DNA of 63,935 nt, filler included, from Reclinomonas americana ATCC 50394 (Eukaryota), in assembly GCA_048213135.1 (NCBI GenBank). It is 4 parts of 2 records of this genome, joined end to end, with 100 filler letters (N's around TTAATTAATTAA, not from the genome) between each part and the next. Parts side by side here need not be neighbours in the genome. Positions count along the whole stretch, not along the records: positions 1 to 21,190 come from PS015023.1; positions 21,291 to 44,703 come from PS015024.1; positions 44,804 to 54,290 come from PS015024.1; positions 54,391 to 63,935 come from PS015024.1. One strand, given 5' to 3'. The notes under the pieces are model-generated. The model ran no database searches. It was not told where the DNA came from and saw nothing but the letters and a program-made list of their open reading frames with translations. Shown here piece by piece: positions 1 to 63,935 of this stretch (positions within the stretch are counted from its first letter, which is position 1; every line of letters begins with the position of its first letter). The position numbers were made by a program, and so were the translations under genes.

Positions 1-109
1 CGAACGGACGAACTAGTTGTACGACCACCACACAAAGAACCCACCGACGCGACACGACACAACGACACACTCTCTCGCACACAACAGGACGTCGCGTCGT
101 ACGTACGAC

Positions 110-110
<1 letters not shown>

Positions 111-176
<66 letters not shown>
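111..176. repeat. (CA)n microsatellite
   Basis: Perfect CA dinucleotide run; similar (CA)n/(GA)n/(CT)n tracts occur at about 1867-2095, 3129-3154, 13138-13167, 13317-13362 and often border N gaps. Confidence 0.95.
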
Positions 177-178
<2 letters not shown>

Positions 179-839
179 GCAAGGAAAGAACCACATCCAC
201 ACTGCCGCAAAGGTTAAAAGTAGTACCGAGACACAAGACACCCAGCGCACCAATTGAGTAATATTCACACTCTCTCAACCGTGAAACGTGACACACATAC
301 AAGGACACTCGTACACAGCCTCCCATTTCGCGAGTCGCTTCTGCCGTCTCAATGACACACGCACGCAGCGCTGTACGCACAGAAAAACGCACGCACGCAA
401 ACGCAACACGTTCTCTCTCTCTCCCACAAACACCCACGCGCGAATCTCGCACGAACAACACATACTAACATGCTCAGGCTCACGCGCTAAGCCAACACAC
501 ACGACGGCCATATTCATGCATTCTCGCACACAAGAACAACCCGAACGCAATCGCACACGCAGAAGCCGCTCTCTCTCTCTCTCTTCCTCTTGTGCATTTT
601 AAACATGCGATAGTTGTGCCTCTCCCATCCCTTCCCTTCGCTCTCTCTGTGCCTCTATCATTCATTCTCTGCACGCGCTCGCTCTCTCTCTCCCTCTCTC
701 TCATACGCATTCCAAGCACAGGCGCTTGCTGTGCCTCTCCCACCTCTCGCGCGCTCTCTCTCTCACACACTCTCACACACGCTTTCTCATGCCCGACAGC
801 CTTCCCCTCTCCCATCCCTTTCCCTTCTCCCACACCCAC

Positions 840-1863
840 CGTGCAGAGCACTCAATGTACTTGACGGCATTGATGGTCTTGCGCATGGCCTCGCCCTCGG
901 CAAACGTCACGCTCTCGGGTCCCTCCGTGCGCAAATCCATCTTGGTGCCGACTGCACTCATGTCGACCAATGAGCGACGCCACACGTCTCTCTCTCTGTT
1001 GCTCACTAACGGCAACGCACCCAACACGAGAGGCACCGACGGCAAGTGGTGGCGAACCTCCGCAAACCACTTCTCCTTGATGTTGTTCAGCGAGTCTCTA
1101 GAGTTCTGCGCTCACCAATCATCAGCTGGGCGAGCACTCATGGAGGAGAGAAAAGGAGTAGGAGAAACAAACCAACGCAAAGCACAAGGCGACGCAGTGT
1201 GTGCCGTGGTAGCTCAATGGACGCAAGCTGTTACAAGGCATGCAAAAGTGAGCGCATCGCCGTCATCACGAGGAGAGAGAAGGAGAAAGCATCGCAGCAC
1301 CGGTCATAGTCCTCCTGCCCAGCCGTATCCTGCGCAACGACGATTCAGTCAACGCACTCAACTCATCCCTTCACCCTCCCTTCCTTACGCACCCACAGAT
1401 GCAGAGCAATACTTGATCCGTCGACAGAGACATTGCACTGCGCGGCACGCAATGAGCACACGCGAGGAAGCTCCACAAAACAAGAGCGACTCACCGTGTA
1501 GTTGTCAAAAACTGAAATGGTGATGCGCGCACCACACACAAGTCAGTCAAATGCACATGCAAACAACACACACAAAACACCAACCTGTGGGTACATACTG
1601 TGTGCGACACACAAAAAAAGTCAACAAACACATTCCTCCGACTCACAAACAGGCACAGACAGACAGACAAACCTCCTCGGGGAACTTGCCCTGTGTGTAC
1701 GCTGCAACACACTAATCAACAACAGGAAAAACACACACGAGCACACAGAGATGCACACACACACACAAGCACACACACACACACACAAAGGCACACTCTT
1801 TTCTCTCTCTCGCACACACACACTCGCTTACACACACTCATACACAGATTCACACACAAACAG

Positions 1864-1925
<62 letters not shown>

Positions 1926-2356
1926 AGAGAGAGACACACACACACAACGGCACACACTTTCTCTCTCTCACACACACTCACACACTCACACTCACACACA
2001 TACACACACAAACGCACACTCACACACACACACACACACTCGCACACTGACACACACAAACGCACACACACACACACACACACTGACACACACACATTCT
2101 CTATCAGACACACTCTTTCCCTCACACTCACACACACTTTCTCCCTGCTTCCCTCCCTTCCTCTCCCCGCCCTCTCCCTCCCTCTCTCTCATACTCACAA
2201 AACAACAGTGATGTCTGCGAGAGTGCGGAGAATGAGTCGCCACGAAATAACACATTATCATGGTGTTTTCCTCACGATAACCATCACCTTTCCTACGGCT
2301 CCGTCGCCGACGACCACACACTTGATGTTGACGTTGGGTTCTTGCGACGCTGCCAT
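840..2356 (-). CDS. Rho-family (Rac/Cdc42-like) small GTPase, 10 exons visible, 3' end not found in window
   Basis: Manual GT-AG splicing gives [127 protein letters not shown]...KYIECSA (G1-G5 boxes, YVPTVFDNY effector loop). Confidence 0.93.
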
Positions 2357-3124
2357 TCTATATTTGCAAAAAAACACAAAAACACATATGAGTGAAAAGC
2401 ACGCGCGCGCACAGGCAGTGACTAAGAATAAAGACACACAGACACACAGGAGAGTGAGCAGTGAGTGTGTGAGAGAGAGAGCACACACACGCGAGATGAC
2501 CGGCAATGACGCGTCACAAAAACACACGCAAAAACACACACGCGCGCGCGCTCATTTCTCCTGTCGTCTTGTCTTCTCCTCTCTTGCGCGCACACTATGC
2601 AGAGAGACGCACACACCTCTTTTCCGCACGAGATAAGTAAAGGGCCCACACTGCGCTCCGTTGACTGGGACGGGCTGTGGATTGCGCAGAACACATACTC
2701 GGACGCGGAAAGGTGACTTGCTCTCTTGCTCACACTCTGTTACTCTCTTTGTGTGTGTGTGCGTGTCTGTTCGTCTCTGCTTGCCGTGAATGATTGGAGA
2801 GAGTGACATGAAAAAAGTTTACCATATATGGTCATGTCGTCTTGCGCATATGCACTCACACTTTTTCTCTGTCTTTCTTTTCCCGCGCGCGTGCGTTTGT
2901 GTGCGTTTATACTGAGGCACACACAGAGAGAGTGTGTGTGAGAGAGAGAGTGAGTTGATCCGACTTTCTAGACCGAGCGGTTGCCTATATAGGCTGCATG
3001 CTCTTTCTCACACACTCACTCTCACACTCATACACTCACACTCTCTCGCACACAAGTCATTCATTGATGCATTCATTCATTCACAAATGCACATTCATTT
3101 CTCATTCACTCAGACACAGTAATT

Positions 3125-3155
<31 letters not shown>

Positions 3156-3385
3156 GAGTGGCTCGCTCACAGACACACACTCACACACTCCTTCATTTAC
3201 ACACTTGAGAGAAAGAGAGGGCTCTCTCGTACACAGACGCACGCACACTCACACTCACTCCTTCACTCACTCTCTCTCACTCTCATTCACTCACTCACTC
3301 ACTCACTCCTTTACTCACTCACTCTCACTCACCCTTCCCTCCCTTCCTCCTTCTCCTTCCCCTTCCCCTTCTCTCTCTCTCTCAG

Positions 3386-6300
3386 ATGCGGCGACTTGCA
3401 CACAAGTCGAATGCCTCTGTGCTGGTGATTGTGGTGCTGCTGTTGGCGACTGTGGCGGTCGGTGATGTGTATCTGCATTCGCCTCCGGGAAGCAACAATC
3501 GGTGAGTGTATGAGGGGAAGAGAGAGGAAAGCAGGCTTGACGGGTCTTCCTTCACTCCGTGCTCCTCTCCTCTCTCTCTCTCGCTCATCTTCCTCCCCAT
3601 CACACCGCAGTCTTGTTTCACTCTGTTCCGTATGTCATTGGCGCTCGTCGCTCTTTTGTCGGTCCCTCTCTGCCTTTTCTTCCTACCGGTGTCTCTTCGC
3701 TTCGTGTCCATTTCGTCTCTCTCTCTCTGTTCTCTTTCTGCTCTCTCTCTCTTCCTCTTTTATCACTTCCACCTTCTCCGTTTCATTCTCTCTTATCCTC
3801 GTGTCATTGGCGCGCTCGTCCCTCTTCTGTCGGTCCCTCTCTGCCTCTTCTTCCTCCCAGTGTCTCTTCGCTTCGTGTCCTGTTCGTCTCTCGTCGTCTC
3901 TCTCTGCTCTTTCTCTCACTTTTCTATCACTTCCTCTTTCCCTCATTTCAGTCTCTCTGTTCCTGATGACTTCGGCTTCTTTTGCATCCTTCTTCTGCCA
4001 GTCCCTTTCTGCCCCCTCTTTCTCCCATGTCTCTTCAGTTCGTGTTCTTGCATCTCCCTATCCTCTTTACTCTGTTCTCACCTTGCGGGTCATTCCAGCA
4101 CCCTTCTTTCTGTCGCGTTCGTTCCTCATTAATCATTCTCGTTGCCCACTCTTTCCCCTCACCCGCCATTTCCCTCTTGCAGCCTGAACGAGGACACCAA
4201 CAACCGAGCCAACAACAACCGGTGCGCTTGTTTTTCACCGCTTCACCATTCTCTCTCCTCTCGCCACTCATCTCTTCCCCACCCCTCGCAGCCTGTTCAA
4301 CTCACAGAACAACAACCGTGGTGGCTACAACGTGGGCGAGAACTGCCCGAACGGCTGGTCCGACATTTCTCCGTCGGATGGTCACACGAGCGGAACGTTG
4401 CGCACATTCCTTCTGCATATCCTCCACTCTCTCCACCCACTCACTCGTGGTGTGCGCTGCGACACAGTCGAGTCACATGCACGGGCGCCGCCGATGGCTC
4501 CGTGGCCGACTTGTCACAGCCGCAAGAGCAAGTTACGCGCGCGCACACACTCGTCTCTCGTGTGGTCTTGTTGCTCATCCAACGACACAGGGTCCCTTGC
4601 GGTATCTCGAGGACTCGCTGGTGTACATTGAGTGGACGAACCAGCACGCCTGCGGTCAGCAGCAGGGCAAGGTGTTCTGCAACATTGTGCTGCAGTACAT
4701 GTGCTGGCCGGTGCGTGTTGATCCATGTCTCTCTCAGCTCGTCCATGTCTGGTCCTTCCCTTGCCCACTCCATTGTTCTCGCTGAATCTGTCTCTCTCTT
4801 TCTTTCTTTCTTTCTCTCTCTCTCTCTTCGACATCTTGATCAATCACGCTCTGTACCTATCTCGCTCCTCGTCCTCTCTGTCCATTCTTCTCTTTATTCG
4901 CGTTGCTTTCTCTGACTCGCTCGCTTTCTCTCCCATGCTTCGTCGCCCTGCACTCCCTTCTTGTTCGTGCAGTAATGTATTCCTTCACTTCGTTGCGTGT
5001 GCTTCCTCTCATTTGATCGCTTTCTCTCCCTCGCATCCTCCCACTCTCTGTTAGTCCATAATTCCGCGTATCCCTCTTTCCCCCTCTCTCTCTCGTTGTT
5101 TCCTCTCCTCTCTCCACTCTTCCCTCTACCCTTTCCTCCCTCACACCACCTCCCTTCCCTATATGGCACAGGGCACACCCGCCAACCCCGTCGGCTACGA
5201 GGGCGAAACCACCGGTCTCACCGACGGCACCACCCCGAACGGCAACCAACCCGACATTGGCCAGCACGAGCCAACGACCTTTTACGAGAAGTGCCGCACC
5301 CGCAAGCGCAACGATGGTCTCTACAAGGCCGACCAAAACCTGCCGGCCAACTCCAAGGCGATTAACACGCGCCAGAACCCGAATGGTGAGTGCACGGAAT
5401 ATCTCAACTCTTTACACGCACGCTGTCAATACGTACCTCTGTGTGTGAGCCTCTCTGTCATTGGAGGAAGAGTGGGGGAAGGAAGGAAGAAGGAGTGAGG
5501 GGTGATGGAAGGAACCCCTTGATCCTTGACCTTCTTTTCACCTCGTTGATGTTGCCAGCACTCTGTCAGTGGGGGATGAGTGGAGAAGTGAAGGAGGGAG
5601 GGGGGAGACGGAAGGAACCCATTGACCCTTGACCTTCTTTGCACCTCGTTGATGTTCCCAGCACTCTTCTTCACCATTCTCCGCTCTCATTTTCGCTCGA
5701 TCACGCAACCTTCCTTCTCGCTCGCTTTCTCCGATTCTTGCCCACTCCTCGCCACTTGGGTCTGTTCTTCTCTTTCGGTTCGTCTCTCTCGCTCACGACT
5801 CCTTTCACCGTCTCCCCATACTTCCCCTCACCCTTCTCCCTCTCCCCTCACCCTTCCCCTCACCCTTTTCCTCGCCCTTCTTCTCACCCCTTTCCCTTTC
5901 CTTCCCCCACTCCCTTCTCTTCTCACTTTGCTTTCGCCGTCTCCTTCCCTCCCCTCCTGCCTTCCCCCTCACCCTTTCCTTCCCCTCTCCTCACCCTTTC
6001 CCTCCTCATCCCCTCCCTTTCTGCAGGCAACCGCTCGGGCTCGGAGTGCCCGGAGGAGCGCGACTACTACCCCTACTGGCACCCGAGCCCATGGGTCGAC
6101 GTCGCCGTGTTCACCGACGAACCCGGCCGCTGCTCGTACTACAAGCAAAACTCCGGCAACCGCAACCCGAAGAACGAGTGCGCCTGCTCATCGTCCTGCA
6201 CGGCCGGCTCCGACCAGGCCGCCGCCTGCTGGCAACACAACACCGAAACGGGCTGCTCGGTGAGCACCCACCGTCGCTCGTCCTCTTTGCTCTTTCTGCC

Positions 6301-8549
6301 TAACTTGTCGTCTTGGGTGTGCAGGCGGAGGCCGGTTGCCAGTGGGTACAAAAGACGCACGTCGATTTCTGGGACACCACATTCGACTCAATGAGCCCGA
6401 ACAACCTCCCCGAGGTCGAATGCATCGAGACTCCCTTCAACCGCGACAACCATCTCGGTGACAATCCCATGGGCACCAACAACTACTACTGGTGGCGTGT
6501 GCCGAGCACCAGCCAGGCGTGCGGTGCCAATGGCGCCGACTGCGAGATGTGCACTTTCCGCCTGCGCTACAACATCACCACTGCCGACTACAACAACCTG
6601 CAGCAGTGGCAAGTGGCCGACAATGCCGTGTGGCAGAGTTGCGGGATTCAAACTCTCTTTGCACCTCCTTCGCTTCCTCATCATCGCTCTGCTGCATCGC
6701 AGGCCTCAACAAGCCCGTCGACTACTTCTTTGTCGACAGTCGCTTGAATGGCGCGCAGTCGATTCTCATGGACGGTGTCTCCAATTACTTTGCACGCAAC
6801 CAAGGTGGGTGTCGCACGCAGGCACACGCAGGTCACAGTGAGTGAGAGAGGGAGAGAGGAAGTTGGAGAGAAGCGAGACAGAGAGGAGAGAAGAGAAGAC
6901 AAAGAAATATGAGAGAGGAGGTGCAATGACATGGCTCGTGTCTCTCTGTGATTCCCCCTCTGCTCTCCAGTTCTCGTCGTCATTTTGTGACATATTCCTT
7001 TCAATTTTGTCTCTTCTCGCGCGCACTCTCTCTCCACGTCTTCTGTTCGTTTTTGCTTCTCCCCTTCTCATCCACATTACTCTTTCATTACTCTGTCTCT
7101 GTTCCACTCGTTTGTTTCTCCCCTTCTCGTCCCTTCTCGCCTCTTTCTTGCCTTCTTCACTCACTCTTTTCTCTTCATCTTCTTGTTCCCATCACAATCT
7201 GTGTCACTTGTGTGCCTTTCTGACTGTCTCTTGCTGCTCTCTCTCCTCATCCTCCCTCCCCTCCCTCCCCTCCCCCTTCCCATTTCACAGACGTGGACAC
7301 CCAAGTCGACGGCGCCCTCCGCCTCGCCCTCAACACCGCGCAGACCGGCCGCACCTTCCAAGACCGCACGCACCGCTTCGTGATTCAGAATCGCTCACTG
7401 CACGGCATCGGCGACCAAGACTGCATCATCAACGTGCTGCGGCGCGGTCGCCGCGGCAACATTGTGCAAGTGTATCCGGCTGTGGAGTACGACTTTACGC
7501 CGAACTACCTACACATGTACACGCAAGACTACGTCATGTGGCAGTGGACCGGGTCGAACACGCAGCCAGCCGGCAACGAAGGCGAGGGCAAGGCGCAGAC
7601 CGATCGCTCCAACCTGGTGGAGCTGGAGGACCTCATGCTCAACCTGCCGCGTCCGTGGTCGGAGGATGTGATGAACAAGTTGTTTGACGACCGCAACGAG
7701 GCCATTCGCTATGCCACCTCTGGCAAGTGCATCAGTCCGCAGGATTGCACGGTACGTTGTGTGTGAGAGAGAGAGAAGTGTGGAGAAGTGCAGAGATCAT
7801 GTGTGTGGGCCTGCGTGTTTTGTGTGCGTGTTTGTGTGTGCGAGGTTGTGTGCGTGTGTTTTGTGCCTCTTGTGAGCCTTTCTGTGTCTTTCCATGCCTC
7901 TGTACGCATGTGTGCCTCCTGTGAGCCTTTCTGTGCCTCTCCGTGCCTCTGTGTCTTTCCATGCCACTTGTGAGCCTTTCGGTGCCTTTCCGTGCCTCCG
8001 TGTGTGTGCCATTCTGTGCCTGTGCGCGTGTGTGCCTCTTGTGAGCCTCTCTGTGCCTTGTCGTGCCTCTGTGTGTGTGTGCCTCTCGTGAGCCTCTCTG
8101 TGTTTTTCGTACCTCTGCTCCTGCGTGCCTGTGTGTGCCTCCTGTGAGTCATTCTGTGTCCTTCCATCCCCTGTGTGTGTGCCTTGCTGTGTCATTCCGT
8201 GCCTGCGCGCGTGTATGCCTCTTGTGTACCTCCTGTGTGTCTTTGTGTGCCATCTCATGCCTCTGTGCCTTTCTGTGCCTTTCCGTGCCTCTTGTGTCCT
8301 CCCTGTGCCCTTCCGTGCCTTTGTTTACCTCCGTGACCAACCTTGTGTGTTTAGGTCAACGCAACTCTGGACGACGCTCCCGCCTACTTCCTCGGCGGCA
8401 GGAAGCCCATGCGCGGCGGCAAGTGGTACTACATGGACACGCGCAACAACAATTTCTCGAATCGCAGCACCAAGGCCACGATCGAAGTGAGCGGCACTCG
8501 CACCGGCCCCTGCGCGGTGCAGTACCCACCGCAGCAGCAACTCCTCTAG
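3386..8549 (+). CDS. DD3-3-like secreted protein, multi-exon
   Basis: Signal peptide, then DVYLHSPPGSNNRLNE...[140 protein letters not shown]; TAG at 8547-8549. Motifs recalled from the Dictyostelium DD3-3 family. Confidence 0.85.
7850..8330. repeat. Degenerate intronic minisatellite (GTGCCT / GTGAGCCT units)
   Basis: Many imperfect copies of GTGCCTC(T/C)TGTGAGCCT(T/C)TCTGT inside the last DD3-3 intron. Confidence 0.8.
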
Positions 8550-9692
8550 ACCCACGTGCTTGCTCGTCTTTTCTCTTTACTCTGTGCATAGTTCCGTCTG
8601 CTCCTCTCGGCGAGTGAGCCATTCATTAAAACCTCGCAATAACAACAGTTTCCCAATGCAACAAAGTGTTCACTGCGGTTTTCGCGCGTGGCGGCAAGCT
8701 TTTTCTTTCTNNNNNNNNNNNNNNNNNNNNNNNNNNNNNNNNNNNNNNNNNNNNNNNNNNNNNNNNNNNNNNNNNNNNNNNNNNNNNNNNNNNNNNNNNN
8801 NNNNNNNNNNNNNNNNNNNNNNNNNNNNNNNNNNNNNNNNNNNNNNNNNNNNNNNNNNNNNNNNNNNNNNNNNNNNNNNNNNNNNNNNNNNNNNNNNNNN
8901 NNNNNNNNNNNNNNNNNNNNNNNNNNNNNNNNNNNNNNNNNNNNNNNNNNNNNNNNNNNNNNNNNNNNNNNNNNNNNNNNNNNNNNNNNNNNNNNNNNNN
9001 NNNNNNNNNNNNNNNNNNNNNNNNNNNNNNNNNNNNNNNNNNNNNNNNNNNNNNNNNNNNNNNNNNNNNNNNNNNNNNNNNNNNNNNNNNNNNNNNNNNN
9101 NNNNNNNNNNNNNNNNNNNNNNNNNNNNNNNNNNNNNNNNNNNNNNNNNNNNNNNNNNNNNNNNNNNNNNNNNNNNNNNNNNNNNNNNNNNNNNNNNNNN
9201 NNNNNNNNNNNNNNNNNNNNNNNNNNNNNNNNNNNNNNNNNNNNNNNNNNNNNNNNNNNNNNNNNNNNNNNNNNNNNNNNNNNNNNNNNNNNNNNNNNNN
9301 NNNNNNNNNNNNNNNNNNNNNNNNNNNNNNNNNNNNNNNNNNNNNNNNNNNNNNNNNNNNNNNNNNNNNNNNNNNNNNNNNNNNNNNNNNNNNNNNNNNN
9401 NNNNNNNNNNNNNNNNNNNNNNNNNNNNNNNNNNNNNNNNNNNNNNNNNTTTTTTCTTTTTCTTGAGCAAACAACGGCGCATACAAGTACACAGACACGC
9501 ACACACACACGAACGGAGCAAAAAAAGCGAGAGGACGAGGATAGCGTGAGAAGAACGGAAGGGGGGAAGAGAGAGAAGAGAGAGAACAGAGCAAGGAGCA
9601 AGGCGCAGCAGCAACAGCGAACACACGACAAAGACGCGAAGAACAACAATATTGGTGGGCCCAGTCGACCTGAGCGAACGAGCGAGCGTGGA

Positions 9693-10720
9693 TCAATCGT
9701 CCTTCAGCGATGATCCGGAAGCCGGTGATTCGGGGAAGTGCAGGTCGTCCTGGATCAGCACGTTACCATAGTGGTCGATGCAGAACCTTGTTCGTACGGT
9801 CTTTCTGGTGGGGCTCACGGAGCGGAGAGCTGCCAAAAAAGCGTGAGTGCATGGAAGGGATTGTGCGCGGGGCTTCCTGACGCAACTCTCGTGCAGCGAC
9901 GGTCCTGCAGGCATGGTGGAGGCCAGCGGTGTGGAGTGTACGAGGTTGCGTTTCATGGAGGCGGCCAGGGTGGCCAGCGACGGCCCGATGGGAGCTCCGT
10001 TGCGACCATTGACACGAGGATGAGTCAGCGACTCGAACGTGTCGAGCATGCTCATCAAGCGTTTCTCCTGCGCCGTCTTGTCTTGCAGTTGCCGCTCAAT
10101 CTCTAGCCGTGCACGCCTCTCCGCCGACAGCTCTTGTTCCAGTTGCGTGAGCCTCTGCGCATTGCGGGGTGGTGAGCATGCATGCGCCGGGAGGCAGATT
10201 CCAAACACCCCCTTTAGTGGCACGACACGCACCGCCGAGATGTCCTCGGAGTGATGCGAGCCCTTGGAGTACGCTGACTGCATTGTCGACGGGCGTGACT
10301 GCTGACGCGACGAGCTCGAGGCCACCGTGCTCACCGACACTGACGACGAGGCGTGTGAGAGGGCCGACGGAGGTCGACTGTTGTGCGGCGTCGCCAGCGG
10401 CGAAGTCAATTGCATCATCTGTGACTGCGAGTGCGAGTGTGCTGGACCGCGAGGCCTCTACGCACAGAAGAAAAGCAAGACACAAAGGGGTTGCGTCAGC
10501 AAGAGATATCGATGACCAAAACAGCACAAACAAACACAAAGTCATGCACCGTCTTTGTTGGACTCGATCTGTATATATGCCATTCACGCAACAAGAGAAA
10601 GATCAGCAATCACATCCGCGACTGTTGTGTACACAACAAGCACGGTGACTTGATCTCTTCTGCTCTTACCGTTCTGGGGACGGGGGTCTTCCCGATCCAT
10701 TTCTGCGCCCTTCAGCCTCC
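9693..10720 (-). CDS. Hypothetical coiled-coil/low-complexity protein, multi-exon, 5' end uncertain
   Basis: Spliceable exons KWIGKTPVPRTVRAEEIKSP|SSPTKT|RPRGPAHSH...EDISA|RLTQLEQELSAERRARLEIERQLQDK...DDLHFPESPASGSSLKDD*. Confidence 0.6.
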
Positions 10721-11199
10721 GCTCGATGTCGCTTCGTCAGTTGCGTGTGGTAATACATGGCTGAGATGCGAGGTTGGGAGAGAGAGAGAAAAAGCTAACC
10801 TAGAGGCGAGGAAAGAGTGGGCACGAGGAGAGGTGCGAGATGTCGATCTACACCAACAGCACACGCACCACGCACACGCGTTCTTCAGCTCCTCACTTCA
10901 GAGTATTGCGTATGGCGAGATGGCACTTGTGCGCGTGAGAGAGAGAGAGAGAGTCGCACAAAATAGACGAGCTCGCTCTCGATCAGACAAACGCAAAGAA
11001 ACGGAGAAAACGCACTGCTGACTCATCCCTTTACAGTCAAGGGGGACACCCCTTTTTTGCGAGAGAGATTTTTTTGGGGGATGGGACTTTTTAACGGTGG
11101 GCGCCTGTGCAAGTCGGACGTGCACAGCTTGCGAGACCTGGTGAGGGTTGGGGGACACCTCCGNNNNNNNNNNNNNNNNNNNNAACGAGGTGAAAAAAT

Positions 11200-13133
11200 G
11201 GTGGACAATGACAATCCTGGCGAGCCAACCCTTTTGCCCCCTCACACCAAACACAATGTCAAAGAAGTCGCCTTCCACAGTCACTCCCATGCTTCTCCCA
11301 CTTCCCGGGTTCGCCAAGGTCGCCGTGCAAGAAGTCGGCGAGGGCGTCTTCCGCTACTTTCGTTACTGTGACTTGTCTTTTCTATGTGCATGTTTTCCCG
11401 CGCGCACTCACGATGCATATTATGCGCTGCTTTGTTGTTGTTGTTGCAGCAATGGTGGCGTCGTTTGTGGGCTTTGATGAGCACGCGGACGAGCATTTGA
11501 CGCAGTTTGTCGCGGAGGAAGCCGCGTCTCTTACACAGTGGGCGCAAAAGGTTTACACACGCACGCTGTTCTCCCTCGCGCTCTCTCTTGTCTCTCTGTT
11601 CTCCTTCGATCGCTTGCTCTGTGCTGCATCAGTCATACACACGTGCATTGCATCAGCGACAGCGCTTGTCACACTCATTTTCTGTTGTGGTTTGTGGTGA
11701 CAGAATCACTTCCGTGTGCTGGCCACTGGCGAGAGTGAGCACGACGACAGTGACGAAATTGGTCGTGTGTTTGCGCGTGCGCAGTTGGAGAACGAGGCAC
11801 CATTCATCTTCCGCTCTCTGGCCGCCTTCTCTGCCTCCGCCATCAATCTCCTCCCGTCATTCTCTGTTGTCACACCGCTCTCATGTTGCGCACTCTCAAA
11901 CACAATGGCTGCTCTTTGCATTGCTCATTTCGATGGTCGATGTTGCGCAGCGAGTGAAGCTGCAGCGGTGATTGACGACGCAGATTCGCAAAAGGCGATT
12001 GGTGCATCTGCATCGTCGGCATCTACGTCTGTGGTGCAGGTGCAGCCGCCTGCAGAGTTGATTCTGGCGTACACGGGGCACGGTGCACCGGGATCCTCGT
12101 CGTGGAGCTTGCGAGGCGGGGATGGGCGACCGCAGCGTCTGTGTTGCGATCGTGTGTTGGGCGAGATGCAGCACTTTGTCGGCAAGGTTCTCTCACTCTC
12201 TCTCGCGTGCGCGATATCGCTTGTCTGGTGCGTGCTGAATGGGAGTGGCAGTGCTTGATGCGGCGGCGATGCCCCGTCAAGCGTTTCTTTATCATTGCGA
12301 ATTGTGCGGATTCGGGCTCGTGGGTGCAGCGGTTAGAGCAAGTCAGTCGTGGCGTAGAAGGTGCGAGTTTTTTCCACTCGCCGTTGTCGTGTGGTCGGTC
12401 GCTCATCACACTCGTGGGGGGTGGGAGGTAGTGTGTGTGACCATCCAGTCGTCGGGTCCTGCACTGGCCGAGGGCTCTGCCGAGTCGCGACGGTCTTCGC
12501 GTCCCAATGTGTTCATGCCGGCCTTCCTGCGCTACCAGGACTACCGGCGGCGACTGCGAGCACGGTCACCTATTCCGTATCCGCAGGCGTTCCAGCTGCG
12601 GCAGTGCCTGCTGACGCTGCTGCAGGTCAACGGCGGTGCCTACCCGCAGTACTATTGTTGCGTTGGCGTCTTCATCCAGATCTCTGTCGTCGAATGCACT
12701 ATCTCACTCGCCGTGGATGACAGGTCTCGGCACACCGTCTGAATTCGTGCACCCTCTCGGTACGTGGTTTGTTGCCGACAACATGATGTGTTGCACCGCT
12801 ACTCACCGACGCGCCCGCGTACACAGGTCAAGTCGAGTTTGAGGCCACGATGCACGACCTCAACGCCAGGTGCGAAAGCTCGCACACACACACACACACA
12901 CCAAGACACCAACATGCACCCCTGCTGCGACTGATCGATTCCTCACAGACTCAAGCCGTCGCTGTTCACACCGCGCTCCATCGTCAAGGAGATCATGGGT
13001 GAGACCAGCCGCCCCACCAACACACGGACAGGCGACTCATCCACAGCCAAAGAAGAGGAGGAGGGCGGCATACCATTGGCCGCCATTGTCGGCGTCGTCG
13101 GCGTTATGGCAGGCACGTGCACTCATCCATCGC

Positions 13134-13170
<37 letters not shown>

Positions 13171-13313
13171 NNNNNNNNNNNNNNNNNNNNNNNNNNNNAA
13201 CGAAAGGAAGGAAGGGGACGGGGCGGACGTACCTACTTACGGTCCGGCCGACTTCGTTCGGTCGGTCGGTCGGTCGGTTCGTTCGGTTGCGACGGCGACG
13301 TCGCACTCACTCA

Positions 13314-13369
<56 letters not shown>

Positions 13370-13515
13370 CTGTGTATGTGTGTCGGTCTCTGCATTCCTT
13401 CCCTGGCCGACAGTCATTCTCTCTCTGCATCCCTTTCTCTGTGCTCCCTCTCTCTTTCTCACATCGCATCCTCACAGGCGCGGTCCTCTGCGGCTTCATG
13501 CTCGACAAGGCCTGA
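11200..13515 (+). CDS. Putative clan CD (caspase/metacaspase-like fold) protein with C-terminal membrane anchor; start uncertain
   Basis: ELILAYTGHG and FFIIANCADSGSW motifs in successive exons; final exons give GIPLAAIVGVVGVMAGAVLCGFMLDKA*. Confidence 0.45.
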
Positions 13516-13604
13516 CACACGACAACTGAAATCCTCCACCTTACACAAGTCATTGAATTCGCTCGTCCTTTCTTTCTCTCCCTGCACCCTCCGCCCTCCT
13601 TCCA

Positions 13605-14159
13605 CTACACATGCTCGACATTGGCCGGCAACACCCACTGCCCATCCGCACCCTCCCGACGCAGCGGGAACACACGATCCACCAGCGCCTCCACATCAAT
13701 GCCCACCACAGCCTCGCCCGTGCTCTTTCGCGTCGTGTACACATGCGGGAAGGTGGCACTATGCCGCCCCGGCACCGCCTCCCACCGCAACTCATACACC
13801 CACTCATGCGCATGCTCGCTCGCACTCTGCTCTCGCAGACGCTCCACAGGCACTCGCAGCAACACCAGTGAGTCGCTCGGTGAGGCGCCAAAGTACCGCT
13901 TCAGAGTCTCCACAACCTGCACACACAGCACATCAGTGAGTCGAGTAGCAAGGCACACGTGCGCAAAGAAAGAGAGAGAGACCTCGTCTAGTGCCGAAAA
14001 GTGCATGTATCCATCAGTGGCGTCCAGCTGAGCACCGGCATACCATGACGATGACGAGTGCGCAGAGGGAGAGGACGGGGACACAGGCGAGCTGGCGGTG
14101 TCGGTCAGCGGAACGTCTTCGCGAACGGCGATGCGGAAGATGAACGCGACGTCGCTCAT
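13605..14159 (-). CDS. DUF952 family protein, one intron
   Basis: IFRIA...GAQLDATDGYMHFS...VETLKRYF...LVLLRV...LRWE...FPHVY motifs. Confidence 0.8.
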   Translation of the reverse strand: MSDVAFIFRIAVREDVPLTDTASSPVSPSSPSAHSSSSWYAGAQLDATDGYMHFSALDEVSLSFFAHVCLATRLTDVLCVQVVETLKRYFGASPSDSLVLLRVPVERLREQSASEHAHEWVYELRWEAVPGRHSATFPHVYTTRKSTGEAVVGIDVEALVDRVFPLRREGADGQWVLPANVEHV

Positions 14160-14257
14160 GAACGAAAGAAGAGTGCGAAGGAGACAATTCGCGCTCGCCC
14201 TTTGTGTTGTCACGCACGCACGCGCGTTCTCTCGTCACTCTCCGCCTGTGAGCGATC

Positions 14258-17200
14258 ATGGCCAGACGTTGCGTCGCCTTACACGCACACACACACACTG
14301 ACACGCGCATGAGTGAGCGACAAGAGTGGCAGTTGGAGCAATGCTCTGTCTGTGTCTCACATGTGCGTCTGCAGGGTATGAGCGACCGGAGAGTGCGTCG
14401 GCTGTGTCGGCGCCCAACACTGGTCGCGAGTTTGTGCTGCCTCCTGTGCACAACATTCGCTTTCCCGATCTTGAAGAGGCGCCTCCTCCACCAACACGAA
14501 GCAGTTCTGCGTCACTCTCTCTCTGTCTCTGTGTGTGTACTCGCTCCTCATGTGCGTGAGTGACAGCATCAACGCGATCCTCTGTCGAGCGATCTGTGCG
14601 AAGAACAGGCGGCAGCAAGGTCGGTGTTCCATTGTTGATCGCGATCTATTCCCGTCTCTCTCTCTGATCCATCAGTGCGCAGCAAACGGTGGAGCGACTG
14701 CGCACGAGTCCGACATCGCTCAAGACGCTGAAGGAGCGCATGGAGAGCGGTGAGCTGACGACGCTGCGTGAGATGTATCCGAATCGAGTGGACTTTGAAG
14801 AGCGGCCCATTGAGTTGCCGGAACGCATGTGGGATCTCAATCTGGAGAAGGCGCAGGCGCGATCTGCTGATAGTGCGTCTGGACTACCATGAAGTCGAAT
14901 CGGCGATTGCTTTTCTCACGCGTGGCTGCAGTCGACGCGCAGGTGACAGACATGCGCGAGGGATTGGAGATCTTCTCTCGTGGCACCGCCACGTCGGTGG
15001 TGATGGATGTATCGCGAGTGATGGCGGAGCGTGAGCAGAAGACGCGTTTGTTGGATGCGTTGCGCGAGGAGAGTGTGCAGTTGCAGACGGCCATCACGTT
15101 GCTGGAGCAGGGGTGAGCGTCGGTTTTCCCGTCACCATTGCCGCGTGCGTGCAGGCTCTCACACCCCTCCCAGTTTGTCTCACTGGCGTGAGTACTCGGC
15201 CGCCCGTGAGGCGTTCCTGGCGGACAGCGAGCGCGATCCGACAGAGGAACTCGAGCGGCTGCGATTTGACGACGAGTTCCGTCGATATCTCAAGCGCAAG
15301 GAGCGCATGCAGACGTGGGCAGCACAGGCAGCGCCGGCTGCCATCGATCCTCAGGAGCTGGCACTGGAGTATCTGCGGAGTGAGACGGGCGATGTGCACT
15401 ATCATCATCCACGACCACAGCGGCAGCAGGTGCGTTGCATTACTCTGTGGACACGTGATGGTCTCCACTCGATTGACCTTCTTCCTCTCCCGACGCAGGC
15501 GCCGCTCTCCAGCGCCTCTGCATCCACCGTGTCGTCGTCGTTTGCAGACGACACGTACTCGCTGGCCAGTGATAGGGTGTTCTTCAGTGTGCTGGAGAAC
15601 GAAGGTGGTGTGCAGTGTTCGTAGTTTCCCGTTCCGTCCTCTTTTGTTCACTTGCGGTCTTGCAGACGGTGCCGCGTCGCCAACGCGATTCGGCCAGGTG
15701 CTGGAGGAGGTGCGAAGATGGAAGCAGCGAGTGTTTGGCGATGCGGTGGCCGAAGTGCAGCACAATGTGAGTCGCACGTTTCGTCATTTGGCGCCGTGCA
15801 CTCGTTGACAAACGGAGGTTGTGTGCAGACTCGCTTTCGACCGTCGCCGGCTGACATGCGTGGCATACCCGCGCAGCATCAGCGTGCGCAGAGTGCCAGT
15901 GTCACCGTGCACCGCGTGGCAAGTCACCCGGAGGCCTTGGCTGGTGGGGACATTGCTTGTATACGTGTTGCCTTCTTTTCTCTTAGACTCACTCACTCGC
16001 CCCTGCAGATGACACAGTGGGCGAGGTTGTTGAAGACGACGACGATGACGATGTGGTGCGGCTGGCTTCGAGCATCGACTACGGGAGCCTCGAGTCGACC
16101 TCCAATCCCAACTCTCGGAGACCATCGGTTGATCAGGCGGCCTTGATTGCCGTTCCGTGCATCCGTCGTTCTTTGTGGGTATGATCGCACCCACTGCTGG
16201 CTGACACGCATCGCGCAGACATTTCTCACGGCATCGCCACCCCGCCGACCTTCTCCAAAGCCACGTTGCGTTGCTCATCTCCCCCCTGCTGTTGGTTGGC
16301 GTCCACTAAATCGCTGTTCCGCGTGCACAGGCCGTGGACTGTCACCACAGCCACCACCACCTGCTGCAGTGCCGCTCATGAGTGACGGACTGCGCATGGC
16401 CGCCGCACTGGCCGAGGACGAAGACGATGTGTTGCTCTTTGAGGGTTCCAGGTGAGTGCATAGTCGCGAAACGAAAGTGCCACTGTATGCTGACGTACGG
16501 GGCCACGCAGTGCTCTACCCAGCGCTCAGCCAAGTGCACAGCCAAGTGCTCGCCAGGTATCTTCGCATCGCCTGTCAACCTCTCTGCAGATGATGATGGT
16601 ATTCACGCGTCTCCCTACAGCCGTACGAGTCAGCACAGCCAGCATCCAGTCGGCAGCGCTACTCTTCTGTTGTTGGTGAGTGCTTCCCCCATTCAAGTCT
16701 GTGTGCCTCGGTTGCTGATTCTGGCGCCTGGCAACAGACGAAGACGATTCGTTCGACCGCGGTTCAGATGGACCGCCGTCATTCATCACTGGTCTCGAGC
16801 ACTTTGCCAGCATGCGCAAGAGTCGTGACGATGTGTTGGACACGTGGTGCGTCTCGCACCGCTATCCGCCACAACGTCCCTCAGCTGCGCTTCGTGTCTC
16901 AACAAGCGCACACACAGGGCGCAACATCAATCCATGTCGTCGGGCGATGCTGCCAGCGGCGACGATGCATCGGGCGGTGATGACTTTAGTCCAAAGCCGG
17001 TCGCCGACGACGACGAGGAGAATGGTGCAATGGCCGATGTGTCTGGCGGCCTCTCCTTCACGGCCACCAGCCCCGGCGTGCCACCACCACTGCCAAATCG
17101 CGGGTACGTACGGACTGATTGCCTGTTGCGTCTCGTGCTCGTCTCACCTCTACCGCAGTGCACGCAAGAGCTCGGTCCCCAACTTGCTGCACACGGGCAG

Positions 17201-18780
17201 CATTGACCGCAGTGAACTCATCTCGGGTGCTTCTGTGTTTGCGGTGGGTGCTGTCGTGCGCTGCGTCGCGTGAGATGATCCCGCTTGACCGACCTCCGCC
17301 ACGCAGTGCGAGTATGTTCCTGGCTCGCTCGCCGTTGCTGGAGGAGAAATGCACCCACCTACAGTGGAGGTGACGGAGCCGTCGGACGCCACCCAGACAC
17401 TGCACGTGGAGATTGGCGATCCATTAGGCGAAGGCGCCTTCTCCAAGGTGTACTTGGCGCGAGTGGTCGAAACGGGCGAGTTTGTGGCCATCAAGAGATT
17501 TCCGATGAAGGTGTGTTTTTGGCAGCAGGGGGATAAAGGGGGAAAGGGGGGAAACGGGGAGAAACGAGGTGCGAAGGGTGTGAGAACGCAAGAATTATAC
17601 ACATCGAGAGACAGGGAAGTGCATGTGCGACATCTGAGTGCTAGAGAAAGAAAGACTGGGAGATCCTGTGTCACGGTCGTGTGACTCTAACGTTGGTGGG
17701 CAGCACATGGACAAGACGGCCAAGACCCTCCTGCAAGTCGAGGCCGATCTGTGGAGAAGATTGGTGCATCGCAATGTTGTGAGGTGAGTGTGCGCGCCGT
17801 CAAACTGCAAGTTGGAGTGCATGCCGACGCAAGCGAACTCGACAGATATCTCGGCTTCAAGTATTCGTTCCGACAACGCGAGTGCAGCATCATTCTGGAG
17901 TTTGTCGACGGCTGCTCACTGGCCGAGCTCATTGCCAATCGCGGAGCCATGGAGGAGCGCGCCGTGGCACAGGTCGCGCGACAAGTGCTGGATGGCTTGC
18001 AGTATTTGCACTCGATGCGTGTCATCCACCGAGATATGTCGTCACGTCACCTCCCCTTGCCTCTGCCTGGTGACAACTCGCTGACTTGCATGTGTGTGCT
18101 TTGTCTCTGTGCACATTTGAAGCCAGCCAACATTCTGATTTCGTCGAGTGGAGTTGGTGAGTCCATCTATTTTGTTAGGATATCTTGCCATTCTCGTTGC
18201 CAACGCTGTGGTGCTCTGTGGTGCAGTGAAAATCTGCGACTTTGGCGTCAGCACTCAAGTGTCGGACGTGGACGCGCAGCGGCGCTCGTGTGTCGGCACG
18301 CCAAGTTACAGTGCGCCAGAGGTGATTCGTGGCGAGGCGTACTCGTTCGACTGCGACATTTGGAGTCTCGGATGCTGTGTGCTGGCCATGCTCACCGGCC
18401 ACGAGCCATACGCCGAGTCCAAAGGTGTCGGGAAGCCAAATGTCCCTTGCTGTCTCTCTCCCCCTCTCTCACTTCGTGGATGTCGCAGGCGTAGCATTTG
18501 TGCTGATTGCCCAAGGACGGCCACCACCGATTCCGAGCACGCTGAGTCTAAGCGATCCGTGCCGGCGATTCCTGGATGCCTGCTGGGCATCGGATCCAGC
18601 CCTGGTACGTTCGACACACACAATGCACAAGTGTGCGAGGTGTTGATTGCTCACAAAGGGGGCGGTGTGTGTGCGCAGAGACCATCGGCAACCGCGCTGC
18701 TGACGTCAGACTATCTTATCCGGCACGGTGTTGGTGGAGCTGTGGAGGAGCCGACGCTCACCTTTCTCGACAGGAGCTGA
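14258..18780 (+). CDS. Ser/Thr protein kinase (STE group, MAP3K/Cdc15-like) with long N-terminal coiled-coil/low-complexity region
   Basis: LGEGAFSKVY, VAIK, HRNVVRYLG, ILEFVDGCSL, HRD/LKPANIL, VKICDFGVS, VGTPSYSAPE, DIWSLGC, RPSA. Kinase domain about 17410-18720; linkage to the upstream exons inferred from splice phases. Confidence 0.85.
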
Positions 18781-18921
18781 GGCGCCGCAATATGTAGTAA
18801 CTGCTGTTAATGTACACAACAACATATAGTCAGGAAAAGAAGTCCATTTTCATTCTCCTCCCATTACGAATTACAAGGCATCAAAACAAAGACAACCAAA
18901 CAAGTGCGCATTGACCGAGTG

Positions 18922-21190
18922 TCATGGTGCACCGCCTGGCCGGGGGAGGTGCTCGGCCTGCTGCAGCAATCTTTGTGTTTCCACAAAGCGCTTTTCTACC
19001 TGCTCGATAAACTCGCGCGTGTTGTTCAACTGCACGTTGCCAGTGACAGTGAGTGCAACAGAAAAGCACGTTCAGGAGGGGCACACTGACACACAGACCT
19101 TGGCTTCGTCGGTCAGAACCGTGCCGGAAGAGAGCACCCGCTGTCCTCCGTACGTACCGCTGGTGGGCACGAGGTGCGACGGTGAAGGCGTCGACCGTGG
19201 CGGCTTGGCCGCCGACGAGGCAGAATACGGATGTGGTGATTGGTAGGAGCTCAGAATACTAGAGTCGGTAGACACTGGTGGTGAGGAGCTTCCGCTGTAG
19301 TATGTGGGAGACGAGTAGCCGTTGTGCGACAGGTAGTATGGCGTCGACGCGGCAACCGGCGAGCCAGATGGTGCGTGTGCGGCTGGTGAAAACGGCATCG
19401 ACGGCAAGCCATTGGACGGCCGATACGACGCCGTGGTGTACGAGTAGTGGCCGACTGGGCTGGAGTGCATTCCAGGCGCGCCAGAGCCAGCCGGGGGTGA
19501 TGTGAGAATGGACGGCGGCAGCGTCAGTATCGGTGTCGACTCGCGTGATGCCATGACCTCGCGGCCCAACTGCAAGCGAGCGGGCAATCAGGAACAAGAG
19601 GCAGCACATATGCAACAGACGCAAGCCAAACCTCTCTGACATTGTCCTCCACCACGCCCACACGGCTTTCCAACACGGTCAGTTTTGCTGCGATGAAGGC
19701 GGTGAGTACGCAGAAGACACACGTGGAGATTGAGGAGGGGGGAAGCTACACACACCCATGACATTGTCGGAGAGTCGCTCCAGTCGGCTTTCGAGACCAG
19801 CCACTGTCCGCGTGAGTGCAATAAGTGCCTGCAAGTGAAAGAGTTCAGCGCGTGGAGTCTCCTTTCGCAGCAGCACGCATGCGCACCTTTTCAATGGCCT
19901 CGCTGCTGCCGCCGTGACCGTCGATAACACTGTCGGCCGACGACGGACGCCCCCGCGTGGCGCTGCCATTCGCCATGGATGCAGCAGTAGCGGCCGCCGC
20001 CGCCGATGACGACGACGACGACGACGAAGAGGAGGAAGAAGAAGGCGCAGGCGCAGACGAGGCGACTCCGCTGACAGCCGCACCCAGCGCCTGCGAGAGC
20101 GAGCTGGCCGCCAGCAAATCGGTGCCTCCAATCCCGCTACTGCCCGTACCGGAAGATGCAACGTGGCTTACACCGTTGCCGCCAGTACCATTGGCGCCTG
20201 TCGGCGAGCCGCTGTGTTCGCCAGTCCACGATGTGGGGGACGTTGGCAGCGTCGCGGTCGCCGAGTGATGCCGCCGGTGTGCACGGCTCCGTTGCGCATC
20301 GTCCGCCACATCCCGCGCCACTGCCGTGCTCCGCATGCGCGGTGACAGCTCGCCGTTGCTCGACTTGGAGCTTGAGGAAGGGCGTTGCTGTGCAGCCACG
20401 CAGGTGTGAGTGAGACTCCCAAGTTGAGAAAGGTGAAACATCAAAATCCACACACACCTCCGACACTTCTGGAAAAGCAAAGCGGACACGCGAGCCGGTG
20501 GGCGTCGGTGGTCTGTCGGACGCCGTCGTGCGGGTGGGCGTGACGGCACGATTCAACAGCGCACTCGTGGGCGACGGAACCTGCATCTTCCATCAGCATG
20601 ACTATTCTCCACAAACAATGCAATGGCAAGTGTGTGCGCAACGTCAGAGCTGCTGTGCCGGTGACGTTGAACGTAGGGTTGTGGTGAGGCGGCTGAAGCA
20701 GCAGCCGATTCCACTGACAGATTGCCGCCACCATTTCCATTCTTGCGTCTCGACTGCTGCTGATGATGATCGTCGTGCTGTTGCTGCACGGGCGAGTCGC
20801 CGGGCGAGCGCGCTGGTCGCGACGAGGAGGATCCCGACGAAGACATCCACGGATCGCGGTGCGGCAACAGCGGTGGCGACGGCGACGCCGAACTGGCACT
20901 GTTGCTGCTGGTGTCGAGGTAGGCGCGTGACAGCGTGCGCTCGCCATACGAATCGTCCGCCCCGCCGGCCGCCGCTGTTGACGATGAGTGCCTGGATGAC
21001 ATGCGCGTCGCCGTGTGAGTCGGCACACCACCATCGGGTGCCGCGCGTCTGTCCCCCATGAACATATGAGAAACAAAGCAACACTCTGTCCATGCACCAG
21101 CCAGCATCTCATACCGTCTCCTCTCGGCCGAGCTGTTGATCTCCTCGAGAATGCTCTGGCACTCGTGAATCACATCCAGCACCAGCAGAA
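18922..21190 (-). CDS. Hypothetical Ser/Pro-rich protein with coiled-coil segments, 5' truncated by scaffold end
   Basis: Overlapping long low-complexity ORFs joined by GT-AG introns; last exon LNNTREFIEQVEKRFVETQRLLQQAEHLPRPGGAP*. Confidence 0.55.
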
Positions 21191-21290
21191 NNNNNNNNNN
21201 NNNNNNNNNNNNNNNNNNNNNNNNNNNNNNNNNNTTAATTAATTAANNNNNNNNNNNNNNNNNNNNNNNNNNNNNNNNNNNNNNNNNNNN
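21191..21290. other. Artificial scaffold spacer with six-frame stop linker TTAATTAATTAA
   Basis: Exactly 100 nt, N-flanked; identical spacers at 44704-44803 and 54291-54390. Confidence 0.95.
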
Positions 21291-21337
21291 AAGCCGACTA
21301 CGTGCTGCGTGACATTCTGCCGCACTGCTTCACGCGC

Positions 21338-21374
21338 CTGCTGTACCGTACATCCGCCCTTGGCCGTATAGCAG
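21338..21374 (+). other. Untrimmed SOLiD/Ion Torrent mate-pair internal adapter
   Basis: CTGCTGTACCGTACATCCGCCCTTGGCCGTATAGCAG versus the recalled adapter CTGCTGTACCGTACATCCGCCTTGGCCGTACAGCAG (one extra C, one mismatch); sits exactly where the LysR gene is cut. Confidence 0.85.
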
Positions 21375-22116
21375 GATCCGCGCCATGTTGGCGCCGACCG
21401 AACAGGGCGCGGCCTTCCTGCCCCAGGCCCGCCGCCTGCTGCGCCTGAACGACGAGATCCTGGCCAGCCTCGGCGCCGACGAGATCGAGGGCGAGGTGCG
21501 GCTGGGCGCGCCCGAGGACTTCGCCACCCAGCATCTGCCCGCCGTATTGAGCTCGTTCGCCCGCAGCCATCCGCGCATCGCCCTGACCGTCACCTGCGAC
21601 CTGACCCTGAACCTCCTGGATCGCCTCGGCGAAGGCGCGCTGGACCTAGCTCTGGTCAAGCGCGAGCCGCTGGGGCCGGACCTTGGCGTGCGGGTCTGGC
21701 GCGAGCCGCTGGTCTGGGTGGCGCTGGATCCCGAGATGGCGCGGCGCGAGGGTCCGGTCCCGCTGGTGGCCGCGCCGGCCCCTTGCGTCTATCGCAAGCG
21801 CGCGGTGGCGGCGCTGGAGGCGACCGGGCGAGCCTGGCGCGCCACCTACACCAGCCCCTCCCTGGCGGGACAACTGGCGGCGCTACGAGGCGGTCTCGGC
21901 TTAAGCGTTCTACCGCGCGAGATGGCGCCGGACGATCTCACCATCCTGTCCGAAGGCCTGCCGCGCCTGGAGGACGCCGAGATCGCGCTGTTGAAGGCGC
22001 GGGGGACGCCGCCACCGGCCGCCGAGCGGCTGGCCGATCACATTCTCACCGCCCTGGATCGCCAGCGGACCCAGCCCCAGCCGTCGACGCGCGCTACGGG
22101 CGCAGCCCCGTCGTGA
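21375..22116 (+). CDS. LysR-family transcriptional regulator, HTH truncated by adapter
   Basis: PTEQGAAFLPQARRLLRLNDE...GEVRLGAPEDFATQHLPAVLSSFARSHPRI...LDLALV substrate-binding domain. Confidence 0.9.
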
Positions 22117-22169
22117 TCGGACGTTTGCGATTTTGACGGGATCGTCAAATTTGTGAGATAAGGCCCAGA

Positions 22170-22305
22170 TACACCAAACCCGCCGCGGGGGATAATCGCG
22201 ACGGGCTGGCTATTTTCTCGATCATTCGATCTAGGCGGGCGTTTCCTCCCCGAAACGCCGAAGAACGGGAGCTCTCTGTTGGGCTCGTTTCGTCCTTGCA
22301 GTGTG
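22170..22305 (-). ncRNA. crfA: Probable CrfA-like Caulobacter small RNA (ends approximate)
   Basis: Intergenic between LysR and hisG; internal hairpin GGCGTTTC-GGGGAG-GAAACGCC; terminator-like 3' stem GCCCGTCGCG...CGCGGCGGGT-TT; TTGACA upstream. Position matches my recollection of the CC3510-CC3511 sRNA. Confidence 0.55.
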
Positions 22306-22455
22306 TAGAAACGTCAAATTCGTGACGCTGTCAACGCGGCCATCGCCTTTTTCTCAACGGGTTGGCTGAATTTTTGACGCAACCGCTGTTGTTTGGACGC
22401 TCGGGTCGAATTTACGTCGAGATTCACCCCCTATTTTTGACGAAACCGTCAAATC

Positions 22456-22943
22456 TTACTTTTCGAGCGCCGCGATAAAGCGATCCAGCACGGCCGATCG
22501 CGACTCGAACACGTAGTCCGGACGCGAGACAGTGACCGGCTCGACTCCGGCTTCCGCCAGGGCGGCGGCGGCGTCGAACAGGTCGGCGGTGGCCAGGAGG
22601 GCGCCGTTGGCCCGGCGCGAGCCGCCTCGGGCGACATAGGCGGCGACGGCGTCCTGGGCGGCGCGGTCCTGCTCGGCCGGCCAGACCAGGGTGGCGAGCT
22701 TGCCCGCCCGGCCCTTGGCCTCGACCACCGAGAGCAGTCGGCGCAGGGCGTCCAGCTGCTCGCCGTTCCAGCCGGCGGTCAGGGAGGCGGTCAGCTGGGC
22801 CTGGCTCTTCAGGATCGCCCCGTCGGACAGGATCTTCAGCCCGTTGGCGGCCAGGGTCGCGCCGGTGGTGGTGATGTCGACCACCAGCTCGGCGGCGCCG
22901 GCGGCGGGGGCCCCCTCGGTGGCGCCGCTGCTCTCGACGATGC
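22456..22943 (-). CDS. hisG: ATP phosphoribosyltransferase, C-terminal fragment
   Basis: [33 protein letters not shown] signature; 5' part lost in N gap. Confidence 0.88.
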
Positions 22944-22968
22944 NNNNNNNNNNNNNNNNNNNNNNNNT

Positions 22969-23127
22969 GTCCAGCGCCTCGAAGCCGTAGCGCTCATAGA
23001 CCGCCGACACCGCCTCCAGGATCGCCCGCTCGGCCCGCAGGTCGCGCGCGCGCTTGTCGGCGAAGCCGCGCGGAGCGCGGGCCTCGGGGCGGAAGTCGGT
23101 GTTGGTTTGTTCGGCGTCGGTGGTCAT
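22969..23127 (-). CDS. hisS: Histidyl-tRNA synthetase, N-terminal fragment
   Basis: RPEARAPRGFAD...AVYERYGFEAL (class II motif 1 region); AGGA RBS upstream. Confidence 0.8.
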
Positions 23128-23218
23128 GCGTCGGTCCTAAGTCTTCTAGGCTTCGACGGATGGCGCTTGCACTTAAGCCCCATCCGCTAGGCGGGGCTCT
23201 GGCTGGGTACGCTCGGCT

Positions 23219-23299
23219 TTAGAGCGCGCGGACCCGGCCGATCCCGCGAGGCGAGGTCGGATGGTGGTGGTGGCCGTGATGGTGCGGCGTGCGGGTCAT
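23219..23299 (-). CDS. His-rich leader peptide MTRTPHHHGHHHHPTSPRGIGRVRAL
   Basis: 26-aa uORF with 7 His in 8 codons, ending 91 nt upstream of the hisS ATG. Confidence 0.85.
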   Translation of the reverse strand: MTRTPHHHGHHHHPTSPRGIGRVRAL

Positions 23300-23393
23300 T
23301 GCGGGGGCGGTGTAGCGGAGATGGAGCGTGGGGGGAAGGGGGCTAGGGCCTTCTAAGCCCCACACCAAGTCAATCCACCAAAACGCCCAAAAA

Positions 23394-24485
23394 TCAATGA
23401 ATAATTCTTCCTATGTTTAAAGAAATCATAGAAAAACTAATCTCCCCCTTCATTAGTCCATATACAATGGACGCAACTACTGCGGATGTTGCCGCCACGA
23501 GCCATGATACTATTTGGGGAGCACTCCTCTCCACCCAGCCCGGCTTCTTCTCGCGCAGGAAAATCGCGGCGTTTGGTATATGTCGGCGATGAATCCACGC
23601 CAGCAACTGTGTGAGCGCAACAACGGTTGCCAGAAAAAGGAAACGCTGGAGTATTTCCAGATCGGGAAGCGCGGCCAACGACGCAAGTAGTATTAGCGCA
23701 TTGAAGTTCAACCCAAACTGGCGAAAGCTATTCGCTAAAGGCTTCTCGCATTTCTTTAGAAAAATAGAGACACCTTCTGCCTTTCCTACTGCCCACGAGG
23801 CCTGCGCCGACTGAGTCGTAACAAGATTCTCCCCCGCGCCATTAAGCTCGACCGTAGCGGTTTTATTAAGCCCGAGTATTTCAGGCTCACTAATGCTCAT
23901 CTTGAGATAATTTAACGCGCCTATTTGCTCAAATTCACGAGCAAAATCGTCGGCGTAACGGCTAATTTCAGTTCCGCCCGCCCGATATGTCACGACCACC
24001 CTAGCCGATTGGCCGAAATCACGTCGAATTACATCAAACAAGAGACGCACATCTTCGGCATAAAGTCGAAGCGCACCGACCTTCCTCACAGCGGTATAGA
24101 GTTGCTCTTGAGCGGGAGGGGCATCTATTTGCTCACGGTCTTCCTGAGCTCGATCATGAGGAAAGAGCACAAAGGTTCCGGCCGCCCCTAGGGTGCTGGA
24201 CCAATCGCCGACAATTTGGCCCCTCGGGTCTAACCGTCCCGTGATAGTTAGATTGCCGAGTTCTGCAGGCTGGGCTGGGGTTGGGGCCGGGGTCGGGACC
24301 CCTTGCAGCTCGATTTTTCCGGATACAAACCGGCCCTCCACAGCGAAAGTTGCGAGCCCGAGATCACTATCGTTAAATCGCAAAACACCTCTAGGCTGCT
24401 CGGCCCCCGCGTCAAACTCGACGAATAAGTTGCCGGTGTTGGTGCCATAAGCCCGCCCCGCCCAACGACTGCCCAAGCCCTTCAT
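23394..24485 (-). CDS. Hypothetical protein: N-terminal Gly-rich beta-strand domain plus about 3 C-terminal TM helices
   Basis: 363-aa ORF with AAAGGAG RBS; AT-richer than flanking genes. Confidence 0.8.
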   Translation of the reverse strand: MKGLGSRWAGRAYGTNTGNLFVEFDAGAEQPRGVLRFNDSDLGLATFAVEGRFVSGKIELQGVPTPAPTPAQPAELGNLTITGRLDPRGQIVGDWSSTLGAAGTFVLFPHDRAQEDREQIDAPPAQEQLYTAVRKVGALRLYAEDVRLLFDVIRRDFGQSARVVVTYRAGGTEISRYADDFAREFEQIGALNYLKMSISEPEILGLNKTATVELNGAGENLVTTQSAQASWAVGKAEGVSIFLKKCEKPLANSFRQFGLNFNALILLASLAALPDLEILQRFLFLATVVALTQLLAWIHRRHIPNAAIFLREKKPGWVERSAPQIVSWLVAATSAVVASIVYGLMKGEISFSMISLNIGRIIH

Positions 24486-24506
24486 TTCGACTCCTTTATG
24501 AAGAGC

Positions 24507-25013
24507 TTATCGCGCGAGCATAGATGCCGCTATGGCAGCAAAAGGCGAAAACAACATGCAACACATGGCACCACGGATCCAATTACCGTTGAGCTTCATT
24601 CGCTCCTCGTTGTCGAGCAAATGACCATCAAGTATCGATGCGTAACCTGCGAGACTCTCCGGAAGATATTCATCGGTATTCACGACATCCAACCAATTGC
24701 TTGGAAGAGTGCCAATACAACCGAAGGCGATGGGTTTAGCAGCCCACATGGAACAAAAGGCTGCCAGCCCAAAAACAACGCCCACCGTTAGGGCACCGAT
24801 CTTCGCTCCGCCCTGCAAGGTGCCCATCGCGGCAATGACAAATCCACCCGCCACAGCACTCGTCCAAGTAGCCATTGCGCTTGCTCGGGCATCACTTGCC
24901 AACGCAATTTGAACCTGCATCTTGAAGCGTTCTTCGGCTTGTCTCACAATCTCAACGATCATCGCTGGGTCCTTTGACATCAAATCGCGATGATCAATCT
25001 GGGAACGAGACAT
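24507..25013 (-). CDS. Hypothetical 3-TM membrane protein (start 25013 or 24980)
   Basis: Helix ending DARA, two hydrophobic segments, polar loop, helix, terminal hydrophobic segment; ends 21 nt before the next gene. Confidence 0.7.
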   Translation of the reverse strand: MSRSQIDHRDLMSKDPAMIVEIVRQAEERFKMQVQIALASDARASAMATWTSAVAGGFVIAAMGTLQGGAKIGALTVGVVFGLAAFCSMWAAKPIAFGCIGTLPSNWLDVVNTDEYLPESLAGYASILDGHLLDNEERMKLNGNWIRGAMCCMLFSPFAAIAASMLAR

Positions 25014-25015
25014 CA

Positions 25016-25162
25016 ATGGCTCCGCCAAAGAATCCAGGAACAACCTCAAAGGGTGGCCAAGAACGTGGGGCCTTCAACGACAAGGCTCCGAACACAGCGC
25101 CCCGACCGCAAACGCCTACGCCAAATCAGCAGCCGACGCCTAGGCCGACCGACAAGAAGTGA
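25016..25162 (+). CDS. Putative 48-aa Pro/Thr-rich peptide
   Basis: MAPPKNPGTTSKGGQERGAFNDKAPNTAPRPQTPTPNQQPTPRPTDKK*; weak purine-rich RBS. Confidence 0.45.
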   Translation: MAPPKNPGTTSKGGQERGAFNDKAPNTAPRPQTPTPNQQPTPRPTDKK

Positions 25163-25274
25163 TCTTAACCTGAGGATGGCATCGCGTGGTGTCTACTCTT
25201 CGTTGCGTCTCACCACGTGTCGATCCCAGGGTGGGCCGGGTTGCTCAAGGACGGCGCTTCGCGCCGCCGCCCAG

Positions 25275-25401
25275 CCCCCTCTCCCATGGGGAGAGGGTCG
25301 GGGCGAGGGGGTACGGCGTCCGACGGCGCGCCGGCACTGCGGCGTAACCACTCTCCCGACCCCGGCTTTCGCCGGGGCCACCCTCTCCCGCTGGGAGAGG
25401 G
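25275..25401. repeat. Alphaproteobacterial palindromic intergenic repeat (CCCTCTCCC-N-GGGAGAGGG hairpins)
   Basis: Two such hairpins plus CCCCGGC-TTTC-GCCGGGG; a solo hairpin also at 26386-26405. Confidence 0.75.
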
Positions 25402-25458
25402 AACCGATCTGACGGGAAGGGGCGGACCCGCAGAACGTCCCCTCCGTCCGCGTCTCCC

Positions 25459-25824
25459 CTACCCCGCCGCCGTCGGCGTGCGGCGCCAGGCCCACAGGAA
25501 CAGGGCGGCCAGGGTCAGGTCGATGCTGGCGAACACCAGGGTCGGGGCGATGACGCGGCCTTGGGTCCACAGCCACCAGACCGGAACCCCGAAGGCCAGC
25601 TTCTCCAGCACGCCGGCCAGCATCAGCGGCCGGTAGCGCGCCGGGTCGCTGGCGATGACCAGGAACATCACCTGGGCGGCCAGGGCGGTGCCAATGAAGC
25701 CGTAGAAGTGCTCGGGATGGGCCAGCAGCGGGGCCGGGGCCGCGACCTGGGCCTCCAGAAAATAGAGCGGCGTCAGGGCGATCAGCCCATAGATCGCCGC
25801 GATCCTGAAAATCCAGCGCGCCAT
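25459..25824 (-). CDS. Hypothetical 4-TM membrane protein
   Basis: 121 aa, hydrophobic, high GC3, GGAGGGG RBS. Confidence 0.8.
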   Translation of the reverse strand: MARWIFRIAAIYGLIALTPLYFLEAQVAAPAPLLAHPEHFYGFIGTALAAQVMFLVIASDPARYRPLMLAGVLEKLAFGVPVWWLWTQGRVIAPTLVFASIDLTLAALFLWAWRRTPTAAG

Positions 25825-25909
25825 GTCGGTTCGGCCCCTCCCGCCGTCTCTCTTCGTTGGGTCGGCAGGTTAGCGGCAAACGGCGCAGGGGCCAGGGGGG
25901 CCGCGCGCC

Positions 25910-26314
25910 TCAGCCGTCGAGGCGCGGGCTCCGCCGCACCGGGAACAGCGCCCGCAGCGCCGGATCGCGCAGCCACAGGCCGCCCCACAGGAAGACACCC
26001 AGATAGAGGCTAAACAGCGTGTGGCTGAACAGCGGGCTGCCGGCGCGGATCTGCGTGGCCATCGCTCCGCCCAGGAGGCCGGTGAACAGCACCGCGCCCA
26101 AGAGGCGCGTGGGCGGAACGAGGTAAAGCACCAGGCACGCAAGCTCCACCAGCCCGATCATCAGCGTATGGCGCGGGTCCCAGCCCAGGGCCTGCAAGGT
26201 GGTGGTCGCCGCCGGGTGATGCAGCAGCTTGGGCGCGATCGACGCCCCGGCGATGAACAGGGAAAAGGCGCCGGTCAGCATCCAGCCGGCCCAGGGGATG
26301 ATCTTGTCGCGCAT
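25910..26314 (-). CDS. DoxX-like family membrane protein
   Basis: IGLVELACLVLYLVPPTRLLGAVLFTGLLGGAMATQIRAGSPLFSHTLF...WGGLWLRD; GGAGA RBS. Confidence 0.85.
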   Translation of the reverse strand: MRDKIIPWAGWMLTGAFSLFIAGASIAPKLLHHPAATTTLQALGWDPRHTLMIGLVELACLVLYLVPPTRLLGAVLFTGLLGGAMATQIRAGSPLFSHTLFSLYLGVFLWGGLWLRDPALRALFPVRRSPRLDG

Positions 26315-26432
26315 GCGGTGGGTCTCTCCGTTTTGGCCAAGGACGGACGAGGCGGGCGAAAGCCGACAGGGGAGCGCGGAGAAATCCCTCTCCCAAAGGG
26401 AGAGGAGAGACGCACAACGTCCGCCAGACATA

Positions 26433-26549
26433 CCGTGTCATCCCGGCCGCAGCGCGCAGCGCGGAGCGCCGGGACCCAGGGGGTGACGAAGCGCGGCGCT
26501 CTTGCAACCCCTGGGTCCCGGGTCGGCTTCGCCGCCCGGGATGACACGG
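26433..26549. repeat. 117-bp palindromic MITE/REP-like element (Caulobacter intergenic repeat type)
   Basis: Perfect 14-bp terminal inverted repeat CCGTGTCATCCCGG / CCGGGATGACACGG and inner CCGGGACCCAGGGG / CCCCTGGGTCCCGG. Confidence 0.8.
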
Positions 26550-26810
26550 GTTATGGGGATTGGCGGACGTGAACGCTCGGAATTGGCGAAGACGATCTCA
26601 ATGAAATCAATCGCTTCTCACTTTTACGACCAAACTTGTCCTCCGCGTTGAGACCCGCCCCATACTGGTCTCACCTCGTCGCGAGGAAAGGGCGCATGGC
26701 CAGCGACCATTTGCGGCGGCGGGGGGCGGTCGAGCGGGGACAGGTTCGAGGGGGTTACTCGGACGGTCCGGGGACCTGATGCTGGTCAGGNNNNNNNNNN
26801 NNNNNNNNNN

Positions 26811-27267
26811 CGAGGCCGGCGGCCTTCAGGGCTTTCGCCTGGTCGGCGGTCAGCATGCCGAGCGTGGCGCAGGTCTCCAGGCCCAGGGCCTTCACCTCGC
26901 CGATCATCTCGGTGAGCTTGGGCAGGTCGCGGTCCTTCAGCTCCCGCCAGGCCGCGCCCATGCAAAAGCGCTGGGCGCCGCCGTCGCGGGCCGCGCGGGC
27001 CTTGGCCACCACGTCGTCGGCGGCCATCAGCTTCTCGGCCTTCAGGCCCGTCTTGAAGTGGGCCGACTGGCTGCAATAGCCGCAGTTCTCGGCGCAGCCG
27101 CCGGTCTTGACCGACAACAGCTGCGACAGCTGGATCTCGGAGGGATCGAAGTGGGCGCGGTGGACGTTGGCGGCCTGGAACACAAGTTCCATGAACGGCA
27201 GGGCGAACAGCGCCTCGACCTCGGCAAGCGTCCAGTCGTGGCGGGGGGAAGCGTTGATCTCACTCAT
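26811..27267 (-). CDS. bioB: Biotin synthase, 3' part lost in gap
   Basis: [19 protein letters not shown] radical-SAM motif, [20 protein letters not shown]. Confidence 0.95.
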
Positions 27268-27362
27268 GGCCGGGACGTTTGGACCGACGCATGACGGTTG
27301 GCAAGAGTTCCGCTAGAGGTCATGGCGACGGGCCGGGCGCGGCGGTTGAAGAGGCTCCGATC

Positions 27363-27949
27363 ATGGATCGCGAGATCGAGCTGAAGTTCCTGATCCCGCC
27401 CGAGGCGGCCGAGGCGATCCTTGGCGCCCTGGACGGCGAGGGCGCGGTGCGCCAGCTCGACGCCACCTACTACGACACCGCCGATCATGCGCTGCGCCGG
27501 GCCGGCTTTGGCCTGCGGGTGCGCGACGGCGAGGGCGGGCGCAAGCAGACCCTGAAATCGGCCTCGGCCGGCGGGGTGTTCTCGCGCGGCGAATGGGAGG
27601 AGACGATCGCCGGCCCCGCCCCCGATCGCGGCGCCCTGGCCCGCACGCCGGTGGCCCAGATACTGGCCGAAGCGGCGCTGGTGCCGGTGTTCACCACGCG
27701 GGTAGAGCGGGTGATCCGCCTCGTCCGCGTCGGCGAGACACTGATCGAGGTGGCGCTGGATCGCGGCGAGCTCAGCGCCGGGGACCGCCACGCGGTCGTC
27801 TGCGAGCTCGAGCTCGAATTGAAGGCGGGCGAGGCGCAGGCGCTGTTCGATCTGGCGCGCACCCTGGCCCGGCATGCGCCGTTGCGCCTGTCGCTGATCA
27901 GCAAGGCCGAGCGCGGCTATAGTCTGGCGGCCGGGGACGCGACGCCGAC
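27363..27949 (+). CDS. CYTH-domain (probably CYTH-CHAD) protein, truncated at gap
   Basis: EIELKF, YYDT, LRVR, QTLK, RGEWE, EVALDRG, ELELELKAG, SKAERGY. Confidence 0.9.
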
Positions 27950-27969
27950 NNNNNNNNNNNNNNNNNNNN

Positions 27970-30244
27970 GTCCACGTCGTCTGCAAGGCAGCGCAACCCG
28001 TCAGTGTGTCTGTGTGTGAGTTGTTACGCATTCCGCAGTGTGCACACAAAACCTCGTGGAACATTGTCGGCGTCCCCACCGTCGGCTGCTTGCGCATTGT
28101 TGTTCACCAGCACGTTGTTTTCGTCAAACGGATTCCATTGCAGCGGTGCTCCTCTGCGCATCAGGCAGTCAGCAGCAGTGCACAGACGCAAAAAAACGAC
28201 AATCACTCTGCACGCGTGACGAACTCGTCGACGAGGACCGGGGCCGGTGGAATCGTAATGTACGAGGGTCTCGGGCGGAACGTCCAGCCAACAACGACAA
28301 ACACCACCAGGCCGAGTGCCTGCTCCACAGCCTCGGAGAGGAATTCTGCGCTCGATCGAGTCAGTAAGGGATAGAGAGAGAGAGAGAGAGAGAGTCGACC
28401 AATTCGGAACGTAACCTTGCCGCCACGAGAGAATGGAGAAGCGAATGAAGACGAGAAATATGGGAACCACCAAGTAGGAGAGGAAGGCCCAGCGGAAGGC
28501 ACTGTGACAGGGAGAGACAGTGAGCGGGCGACTTGTGGCACGCTCGACATGAATGCTCCGGTGCACACAACGTAAACAACCGCAGGCGAGCCACCAACTC
28601 CATGCGCAGTTCCACCCACGCTTCCCCCGTGATCATGCTGCGTAACCGCTGGATGTTGGTGTTCATCGTCACCAGGATGCCAAAGGTGATGAGGAAGCGA
28701 ATGACGTTGAATGAGAGCTGTGGCGACGAGGAATGACCGTCAGTGCACCAGCAGACGCGCGTACAGTGAGGCCACACACTCGCTTACCATGTAGGCTGGA
28801 CACAAGTTCGGTTCGCGGCACAATGCATTCAAGATCTGGAACACCACGTATAACATAAAGGCGGCCCAGAACAGTTGATTTTCACGCGCACTGAGCAGCG
28901 GCCGTGTAATGCTGTAGCCTGTGTTGCGAAGGCATATGAGTGGGTGAGGTGCATGGCAGAGAGGTTACCTACGCGACGAACCCATGGCTGTGAGGAGCAA
29001 GAACGCCAGGAACATGGTGTTCGAGACGATGACCAGCAGCTGCGATGCATTGCTACGGACTGGAGGTGAGGCAAGGAGAACAAAAGTACGCATGTGCACA
29101 AGAAAAGGCGACAAAAAGAAACGCAACGCAATGAGAGTGTGATCATCGCCGGTGCGTGAGAGCGACACCAGCGCCCAGTAGGAGGTGATCATTTCGAAGA
29201 ACTTGAGGTACACGGAGAGGGTGAAGATTTGGTGGATTTTCAGCAGGTGCTGCCGCTCTCGCATGTACACCGTCACCCACAGGAACGTGAAGATGAGGTA
29301 CACAAAAGCCAGCGTCTGGAACGTGCGAAGCAGCGGTGCCATGTCCAACGACAAGTGTGATCCCTTCGAGTCCACAAAATTGATTACGCCCTGCACTCCA
29401 ACACGATGAGTGGCGACGGCGACAGCGGCCACAATGACGGTACGTGTCACACCTGCACATCCAAGGCCACTCGATCACAGTTCATGATGAACAGCGTGTA
29501 CTGCTCGAGCGAATGCACAATGCCAGTGAACTTGATCTTCTTCACCAATGTTCCCTTGACAAGCTCAGCCGGCTGGTCAAAGTAGAAGCGCTATGCGTGC
29601 CACAATCGCCGTCATCACCACCATCATCAAGCACGGAGAGGCGCGACAGAAACACACACACACCAGTGCGGCGGGCGTATCGCAAATCGATCTCTTCTCG
29701 TACAGTTTGATGGCCTTGAGTGAGAGCTGCGCCAGCATGGTCAGCCAAGGTACCACCACCACCACCCCGACTCAACACAACAACGCACCCAGTCAGCATA
29801 CGTGAACGAGACCACAGCCAAGTGCGGCGATCGCTCTTCGGGAGTTGTCTCCTGCCGCATCGTCACATGAGAGAGAATCAGCACACACAGAGAGAGCAAC
29901 AGAGGTGAGAAGCACACTGCGCTCTGTGCCTCTCTCTCACTCGCTCACCAGCAGCGCCACTGACAACTCGCCAAAGATTCGTGATCCCGGGTCCAACCCA
30001 AACGCCTTGGGGTACAGTGGATACACGAATGTCGAGTTTGCCTCAAACTCTACCCAACACACATAAGCACACACACACTCACTCACGAGCGCACACACTC
30101 ACTCACGAGCGCACACACACATAGAGTCGCCAGCAAACACTCACCGAGGTCGACATTGTGTGAAATGGCGTCGACTGGCGTGGCTAACCTGACAAGCATG
30201 AGCTGCACGACGAGTGCACATGTCAACACACATAATCGCCTCAT
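27970..30244 (-). CDS. GPR107/GPR108/TMEM87-like (GOST/LUSTR) 7TM protein, 3' end at gap
   Basis: Signal peptide, lumenal domain, then seven hydrophobic segments including LLKIHQIFT and LLTAMGYSITRPLL; GT-AG introns. Confidence 0.7.
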
Positions 30245-30356
30245 GTGGGCACAGCGAGGGAGTGTGTGTGCGAAGCTTAAGTTGAGGTGCGGAAATTTCA
30301 TGTCTTACAGGCCATAAAGTTTTGCGCGTTGTTGTTGTGCGGCGATTGCTGGGTGG

Positions 30357-32757
30357 ATGGAGAGGTGAGTGGTTGCCTGCGCACACTGCGTCGCCCTTTC
30401 TGCCGTGAATCGATTTCTTTCTCTGTTCTCGTGTGCGCGCGTGTGTGTGAGAGTGTGCGCGACATTTTCGCTCCTTTTTTCGCTCGCTCATGTGCGTCTC
30501 TCTGTGTGTTTGCGGTGCGCAGTCGTCTTGCCACTGCCAGTGCGCCTGGCAAGGTGTGTTTTGTTGTGCTTGCCGATCATGGAGAGGAGATACTGAGTGC
30601 GATCATCGCATAGGTGTTGGTCACTGGTGGATACCTGGTGCTTGATCGCAAGTGGGAGGGACTGGTGTTGACAGTGTCGGCGCGCTTCCACAGCGTGGCA
30701 CGGTGCTTGAACACGGTGAGTGTGTGTGGGAGATAAACTCCGCTCGACATTGAAAGCGTGATCCGAACACGCGCGCGCAGGCATCGTTGGACGGCGTGCT
30801 GGTCGTCGAGAGTCCGCAACTGGGCGAGGAGCGTGCGTACAGAGTGCGTTACGGCAGTGGCGATGATGAGGAGGTGTCGCTGGTGCAGGTGGCCGGTCCG
30901 CCATCGTCCAACCCGTTTCTCGAGAAGAGTTTGGTGTGCGCACTGGCCTCGGCGGCGGCGGTGCTCGGCGCGGACGGGCTGGCCGCTGCGCTTGTCGGTG
31001 GCGTGCATCTGACCACGCTCGGCGACAATGACTTTTACTCGCAGCGTCGATGGGTGCGCTCGTGTGTCGCCTTTTCTTGTTATGCGAATCGCGTACTCGT
31101 GGCTCACACTGCATGCTGTGGTTGTCGCGCGATGCAGCTGGACGCGCTGCAGTTGCCGTTGTGCTCCGAGTCGCTGCGATCGCTTCCGTTGTTCTGCCAG
31201 CCGTTTGTCGAGGGAGTCGTGTCGCCGCAGTCGTGTCGGCCGAGAATACACAGCGGTGTCGAAGCGGAGCAGTTTGTGGCGACGGGTGCGTGTCTCGCAC
31301 ACTCCCTATTTCGCGTCTCCTTTATCTGACGAGATGCGTGATCTGCGTGGGGAAACAGGTGCTCGACTAACAGCCGCCCCGCAACAAATCAACAAGACGG
31401 GTCTCGGCAGCTCGGCAGCACTGGTCGTCAGCGTGGTGGCAGCAGTGTTGAAGTACGTGGGCATCCTGTCACCGGAGGTGCGTCGTGTGCCTTTTCTCTC
31501 CCTGTGCAGCAATTGCTCACCCACCGTGTGTGTCGCACAGCGAGTGGATTTGGAGTGCATTCACCGGCTATGTCAGCTGGCGCACTGTTCGGCGCAGGAG
31601 AAGATCGGCAGTGGTTTCGATGTGTCGAGTGCGGTGTTTGGTTCGCATGTCTACAGACGCTTCTCGCCGCTGCTGTTGGTGGATTCGCTGAGTGAGGTGT
31701 GTGTGTATGTGTGCGCGTGTGTGTGCATGCATTCATCTTACAACCACCGACAGATTCGCTCGCATCGCGACGAGTCAACGCAGTCGTTGCGTCACACCGT
31801 GTCACCACATCGCATGTTCCAGCAGCTGGGCATTGCAAAGCGAGCCGACGGGAACGCATTGTGCGTCGAGGCACATGGTCATGCCGTTGCGTTGACATCA
31901 AACTCAGTTGTTTGTGTGAGACCACGTCCTCACCGCACGTGCAGTGGGATCACGAACATGTGGAGGTGCACTTGCCGCCACATTTGGTTCTGTGCGTTGG
32001 CGACATTGAGGGTGGATCGAGCACGCCATCAATGGTACGCTCGGTGCTGCAGTGGAGGGAGCAGAGCGCCGCCGAGGGTGCGTGTGTTGCCGCCACTTCA
32101 GTTCACTTTACGCAATGCGCACTTACGATCTTCTTTTATTTTTCCCCTCGTTGCTGCAGCCGAACCACTGCTGTCCTCGCTGGCCGAGAGCAACGGCTTG
32201 GTGGCCAGCGGTCTGCGCGCTCTGTGCATGCTGGCGGCTGAGAACGGCGAAGTATATCGCGCGACGCTCGACGCCCTGGCACAAAAGCCAGCAGAGGCGT
32301 GGTCAGCTGTGTTTTCCGCGGAGCAGCCGGAGGCTCTGCAGTCACGCATCGCGGCGCTCCTGCTGCAGATTCGACACGATTTCGTGCATGTGCGGTGCCA
32401 GTTGAAGAAGATGGGCGACCTGGCGGCAGTGCCCATCGAACCGGACTCGCAGACGGTAATCTGCGACAAGTCCATTGCACAACCGGGTGTCTTGCTGGCC
32501 GGTGTCCCTGGAGGTTTGATTTTCCCCCGCGCAGCTGGCGATGTTTTGAAAGGTAGCTGAAGTGCTGGTGCGCAGCGGGTGGTTTTGACGCAGTCTTTTG
32601 CCTGGTGCTCGGCGAGGAGGCGAAGAGGCGGTTGGAGGTGGATGTGTGGTCATCGTGCGAGCAGCTGCGCGTCGGCTGTCTCGGTCTCTCGCAGTACGAC
32701 GCCGGACTGAGCTTGACACCGAATGCCGAACTGCTGCGCGTGCTCGACGGTGAATAG
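30357..32757 (+). CDS. ERG8: Phosphomevalonate kinase, GHMP/ERG8 type
   Basis: ASAPGK|VLVTGGYLVLD, SARFH, NPFLE, DNDFYS, KTGLGSSAALV, AHCSAQEKIGSGFDVSSAVFGS, GGSSTPSMV, VPIEPDSQT, GVPGAGGFDAVF. Confidence 0.93.
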
Positions 32758-32834
32758 CGACCGCTGTGCTACCTCTTTTATGTGCCGTCATTTTCTCTTA
32801 AAGTATAACAACACCCTGCAATTAACACACTACT

Positions 32835-34625
32835 TCACTTGAGATCATAATACCGATACAACTCATCTATTTTGGCCTGCATCTCCTTGACTTGCGCGTC
32901 GGTGAGGTTCTCGACGTCACCCACTACGCCGCTATGGAAGATCTCCAGCAGCTGCGCCTCTTCTTCGGCACTCTCCGGTCCTCGCGCGGCCGCCTGTTGG
33001 TACGCCTGGTCGATGCGCCGTGCAATGTCAAACTCGAGCGCCGTCAGCACCTCCGAGCCGTTGACTTGCGGTTGCACAATCACTTCGACGCCACCCGGAT
33101 GCAACTCGAGGGTCGGCGGTGGCACGCCCAGCTGCATACGTGTGTGAGAGAAGCATTCCACAACTTACGTAGAGAAGCACAGTGCACCTCTCGCATCTCC
33201 AGCTCGACTTGCTGGCGGAACATGTTGAGTTTGTCGCTGGTGATAAAGGCCGCCGACATGCGCAACGCAGGCGGGCGCTCAGCTCCGCTCAACCAGTACG
33301 ACGCCAGCTGTGTATCCTCTGCATAGCGCAGGGTGAGAATGAGGTTCGCGACGTGCATTTCACGCTGGACTCACCAGCCTCGGGCGACAAGCCGTCGGCG
33401 TGCCGTGCCATGCGTCTCCAGAACTCGTCGATTCGCTCCGCCACGGGTCTCAGTTCGTCGGCGGTCGGCACGGGTTCCTGCGGTGACAGTGGTGGCAGCG
33501 GACCCTGACGCGGCGAGCGAGTGTTTAAGCACTACTCGACGGCCGGACGCACACAACGGAGACCGACCACTCACCGCCTTGAAGTCGGGGTCGTAGTTGC
33601 CGGGGCCGTACCGCTCATCAAAGTGATCCTTGAACACGCGCGCAGCCGGTGGAGCGATGACACGCATGGCTCGCACAAAGTCCTCGTCTTTGAACTCACC
33701 AGTCCACGTGCCGTCCTTGGAGGCCATTTGCTCCAGCTCGCGGAACGTGGCATCAATGGCCTCTGCCACATCGTCGTCGGTGAGCGTCGAGAACTTTTGC
33801 ACCTCGTCGTGGTTGTACAAGACGGCGTTGTAGGCGGCCATGGTGGCCTCGGCGCGTTTCTGCTCACCAGTGACATGAGAACGCTGTGTAAACACACACG
33901 CTTTGCGAACCCACAACAAACTCACGGTGGCATCGCGGGGCAGCAGGTACTCGTCGGCGTAGCGCTTGGCGTCAAAGTACAGCGGTGCATCAGCAAAGCC
34001 ATCCACCTACAGAAGACGAATGAATGGGTAAACACACGCGCGCACGCTGTGTTTCTCTCACTCCCATCACAGTACCTTCCAGTTGGACGAGACCGCCTGC
34101 AGCGCCTGCTCCACCTGCGCCCACTGGTCGAGTCGCTGCGCCTGCAACTTGGCGCGCCACGCGCTCCAGTCGTTCTTCCGCGTACCATTCTCAAAGTCAA
34201 ACTCTTTCCACTCGGGATGCCGCGGTCCCAGTGTCTCCAGGTTCTCGTGCAGATACGAGTCTGGCGTGGCGAGTGAGCAGCGAATTGATAAGAGAGAGGG
34301 GAGAGAGAGAGAGAGAGAAGCACAACACACCGGGGTTCAGCTTGGGCGCGTACTTGAGATCCTCGACCTCACGATGCACGTTGCCATACAACACATCACG
34401 CACGTATCGCTGCTCGTGCTCTGACAAGCGCGAGTCGGCCACTGTCACCGTCTCTGATGCAGTGGTGGGCGACGATGAGGATGACGAGGTCTCCTCCACC
34501 TCCTGTCTCTTGCGTCCACGCTTCTTGCTCTCGTTGACAGTGGCAGTCGATGATGCCCATCTGAGTGTGGCAGGCAGCAGGCGCGACCCAGGTCGCGGCA
34601 CACAACACGCTCGCACCCACCACAT
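32835..34625 (-). CDS. Hypothetical protein, possible mitochondrial presequence
   Basis: Six or more phase-compatible exons; Arg-rich, acid-free N-terminus MWWVRACCVPRPGSRLLPATLRWASST. Confidence 0.6.
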
Positions 34626-34690
34626 AGCAACGAAGCAAACAACGAAGACAAACTCGCTCCGTCTGTCAACGATTGTCATCCGCTCTCTCG

Positions 34691-36037
34691 ATGCGTCCCT
34701 GGGCGGTGGTGATCGTCGTGTTACTGCTGCTTCTTCTCATAGCCACGAGCTGTGCACATGCAACAGTGTGCGACGACGAGCACTGGATCGATCCGCTCCC
34801 GTCGGTGGTGATGCGCCACGCATTTTGCAAGGACAAGAGTGGTGCGAGTCGCCCCTCGCGCCTCCCTTCTGTGTATGCCTCACTGACCGACCATGGCGTG
34901 TCAGAGTGCCTGTTCGAGCCCTCGGTCAAGTTCGCGGGGGGGCGACTGGAGAGCAATCGTGGAGCGATCTTTGGATCGCGGCCGGCATCGGTGCAACGAG
35001 TGCGTCTGGTGGCGCGAGTGATGCATGTGCCGTCGCGTGTGTTGGACTGGATCGATGGGCTGGAGCGTGCGCAGTGGGGCATTGTGGGGCAGAAGCTTCC
35101 GCGGCTGTACGTGGGCATTGGCTCGGCTGCCGGCTGTATTCGCAAGTTTTACGTGGAGCGGCCGGACGGGGTGCCCGACGAGAACCTCGAGTGGCGCGAC
35201 AATCTCGCCATGGTGGGCTGGGAGTGGCAGCACGATGGAAGGTCGCGTGTATGCCGCGGAAAGGAGGGAATGGTGAAAACCACTGACTGGTTTGTGTCGT
35301 GCGCGTGCGCAGTGTGACGACGCTGGTGCCGATTGCGGTCGAGGGCTCGGCGTCGTATCGGCGCGAGCGGGAGCGCACGGCCGCGTGGCCGGTGGTGGTC
35401 CGCCGCTACTATCGTGTGCGTCAGCTACGTTCGTGGCGAGGTACCGAGTTTCTGCTGCGGCAAGCCGCCGGCAGTCAGCAGTGGCCGGCGGTGAAGCATC
35501 TGCTGTGGAACACGTTTTATGCCGGTGGTATGTGTGTTTCTATCATGGCTCGACGACGTGCTCGCTCACTCTCGTGATTGTCGCCAGGCGAGTGGAACCA
35601 GGCGTTGTACATGAAAGACGTCGTGTCGCTGGCGCAGGGTGAGCCGCAGGTGGCCATGAAGTACTCTGTGGAGACCCCGCTGCCATTCGTATACGATGCA
35701 CTGCGGCGAGTGGCGGTGGCGTACGGCGTGAGCACGTCGGAGTTTGACTTGTGGCTGGACCAGGTCGAATTGGCGCCCGAGGCACTGTGGGATGCCAGCA
35801 CGAGTGAGACAGTTGCGCGAGTTGTATGTGTGCGTGCTGTGCTCCCTGCGATCTTCAATTGACTGGACGCGCGCGTCGCAGGAGACAGAGGCTGCCGCTC
35901 GCACCGTCCGCATCACCAACTTCCAGTTTGGCGTCAATCGCAACGGGGAGAGCGTGTTCACTGTGTACTACACGTATGGCGGTGGCAGCGCGAATGACGA
36001 CGGCGACGATGACGGGCTTGCATGGCGGTCGATATGA
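34691..36037 (+). CDS. Secreted protein with putative ABBA prenyltransferase-like barrel, 4 exons
   Basis: Signal peptide; FEPSVKF...NR, LYVGIG...RKFYVE, MVGWEW, RRYY, ITNFQFGVNRNGESVFTVYY. CDS well supported, fold call tentative. Confidence 0.55.
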
Positions 36038-36444
36038 TATGCTGTCAGTTGTTGTACCATGGCCGCCCAAGGTTGCGATGGTCACAGCTTGCCGGCGACG
36101 TATTGGTCCAGCACCTGGCCTGTATGTCCACTCTCGGAAGATTTCTGCAGCGAGCGCCTCGGCACTGGGACTGCAGTAGACGAGTAAGATACACTCTGTC
36201 CTTGTCTCTGCGTGAGGGCAAAGCGCCAGCTGGAGACGAATGCCAACGTTGACGTCGACGATGTCACTCGGAAATAATAAATCCCACCTCTCTCCGAATG
36301 CTTGCGCTGTAAGCACACGAGGGGCAGAGAATGGCATGACGTGTGCATTCAGTACGAGGCGCGAGGTTCGACGTGGTGCGTGCGGAGGAATGTCACGGGA
36401 CAAGTTTATTTGATTCGTTGTTGAGCGCGTCGTGTGCGTGTGCG

Positions 36445-38965
36445 ATGGACGGAGAGGCTGAGGAGCGCCCGGTGAGATACGCGCCTCTCACTCGCCCTCC
36501 CTCTCTCCCCTCGTCTCTCACCTCTCCTGTCCATGCATGCGCAGTCGGGTCGCGAATCCGCTGCCGAGCTCTTGCACAGTGCGCGTGAACGCGCGTCGCC
36601 TGAGAATGGTGGAGTGGTCCTCGGGGTGGCTCCCACCGCGGCTGCACCCTCGCAGGTTCCTCTCCGACTGTGCACTCTTGTGATGGCACCACTCCCTCTC
36701 ACTCGCCGCGCCCTCTCACAGTCTGGGCGCGAATCCGCTTCGGAGCTCTTGCGCAGTGCGCGTGAGCGCGCGTCACCCGAGAACGGTGGAGTGAACCTCA
36801 GGGTGGCTCCCACCGCTGCTGCACCCTTGCAGGTTCCTCTGCGATTGTGCACGCTTGTGATGGCACCTAATTTGTGTGATCTCACTCACGGGATATTGCG
36901 TGACAAGCAGGAGGATGACGAGCCGGAGGAGAATCGTGTCGGCCTCGTGTCACCCAATGACGTGTTGATGTCGTACGGCGCCACAGACCACATGCAAGAG
37001 GTAGCGTTTCTCCTGTCCACTGTCATGATGTGCAGTGTGCGCTCAAATGATGAACCAACCATCATGTTCGGTAACTTTTCCCTCCTTATAGCACGCCACT
37101 TTTCTCGTGTGTTTCGTCAACACACTGTCGGGCTCGCGAGGTGGCAGCACCATTGGTGAGGCGGTGTGCACAATGGCGGTGCGTGGAGCCACAGGGTGCT
37201 CATGAAATAGATGCAGTTAAGCGGCTTGAAGACTTGCACGGCAAGCACTGCGAGGTCAGGGTATTCGACTTGGCGCGCCGCGCTGATAATGGCTGCTTTG
37301 AGTGGCTCGAGGAGCACGCCGGCGAAGCAGGATTGCGCATTTTGGTGTGCGGTGGCGATGGAACCGTGTCGTGGGTGCGTACCCACTCGTTTCCCAATCC
37401 AATCAAGTCGTTGCTCTTCCTCAACCTACTTGCAGATTGTGAATCGACTGTCGTCGTTGGATGCGCACCGGCGCTCCCCAGTGCGTCTTGTTGTTGTTTT
37501 GTTGGTGTCGTTGTCGACTGCACGCCACTGACACACGTTCCAGATCGCCATCATGCCCCTCGGCACCGGCAACGACTTGTCACGTTCACTCGGCTCTGGA
37601 CCTGGTGAATCCGCCTCCTCCAGTGTGGAGCCATACGTGATGCACGGATCGCATGGGCGTGTGGTTCCGCTCGATGTGTTGCGTCGGCGAGCCGCCGTAT
37701 ATTTCTGCGCCTATACTTTTTTACTCAACGCTGTGATGACAGATGGCGAGTGCGCATTCGACATGTCGACGGCTTCACTGTCGAAGGTTGCTTTGTTCTC
37801 CTACTCGTTTTCTTCGCTCTCATCTGTCTACTGCTGACATGTGGCCGCGTTGCAGAGCGGCAGTCATGGGACTGGTTGGAGGAGCCCGATGCGCAGGCCA
37901 CTGGTTCTTTTGCTCGGGCGCAAACTACTGGACAGGAGGTGCGTGGTGAGGTGGCACTGCAGTCGTTTCTGTTCTCCAACTCCCCGTATTACATGCAGTC
38001 GTTCCTCATGACAAACTACTGGAGTATTGGTGAGTGAATGAGTGAGTGAGTGAGCGAGGATGTGAGGAAGATCTGCTGAAAACTTTCGGTGCAGGTGTCG
38101 ACGCGAGGACATCACAAATGTTTCACGAGCATCGTGAGGGTGGTGGATGCTGCACAGGTCTGAGATGTTGCAACAAATTGTGGTGCGTATCTGTGGTTGT
38201 TGTCAAGTGCGAGTGGGTGATCTCGAGAACATAACACATGTTTCACAGGTACGGATTGTTCGGCCTGAAGTTGTGCTGCTGCTCGAGACAGCGCAAGATT
38301 GCTGACCTGCTCGAATACTTTGAGGTGAGAGTAGAGAGTGTCTGTCCTGCTGTTGTGTTGGGCTGACGGCCGCTGTGTCGCTGCAGGCCGATGGTGAAAT
38401 GATGGACATACTGGACTCGTTGGAGACCCTCATATTTGTCAACATTCCGAGCTATGCCGCAGGTACTTACTTCTCGTGTCCGCTGAGTATCATGGCCGTC
38501 ACTCACGACTAACGCAATGCGGCAGGCACGAAGTTGTGGAATCTGCGCGGCGTTGATGAGCAGGTGTGTCGAGCTGTGAATCTGTGAGTGCAATGTGCCT
38601 TGGTCGGTGACGTGATTCGTGTGCGTGTGCAGTTCGACGAGCAGCACATTGGCGACGGTCGCCTGGAAGTCCTTGGTGCCAATGGGGTGGCACACCTGGT
38701 CCGTTGCGGTTGCCTGCATAAACTGTTCAATCCCACAGCTCACTCTGCTTTGGCCGTGTCACAGTTGGACATTCGCACTGGCTGTCGTCACCCAATCAAA
38801 GTCGCGCAGTGCAGGTCATACCGCCTCGTGCTGGGCGGCGACTGCTGTATGCAACTCGATGGTGAGCCTCGCCGCTCCGGTCCCTGCCAGGTGGCGATTG
38901 AGCACGTCGGCGTGCAGAATATGGTGGAGTTTCCACCAGAGCACACCGCGTCTTGCTGCTGCTAA
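36445..38965 (+). CDS. Diacylglycerol kinase
   Basis: FLVCFVNTLSGSRGG, RILVCGGDGTVSW, IMPLGTGNDLSRSLG, LDVW, NYWSIGVDA, FHEHRE, NKLWY, NIPSYAAG, GDGRLEV, MQLDGEP; ends CCC*. Confidence 0.92.
36545..36867 (+). repeat. Tandem duplication, 177-bp period
   Basis: 36545-36690 and 36722-36867 are near-identical. Confidence 0.9.
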
Positions 38966-39018
38966 TAATCATGGCGGCCAATGGCGCCGTGCTGCGGATC
39001 AAATTTATGTATCAACGT

Positions 39019-40292
39019 TTACTTCTTTACGCGAGGAGTGTCGTCGTAGAATGGCTGCTCACTGTTCTTGACGGAGATCGGCGACTCCTTCAGCTGCCTG
39101 GCGGCGGCTCTGGCTGAGGCGCGCAATCGACGCCGGAGACACAGGAACAGGCAGCACAGCGCACGCTGCAACTCAGAGCGGTAGTGCCAGAGCATCCACA
39201 ATAGGGTGAGGAAGCACCAGCACATGGTGGCGATGGTGGGCAGACTGAACGGCGTCAGCCACAAGGTTGATTTCCAGCGGTCCACCTGCCACGCGCCGCC
39301 CACGCACACTGCCTGCAGACGGCGCTGTTCGACACACACACTTGCTGAGAATAGTACCTCTGATTCTAGTCACGGTAAGGAGGTACCTCGAGTGTGCCAG
39401 GAGGTGTGGCGACAACATCTACGCGCGCCACATGAGTGCTGAGGTCGACTGGTAGTGGTGAGACTGTGGCCTGCGCACCAACCAGCATGACGCACAGTTG
39501 GAAAATGATGGCACATGACGCAAAGTCTTACCTGTGAGGTTGTGCCCTCGGAACCTGTGCACGCGCAGACCCCATTGAGAAAAAGCGCAGAAATGTCGTG
39601 AAGAACTGGCACGCAACAGATGCTGCAGCGACCGCCGATGCACGACAGGCCCGGTCCACACGACAGATTGCGGTTCACGCTGCCGTCGGCGTTGGTGACC
39701 AGGGCCGAGCAGCGTGCGTTGTACAGTGGCGAGTCCACCAACTTGGCGCATCGACCTTTGCAAGAAGGATAAAACGGATTTGAATTCACGAATCGCCTAG
39801 TACATGGAGACAACTCGTGGATACACGCACCATCGTCGGTGCAGTACTGGTTGCGTTCGCAAAAGTAAAAGGGAGCGTAGAGAGTGTGCTTCTGTGATCG
39901 GCACACGGCGATGCCCGACGGCAGCTTGCTGCACGACGACGCGCGACGGTAGCGATAGGGTATCGTGGTCTCGAATTGCCAGTTTCCGTGTGTGCCGGGA
40001 ATGCATTCGCCGCACAAGACTTGCGGGCCGCCATCGACCGCATACGGTACGTGGCTCTACGTGCCACACACGCCTCCTCAGTGCACGTGCACACACGCAC
40101 AGCAGCTTCCCTCCTTTCTCCACAAACCTCATCACATTGCAGATTGACGCTGCGCAAGAGTGCTCGGCGGGCGAGAACCCGCGCCATCGGCCCATCGCAC
40201 TCACCAGCTGGCGAATCCATCGAACACACACCATGAACACCCACTGCGCACCCCAGCAACACCAAGGCGATCACCAGGCGACACTCGCTCAT
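39019..40292 (-). CDS. Cysteine-rich single-pass membrane protein
   Basis: Signal peptide, Cys-rich ectodomain (CGECIPG, CERNQYCTDDGAC, CGPGLSCIGGRCSIC), TM segment near C-terminus. Confidence 0.65.
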
Positions 40293-40547
40293 TGCACCAC
40301 GACAACTGACGGAAATCGGATCACACTCAACGCCACCTGCCACTGCTCGGCAACTACGCACACAACGCAGATACAGTGCGAGCGCGCAGCCTGCTCACAC
40401 CCGCACACAAGAGTGGCAACAAGACAACAACAACAACAACAAGATGTATTTCGCTGTTGTCGTCGTCATCCCCGCATGCATGCATGCATGCACAAAGAGA
40501 ACCACAGAAAACACAGGATGCAAGGAGAGGAAGAGACAAACGCCCGC

Positions 40548-41230
40548 TCACTTTCCACCCCCAATCAACGATGTCACAGAGTCCTTGGCCTGCGTGAACA
40601 GATCCTTGGCGCAGCGCACCAGATCCTCTCCAAGCGTCGGCCGACCCGCACCCTACGCACACACACACGCATGTCACACACACACACAGACACACTCTCC
40701 ACTCTGCGCTTGGCACTCACCCACTCAGCGTCGAGCGCACCCGGCTTCTGATACTCCACCTCCGCCCTACGAGATGCGTCGCGTGTCAGATCGCATCCGC
40801 CGCATCTCACACATGGAGAGCGAGAGAGGCATGCACACTCCACACACACGCGAGACACATAAAGACAACAGACAAGGGTGCACACGCGGAGGAGAGCAAG
40901 AGAGCAACAGAGCAACAGAGACATGTCCACATCTGCGCGCAACTTGGTGAGCCCCCTGCCGGCGCCAAAGCCCGCGCCAAACGTCAAGATGGACAGCGCC
41001 ACCGCCGGACCTGCTCGCTCACTCTTGAGTCTCTCTACCGAAGCACGCATGCACAGCACACATAGGCGACACATACGTTTCCGAGCAAACAGCAGCGACG
41101 GCAGTGCAGCGACCACCACACCAGAGCCGACCTCGCGTGAGACCTGGCTCATGGAGCGGTTCCATCGCTCACCAGCCTGGAAGTCGGTCTTGATGGCCTC
41201 GACCTTGGACGACGACGACGGGGACGACAT
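40548..41230 (-). CDS. MIC10: MICOS subunit Mic10-like
   Basis: GERWNRSM..., TM1, basic loop RKR, TM2 with FGAGFGAGRG, then KAEVEYQKP. Confidence 0.75.
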
Positions 41231-41290
41231 GAGCGCTCAAGAGATGATTGCAGCAGATAATGATCGATCGATCAACCCTTTTTCGATTAG

Positions 41291-43024
41291 ATGTTGCGCC
41301 TTGCAGCGATCGCCTTGCGACTTGTTCCCGCGAGGTGCGGTCGCGCATGCTCATCGAGCAGCTCGTTTGCTGCACTGGCGGCTGCCGATGCCGCATGGAA
41401 AGGCGGCGATATCAGTCAGGCGCTGCAATTGGCACGAGAGGCCACGGCCGAGGCCACCGATCCGCAAGCTCTCTGTGCGTGCGTGCTCGTCTGTCAGTGT
41501 GCGTGCGTTGCTGGGGAGGAGGTGACTCACACTGTGGTGGAGTAGTGCGTGTTGGCGATATGCATCTCGTGGCGGAGGAGCTGGCGACGGCGTTGGAGTG
41601 GTACAACAAGGTGTTGCGCGTGGATCCGAGTGAGGTGGCGGCGTACACGCATCGTGCGCAGTGTTTTGAGCGGATGCAGCAGTTTGGAGAGGCGGTGGTG
41701 CGTGCTGATGCATGGCCTCTCACTGACTGTGTGACTGACGGCATTGTGTTGTTCAGCGCGACTATGAGGAGGCGCATCGATTGGTGGTGGAGACGGCAAC
41801 CGATGACATGGACGACGATGCGCTGCGGCAGACGAGAGCAGAGATCCTCATGTGGTTCGTCTGGCGTGTGTGTGTCTCTATGTGCATTTGCGGCCTCATG
41901 CTCCTGCCGCACAGCAAGGGCTACGCTTTTCTCAATCAACACGCCAAGCTGATCGAGGCTGCACGCCAAGAGGACGACCCACAGGTTCCTCTTCTTGTTT
42001 TCTCTGTCTCCCCCCGACTGGGCACTCACTCCGCCGCAGCGGCGAGCGTCGCCGGAGATTGCGGACACACTGACTGCGGCGATTGTGTCGTACTCGGAGG
42101 TGCTGGCGCTCGTGCCCGACAACGTGGACGCCATGTACGGTCGCGCCCTGTGTTTCGTGCGTGGTGGTCAGTACGATGCGGCCATTGTCGATGCAAAGGC
42201 CTGCTTGCAGATCGACGACGGCCACCTTCCGTGCAACCACGTGCTTGCCGAGTGTTTCCAGCTGCAAGGTACATTGCTCGCCGCCCTCCGCCCTCCGCCC
42301 TGCACATCTTCCCGTGTTCTTACTCTCTCTCTTGACTGACAGAGCAATGGGCGGAGGCTGTGGCCTACTACACGCGCTACCTCGACGGACTCGACGCGTA
42401 TGTGACACAGGCGATGCAGCGTGGTTCGTGAGTTGTCTCCGACACACCCTGCACCTTCCCTCATCCATGCACACAGGTGGCCAGGGTGTTGGCGAGATTC
42501 CTCGTGCCATGTGTCAGGCGGCCTTCAAGCGCTCCGTGTGCCTCGTGAACATGAACAAGTTCCAGGATGCTGTCGAGGGCTTTACGGGATACATTAGCGT
42601 TTCGTCCATCGCCCCCTTTTCCCTCTCCCCCGCTCCTGTCTCACCGACTCCTTCCTTATTCACAGCTGGTGGAGATGCTGGTGCAGAATTCGCCGCCCGA
42701 CGCGGCCCCCTACTGGACCGACCGACTCGGCCTGGCGTACTTGCGGCGCGGCAGGTGCTGGGCGGCGCTGAACGAGAACTTCAAGGTACACGCACCGCAC
42801 GCACATTCCACACACATTCTTGTCGCACACTGTCCTCACGAGGCTCGTGGCAGGCGGTCGAGGATTTTACGCTGGCGGCGAGGCACATTCCGCAGCACTT
42901 TGAGATTTACGAAGCGCGAGCGCAGGCCTGGCGCAACTTGGCCATGCACGAGAATGCGGAGAAGGACATGCAAGAGTACCGCCGACTCAAGCGCACCGCC
43001 ATCTTCGAGGTGTACAACGAATGA
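41291..43024 (+). CDS. TPR-repeat protein, probable mitochondrial presequence
   Basis: Repeated TPR helices (ALEWYNKVLRVDP...AYTHRAQCF; YSEVLALVPDNVDAMYGRALCF; IYEARAQAWRNL). Confidence 0.8.
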
Positions 43025-43179
43025 AACGAGAGAACCAATAGACATTGTGTAAAGTAGCGAACGCTTGATTTCACGCTCTGCCTTCCTAATCTCTCTCTCC
43101 TCTCCCTTAATCTCTCTTTTCTTATCCACACAGCCACACAAATGTTTAGTCTTTAGCTAACTAACATAACAACGGCCCT

Positions 43180-43555
43180 TCACATGGCTAGCCGCCGTTT
43201 GGAGGACGGCCGGCCAGCACTGGACGGCGGCGAATGCGCAGTCATATTCACGTCGGTGATGGTGGCAGCCGCCAGTGCCGACGGCAAGCCCTTGCCTCGT
43301 CGCTTCGGAGTGCCATCCGAAACCGGCGTCACCACCGCCGCTGCTGCAGGTGGTGGCGACGAAACATGTAGTGGAACTGGCAAGCCACCGTCAAGTGGCG
43401 GCAGACTCGCCATCAACACGTCCGGTGACTCGCCCGGCGCCGCGGGCCACACAGGCAACGGCGGTAGTGGTGGAATCGTCGACGTGGCCGACGAGGCCGA
43501 CGACGATGATGATGACGACGACAGCGCATCGGCTCCTCCTACTGTAGTGGTTGTT

Positions 43556-43587
<32 letters not shown>

Positions 43588-44703
43588 GCTGTCGTCACCA
43601 TACCGAATGTCGCTCCGATCAATCACCGGCATGCACGGTCGTGCGGGCGGCACCGCCAGATGAAGAAGTGAGTACGGCGCGCCGTAGTTGACCGAATCCA
43701 CCTCCGACGTCGGCAGCGACGACGCCGCATGTCGATGTGTGCCCGTCGCCACCGGCACAGCCGGCACTGCACCACCAGGTGGGACAATGCCGGCGGCCAG
43801 CATCGCAGCATGTCGCGCTTTCCGCCTCTTCTCTTGCATCTTGAGAAACGCCTCGTAGGCAGCCTTCTCCCGTCTCTGCCGCACACCATGTGCCTTCACG
43901 TACGGCAGCAGCTCTGGGTCGTCGGCAAGCAGCTCCTGCAGTGAGACCTCCTGCACCGCCTGAGCTGCAGTCTCTGACTCGATCACGGTCGCCGCCTCTG
44001 CTGCTGCTACAGCTGCAGCCGCAGCCGCCGCCGCTGCCGAAACCGTCGCCATTGGCGTGAACTCGGACTCACCAGCATTGTGCATGGTTGCAGTCGTCGT
44101 CGACGCAGTGCGTGCCGCAGTAGTGTCATCCTCGTCCAGCTCGCCGTCCAACAACGATTCGTCCTTGCTGAGGTGCTCGTCCAACATGTCGGAATCGAGC
44201 GAGAACGGCGGTGGTGAGAACCAGTCGTTGGGCTCCTGTGACGATGGCGTGTCAATGTCCATCAGTGGCGAGCCACCGACCCCCGTCGAGATGGGCNNNN
44301 NNNNNNNNNNNNNNNNNNNNNNNNNNNNNNNNNNNNNNNNNNNNNNNNNNNNNNNNNNNNNNNNNNNNNNNNNNNNNGTGCTGGGCACGTCGTCGGCCGC
44401 AGTCTCTGCTGCCAGCGGCTCCGTTGGCACACTGGCAGCGGGCGCAGTCACCGCCATCGCTGACGATGCCGAGGCAAGTGCCGCCGCGGCCGCAGCGGCC
44501 GCAGCAGAGGCAGCCGCAGCACGCCGACCCACTGGCGCAGCGGCGAGCACCGGTGCCGACCGCGAGGACCGTCGCCGACCGCCCCGACCCCGACCACGTC
44601 GCGTGGTGCTGGTGGTGGTCTGCGAGGTTGCAGTGCGCCGCCGGTACTCGGCCAGCGCTGGCGGCACCAAAAACGACGGCGCATACATGATCAACTCGTC
44701 GCC
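43180..44703 (-). CDS. Hypothetical low-complexity protein, C-terminal part
   Basis: Long ORF across a small gap with Ala/Thr/Ser runs and basic NLS-like patches. Confidence 0.6.
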
Positions 44704-44803
44704 NNNNNNNNNNNNNNNNNNNNNNNNNNNNNNNNNNNNNNNNNNNNTTAATTAATTAANNNNNNNNNNNNNNNNNNNNNNNNNNNNNNNNNNNNNNNNN
44801 NNN

Positions 44804-44975
44804 AGCACACACGCGCATGCACATGCGCAGACAACTCCACGTCTGCACGCAACGGACTGTGGAAGAAGAGCACGAGCAGACGATCGACTCCCGGCGTCAT
44901 TGTCTCATGCACCTCATACGCCATCTCGCCACTCGTCACGTCCACAATGCGCGGACCACCACAACACGCACCCAT
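44804..44975 (-). CDS. First exon of a putatively N-acylated protein, possibly thioredoxin-like; truncated
   Basis: MGACCGG N-terminus, then RLLVLFFHSP followed by a GTTGCG donor. Confidence 0.45.
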
Positions 44976-45074
44976 ACTGCACCCACAAGACAGGAACAAA
45001 ATCGGTCCCGCGAGGACCTTTTCAGATCGTCCGTGTCGGGTGTGCTGCAGCACGAGCTCCTCTTGTGCGCATCG

Positions 45075-48000
45075 ATGAGTGTCATGCATCGTCGTCGCGA
45101 TCCAGTGGTGGAACGTTGTGTGTCTGTCTGTGGCGCTCAAGTGAGATCCAGATTTGGACTCATTCATTGTATGCGTGCGATCAGTGGCCGAGGACGTGCT
45201 GGTTCGCGTGTGTGAGTTCTGCACTGCGATGGATCTGCTTCGTGGCGTGCAACTGACATGCAGGTTCGCGAGAGATGGTTGTGGCGTGGCGTGTGTGTGT
45301 GTGCATTGAGTGATTGATCGCTGCAGGCATTGGCGATCGGCGGTGCTGCGGGTGCGATCGCTTTCCGTGACTGGCAGCGGCAAGAAGATCAAGCTCGATG
45401 CACCTGCGTGTCGATCGTTGGCGAGGTGTTCGCAGCTTGCGTCTCTGCCTGTCTCTTTTCCGCCGTCGCTCATTCGAGGGGAGCAGGTTTTGCCGAGTCA
45501 CGCACCTGCGCTTCTCCGGGTGCACGGTACCGCGCGATTTGTTCCAGAGCTTTGCGCTGACGCCGAGCGTGAAAGACGAACCGCTGCCAGTGGAGGAGGA
45601 AGCATACTTCGACGATGACGAGGAGTATGAGGACGAGGATGTCGTCGGTTCGCCACTGGAGCACCCGGTGCGACGGCATGCGTTGCGATCGGTGGAGTTC
45701 AACACGTGCAAGCTGCCGGCGGCCGACAAGAATAGTCTGAATCGAGCCTTGTCACTCGAGTCGAGTTCTTGCTCGTTTCTGCTGACGGCCATGAGTCGCA
45801 CGCCGGCCATCACGTTTTCCCACGTGCATCTGGGCGTTCGCGAGTTGTCCGCCGTTCTCAGCCATGCAGGTGACACCGTGGACTCAACTGGCATAGTCTC
45901 TCGCTCTCTCAGACGCCGTTCCTCATTCTTTCTCCCTCGCTGTAGTGGTGGGTCGGCGGCTGGTGGCACTCGAGTTGCACAATTGTCGCGGAATCGAGCA
46001 GTCGGTGCTGGTCATTCCCGCATGTGCGTCTCTCACTCCCTTGCGGCATGACACCGGTCGACGAGCTAACTCGCTCGATCCCTTGTATTCTCTGATGCGT
46101 AGCCATGACGGCCTTGCGACGCCTCTGCTTGACTGTGTCGCAGCCTGTGGTGGTACACGCACCACAGCTGCAGCACTTGTCCGTCGACTCACCACAGCGG
46201 GCGAGTCCTCTGACACTCCAGCTCAGCAAGGCCACTGCGCAGCACCTTGAGTTCTTGAGGTTGGTCGACTCCAGCAGTGTGTCTCATGTCTCTCTGTGCT
46301 CATTTCGGAGCATGTGTTCTCGCTTCAGTTTCGCCGGCCACGTGACGGGCTTTGATGTGATTCGAGAAGAGGTTGGAGGGCAGGCAGGAGATGGCGACTA
46401 TCTTGCTGTGGATAGACCAGTGTCGCCCCTGAAGAGACTTGGTGAGTGATTGACTTGGTATCTAAGAGTTTTGCATCGTCCTCATCCCATTTGGTAGTCC
46501 TCGACCTGAAGAATGGCAGCACGATCACTCTGTTCCGACTGACTGTGGAGGTGTGTTCGTGTCGGTGGAGCGCCTGGCTATTGATGCTCACGATGATAGA
46601 TTGGTCGTGCAGCTTGGCTCAATGCCGCACCTGACGCACCTGACCATATGTGGTGGAACTCTCGACGAGGGCACCGTCGAGCACCTGGTCGAGCGCACGT
46701 TGGCGGGCGGTAACTTGCGCAAGCTCAAGCTCCTTCGTCCCGCTGTGCCGGTTCGCATGTCGATATGTTGCACACGAATAGCAATGTCCACGATCTCATG
46801 TGCGCGTGCGCAGGAGAACGCGGGCGTGGCTCCTGCTGTTGCCCTGACGGCTATTCTGAGCGCCGTACCGAGGCTCGAGTCACTGACTCTTGGCGGACTG
46901 CGTGTTCCGGGAGAGATACGGATTCGCTTGCGCCAGCTGCGCAAGCTGCGCGCCTTGTGGTGCTCCATGCGTGAACTTCATCTCGCCACGCCGGCACTCG
47001 AACGGTTTGAGAGCACCTCGTCTCTCGCCTGCGATTTTCTGTCGACTTGCTCACTTCCAGTCTGTCGCACAGGCTGCAAGTGGATGGATCCGACCGACTG
47101 GCGTCAATCACGGTGGAGGACGATGCGCCTCTGCTGTTGCTTCGCTACGTCGATGTGACCGGCACGCTGATCGATGACGCATGCTTCACTGCCCTTCTCC
47201 GCGCGCCACGGTTTGCAGGGCGTGTCGGGCCAGTTCCCCTTGCAGCTGGTCAGCTTACCGTTTCTCCCTCTCTCTCCCATTTTTAGGTTGCAGCGCGTGC
47301 GTGCCGCTCACTGCTCACGGTTGCAGAATGTGCGCGTGCCGGAGACGGCGAGAGAGCTCGGTCTGCTGTCGGTGCATGAGTCGGCGGGTGTGGAATCGGT
47401 AAGCATAGCCGGCCGGCCTGATCTCATTCTGTGTACACATGGTGCGACGGGCATGCGCCGAATCGATGTTCCGCGAGGTATGAGCGCAGCACAACGACTG
47501 GGTTCACAGAACTCGCAAGTTGACGATGCATGTGATTCACACAGGAGGCGTCTCGTCCCTGACACTGACCTCGGTGTATGGCGGGCTGTCACTCGCCAAC
47601 CTTGTACATTTGACGGACCTCTCCCTGGATGGTGCAATCCGATTGGAAGATGCTACGGCCTTGCTCTCTGGACTGCGCTCACCACTTCGCCGTCTGAGCT
47701 TGCGTGGCTGCTCGAGTCTGCGCTCGCTGAGCTTGCACGATGCCGCAGAGGACGGCATCGGACGATGGCAGTACTTGTCGACACTCTGCCTCACTGGGTC
47801 TGTCTGTGTGTATGTTGATATTCTCTCGCTGCTGCAGTGTTGACCAACTGACTTGGCACATCCAGCTGCCAAAATCTGGAGACACTGACGTTGGCGTGTC
47901 CGGTGCTGGAGTTGATCATGGGTCTGGAATCGCTGTCGCGATTGCACACGGCTCACCTGTGGCTACCGCGGCTCCTCTCGCTGAGCTTGCCACCGTCGTC

Positions 48001-49631
48001 GGATGCGACTGTTGCGTGCACGTACATTCATGCACGCACTAGTTGATATTACGTCCTCACTCTCCGTCCGTCGTCGGCAGTCGGTCCTGTCGCTGCATCT
48101 GGTAGAGGGCATGGACGAACGACCTTGGAGACTCGAATCGCTGAGTGTGGCAGGTCGAGCCTCTGTGGATCTCGATCTCCTTTCCGCATTTGTGTGCTAT
48201 CCACGCGTCGCCGGTAGCCTTCGCTCCCTAGACATTAGCCAAACGAATGCAACGTGAGTCGTCGACTCGTCGCCGCACTCCGTGTCTATCGCAGCTGACT
48301 GAACGTGGTTTGTGCAGCACTCGCCTTGTCGAAGAAGTGGTACAACAGTGCCGTCTGCTGCAACGACTTGCTGCACGCGAGTGCAAGAGCCTCCGATCGT
48401 TGCGTATCGCCACTTTGCTTTCACTCCCTCCTTCTAGACCTCTGACGTCTGCAAGCGCAGACTACAGCTGTTCTCGGACGGCTTGCAGGAGCTGAATGTG
48501 TCTGGATGTTCCCAACTCGTGGAAGTGAATGTCGGGGGCATGTCATTCCAGCGCCTCCTAGCCAGCGGCTGTGCAGAGCTGGCGCACGTGGAGTTTGGTG
48601 TGGAGAACCCGTGCAGTGCACCGGATGCCGCTGTCGAGGAGTCGTTCCTGCAATCGCATCTGCCTCTGGACGATCGTGTGTGTTTGGTGCACACTGTCTC
48701 ACTGGATGACACCTTTGTGCGCGACCACACCATCCTCAACCTGCTGCTGACTTGCCCGAACCTCACGGTACGACACTGCTTCTCTCTCTCTCTCTCTCGT
48801 TCATTCTCCGTTGCTGATGCGCGACGACACAGGATCTGAGTGTAGCCTCGACACTGCACTTGCACGATGTGCTCCTCGGTCAGCTGCCACCACAGTTCCG
48901 GCGACTCGACGTGTCGTTTGCGTACAATCAGACTCCGTTGACCATGTACGACATGCACGAAGGTGAGCACTCTATGTGTTCCCGGCCGTGGTCTCCTGCA
49001 AGCACTCAAACCAAAAGGCGCAGGATTGAGAGAGCTCCGCATCAGCGGTCTCAATGTGAGTGGCAGTGAGTTGGTGGCCGTTCTCGAGTGCCTGCCGAAT
49101 TTGCACACACTGTGTGCGTCCATGTGCGAGTCTATCGAGTCGGTGCGATATACCCGTGCTCCGCACTGCTGCATTGTCAGTGACTTGCTGATCCTCCCGC
49201 TTCTGTTGCCACACAGATCGAGGTGGAGGAGGCGCACCACTCGCTTCGTCGACTGGATCTGCAGAGGTGCTCTGCGTTGGAGTACATTAGCATCGAGGCA
49301 CTGGTGGCACTGGAGGTGTGTAGTCGATCCACTTTTGATGGAAACCAAGTCTCACGCTGCGGAAACACAGCTGCTGGATTTGAGACACTGCAGTGCCTTG
49401 TATCACCTCGACATTCCACCGACACTGTCGCGCATCCGTGGCATGAAACCGATGCATGGCAGCAAGCCTGAGCAGTTGCGCAGAGTAACACACTGCAATG
49501 TTAATTGTGTGCGAGTATTCACACTTGGTACAGAGGTGTGCACATTGGCGGTCACGCTGTCGAGGGTAATCGCGACTTTGATCAGTGGACTCTGTCGCTG
49601 TTTGCCACTAGGTAATGAATATAGAGAATAA
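45075..49631 (+). CDS. F-box/leucine-rich repeat protein (3' end approximate)
   Basis: LAEDVLVRVCEFCTAMDLLRGVQLTCRHWR F-box, then many LxxLxLxxC repeats over many exons. Confidence 0.75.
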
Positions 49632-49716
49632 ATACGTATAGCGTCTGTATACGTGTGTGTGTCGACAGCTGGTCAACAATATGTGTATTCCTAGTAATGA
49701 TTACAAAACGCAAAGC

Positions 49717-52663
49717 CTACGTGTTGATACCGCTCAGCAGCGGCACCGTTTCTTGCGTCTCCACGCGGTCACCAACGGTCTCGGCGAGCGCCCGACCTCG
49801 TGTCTCTGGCAGGAACAATGCCACGCAGCCGGCCAGGCCGAAGGCAACCGCGTACACTGTCAACGGGAGGGCCACTGCAATCAAAAACGGCACGGTGAGC
49901 TGATGGAGGAGCACGTTGCACGTACAACACGCACCGCCACCGTCGGAGCCGAGAAGGCCCGAACTTATGAATGGTGCAATGATGCCGGCGGTGCGGTTAA
50001 AGGTGCTGCACACGCCGACACCAGTCGTGCGAATCCTGCAGTGCGATGCTGTCAGTGGACGAAGCAGGAGGAGTGAACAGAGAGAGGCACGAAACTGCGT
50101 CGGATACAGCTCTGGAATGACCAAGGCAACACAGTAGTGTGTCAGCAGTCGAGGCACATCGTCTGGAGGGAGGAAGGGAAGAGGAGAACGCACCTGGTGT
50201 GATGGTGTACTGCGAGACAAACAACATGATCACAAAATGAGCTCAGAAATGGTGTTGAGAGACACTCTGTCGTTCACCAACCTGCGCAGCGTAGGCCGCC
50301 AGCGAAAAGAATGACATGAGAATGCTAAAGACGAGCATCTGCGAGAAGAACAGCATGAGTGTCGTGTGGATGTGGGGAATAATTGCGAGAGAGTTTCAAC
50401 TCACCAGCGTTCCCGAGCTGGTCAGCACAAACATGTAGATCGCGACTCCGCTGATGAGCAGCGACACGGCTTGCGTGTATTTGCGACCGAGCGGAGTCTC
50501 GATGAGGTACGTGGCAATGAGGATGCCAGGCACACCGCCCAGCTGCATAAAGAATGTGTTGCGGTAGACGTCTTGCTGTGGGATGCCCTTGCGCTCGAAG
50601 AAATCCGGCAGGAACACACTGAAACCGCCGTAGCCGAGCGAGGTGCAGAACCATATCTGTGAGAAGACGAAAGAAGACCTTCTGTGAGCTGCGTGCACAC
50701 AGGGAGAGGAATGATTCTCACCAGCCCGACGACACGCACCAAAATCAAGCAAATGGACTGGAACAGCAGCGGAGGTCGGAACACGTAGGCCAGAGGCGTC
50801 CGGAGGAAGCGCTCACATGCTGTCCGCTGTGATGCAACAACCAACGCGGGTCTGACCAGCAGCTCTGGTAAGGTGGAGTTCGCGGAGCCGGCAGACGTCG
50901 CCACTGTGGGTCCCTGCTTGGCCTCCACATCGGCCGGTAGAATGAGCTCAAAATCCGACAGCGCCTTCCCGTTGTAGCCGGCCACTCGCTGCAACACTCG
51001 CTTCGCGTCGTCGACGCGACCTTGAGTGATGAGGAAACGCGGCGACTCGGGCACCACTGCGCGTGGCGGTGTCAGGGCGCTGAAAGAGAAAAATCGGCTT
51101 CAATAAGCACGCGTACCACTTCGCGCGAAGAAGAAGCAGGCATTGCAGATGGCCAGAATGCCCTGTAGCCATCGCCAGCCCCACACGCCAAAGGGGTCTC
51201 GGGGAATGATGATCCATGCGAGGCCTGTGAGAGAGTCCGGAAGAGGAGAAGAGAACGAAGAGAGTGAACGTGAGGGGGGAGAGAGAGAGGAGAAGAAGAG
51301 GGAAGAGTGAATGTGAGGGAGAATGCAGCTGCAGCACAGTGGCTCAGCTGACGATGCGATGAGAAAAAGAGAAGAGGAAGCAGTGAGGGGGAAGAGAGTG
51401 AAATGTGAGGGAGAACGCGGCACAGTGGCTGACGATGCGATGAGAACGGCAGAAAAAGAGGAGAAGAAGAGGGAAGAGTGAATGTGAGAGAATGCAGCAC
51501 AGTGGCTAACGGTACGATGAGAACAACAGGAGAGGAAGCAGTGAGGGGGAGAGGAGAAGAAGAACGGAGAGTAAACGTGAGTGAGTGCAGCTGACCAAGC
51601 GTGAGAACGGCAGAAAAACAGGAGACGAAAGAATAGATGGGAAAACTGTGCTGGGGGAACGCAGCACAGTGGCTCAGCTGACGATGCGACGAGAACAGCA
51701 GAAGAAGAGGGAGTTAGGAGGAGGAGAACGGCGAGACCGAATGCGAGGGAGTTAGGAGGAGACAACAAGGGCTCGTGCGTGTACTGACCAGCGGTAAAGA
51801 CGGCACCGACGGACCAGAAGACGGCAATGAGCGAGAGATACCAGCGCTGCTTGGTCGGCGTCAGCTCGGTAAACAGCGCCCCGTCGACGGGCAAGTTGCC
51901 GCCAACTCCGGTGCCAGTGAAGAACAGAAGCACCTGGATGAGGAGAACCGGTGGGCGGAGTGCGCGATACGAGAGAAGTAGGCGAGTCACTCCACGCACG
52001 CAGAGCACAGGCATGTTGGGCGAAAAGGCGGTGGCCAAGCCAAACACCGACGCGACAGCCAGCGTGATATTGAATGAGGGCCGTCGACCAATGCGATCAC
52101 TGCAATGCACGCAATTGGCTGGCAGCAGCACCAATGACCGCCCACGCACATGCACGCGCACCTCAGATAGCCCCACAGCGAGGCACCCACCCACAGGCCG
52201 GCGGGGAAACACATCGACGGCCACGCCTTGTTCGCCTCGGAGATGTGCTGCATGCCGCGCGAGAAATCAGTGAGTAGATGATGACGCCATGCACAGTGGA
52301 GCGTGCACACACCCATTGTTGATCAGGCCCGATGCTCATGAGAATGAAGGAGAGCGAGGAGAGCCACATGTTGTCGGCCATCCATCCCAATCCTTTTTTG
52401 AGGCAAGGGAACCGGTGATTACATTGGGTGAGGGATGGGGAGAAGAGGAGGGAAGGGAGAGGAGAGGGGAGAAGGAGAGGGGCGTACCACACACAGCCAC
52501 GAGCCAGTAGTGGAACTTGCCAAAGCCGATGGCATCGAGGACCTGATCCACGCTGAGGAGCGAAAGAGAAAGTGAGATGGGAGAGTGAGAGTGAGTGAGC
52601 AAGTCTGTGAGTGCGTGGACGAAACGTGACGGGCTTGTCGAGGATCACGTCTCTCTTTTGCAT
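49717..52663 (-). CDS. MFS transporter, SV2/SVOP-like
   Basis: DAIGFGKFH, GWMADNM, WGYLSDRIGRR, GVGGNLPVD, GWRW, PESPRFL, ELYPTQIRTTGVG, LPETRGR. Confidence 0.92.
51240..51720. repeat. Degenerate intronic tandem repeat
   Basis: Recurrent GCACAGTGGCT...GACGATGCGATGAGAA...GAAGAG units inside an MFS intron. Confidence 0.75.
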
Positions 52664-52836
52664 CTCAGTGGGAGGAGAAATCGATCATGTCCTTCAGTTG
52701 TCCTGTTCTTTTTTTCTCTTCTGTTGGCCTCTTTGCTGCTCCACTCTCACTCTCACTCCCACTCTTGCTGCTGTTGCAAGACCAAAAAAAAAAAAAAAAA
52801 AAATAATGAAAATAAAAAAAACAAAAAAGATAAGTT

Positions 52837-52917
52837 CGCGCCGGGCATGATTCGAACATGCGCGGGTTTCCCCAGTTGATTTCGAGTCAACCGCCTTGAC
52901 CACTCGGCCACCGACGC
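52837..52917 (-). tRNA. tRNA-Ser(CGA)
   Basis: 81-nt cloverleaf: GCGTCGG/CCGGCGC acceptor, GTTGA-CTCGAAA-TCAAC anticodon arm, long variable arm, GCATG-TTCGAAT-CATGC, G discriminator, downstream T-run, no encoded CCA. Confidence 0.95.
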
Positions 52918-53112
52918 CTTTCCATGTACATCGGTTGCCACCAGTGGACGGTCGCCTGCTCCTGGCCACCGACATCCTCTCGAAAGAAAAACAGCAGCAG
53001 CAACCAAGGCCTGGCCACTGATGGACCCACCTGCAGCTGCAACAACTTGCGCTACTCCGCCACCGACACCATGTCGAAGAGACAACTGCGACTACGTAAC
53101 ATGTGAATTCAC

Positions 53113-54290
53113 TCATCTGCTGCAACAACCACCCGAACCACTATCTCCGCCCGCTGCTGCCTCGCCGCCGCCGTCGGCACCGCGCAGTACGTTGGCCGAG
53201 TTCGTGCGTCGGGCGGCTGTCACAAATCGTCGAATGGTGAGAGAGAGATCCCGCAAGACGCAGCACTGGTAAAGTTCCTCCCCTCCGCAACTCCTGCCCG
53301 TGGCTATCATGCGTTTCTTGGCCGCCCGTGCCACCGTCAGGAACGCCTCGTCGACGCCTTCGCCAGTCAGTGCACTGCTCTCCGCAAACGAGGTCTGGAA
53401 CACGCGCGCCAGCTCTTCCCCGCGTGCTCGACTCACTCGCTGCGCCAGCAGCTGTCAGCACGCTGCAGACGGCACACTGTGCACCAATGACCGTACCCTC
53501 TCGCCACCCGGACAGTCCGTCTTGTTGCCGACGAGGATCACGTCGACGCCCTCGACAGCGTTTTCCCGAATGCTTTGCATCCACATCTTGACGTCTTTTC
53601 ACATCGATCAGCAACAAACGACACAACGGTACTCCATCGGCAAAGAGCACACACAACTGGAGAACGACTGCTCGCTGGTCACATCGTACACCAGCAGAAT
53701 GCCCATGGCTCCTCGAAAGTACGCTGCATCGACGACGACGACGACGACTCAGCTGCACAAAGACAAAGACACAGAAATCGCCTCCCTCACCGTGAGTCAC
53801 ACTGCGGAAGCGCTCCTGGCCTGCTGTGTCCCACACCTGCACCGAGGTATCCTTGCCATCCTGACGACGATGGACGATGAGGAACGAAATGACACATGGA
53901 CAACTGCGCTTATAGCACACACCAGATCCACTATCTTTTGTCGAAAGTCGACACTGTGTGTGCGTGAGAGAGAGAGAGAGAGGGAGACAGAGAGAGCAAG
54001 GGAAACACGGCCGACACGTGCGTGTGAGGCAGCGAGCGCGCGGATTCCTCTCTCTCTCTCATGTTCCACTTCACAGTGACTCACCCGATGGTGCTGACAA
54101 ACGAGTGTGTAAAGAGGTCCTCGGTGAAGCGCAGGAACAGACACGACTTGCCGACACCTGCTCGTTTGTTGTGTTCGGTTGTGTGTCGTGAGAAAAAAGA
54201 CAAGTCGTTCTCACACGTACACACACACACGCACAGTGAGGACGCAACCACTGTCGCCGATTAGCAGCAGCTTGATCAAGTCAACGCCGT
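53113..54290 (-). CDS. Rab GTPase (Rab8/Sec4/Rab1-related), 5' truncated
   Basis: [63 protein letters not shown], C-terminal GGCCSR. Confidence 0.92.
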
Positions 54291-54390
54291 NNNNNNNNNN
54301 NNNNNNNNNNNNNNNNNNNNNNNNNNNNNNNNNNTTAATTAATTAANNNNNNNNNNNNNNNNNNNNNNNNNNNNNNNNNNNNNNNNNNNN

Positions 54391-55376
54391 GGGGGCCGGG
54401 GCGGCGGCCGGAGCAGCAGCAGCAGCAGCACCCTTCTTGCCAGCAGCGGCCGGAGCCGGGGCAGGGGCAGCAGCAGCAGCGGCAGCGGCACCCTTCTTGC
54501 CAGAGGCGGCCGGAGCCGGGGCGGCAGCCGGAGCAGCAGCGGCGGCGGCGGCACCCTTCTTGCCTGAGGCAGCCGGAGCAGGAGCAGCGGCAGCCGGTGC
54601 AGCGGCAGCGGCACCCTTCTTGCCAGCAGCCGGGGCAGCGGGAGGGGCGGCAGCCGGTGCAGCGGCAGCAGCAGCCTTCTTACCGGCGGCGGGGGCAGGG
54701 GCAGGGGAGGAGACGGCAATAGGCGCGGCAGCACTCAGGAGGCCGCCGAACGACAAATCCGCAGTCTGATCCGCTTCCTGTGACTGCGCCACGAAAAGTG
54801 AGTACGTCGCAGTCTCCAAACGAAAAACAGAAAGGGGCGACAATCACCAACCTTGCTCTTCTTGTTGCGCTTGCTCACAGGGGCGGTGCCGGCCTGTGGA
54901 GTACCATTGATCATGGCCCAACCATCGGCGCCTTCCGTGGTGCGCGGCGGGCGCGGCGGCTGTGGTGGCGCGGCCTTGGCGGCCTGCTGTGGCTTCTCGG
55001 AGGCGCCAGCGGCATCGTCTCGTCGCGGTTGGCGAGAAGGCCGTGCGTCGCCATTCTCGGCGGCTCCTTGCTCTCGCGTCTGCTGCTGTTGAACCAAACG
55101 TGCCTTGTTGACCAGCTCCAGAGTCTTGGCCGACAGACCCATGTCGGCATTGTCACGAGCGCGGGCCGGTGACACGCTCGGCGCGGCGGCAGCTGCAGCG
55201 GGCGCAGCGGCAGGGGCGGCGACGCCCGACGCCGAGCCATTGTCGGCCGGCGCCTGCACCGACACAAAGGGCACGCGGGCGGCGGCGGCGCGCAGCGCCT
55301 CCTTCTCGGCCAGCACCTGCGAGTAGCTCTTGAAACCCTTTCGCAGATTCCACGCATCCGAGGTGGTGCTGGTTGG
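54391..55376 (-). CDS. Fragment of Ala/Pro/Lys low-complexity repeat protein
   Basis: At least five GKK(G)AAAAAA-PAAAPAP repeats; both ends in gaps. Confidence 0.6.
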
Positions 55377-55867
55377 NNNNNNNNNNNNNNNNNNNNNNNN
55401 NNNNNNNNNNNNNNNNNNNNNNNNNNNNNNNNNNNNNNNNNNNNNNNNNNNNNNNNNNNNNNNNNNNNNNNNNNNNNNNNNNNNNNNNNNNNNNNNNNNN
55501 NNNNNNNNNNNNNNNNNNNNNNNNNNNNNNNNNNNNNNNNNNNNNNNNNNNNNNNNNNNNNNNNNNNNNNNNNNNNNNNNNNNNNNNNNNNNNNNNNNNN
55601 NNNNNNNNNNNNNNNNNNNNNNNNNNNNNNNNNNNNNNNNNNNNNNNNNNNNNNNNNNNNNNNNNNNNNNNNNNNNNNNNNNNNNNNNNNNNNNNNNNNN
55701 NNNNNNNNNNNNNNNNNNNNNNNNNNNNNNNNNNNNNNNNNNNNNNNNNNNNNNNNNNNNNNNNNNNNNNNNNNNNNNNGGAGAGGGTCAAGGAGAGAGT
55801 GTGAGAGAGAAGCCAAGAAGCGACGGGACGGCACAAGTCCTTCCTCAATACTTCCGACGCAAACGCC

Positions 55868-56855
55868 ATGCTCTTCCTCATTGGTCTCGGTCTCGGCGAT
55901 GTCAAGGACATTACGCTGCGTGGTCTCGAGCTGGTGAAGCGCAGCGAGAAGGTGTACCTGGAGATGTACACGGCCATTCTCATGTGCGACGCCCAGACAC
56001 TGGTTGCATTCCTCTCCCTCTCTCACACTCCCTCTCTCTCTGCATCCACTCACTCATCTCCATCAGAGTGAGTTCTACGGCAAGACAGTGCAGGTGGCCG
56101 ATCGCGAGTTTGTCGAGTCAGGCTGCGAGGCCATGCTGGAGGAGGCGCGGCACATTGATGTGGCCTTTCTGGTGGTGGGCGATCCATTCGCGGCCACCAC
56201 ACACTCCGACCTGTTCCTGCGTGCGCGTCAGATGGGCACACAGGTGCAGGTGGTGCACAATGCCTCCATCATGACGGCAATCGGGGCCACGGGACTGCAG
56301 ATGTATCGCTTTGGGCAGACGGTGACAGTCGTGTTCTTCACGGAGGAGTGGCGACCCGAGTCGTTCTATGACCGCATTGCGGAGAATCGGCGCATGAACC
56401 TGCACACGCTGTGCTTGCTGGGTGAGCGATCAAGAGCGAGCGAGTGAGTGAGTTGAGCTGCTGAATAGCGTGACGATTGCGCAGATCTCAAGGTCAAGGA
56501 GCAGAGCATTGAGAACTTGCTGAAGGGCCGCAAGATCTACGAGCCGCCACGGTACATGACGGTGAACCAGGCGGTGGAGGAGCTGCTGGAGGTGGAGGGC
56601 AAGCGCGGTGAGTCGGTGTGCACGGCGTCGACGCCGGCATTCGGGCTGGCTCGTGTCGGCACCGACTCGCAGCTGATTGTGAGTGGCACGTTGGGTGAGC
56701 TGCTGGAGGTCGACTTTGGCGGCCCGCTGCATTCGCTGATTGTGTGCGCCGAGTTGCACTTTATGGAGGAGGAGATGTATCAGTATTACAGACAGCCAGG
56801 CGCGCAGGCAACGGCCGCCGCCTCGGATGCTCCCGCACCGACGGCCGCGGAATGA
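55868..56855 (+). CDS. DPH5: Diphthine methyl ester synthase, 3 exons
   Basis: [89 protein letters not shown]. Confidence 0.97.
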
Positions 56856-57026
56856 TGCTTATCACCGTGCATAATGAAACCCTCTTTCCCTCGTAGAGTA
56901 CGCTGTTCTCACCCAGACCTCGTTGCCACTTTTACACTCGCGCGATAGAGGCAGGGGGATGCAGGCGAAAAAAAAAGAGAAAACATGTATGACAAAAAAG
57001 ACAGGAGAATTACATGATCATCACTA

Positions 57027-59720
57027 CTACATGTCGAGCTTGACAGATGGGCGCGCCTTTGCTTGCGGTGCCCATGCGCGCTCGAGAATGGCTTCGAACT
57101 CGCCGTCCGTGTCCACACTCGCACTAATGTTGGCAAAGTATTTCTCGAATTCTGTGATGGAGAACGCGCGATGAGAACAGACTGGACAGGAAAAGAACAT
57201 GGGAGGAGACCACGAACCGGGCAAGTGGATTTCTCCGTCGCACTCGTCGTCGTACGTCTCGATGAAATGCCGCGCCACCTCGTCGGCCGATGCCGATCCC
57301 TGCAACAGAAGTTAGTCGCAATCCTTTGTGTTTCACACGACGACGACGAGTGGACGCACCGAAGGGCGGAACTTGTCGCGCAGATCATTGATATCGAGCA
57401 CACCGCTGCCGTCCACGTCGAGTCGGGCAAACATGCGCTGCACTGCGGCGCGCCGCCTGTCGTTCATCTCGCCGCGTAGGACGTGAATGAATTCGTCGTA
57501 CCTGCCATGCATGCATGCGTAGAAATGAGTGGCGGAGTGTTACAAATAGTCATGTTGTTCGACACCACGCAACGAGATGCCACCCGAGCTGTCGGCGTCG
57601 AAGAAGTTCAGCATCTGCTTGAACTCGTCGTCCTTCAGGTCGAGTCCGAAGCGATACAATGCAATCTTGAACTCGTCGGCATCGATCTGGCCGCTCTTGT
57701 CCGAGTCCTGAATGCGGAAGTTGCGACCGAGCTGCGCGATGCCTGTGGCGCGCGCGCGCTTGGGGTAAGCTACGAACACGACGCTGTTCCGCAGAGGAGA
57801 TTGACGCAACTCGTAACACCTCGGTCGGACAGCTTCTGGCGGAGCGCCATGATAATCTCGCTCAGCGTCATCGATGCGCGGTTGAGGTTTGGCTTTTGTC
57901 GGTACGACACCGACGCCGCCGCCTTGGCGCGTTGTCGCTGCAGCGCGGGGTCACGCTTGTCGCGGAATGCACTCTGAATCATCGCCACAAAGTAATCGTC
58001 GTCGTCGATCGAGGCCGACACCGAGGCGTAGTAGCGCTCGAATTCTGCGCAGGTGGTTTGAGATGACGGAAAGATGACCGCATTCAACAGAGGTGACTCA
58101 CCCTCGGGATACACACGCCCGTCCTTCAGGCCGCCGTCGAACGAGTTGAGGAACTCGGCGAGAATCTGCTCCTCGGTCTTGATGCCACCGACCACACTCG
58201 GGTGACGGCTGGCGTTGTAGAGTCCCTTCAGGTCGTCGACCTCCACCACACCGTTGCCGTTCGTGTCGAGCTGCTGGAAGGCCTGACGAATCGCCTCGCG
58301 ACGAATCGGGCTCAAGTCGCCACGCAGACCAGTGAGGAACTCGTCGTATGACAGCGTGCCATCGCCGTCCACGTCGAACTCGCGCATCAGCAAGTCAAAC
58401 TCGCGGCTGCTCAGCTCCAGACCCACTTCGCGGAACGCTTTCAGGATCTCCTCCGGATCGAGCTTCCCCGAGTTGTCATCGTCCATGATGCGGAAGCGCT
58501 TGCCGAGAGCAGCAATGCCCGTGACACCGCGACCCTTGAGCACCGCACGAATCTTGTTGAGCAGCTCCTGCGAGGTGCGTGCCGGACCCGCCAGGCCATT
58601 CACGCGTGCCGTGGTGCCACTCATTGTTCCGCTCTGCACGCAGCGATGAGTGTGACAAACAAGGGGAGAAAAATGCGGCGCAATAAGTGAGACCTTGATG
58701 GTGGCCACCAACTGCGGAGCGAGTGCAGAGCCCTGAGACTTGACACGGGATGATTCGGCCATCGCTGCGCGAGTAAAGACTGTCGACTGCGAATACGGCT
58801 TGGGTTCGGCACCGTCGGACTGTGGCGCATTAAGTGAGCAACCTCGAAACATGCCATCATCTCCCCCTTTTTTTTCAACACACAGTACCATGCCAGGCGG
58901 CGCGAAATCGGTGGGCTTGGTGATGACCTCGGTGGCCAGCTGCACTTGCCCCTCGGCAGCCAACGCCGTCTTCAGTCCACGCTCACGACGCACCGACGCC
59001 AGCACACTCGGCGGCAGATTGCGCGGCTTGTACGAGATCTTCAGGTCGCCCGAATCGAGGAAGCCAAGTGCCGAACCGGCCGGCGGCTTCTGCGGGAGGA
59101 CATTCGAGTAAAAGATGGCATTCATCGTCAGCCCGCTCGCATCGATTCCCGAGTCGGCCGAGTCCACCGGCGGCGACACCGACTTGCCAGTGCCCGTCAG
59201 CGGCGACTGTGTCACCTTGAAGCTGGAACGCGCCAGAGATCCAGCCTGCCACGCAACAACAACAACAACCAGGTGTCAGAGAAAAACGGGAAACAACATG
59301 CCGAACAATCAATCAGCTACACACAGCGCACCGTATCGTCCTCCTCGGCCTTGGCACGCTGATAGGAGACACCGACGGTCTCCAGCTTTCGTGGCACATG
59401 CCCCGAGTACCCAGGCACATACGCTCCCGATCGCTGCAACGCCTGCTCTCTCTGTGCGTGAGTGACCTGCGGGCTGGCTCCCCAGCTACACGCACGTGCT
59501 CAGAACTCAACTGCCTCCTCCTCCGCCGACCGCGCATACGGCGCTCCATCGCCCTGTCGCGCCGCCGAATCTCGCAGCTTGGCCTCCTCCTTGTAGAACT
59601 TGGCCTCCTGCACCGGATTCACATCCCAGAAACCGTTCTCGCGCTTGCCTCGCGTCACCTCCGGGTCGCGCACAATGAAGAAATCGCGACCCGAGCCACT
59701 CGGTTGATAGCTGCCACAGT
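57027..59720 (-). CDS. Calcyphosin-like EF-hand protein with two 4-EF modules; 5' end at gap
   Basis: RGVTGIAALGKRFRIMDDDNSGKLDPEE, DVDGDGTLSYDEFL, AFQQLDTNGNG, YNASRHP, EFERYYASVSASIDDDDYF; second module RGVTSIAQLGRNFRIQD...EFEKYFANISASVD. Confidence 0.88.
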
Positions 59721-60909
59721 CACACACACGCACGCGCACACCAAGTTAGCCAACACGCACACGCACACACTGAGACTCNNNNNNNNNNNNNNNNNNNNNN
59801 NNNNNNNNNNNNNNNNNNNNNNNNNNNNNNNNNNNNNNNNNNNNNNNNNNNNNNNNNNNNNNNNNNNNNNNNNNNNNNNNNNNNNNNNNNNNNNNNNNNN
59901 NNNNNNNNNNNNNNNNNNNNNNNNNNNNNNNNNNNNNNNNNNNNNNNNNNNNNNNNNNNNNNNNNNNNNNNNNNNNNNNNNNNNNNNNNNNNNNNNNNNN
60001 NNNNNNNNNNNNNNNNNNNNNNNNNNNNNNNNNNNNNNNNNNNNNNNNNNNNNNNNNNNNNNNNNNNNNNNNNNNNNNNNNNNNNNNNNNNNNNNNNNNN
60101 NNNNNNNNNNNNNNNNNNNNNNNNNNNNNNNNNNNNNNNNNNNNNNNNNNNNNNNNNNNNNNNNNNNNNNNNNNNNNNNNNNNNNNNNNNNNNNNNNNNN
60201 NNNNNNNNNNNNNNNNNNNNNNNNNNNNNNNNNNNNNNNNNNNNNNNNNNNNNNNNNNNNNNNNNNNNNNNNNNNNNNNNNNNNNNNNNNNNNNNNNNNN
60301 NNNNNNNNNNNNNNNNNNNNNNNNNNNNNNNNNNNNNNNNNNNNNNNNNNNNNNNNNNNNNNNNNNNNNNNNNNNNNNNNNNNNNNNNNNNNNNNNNNNN
60401 NNNNNNNNNNNNNNNNNNNNNNNNNNNNNNNNNNNNNNNNNNNNNNNNNNNNNNNNNNNNNNNNNNNNNNNNNNNNNNNNNNNNNNNNNNNNNNNNNNNN
60501 NNNNNNNNNNNNNNNNNNNNNNNNNNNNNNNNNNNNNNNNNNNNNNNNNNNNNNNNNNNNNNNNNNNNNNNNNNNNNNNNNNNNNNNNNNNNNNNNNNNN
60601 NNNNNNNNNNNNNNNNNNNNNNNNNNNNNNNNNNNNNNNNNAGAGAGAGAGAGAGAGAGAGAGAGAGTGCAAGGGTGATATTTATCAATGGTACAACAGC
60701 CGTGAAAGTGAAAGTAGACGAAGACAGAGGAAGAGAGAGGCAGAGAGAAAGAGAAGAGGAGGGTGATATTTGCCGATGAAACAGTGGTACACACATCGTG
60801 TAAGTGATACACGAAGAAGAGAGAGAAGAGAGCGAGAGAGAGAGAAGATGACAAGGCGAGGCGGTACAAGCAGAAGAGCGGAGTGAAAGACAAGAGAGGA
60901 CACACGCAC

Positions 60910-62511
60910 CGCAGCCATTGCTTGCTCAATGTCGCGCGCCTCGATGTCGAGTCGTGGCCGTGGTCTGCCTTGCGGCGATAATGACAGATCTGCATCCGGA
61001 CTGCAGCAGGTACAATGTAGAGATCAGAGTCTCCATAAAAGATTGCTGCTGCGTGAGACACCACGCTGCACGCAACGTATCGCGACCCATCGACGGAGAC
61101 ATGGGTGGTGCTGATGAGGCGGCGGCGGCGCTGTGAACCTCCTGCATCTCGCGCGACTCGCGCGCCTCCTGTGCCGCACGCTCCTTCTTTCGTTGCTCCA
61201 GAATCCAGTCGTAGGTCGTCATGTTCTTAAAGTCTGCCGAGTGCATCAGCAACCAGTCTACTATATCCAGCGTCACCAGGCCACGCAACATATCCAAATG
61301 TGGAAGCTGAGCAGCTGCAGCAGCAGTGCTCCGGCCACACAGCCGAGCACCGCGAACAGCGCCAACAGCGCCAGATGAAGACCAAAAGGCATCGAACTGT
61401 ACACACGACGAACTGCAGCCATACGAGAAGATGAGCGACACTTTCCGACACTCTGTTCTCTCTCTCTCCTTCTCGCACACACACCATCGGCCTTGGTCGC
61501 ATCCTCGTTCGTGAAGTAGATAACAAAATGGTACACACTCATAATCACGATAAACGCCGCCGTCAACAGCGTACATAGCACAAAGGCGAAGAATTGTCTG
61601 CGATGATTGATTGGAGGCGATCAACATCGGCGATGCTTCGTTCTGCAACCACACACACACACACACACACGCTCCACTCACCGATAGTTCCTCTGGCCGA
61701 CACACGTGTTGAGCCACTGGCAGTGATGATCGAAATGGCCGACGCACTTGTTGCAGAGGCGGCAGTGCTTGCTCCTCTTGTGCCTGGAGACCACACATCA
61801 GCAGCACTGCGCGACCACCACAGCACCACCAGCAAGATGACTCACACATACAGCTGGCAGTAGTAGCAGTCCTCGTAGTCCTTGTTGCTGTCGCTAAACG
61901 TGCTGGCAAACTTCGCCTGCATCGCCTTATCCAGGATCATGGGATCCGACGGGTCAATCACCGTCGCCCAGATCTTCAGCGTCACCACCGTCGCCAGCAA
62001 CACACCAAAGATCTGTCACGCACACTCATTCAATACCTGCTCTTGTCGGGAGAAGGGCGATGAGCGTGCACGCAACAGCCATCGTCACAATGCCCGCCTC
62101 CCGCGGCAAAGTAGGTCCCACCAGCACGTAGTAATACACGGCAAACACCACAATGAGCGCCCACGCAATGAGCTGCGGAGGTCCCAGCGGTCGCGAGAAT
62201 CCAGTCACACGAACATAATCCTATCGGGAAATGATGATGATATGACGATGATAGAAGACAACGATGATGACGAATGAACACACCGTGAAGAACTCCTGTG
62301 TGAGAGAGAGAGAGCGAGTGAGTGAGTGGAAAAACGAAATCGAGCTCATTCTCGTTCTGAATAACGATCACAGCACGCACACACTCTCTCACACACGCGA
62401 ACACACACAGAGAGGGCGACAGAGAGAAAGAGAGAGAGAGCGATCACACATACTTTCGCGTCATGGCAAGCCCCCTCTCACCTCTGGCGCACTCCCTGAG
62501 CACAGCGGCAT
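60910..62511 (-). CDS. DHHC palmitoyltransferase (ZDHHC1/11-like); ends approximate
   Basis: [82 protein letters not shown]. Confidence 0.92.
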
Positions 62512-63214
62512 GTGAGAGCCGGAGACTGCGCGTCGCTCCTCTTGCGACATGACCACGCGCGGAGACGCAAGTCGACTCGATCGCGAGGAGGCAGGTGGTG
62601 CAGAGCTCATTTGCACTTCTTACTGCTGCACTCTCTCTCTCTCTCTGACTGTGACTCTGACTCACTCACACCACACGCACGTGCGTTGGAGCCCTACCAC
62701 GTGCGCTCGCTCAGTCTGCGTCTCTCTCTCTCTTGGAGGCCCGGTGGTGATCGGAGTGCGATCGACCGTTGGGTCGGTCGGTTCATTACATGGCAGTTAC
62801 TCTTGGCGGTGTGCGAGAGAAGGAGTTTTGTTTTTCCTTTGCCATCTCACTTCTCTCTCACCAAGCGCGTGTGTGTGCGTGAAGGCTTGTTCTGACTGCG
62901 ATCTTACCCACTCAGAGCGTCCGACTGACGAGCAATGTCGCACAACTTTACACGGTGTGTTTTCGCGAGAGAGAGAGAGAGANNNNNNNNNNNNNNNNNN
63001 NNNNNNNNNNNNNNNNNNNNNNNNNNNNNNNNNNNNNNNNNNNNNNNNNNNNNNNNNNNNNNNNNNNNNNNNNNNNNNNNNNNNNNNNNNNNNNNNNNNN
63101 NNNNNNNNNNNNNNNNNNNNNNNNNNNNNNNNNNNNNNNNNNNNNNNNNNNNNNNNNNNNNNNNNNNNNNNNNNNNNNNNNNNNNNNNNNNNNNNNNNNN
63201 NNNNNNNNNNNNNC

Positions 63215-63850
63215 TGGTGACATTAATGCCAGATCTCGCGAAGAGGGGTAGCTGGTGAACTTTTTCGCCGGCTGCATGATGACACACGCAAGAGTGTCAG
63301 CCACACACACATGCACGCGAGAGAGAGAAGGGCAGGTGCGCACTTTTTGCGAGGCCGGAGGAGGTGTCTCGGGGCGACCCGGAGTCTCCTCATAGTCCAA
63401 ATCCTCATCATCCATCGGCGACGTCGGTGCTGGTGGCAGACCCGCCTCCACGTCGGTGGTGGATCGTGGGTGACTGCCGGCCGCCGCCGCCGCTGCTGCT
63501 GCTGCGGGAGGCGGTGGTGCATTGAAACCGGCCACACGGGATTTCCGAGATCGACAGAAACCACGCCCACTCCCTGCCGGTTGCTTGCGCACGTCGCACG
63601 ATTGACATCTGCTGGCGCGAATGAGAATGGGCGTGTGCGACAATACGTGTCGCCGGCACGACGCACCGCAAGAATCGGCAGCTACTCCTGGAACTCCTGC
63701 TGGCACCATTCGCCGCCGTGGTGGCTGCAGTGGTCGACGCGGCAGCCGCAGCGGCTGCGACAGCCACGGCCGCTGGAGACCGGAAGTCGTCGCCCCGATG
63801 GCTGGCAGGAGAGGCTTGCACCGCGGATGATGGTGACTGGTACAGGCAGT
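63215..63850 (-). CDS. Internal exons of a hypothetical Pro/Ala-rich protein
   Basis: Exons such as SPMDDEDLDYEETPGRPETPPPASQK|PAKKFTSYPSSRDLALMSP with GT-AG boundaries. Confidence 0.45.
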
Positions 63851-63895
63851 GCATTGTGAGGAGAAGGGAGAAGGAGAGGGAGGGAGGGAAGGAAG

Positions 63896-63926
<31 letters not shown>

Positions 63927-63935
63927 TGACGAAGG

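Follow-up and report, generated by a model that had tools for sequence, protein, structure and literature searches.

Our sample is one 61-kb window of the genome of Reclinomonas americana ATCC 50394 (63,935 nucleotides for the whole stretch analysed, filler included), in which 59 introns were placed by hand, by coordinates. The genes include an EF-hand gene, a Rab gene, a diacylglycerol kinase gene, a DHHC gene, a TPR gene, a GHMP/phosphomevalonate-kinase-like gene, a Cys-rich gene, a GOST-family membrane protein gene and a diphthine synthase gene. All 59 placed introns start with GT and end with AG; the acceptor is CAG in 56 of them and GAG in none (0/59), and 57 of the 59 measure 53–91 nt, with a median of 65 nt. 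Twenty-five introns are fixed by a motif or by homologues, their removal restoring conserved protein sequence and reading frame. Judged by sequence, protein homology and frame, these are genuine GT–AG spliceosomal introns. A search for a branch-site motif found CT[GA]A[CT] upstream of the acceptor in 11 of the initial 31 introns placed, compared with 7% of random 39-nt windows.

The donors of these introns fall into two classes. Ordinary donors include GTGCGT, the joint commonest hexamer (10 of the 47 donors fixed by motif or frame), and 27 of 34 carry G at +5, in keeping with the first-pass annotation, which had described +5 G as the rule outside GTTGCG. The second class is displaced by one base. 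It had been reported as GTTGCG, and proved to be a broader family of the form GTT-N-Y-G, usually followed by T at +7, which includes GTTGTG, GTTTCG and GTTACG. This shifted class accounts for 11 of the 45 introns in seven genes that were walked end to end, for 6 of 25 motif-fixed introns and for 13 of 47 fixed by motif or frame, a share that may be inflated because several genes were picked for carrying claimed sites. GTTGCG itself makes up 5 of the 25 motif-fixed donors and 10 of the 47. Intron length and acceptors are the same in both classes. On the sequence evidence, a second donor class is real and common, with one-base-displaced donors serving about one quarter of the introns in the stretch.

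All 18 coordinates previously listed as GTTGCG donors do read GTTGCG, and 10 of the 18 are backed by a motif, homologue-guided spliced alignment or frame. Several had been described as fixed by conserved motifs, which we can confirm for five (57810, 57573, 54248, 37678 and 61289) from protein motifs or homologue alignment. In the EF-hand gene (minus strand), the intron at 57502–57573 (72 nt, GTTGCGT, C at −1) splits the EF-hand loop. Its splicing restores a 12-residue loop, as in the EF-hand motif, and donor-agnostic spliced alignment selected this donor with 24 of 24 homologues. The intron at 57743–57810 in the second module of the same gene (68 nt, GTTGCGT, A at −1) was selected with 6 of 24, and no rival donor was chosen. 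In the Rab gene (minus strand), the intron at 54158–54248 (91 nt, GTTGCGT, G at −1) lies within the P-loop, and the next exon enters the Pfam Ras profile at its position 10. A rival GTGGTT donor would need a GAG acceptor, which none of the 59 introns has. In the diacylglycerol kinase gene (plus strand), the intron at 37678–37742 (65 nt, GTTGCGT, T at −1) adjoins an exon that matches DAGK_cat positions 84–105, and its donor is the sole GT that keeps the downstream frame. In the DHHC gene (minus strand), the DHHC profile match stops at the donor of 61234–61289 (56 nt, GTTGCGT, T at −1), the sole GT compatible with the CAG acceptor.

Five further listed sites (62076, 31886, 6638, 4397 and 12657) are required by a frame change and use the sole in-phase GT giving a normal intron length. 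The DHHC-gene intron at 62013–62076 (minus strand, 64 nt, GTTGCGT, T at −1) starts at the sole in-phase GT ahead of a stop, and the intron at 31886–31944 in the GHMP/phosphomevalonate-kinase-like gene (plus strand, 59 nt, GTTGCGT, C at −1) is needed for a frame change, other in-phase GTs leaving introns of 29–38 nt; a donor-agnostic parser agrees with both. An unnamed gene needs a frame change at 12657–12723 (plus strand, 67 nt, GTTGCGT, T at −1), again with one in-phase GT. The Cys-rich gene (3.4–8.5 kb, plus strand) holds three shifted donors. That of 6638–6702 (65 nt, GTTGCGG, A at −1) is the sole phase-1 GT and was chosen with 2 of 10 homologues, the other 8 picking varied donors. Those of 4397–4467 (71 nt, GTTGCGC, C at −1) and 4532–4590 (59 nt, GTTACGC, A at −1) are frame-consistent and were chosen in 0 of 5 homologue alignments each, the acceptors at 4468 and 4591 being picked. 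The homologues of this gene are about 40% identical, variable in length here and too divergent to fix 4397, 4532 or 6638. Two members of the wider family have other hexamers: 53595–53657 in the Rab gene (minus strand, 63 nt, GTTGTGT, A at −1) follows from frame and Ras-domain continuity, and 42599–42665 in the TPR gene (plus strand, 67 nt, GTTTCGT, C at −1) is needed for a frame change, uses the sole in-phase GT and is also found by the donor-agnostic parser. The related +6 G donors noted earlier at 37001, 35242 and 4532 all read as described; the first of them (GTAGCG) has an in-phase rival, GTGCGC at 37037, which makes it ambiguous.

Six listed sites are candidates defined as in-frame, stop-free introns: 53217–53291 in the Rab C-terminal tail (minus strand, 75 nt, GTTGCGG, A at −1), 9830–9886 (minus strand, 57 nt, GTTGCGT, A at −1), 16265–16330 (plus strand, 66 nt, GTTGCGT, C at −1), 39555–39617 (minus strand, 63 nt, GTTGCGT, T at −1), the unusually long 40767–40943 (minus strand, 177 nt, GTTGCGC, A at −1, TAG acceptor) and the claimed donor at 29121–29127 in the GOST-family gene (minus strand, GTTGCGT). 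For the last, which stands outside the 59 placed introns, a TAG acceptor would close an in-frame intron and the Pfam match ends near the donor; a homologue search with the GOST-family exon gave no match. The candidate at 35812–35881 (plus strand, GTTGCGC, A at −1) is ambiguous, as it has two rivals of the same phase that share its acceptor, GTATGT (35824) and GTGCGT (35830). The claimed donor at 14268–14274 (plus strand, GTTGCGT) is speculative: it would follow a 10-nt first exon, and an in-frame ATG further downstream offers an alternative start. We add one candidate absent from the earlier list, 61001–61076 (minus strand, 76 nt, GTTGCGT, C at −1), which opens a more protein-like frame ending at a GTGCGT donor. 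The diphthine synthase gene provides a contrast: its intron at 56003–56066 (plus strand, 64 nt) begins GTTGCA with the −1 G kept, and both DPH5 introns were chosen with 27 of 27 homologues. GTTGCT at 37787 also keeps the −1 G, so GTTGC is usable in the normal register as well. At one ordinary intron, homologue alignment favoured 57341 (21/24) over the hand-chosen 57359.

Positions +3 to +7 of the shifted class are rich in information, and its enrichment at donors is about 20-fold. Within the window, 73 of 7,984 GT sites read GTTGCG (0.9%). The first-pass annotation had asked whether the hexamer is equally frequent in intron interiors; it stands at 17 of the 59 donors placed by coordinates, whereas 3,995 nt of intron interior contain a single copy and 5,749 nt of internal exon contain 2. 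We also used a parser based on acceptor, length and codon models without a donor model, solely as a donor-blind tally. Given no donor information beyond GT, it ranked GTTGCG second among predicted donors (10 of 135), GTGCGT being first with 11. Of the 31 introns placed by hand it reproduced 19 exactly; a learned donor table brought no improvement (15–18/31), and early ab initio versions were caught in GT microsatellites or over-split genes.

The two classes differ in the last base of the exon. G occupies −1 in 31 of 34 ordinary donors but in 1 of 13 shifted donors (Fisher p = 1e-7). The difference persists after removal of the four weakest placements (30/33 versus 1/10, p = 3.6e-6) and among donors picked by the donor-blind parser (34/51 versus 0/12). 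Over all tiers of the shifted class, G is depleted at −1 (1/20, p = 0.009) and A is somewhat enriched (8/20, p = 0.04). Ordinary donors obey an additive pairing logic: seven of the 34 lack +5 G, and 7/7 of those have −1 G, while the three that lack −1 G are all GTGCGT or GTGAGT. Shifted donors are without both +5 G and −1 G, so the normal register cannot be in use. A one-base error at both borders was also considered and rejected, as G opens the downstream exon at only 3 of the 6 best sites and closes the upstream exon at only 1 of them.

Scored on the intron side with the profile of ordinary donors, the shifted donors rise from −3.00 nats in place to +2.78 nats when read one base further on, about 0.96 nats of the gain following from the class definition; they carry the signature of the one-base displacement claimed earlier. 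T at +7 in 10 of 13 shifted donors mirrors T at +6 in 19 of the 27 ordinary donors with +5 G. Loss of the exon-end G is predicted by a shifted register, in which the intron's G+1 stands at the place of the −1 G. If instead a U bulged out in the normal register, −1 G would remain an advantage. GTTGCGT would in this respect behave like G/GTGCGT (the slash marks the exon border), the intron's first G substituting for the exon-end G, an argument that partly follows from the class definition and the obligatory G+1.

These patterns suggest that the lineage builds its donors on one core in two registers, both forms being read by a shared binding mode; we give this reading a probability of roughly 0.5. 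The ordinary form would be G/GU-GCGU, generally G/GU-RNGU and nearly always with an exon-end G, and the second form N/GUU-GCGU, generally GUU-N-Y-G-U. As 7-mers, GGUGCGU and GUUGCGU are one position apart. The RNA that makes the initial contact with the donor would bind the common UGCGU alike in the two; in the shifted one, the intron's G+1 would sit where the exon-end G otherwise does, and cleavage would fall at the sole GU, one base more upstream relative to the helix than usual. This is the 'shifted register' of rare human sites, here put to use for about one quarter of introns. The data show the frequency of the class, its loss of the exon-end G and the one-base-later fit of the ordinary profile; the shared binding mode is our inference.

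We then predicted pairing to the canonical U1 5′ end in any register, with bulges and loops allowed. The mean was −6.74 kcal/mol for ordinary donors, −2.70 for random GT sites and −1.16 for shifted donors. The shifted register was not more stable on canonical U1: G+1 paired with position 9 in 1 of 13 shifted donors, and the AUC against random GT sites was 0.29–0.30. Since canonical U1 should not hold the shifted sites, the model requires an extra assumption, and their affinity would have to come from the lineage's own U1 5′ end, a second U1 or a protein. Because canonical U1 is predicted to bind shifted donors no better than random GT sites, the recognising partner may be a diverged U1. A U1 5′ end changed in this lineage, or a second U1, could pair with the GCGU core, so that one guide RNA reads both G/GUGCGU and /GUUGCGU; we put this forward tentatively.

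An alternative keeps ordinary U1 and invokes a bulge: G+1 and U+2 would pair normally, one U of +2/+3 would loop out, and GCGU would pair as +3 to +6 usually do. It predicts the one-base-later fit of +2.78 nats equally well, and adjacent U's at +2/+3 are a feature of a proven human register, as set out in the account of these registers in PMC4856993. Yet −1 G would add a pair in this arrangement, and only 1 of 13 shifted donors has it, or 1 of 20 when every tier is counted. Folding with bulges gave shifted donors −1.16 kcal/mol against −1.14 for matched GTT controls, with no consistent register, and no stable bulged duplex appeared in the duplex folding of shifted donors on canonical U1. The human-type bulged register on normal U1, to which the first-pass annotation had pointed, is therefore not enough, and we consider it unlikely, the more so as only 68 human sites among 201,541 are predicted to use it according to PMC4856993.

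Under a second alternative, GUUGCG would pair in the normal register with the lineage's own U1 5′ end or with a second U1; GUUGCGU would be the best match, and GUGCGU would be read with one U1 base looped out. A scan of 256 variants at U1 positions 3–6 ranked C, G, C, A best, with an AUC against random GT of 0.89 for shifted and 0.88 for ordinary donors, though the fit has free parameters and uses 47 sites; canonical U1 came 69th in the scan. With the C, G, C, A variant, G+1 pairs with position 8 in 11 of the 13 shifted donors and in 29 of the 34 ordinary ones. In that case, −1 G might be avoided so that U1 binding does not become over-stable. Set against this, the U1 5′ end is generally described as nearly invariant among eukaryotes, and an Rfam search of the window found no snRNA gene. 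A change in snRNA has been raised as a possibility for the GTGCGTG donors of Ostreococcus, in the discussion of those donors by Irimia and Roy (2008, PMC2483917). On balance this alternative is improbable.

It is also conceivable that no special RNA register exists, and that very short, intron-defined introns need little U1 pairing, GTTGCGT being protein-bound or a frequent tolerated variant. The introns are indeed short and uniform with a CAG end, 7 of 34 ordinary donors also lack +5 G, and the pairing predictions indicate no binding of the shifted donors by canonical U1. The information content at +3 to +7, the enrichment of the class at donors and its co-variation with −1 G loss point instead to specific recognition, and make this quite unlikely. 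That the class is an annotation artefact, hand placement having followed a favoured motif with the true junctions elsewhere, is very improbable: 8 of the 18 listed sites are candidates without motif, homologue or frame support, 35812 has two conventional in-phase rivals and divergent homologues did not pick 4397 or 4532, but 57573 was picked by every homologue in a donor-agnostic alignment, the donor-blind parser placed GTTGCG second and conserved protein features anchor five sites.

The way in which U1 recognises donors is regarded as close to universal. If the two-register reading with a changed U1 is correct, an RNA–RNA contact that ranks among the most conserved in eukaryotes would have changed by co-evolution, with one quarter of introns in a register that is rare in humans. 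A lineage with a one-base-displaced donor in about a quarter of its introns would suit studies of how the cleavage site is set when the recognition helix is out of register, how U6 handles the displacement and whether the U1 5′ end can evolve. What appears to be new in these sequences is that shifted donors lack the exon-end G that ordinary donors nearly always carry. In practical terms, gene finders with a single position-weight matrix will misplace a large share of the exon borders here; our own parser did the same, with 19 of 31 borders placed exactly.

Several known systems invite comparison. U12-type introns, with the donor consensus [A/G]TATCCTT, likewise form a second sequence-rich donor class beside the major one; we rejected this identity because GTTGCGT and similar donors are unlike the U12 motif, and length and acceptors equal those of the ordinary class. 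Introner elements, said to be mobile introns, for example in Micromonas, and reportedly treated by Verhelst and colleagues in 2013, share with the present class a start motif common to many introns. A mobile origin was rejected: the mean local score of intron bodies is 7.08 within the class and 7.73 among ordinary introns, with no likeness past the first seven bases. Ostreococcus lucimarinus has atypical, strict GTGCGTG donors (Irimia and Roy, 2008, PMC2483917), whose unusual core recurs in the ordinary class here (GTGCGT, 10/47); unlike here, the part of that report on donor sequences mentions no one-base-later class, and the present organism is intron-rich. Nor is the organism that alga: its best diphthine synthase match is 74% identical, followed at 61–72% by matches from many groups of eukaryotes. 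For the EF-hand protein the best named match is Aphanomyces, at 49%. Searches of the main text of freely available articles turned up no lineage in which shifted GT donors are common, and nothing on GTTGCG or GUUGCG donors; one tunicate paper raises a shifted register as a possibility in its relevant passage (PMC13326754).

The closest parallels are human. Non-canonical registers are known as a small human minority, all validated ones together making up 1.5% of sites in the figures of PMC4856993. The bulge +2/+3 register, with 68 predicted sites among 201,541 (Roca et al., 2012; Tan et al., 2016, PMC4856993, Table 3), resembles the present class in that both begin with GUU and reach the normal consensus a base late, which here is true by class definition, and in T at +7 (10/13); unlike that register, which expects an exon-end G, the class here has one in 1 of 13 donors and forms no stable bulged duplex. 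In shifted-register human donors, all donor–U1 pairs are displaced by one position (Roca and Krainer, 2009, as summarised in Tan et al., 2016, PMC4856993). The modelled duplex of the present class with canonical U1 is no better than that of random GT sites. Its donors share with those human sites, as that summary describes them, a poor consensus match in place, a good match one base later and G at +6 instead of +5, but they are built on a GCGU core where the human sites have AAGU, and they serve about one quarter of introns rather than a handful.

Gene regions were translated in three frames, and introns were set by protein features combined with frame logic, with DNA, protein homology and reading frames as the evidence base. 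The motif rules applied were the P-loop consensus (GxxxxGK[ST]), the 12-residue EF-hand loop, the spacing of DHHC-family proteins and the tryptophan that follows LD in diacylglycerol kinases. This fixed 59 introns by coordinate, 25 by protein evidence and 47 by protein evidence or frame. All 59 have GT..AG borders, and their architecture is uniform, with a median length of 65 nt, 53–91 nt in 57 of 59 and a CAG end in 56 of 59. The 18 positions proposed as GTTGCG donors in the first-pass annotation all read GTTGCG, and three related sites, at 4532, 35242 and 37001, also read as proposed. Protein evidence fixes five of the 18 and frame logic another five; a further six are candidates, in frame and free of stops. 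Site 35812 is an ambiguous candidate with two conventional in-phase rivals, and a donor at 14268 is speculative.

As a test independent of the eye, a protein-to-DNA spliced aligner was built that is aware of GT and AG only. In the EF-hand gene, it picked donor 57573 with 24/24 homologues and donor 57810 with 6/24; the remaining alignments began downstream of 57810, and none used a different donor. Both introns of the diphthine synthase gene were picked with 27/27 homologues. The aligner's single disagreement with hand placement concerned a 42-nt intron from 57341, which it favoured with the EF-hand homologues (21/24) over the hand-placed 60-nt GTGCGT intron from 57359. For the Cys-rich protein gene, whose homologues are divergent, donor 6638 was picked with 2/10, and donors 4397 and 4532 with 0/5 each. 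In the Rab gene, the exon downstream of donor 54248 starts at Ras profile position 10 in Pfam coordinates, inside the P-loop. Homologue-guided alignment alone (4/4) revealed an in-frame 57-nt intron in the EF-hand gene (58045–58101, minus strand; donor GTGAGT with G at −1), which lies within an apparent long exon and had been overlooked in hand placement. Open reading frames overstate exon length in this DNA, because stop-free in-frame introns are common in such GC-rich sequence.

The 63,935-base window has a G+C content of 58% outside gaps and contains 16 N runs. Its bulk is intron-rich eukaryotic DNA, in which Pfam identified two Ras/Rab genes and one gene each for a protein kinase, a GOST-family membrane protein, a GHMP kinase, a diacylglycerol kinase, a TPR protein, an MFS transporter, diphthine synthase, an EF-hand protein and a DHHC palmitoyltransferase. 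The top identity of a diphthine synthase exon in the protein collection searched was 74%. The EF-hand protein (57027–59275, minus strand) comprises two tandem four-EF-hand modules, the first nearly intron-free and the second cut by four introns. The long, multi-exon Cys-rich protein gene (3450–8500, plus strand) matched no Pfam family; a representative library held 77 distant relatives, the best at 43% identity across one exon. A tRNA-Ser with anticodon CGA (52837–52917, minus strand) is located between the transporter and Rab genes. In the eukaryotic part, TAATTAA (with TTAATTA) occurs eight times against 0.1 expected under a third-order model. The DNA at 21291–27949, flanked by N gaps, is bacterial. 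It carries the full-length Caulobacter sRNAs CrfA (22164–22299, minus strand) and CC3513 (23182–23356, plus strand), and a LysR-type gene (21385–22116, plus strand) with 91–97% identity to Caulobacter records. The island most likely entered the eukaryotic assembly as a contaminant contig during scaffolding; every count leaves out this region of about 21.3–27.9 kb.

GTTGCG makes up 73 of the 7,984 GT sites in the window (0.9%). At donors, it accounts for 5/25 protein-fixed, 10/47 protein-or-frame-fixed and 17/59 placed introns. Inside the same introns there is one copy in 3,995 nt, four bases past another donor, and internal exons hold two copies in 5,749 nt. The hexamer is much commoner at donors than in intron interiors; the first-pass annotation had named the lack of such an excess as a result that would count against it. 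A gene parser with codon, acceptor and length models and no donor preference, which is crude (19/31 borders exact), ranked GTTGCG second among its predicted donors (10/135) after GTGCGT (11/135). It also chose three unlisted, uncurated GTTGCG sites, at 11885, 48011 and 49475, all on the plus strand. A third-order model predicts 12.3 copies of the heptamer GTTGCGT; there are 31, of which 12 are placed donors. The most over-represented words in the window are (CT)n and (GT)n microsatellites, which misled self-training of a donor model.

The class is wider than GTTGCG: donors GTTGTG (53657), GTTTCG (42599) and GTTACG (4532), flagged earlier as related, behave in the same way. We defined shifted donors by three positions, with +3 T, +6 G and any base but G at +5, and set them against the ordinary donors. 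Shifted donors make up 6/25 protein-fixed and 13/47 protein-or-frame-fixed introns, and 20/59 of all placed introns, a figure inflated by the listed sites themselves; in seven genes walked end to end they make up 11/45. T occupies +7 in 10/13. In length and acceptor, shifted introns were like the rest. It is highly probable that the shifted class is a real feature.

A new observation concerns the last base of the exon. G is found at −1 in 31/34 ordinary donors but in 1/13 shifted donors (Fisher p = 1e-7). The contrast holds among protein-fixed introns alone (17/19 versus 1/6, p = 0.002), after removal of the four weakest placements (30/33 versus 1/10, p = 3.6e-6) and among the donors of the donor-blind parser (34/51 versus 0/12). 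The first-pass annotation had proposed a bulged or shifted donor as a common class. That the class is common stands; a U bulged out of a helix in normal register is disfavoured, since such a donor would retain the benefit of a −1 G, yet shifted donors seldom carry one. Ordinary donors follow the usual compensation rule between +5 G and −1 G: those without +5 G have G at −1 in 7/7 and A at −2 in 6/7, and the three that lack −1 G all match GTGCGT or GTGAGT perfectly. Shifted donors have neither anchor, which rules them out as weak sites in the normal register.

When the profile of ordinary donors is applied to the intron side of shifted donors, the score is −3.00 nats in the normal position and +2.78 nats one base later, about 0.96 nats of this gain being built into the class definition. 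The seven-base forms are GGTGCGT for ordinary and GTTGCGT for shifted donors, and the first G of the intron would sit in the usual place of the exon-end G. At −1 of shifted donors, G is depleted (1/20, p = 0.009) and A mildly enriched (8/20, p = 0.04), which fits a shift in which −1 plays the role of the ordinary −2. The best-supported reading, to which we give a probability of about 0.5, is that shifted donors use the ordinary core displaced by one base, G+1 filling the role of the exon-end G. Shifted introns have no common sequence outside the donor, so an origin as copies of a mobile intron was rejected.

Each donor (−3 to +9) was folded together with the canonical 5′ end of U1 taken from PMC4856993, with bulges and loops permitted; the modelled duplex energies use parameters for unmodified, protein-free RNA. 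Predicted means were −6.74 kcal/mol for ordinary donors, with the canonical register in 33/34, −2.70 kcal/mol for random GT sites and −1.16 kcal/mol for shifted donors, whose register was inconsistent and whose predicted pairing was no better than that of GTT controls without −1 G (−1.14 kcal/mol). On these models, the human explanation, a non-canonical register on canonical U1, does not transfer simply: U1 already has one mismatch to the GCGU core, and a shift disrupts what is left of the helix. Each of the 256 possible base combinations at U1 positions 3–6 was then tried, the resulting fits to 47 sites being predictions. The canonical version ranked 69th of 256, and U1 with C, G, C and A at positions 3–6 would give the best separation from random sites (AUC 0.89 for shifted and 0.88 for ordinary donors). 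Placing G and C at positions 5–6 would give shifted donors an AUC of 0.70, G+1 lying on position 9 in 6/13. The binding energy for shifted donors may come from a diverged U1, a second U1, proteins or snRNAs that act later.

In full-text searches over the main text of freely available articles, neither a GTTGCG-type class of donors nor a lineage in which shifted GT donors are common came up. Certain rare human sites are known to use shifted or bulged registers: in PMC4856993, validated non-canonical registers make up 1.5% of 201,541 donors in human, and 68 predicted sites are of the bulge +2/+3 type. The ordinary class described here has a GTGCGT(G) core, as do the donors of Ostreococcus, for which the authors of PMC2483917 wondered about matching changes in snRNAs.
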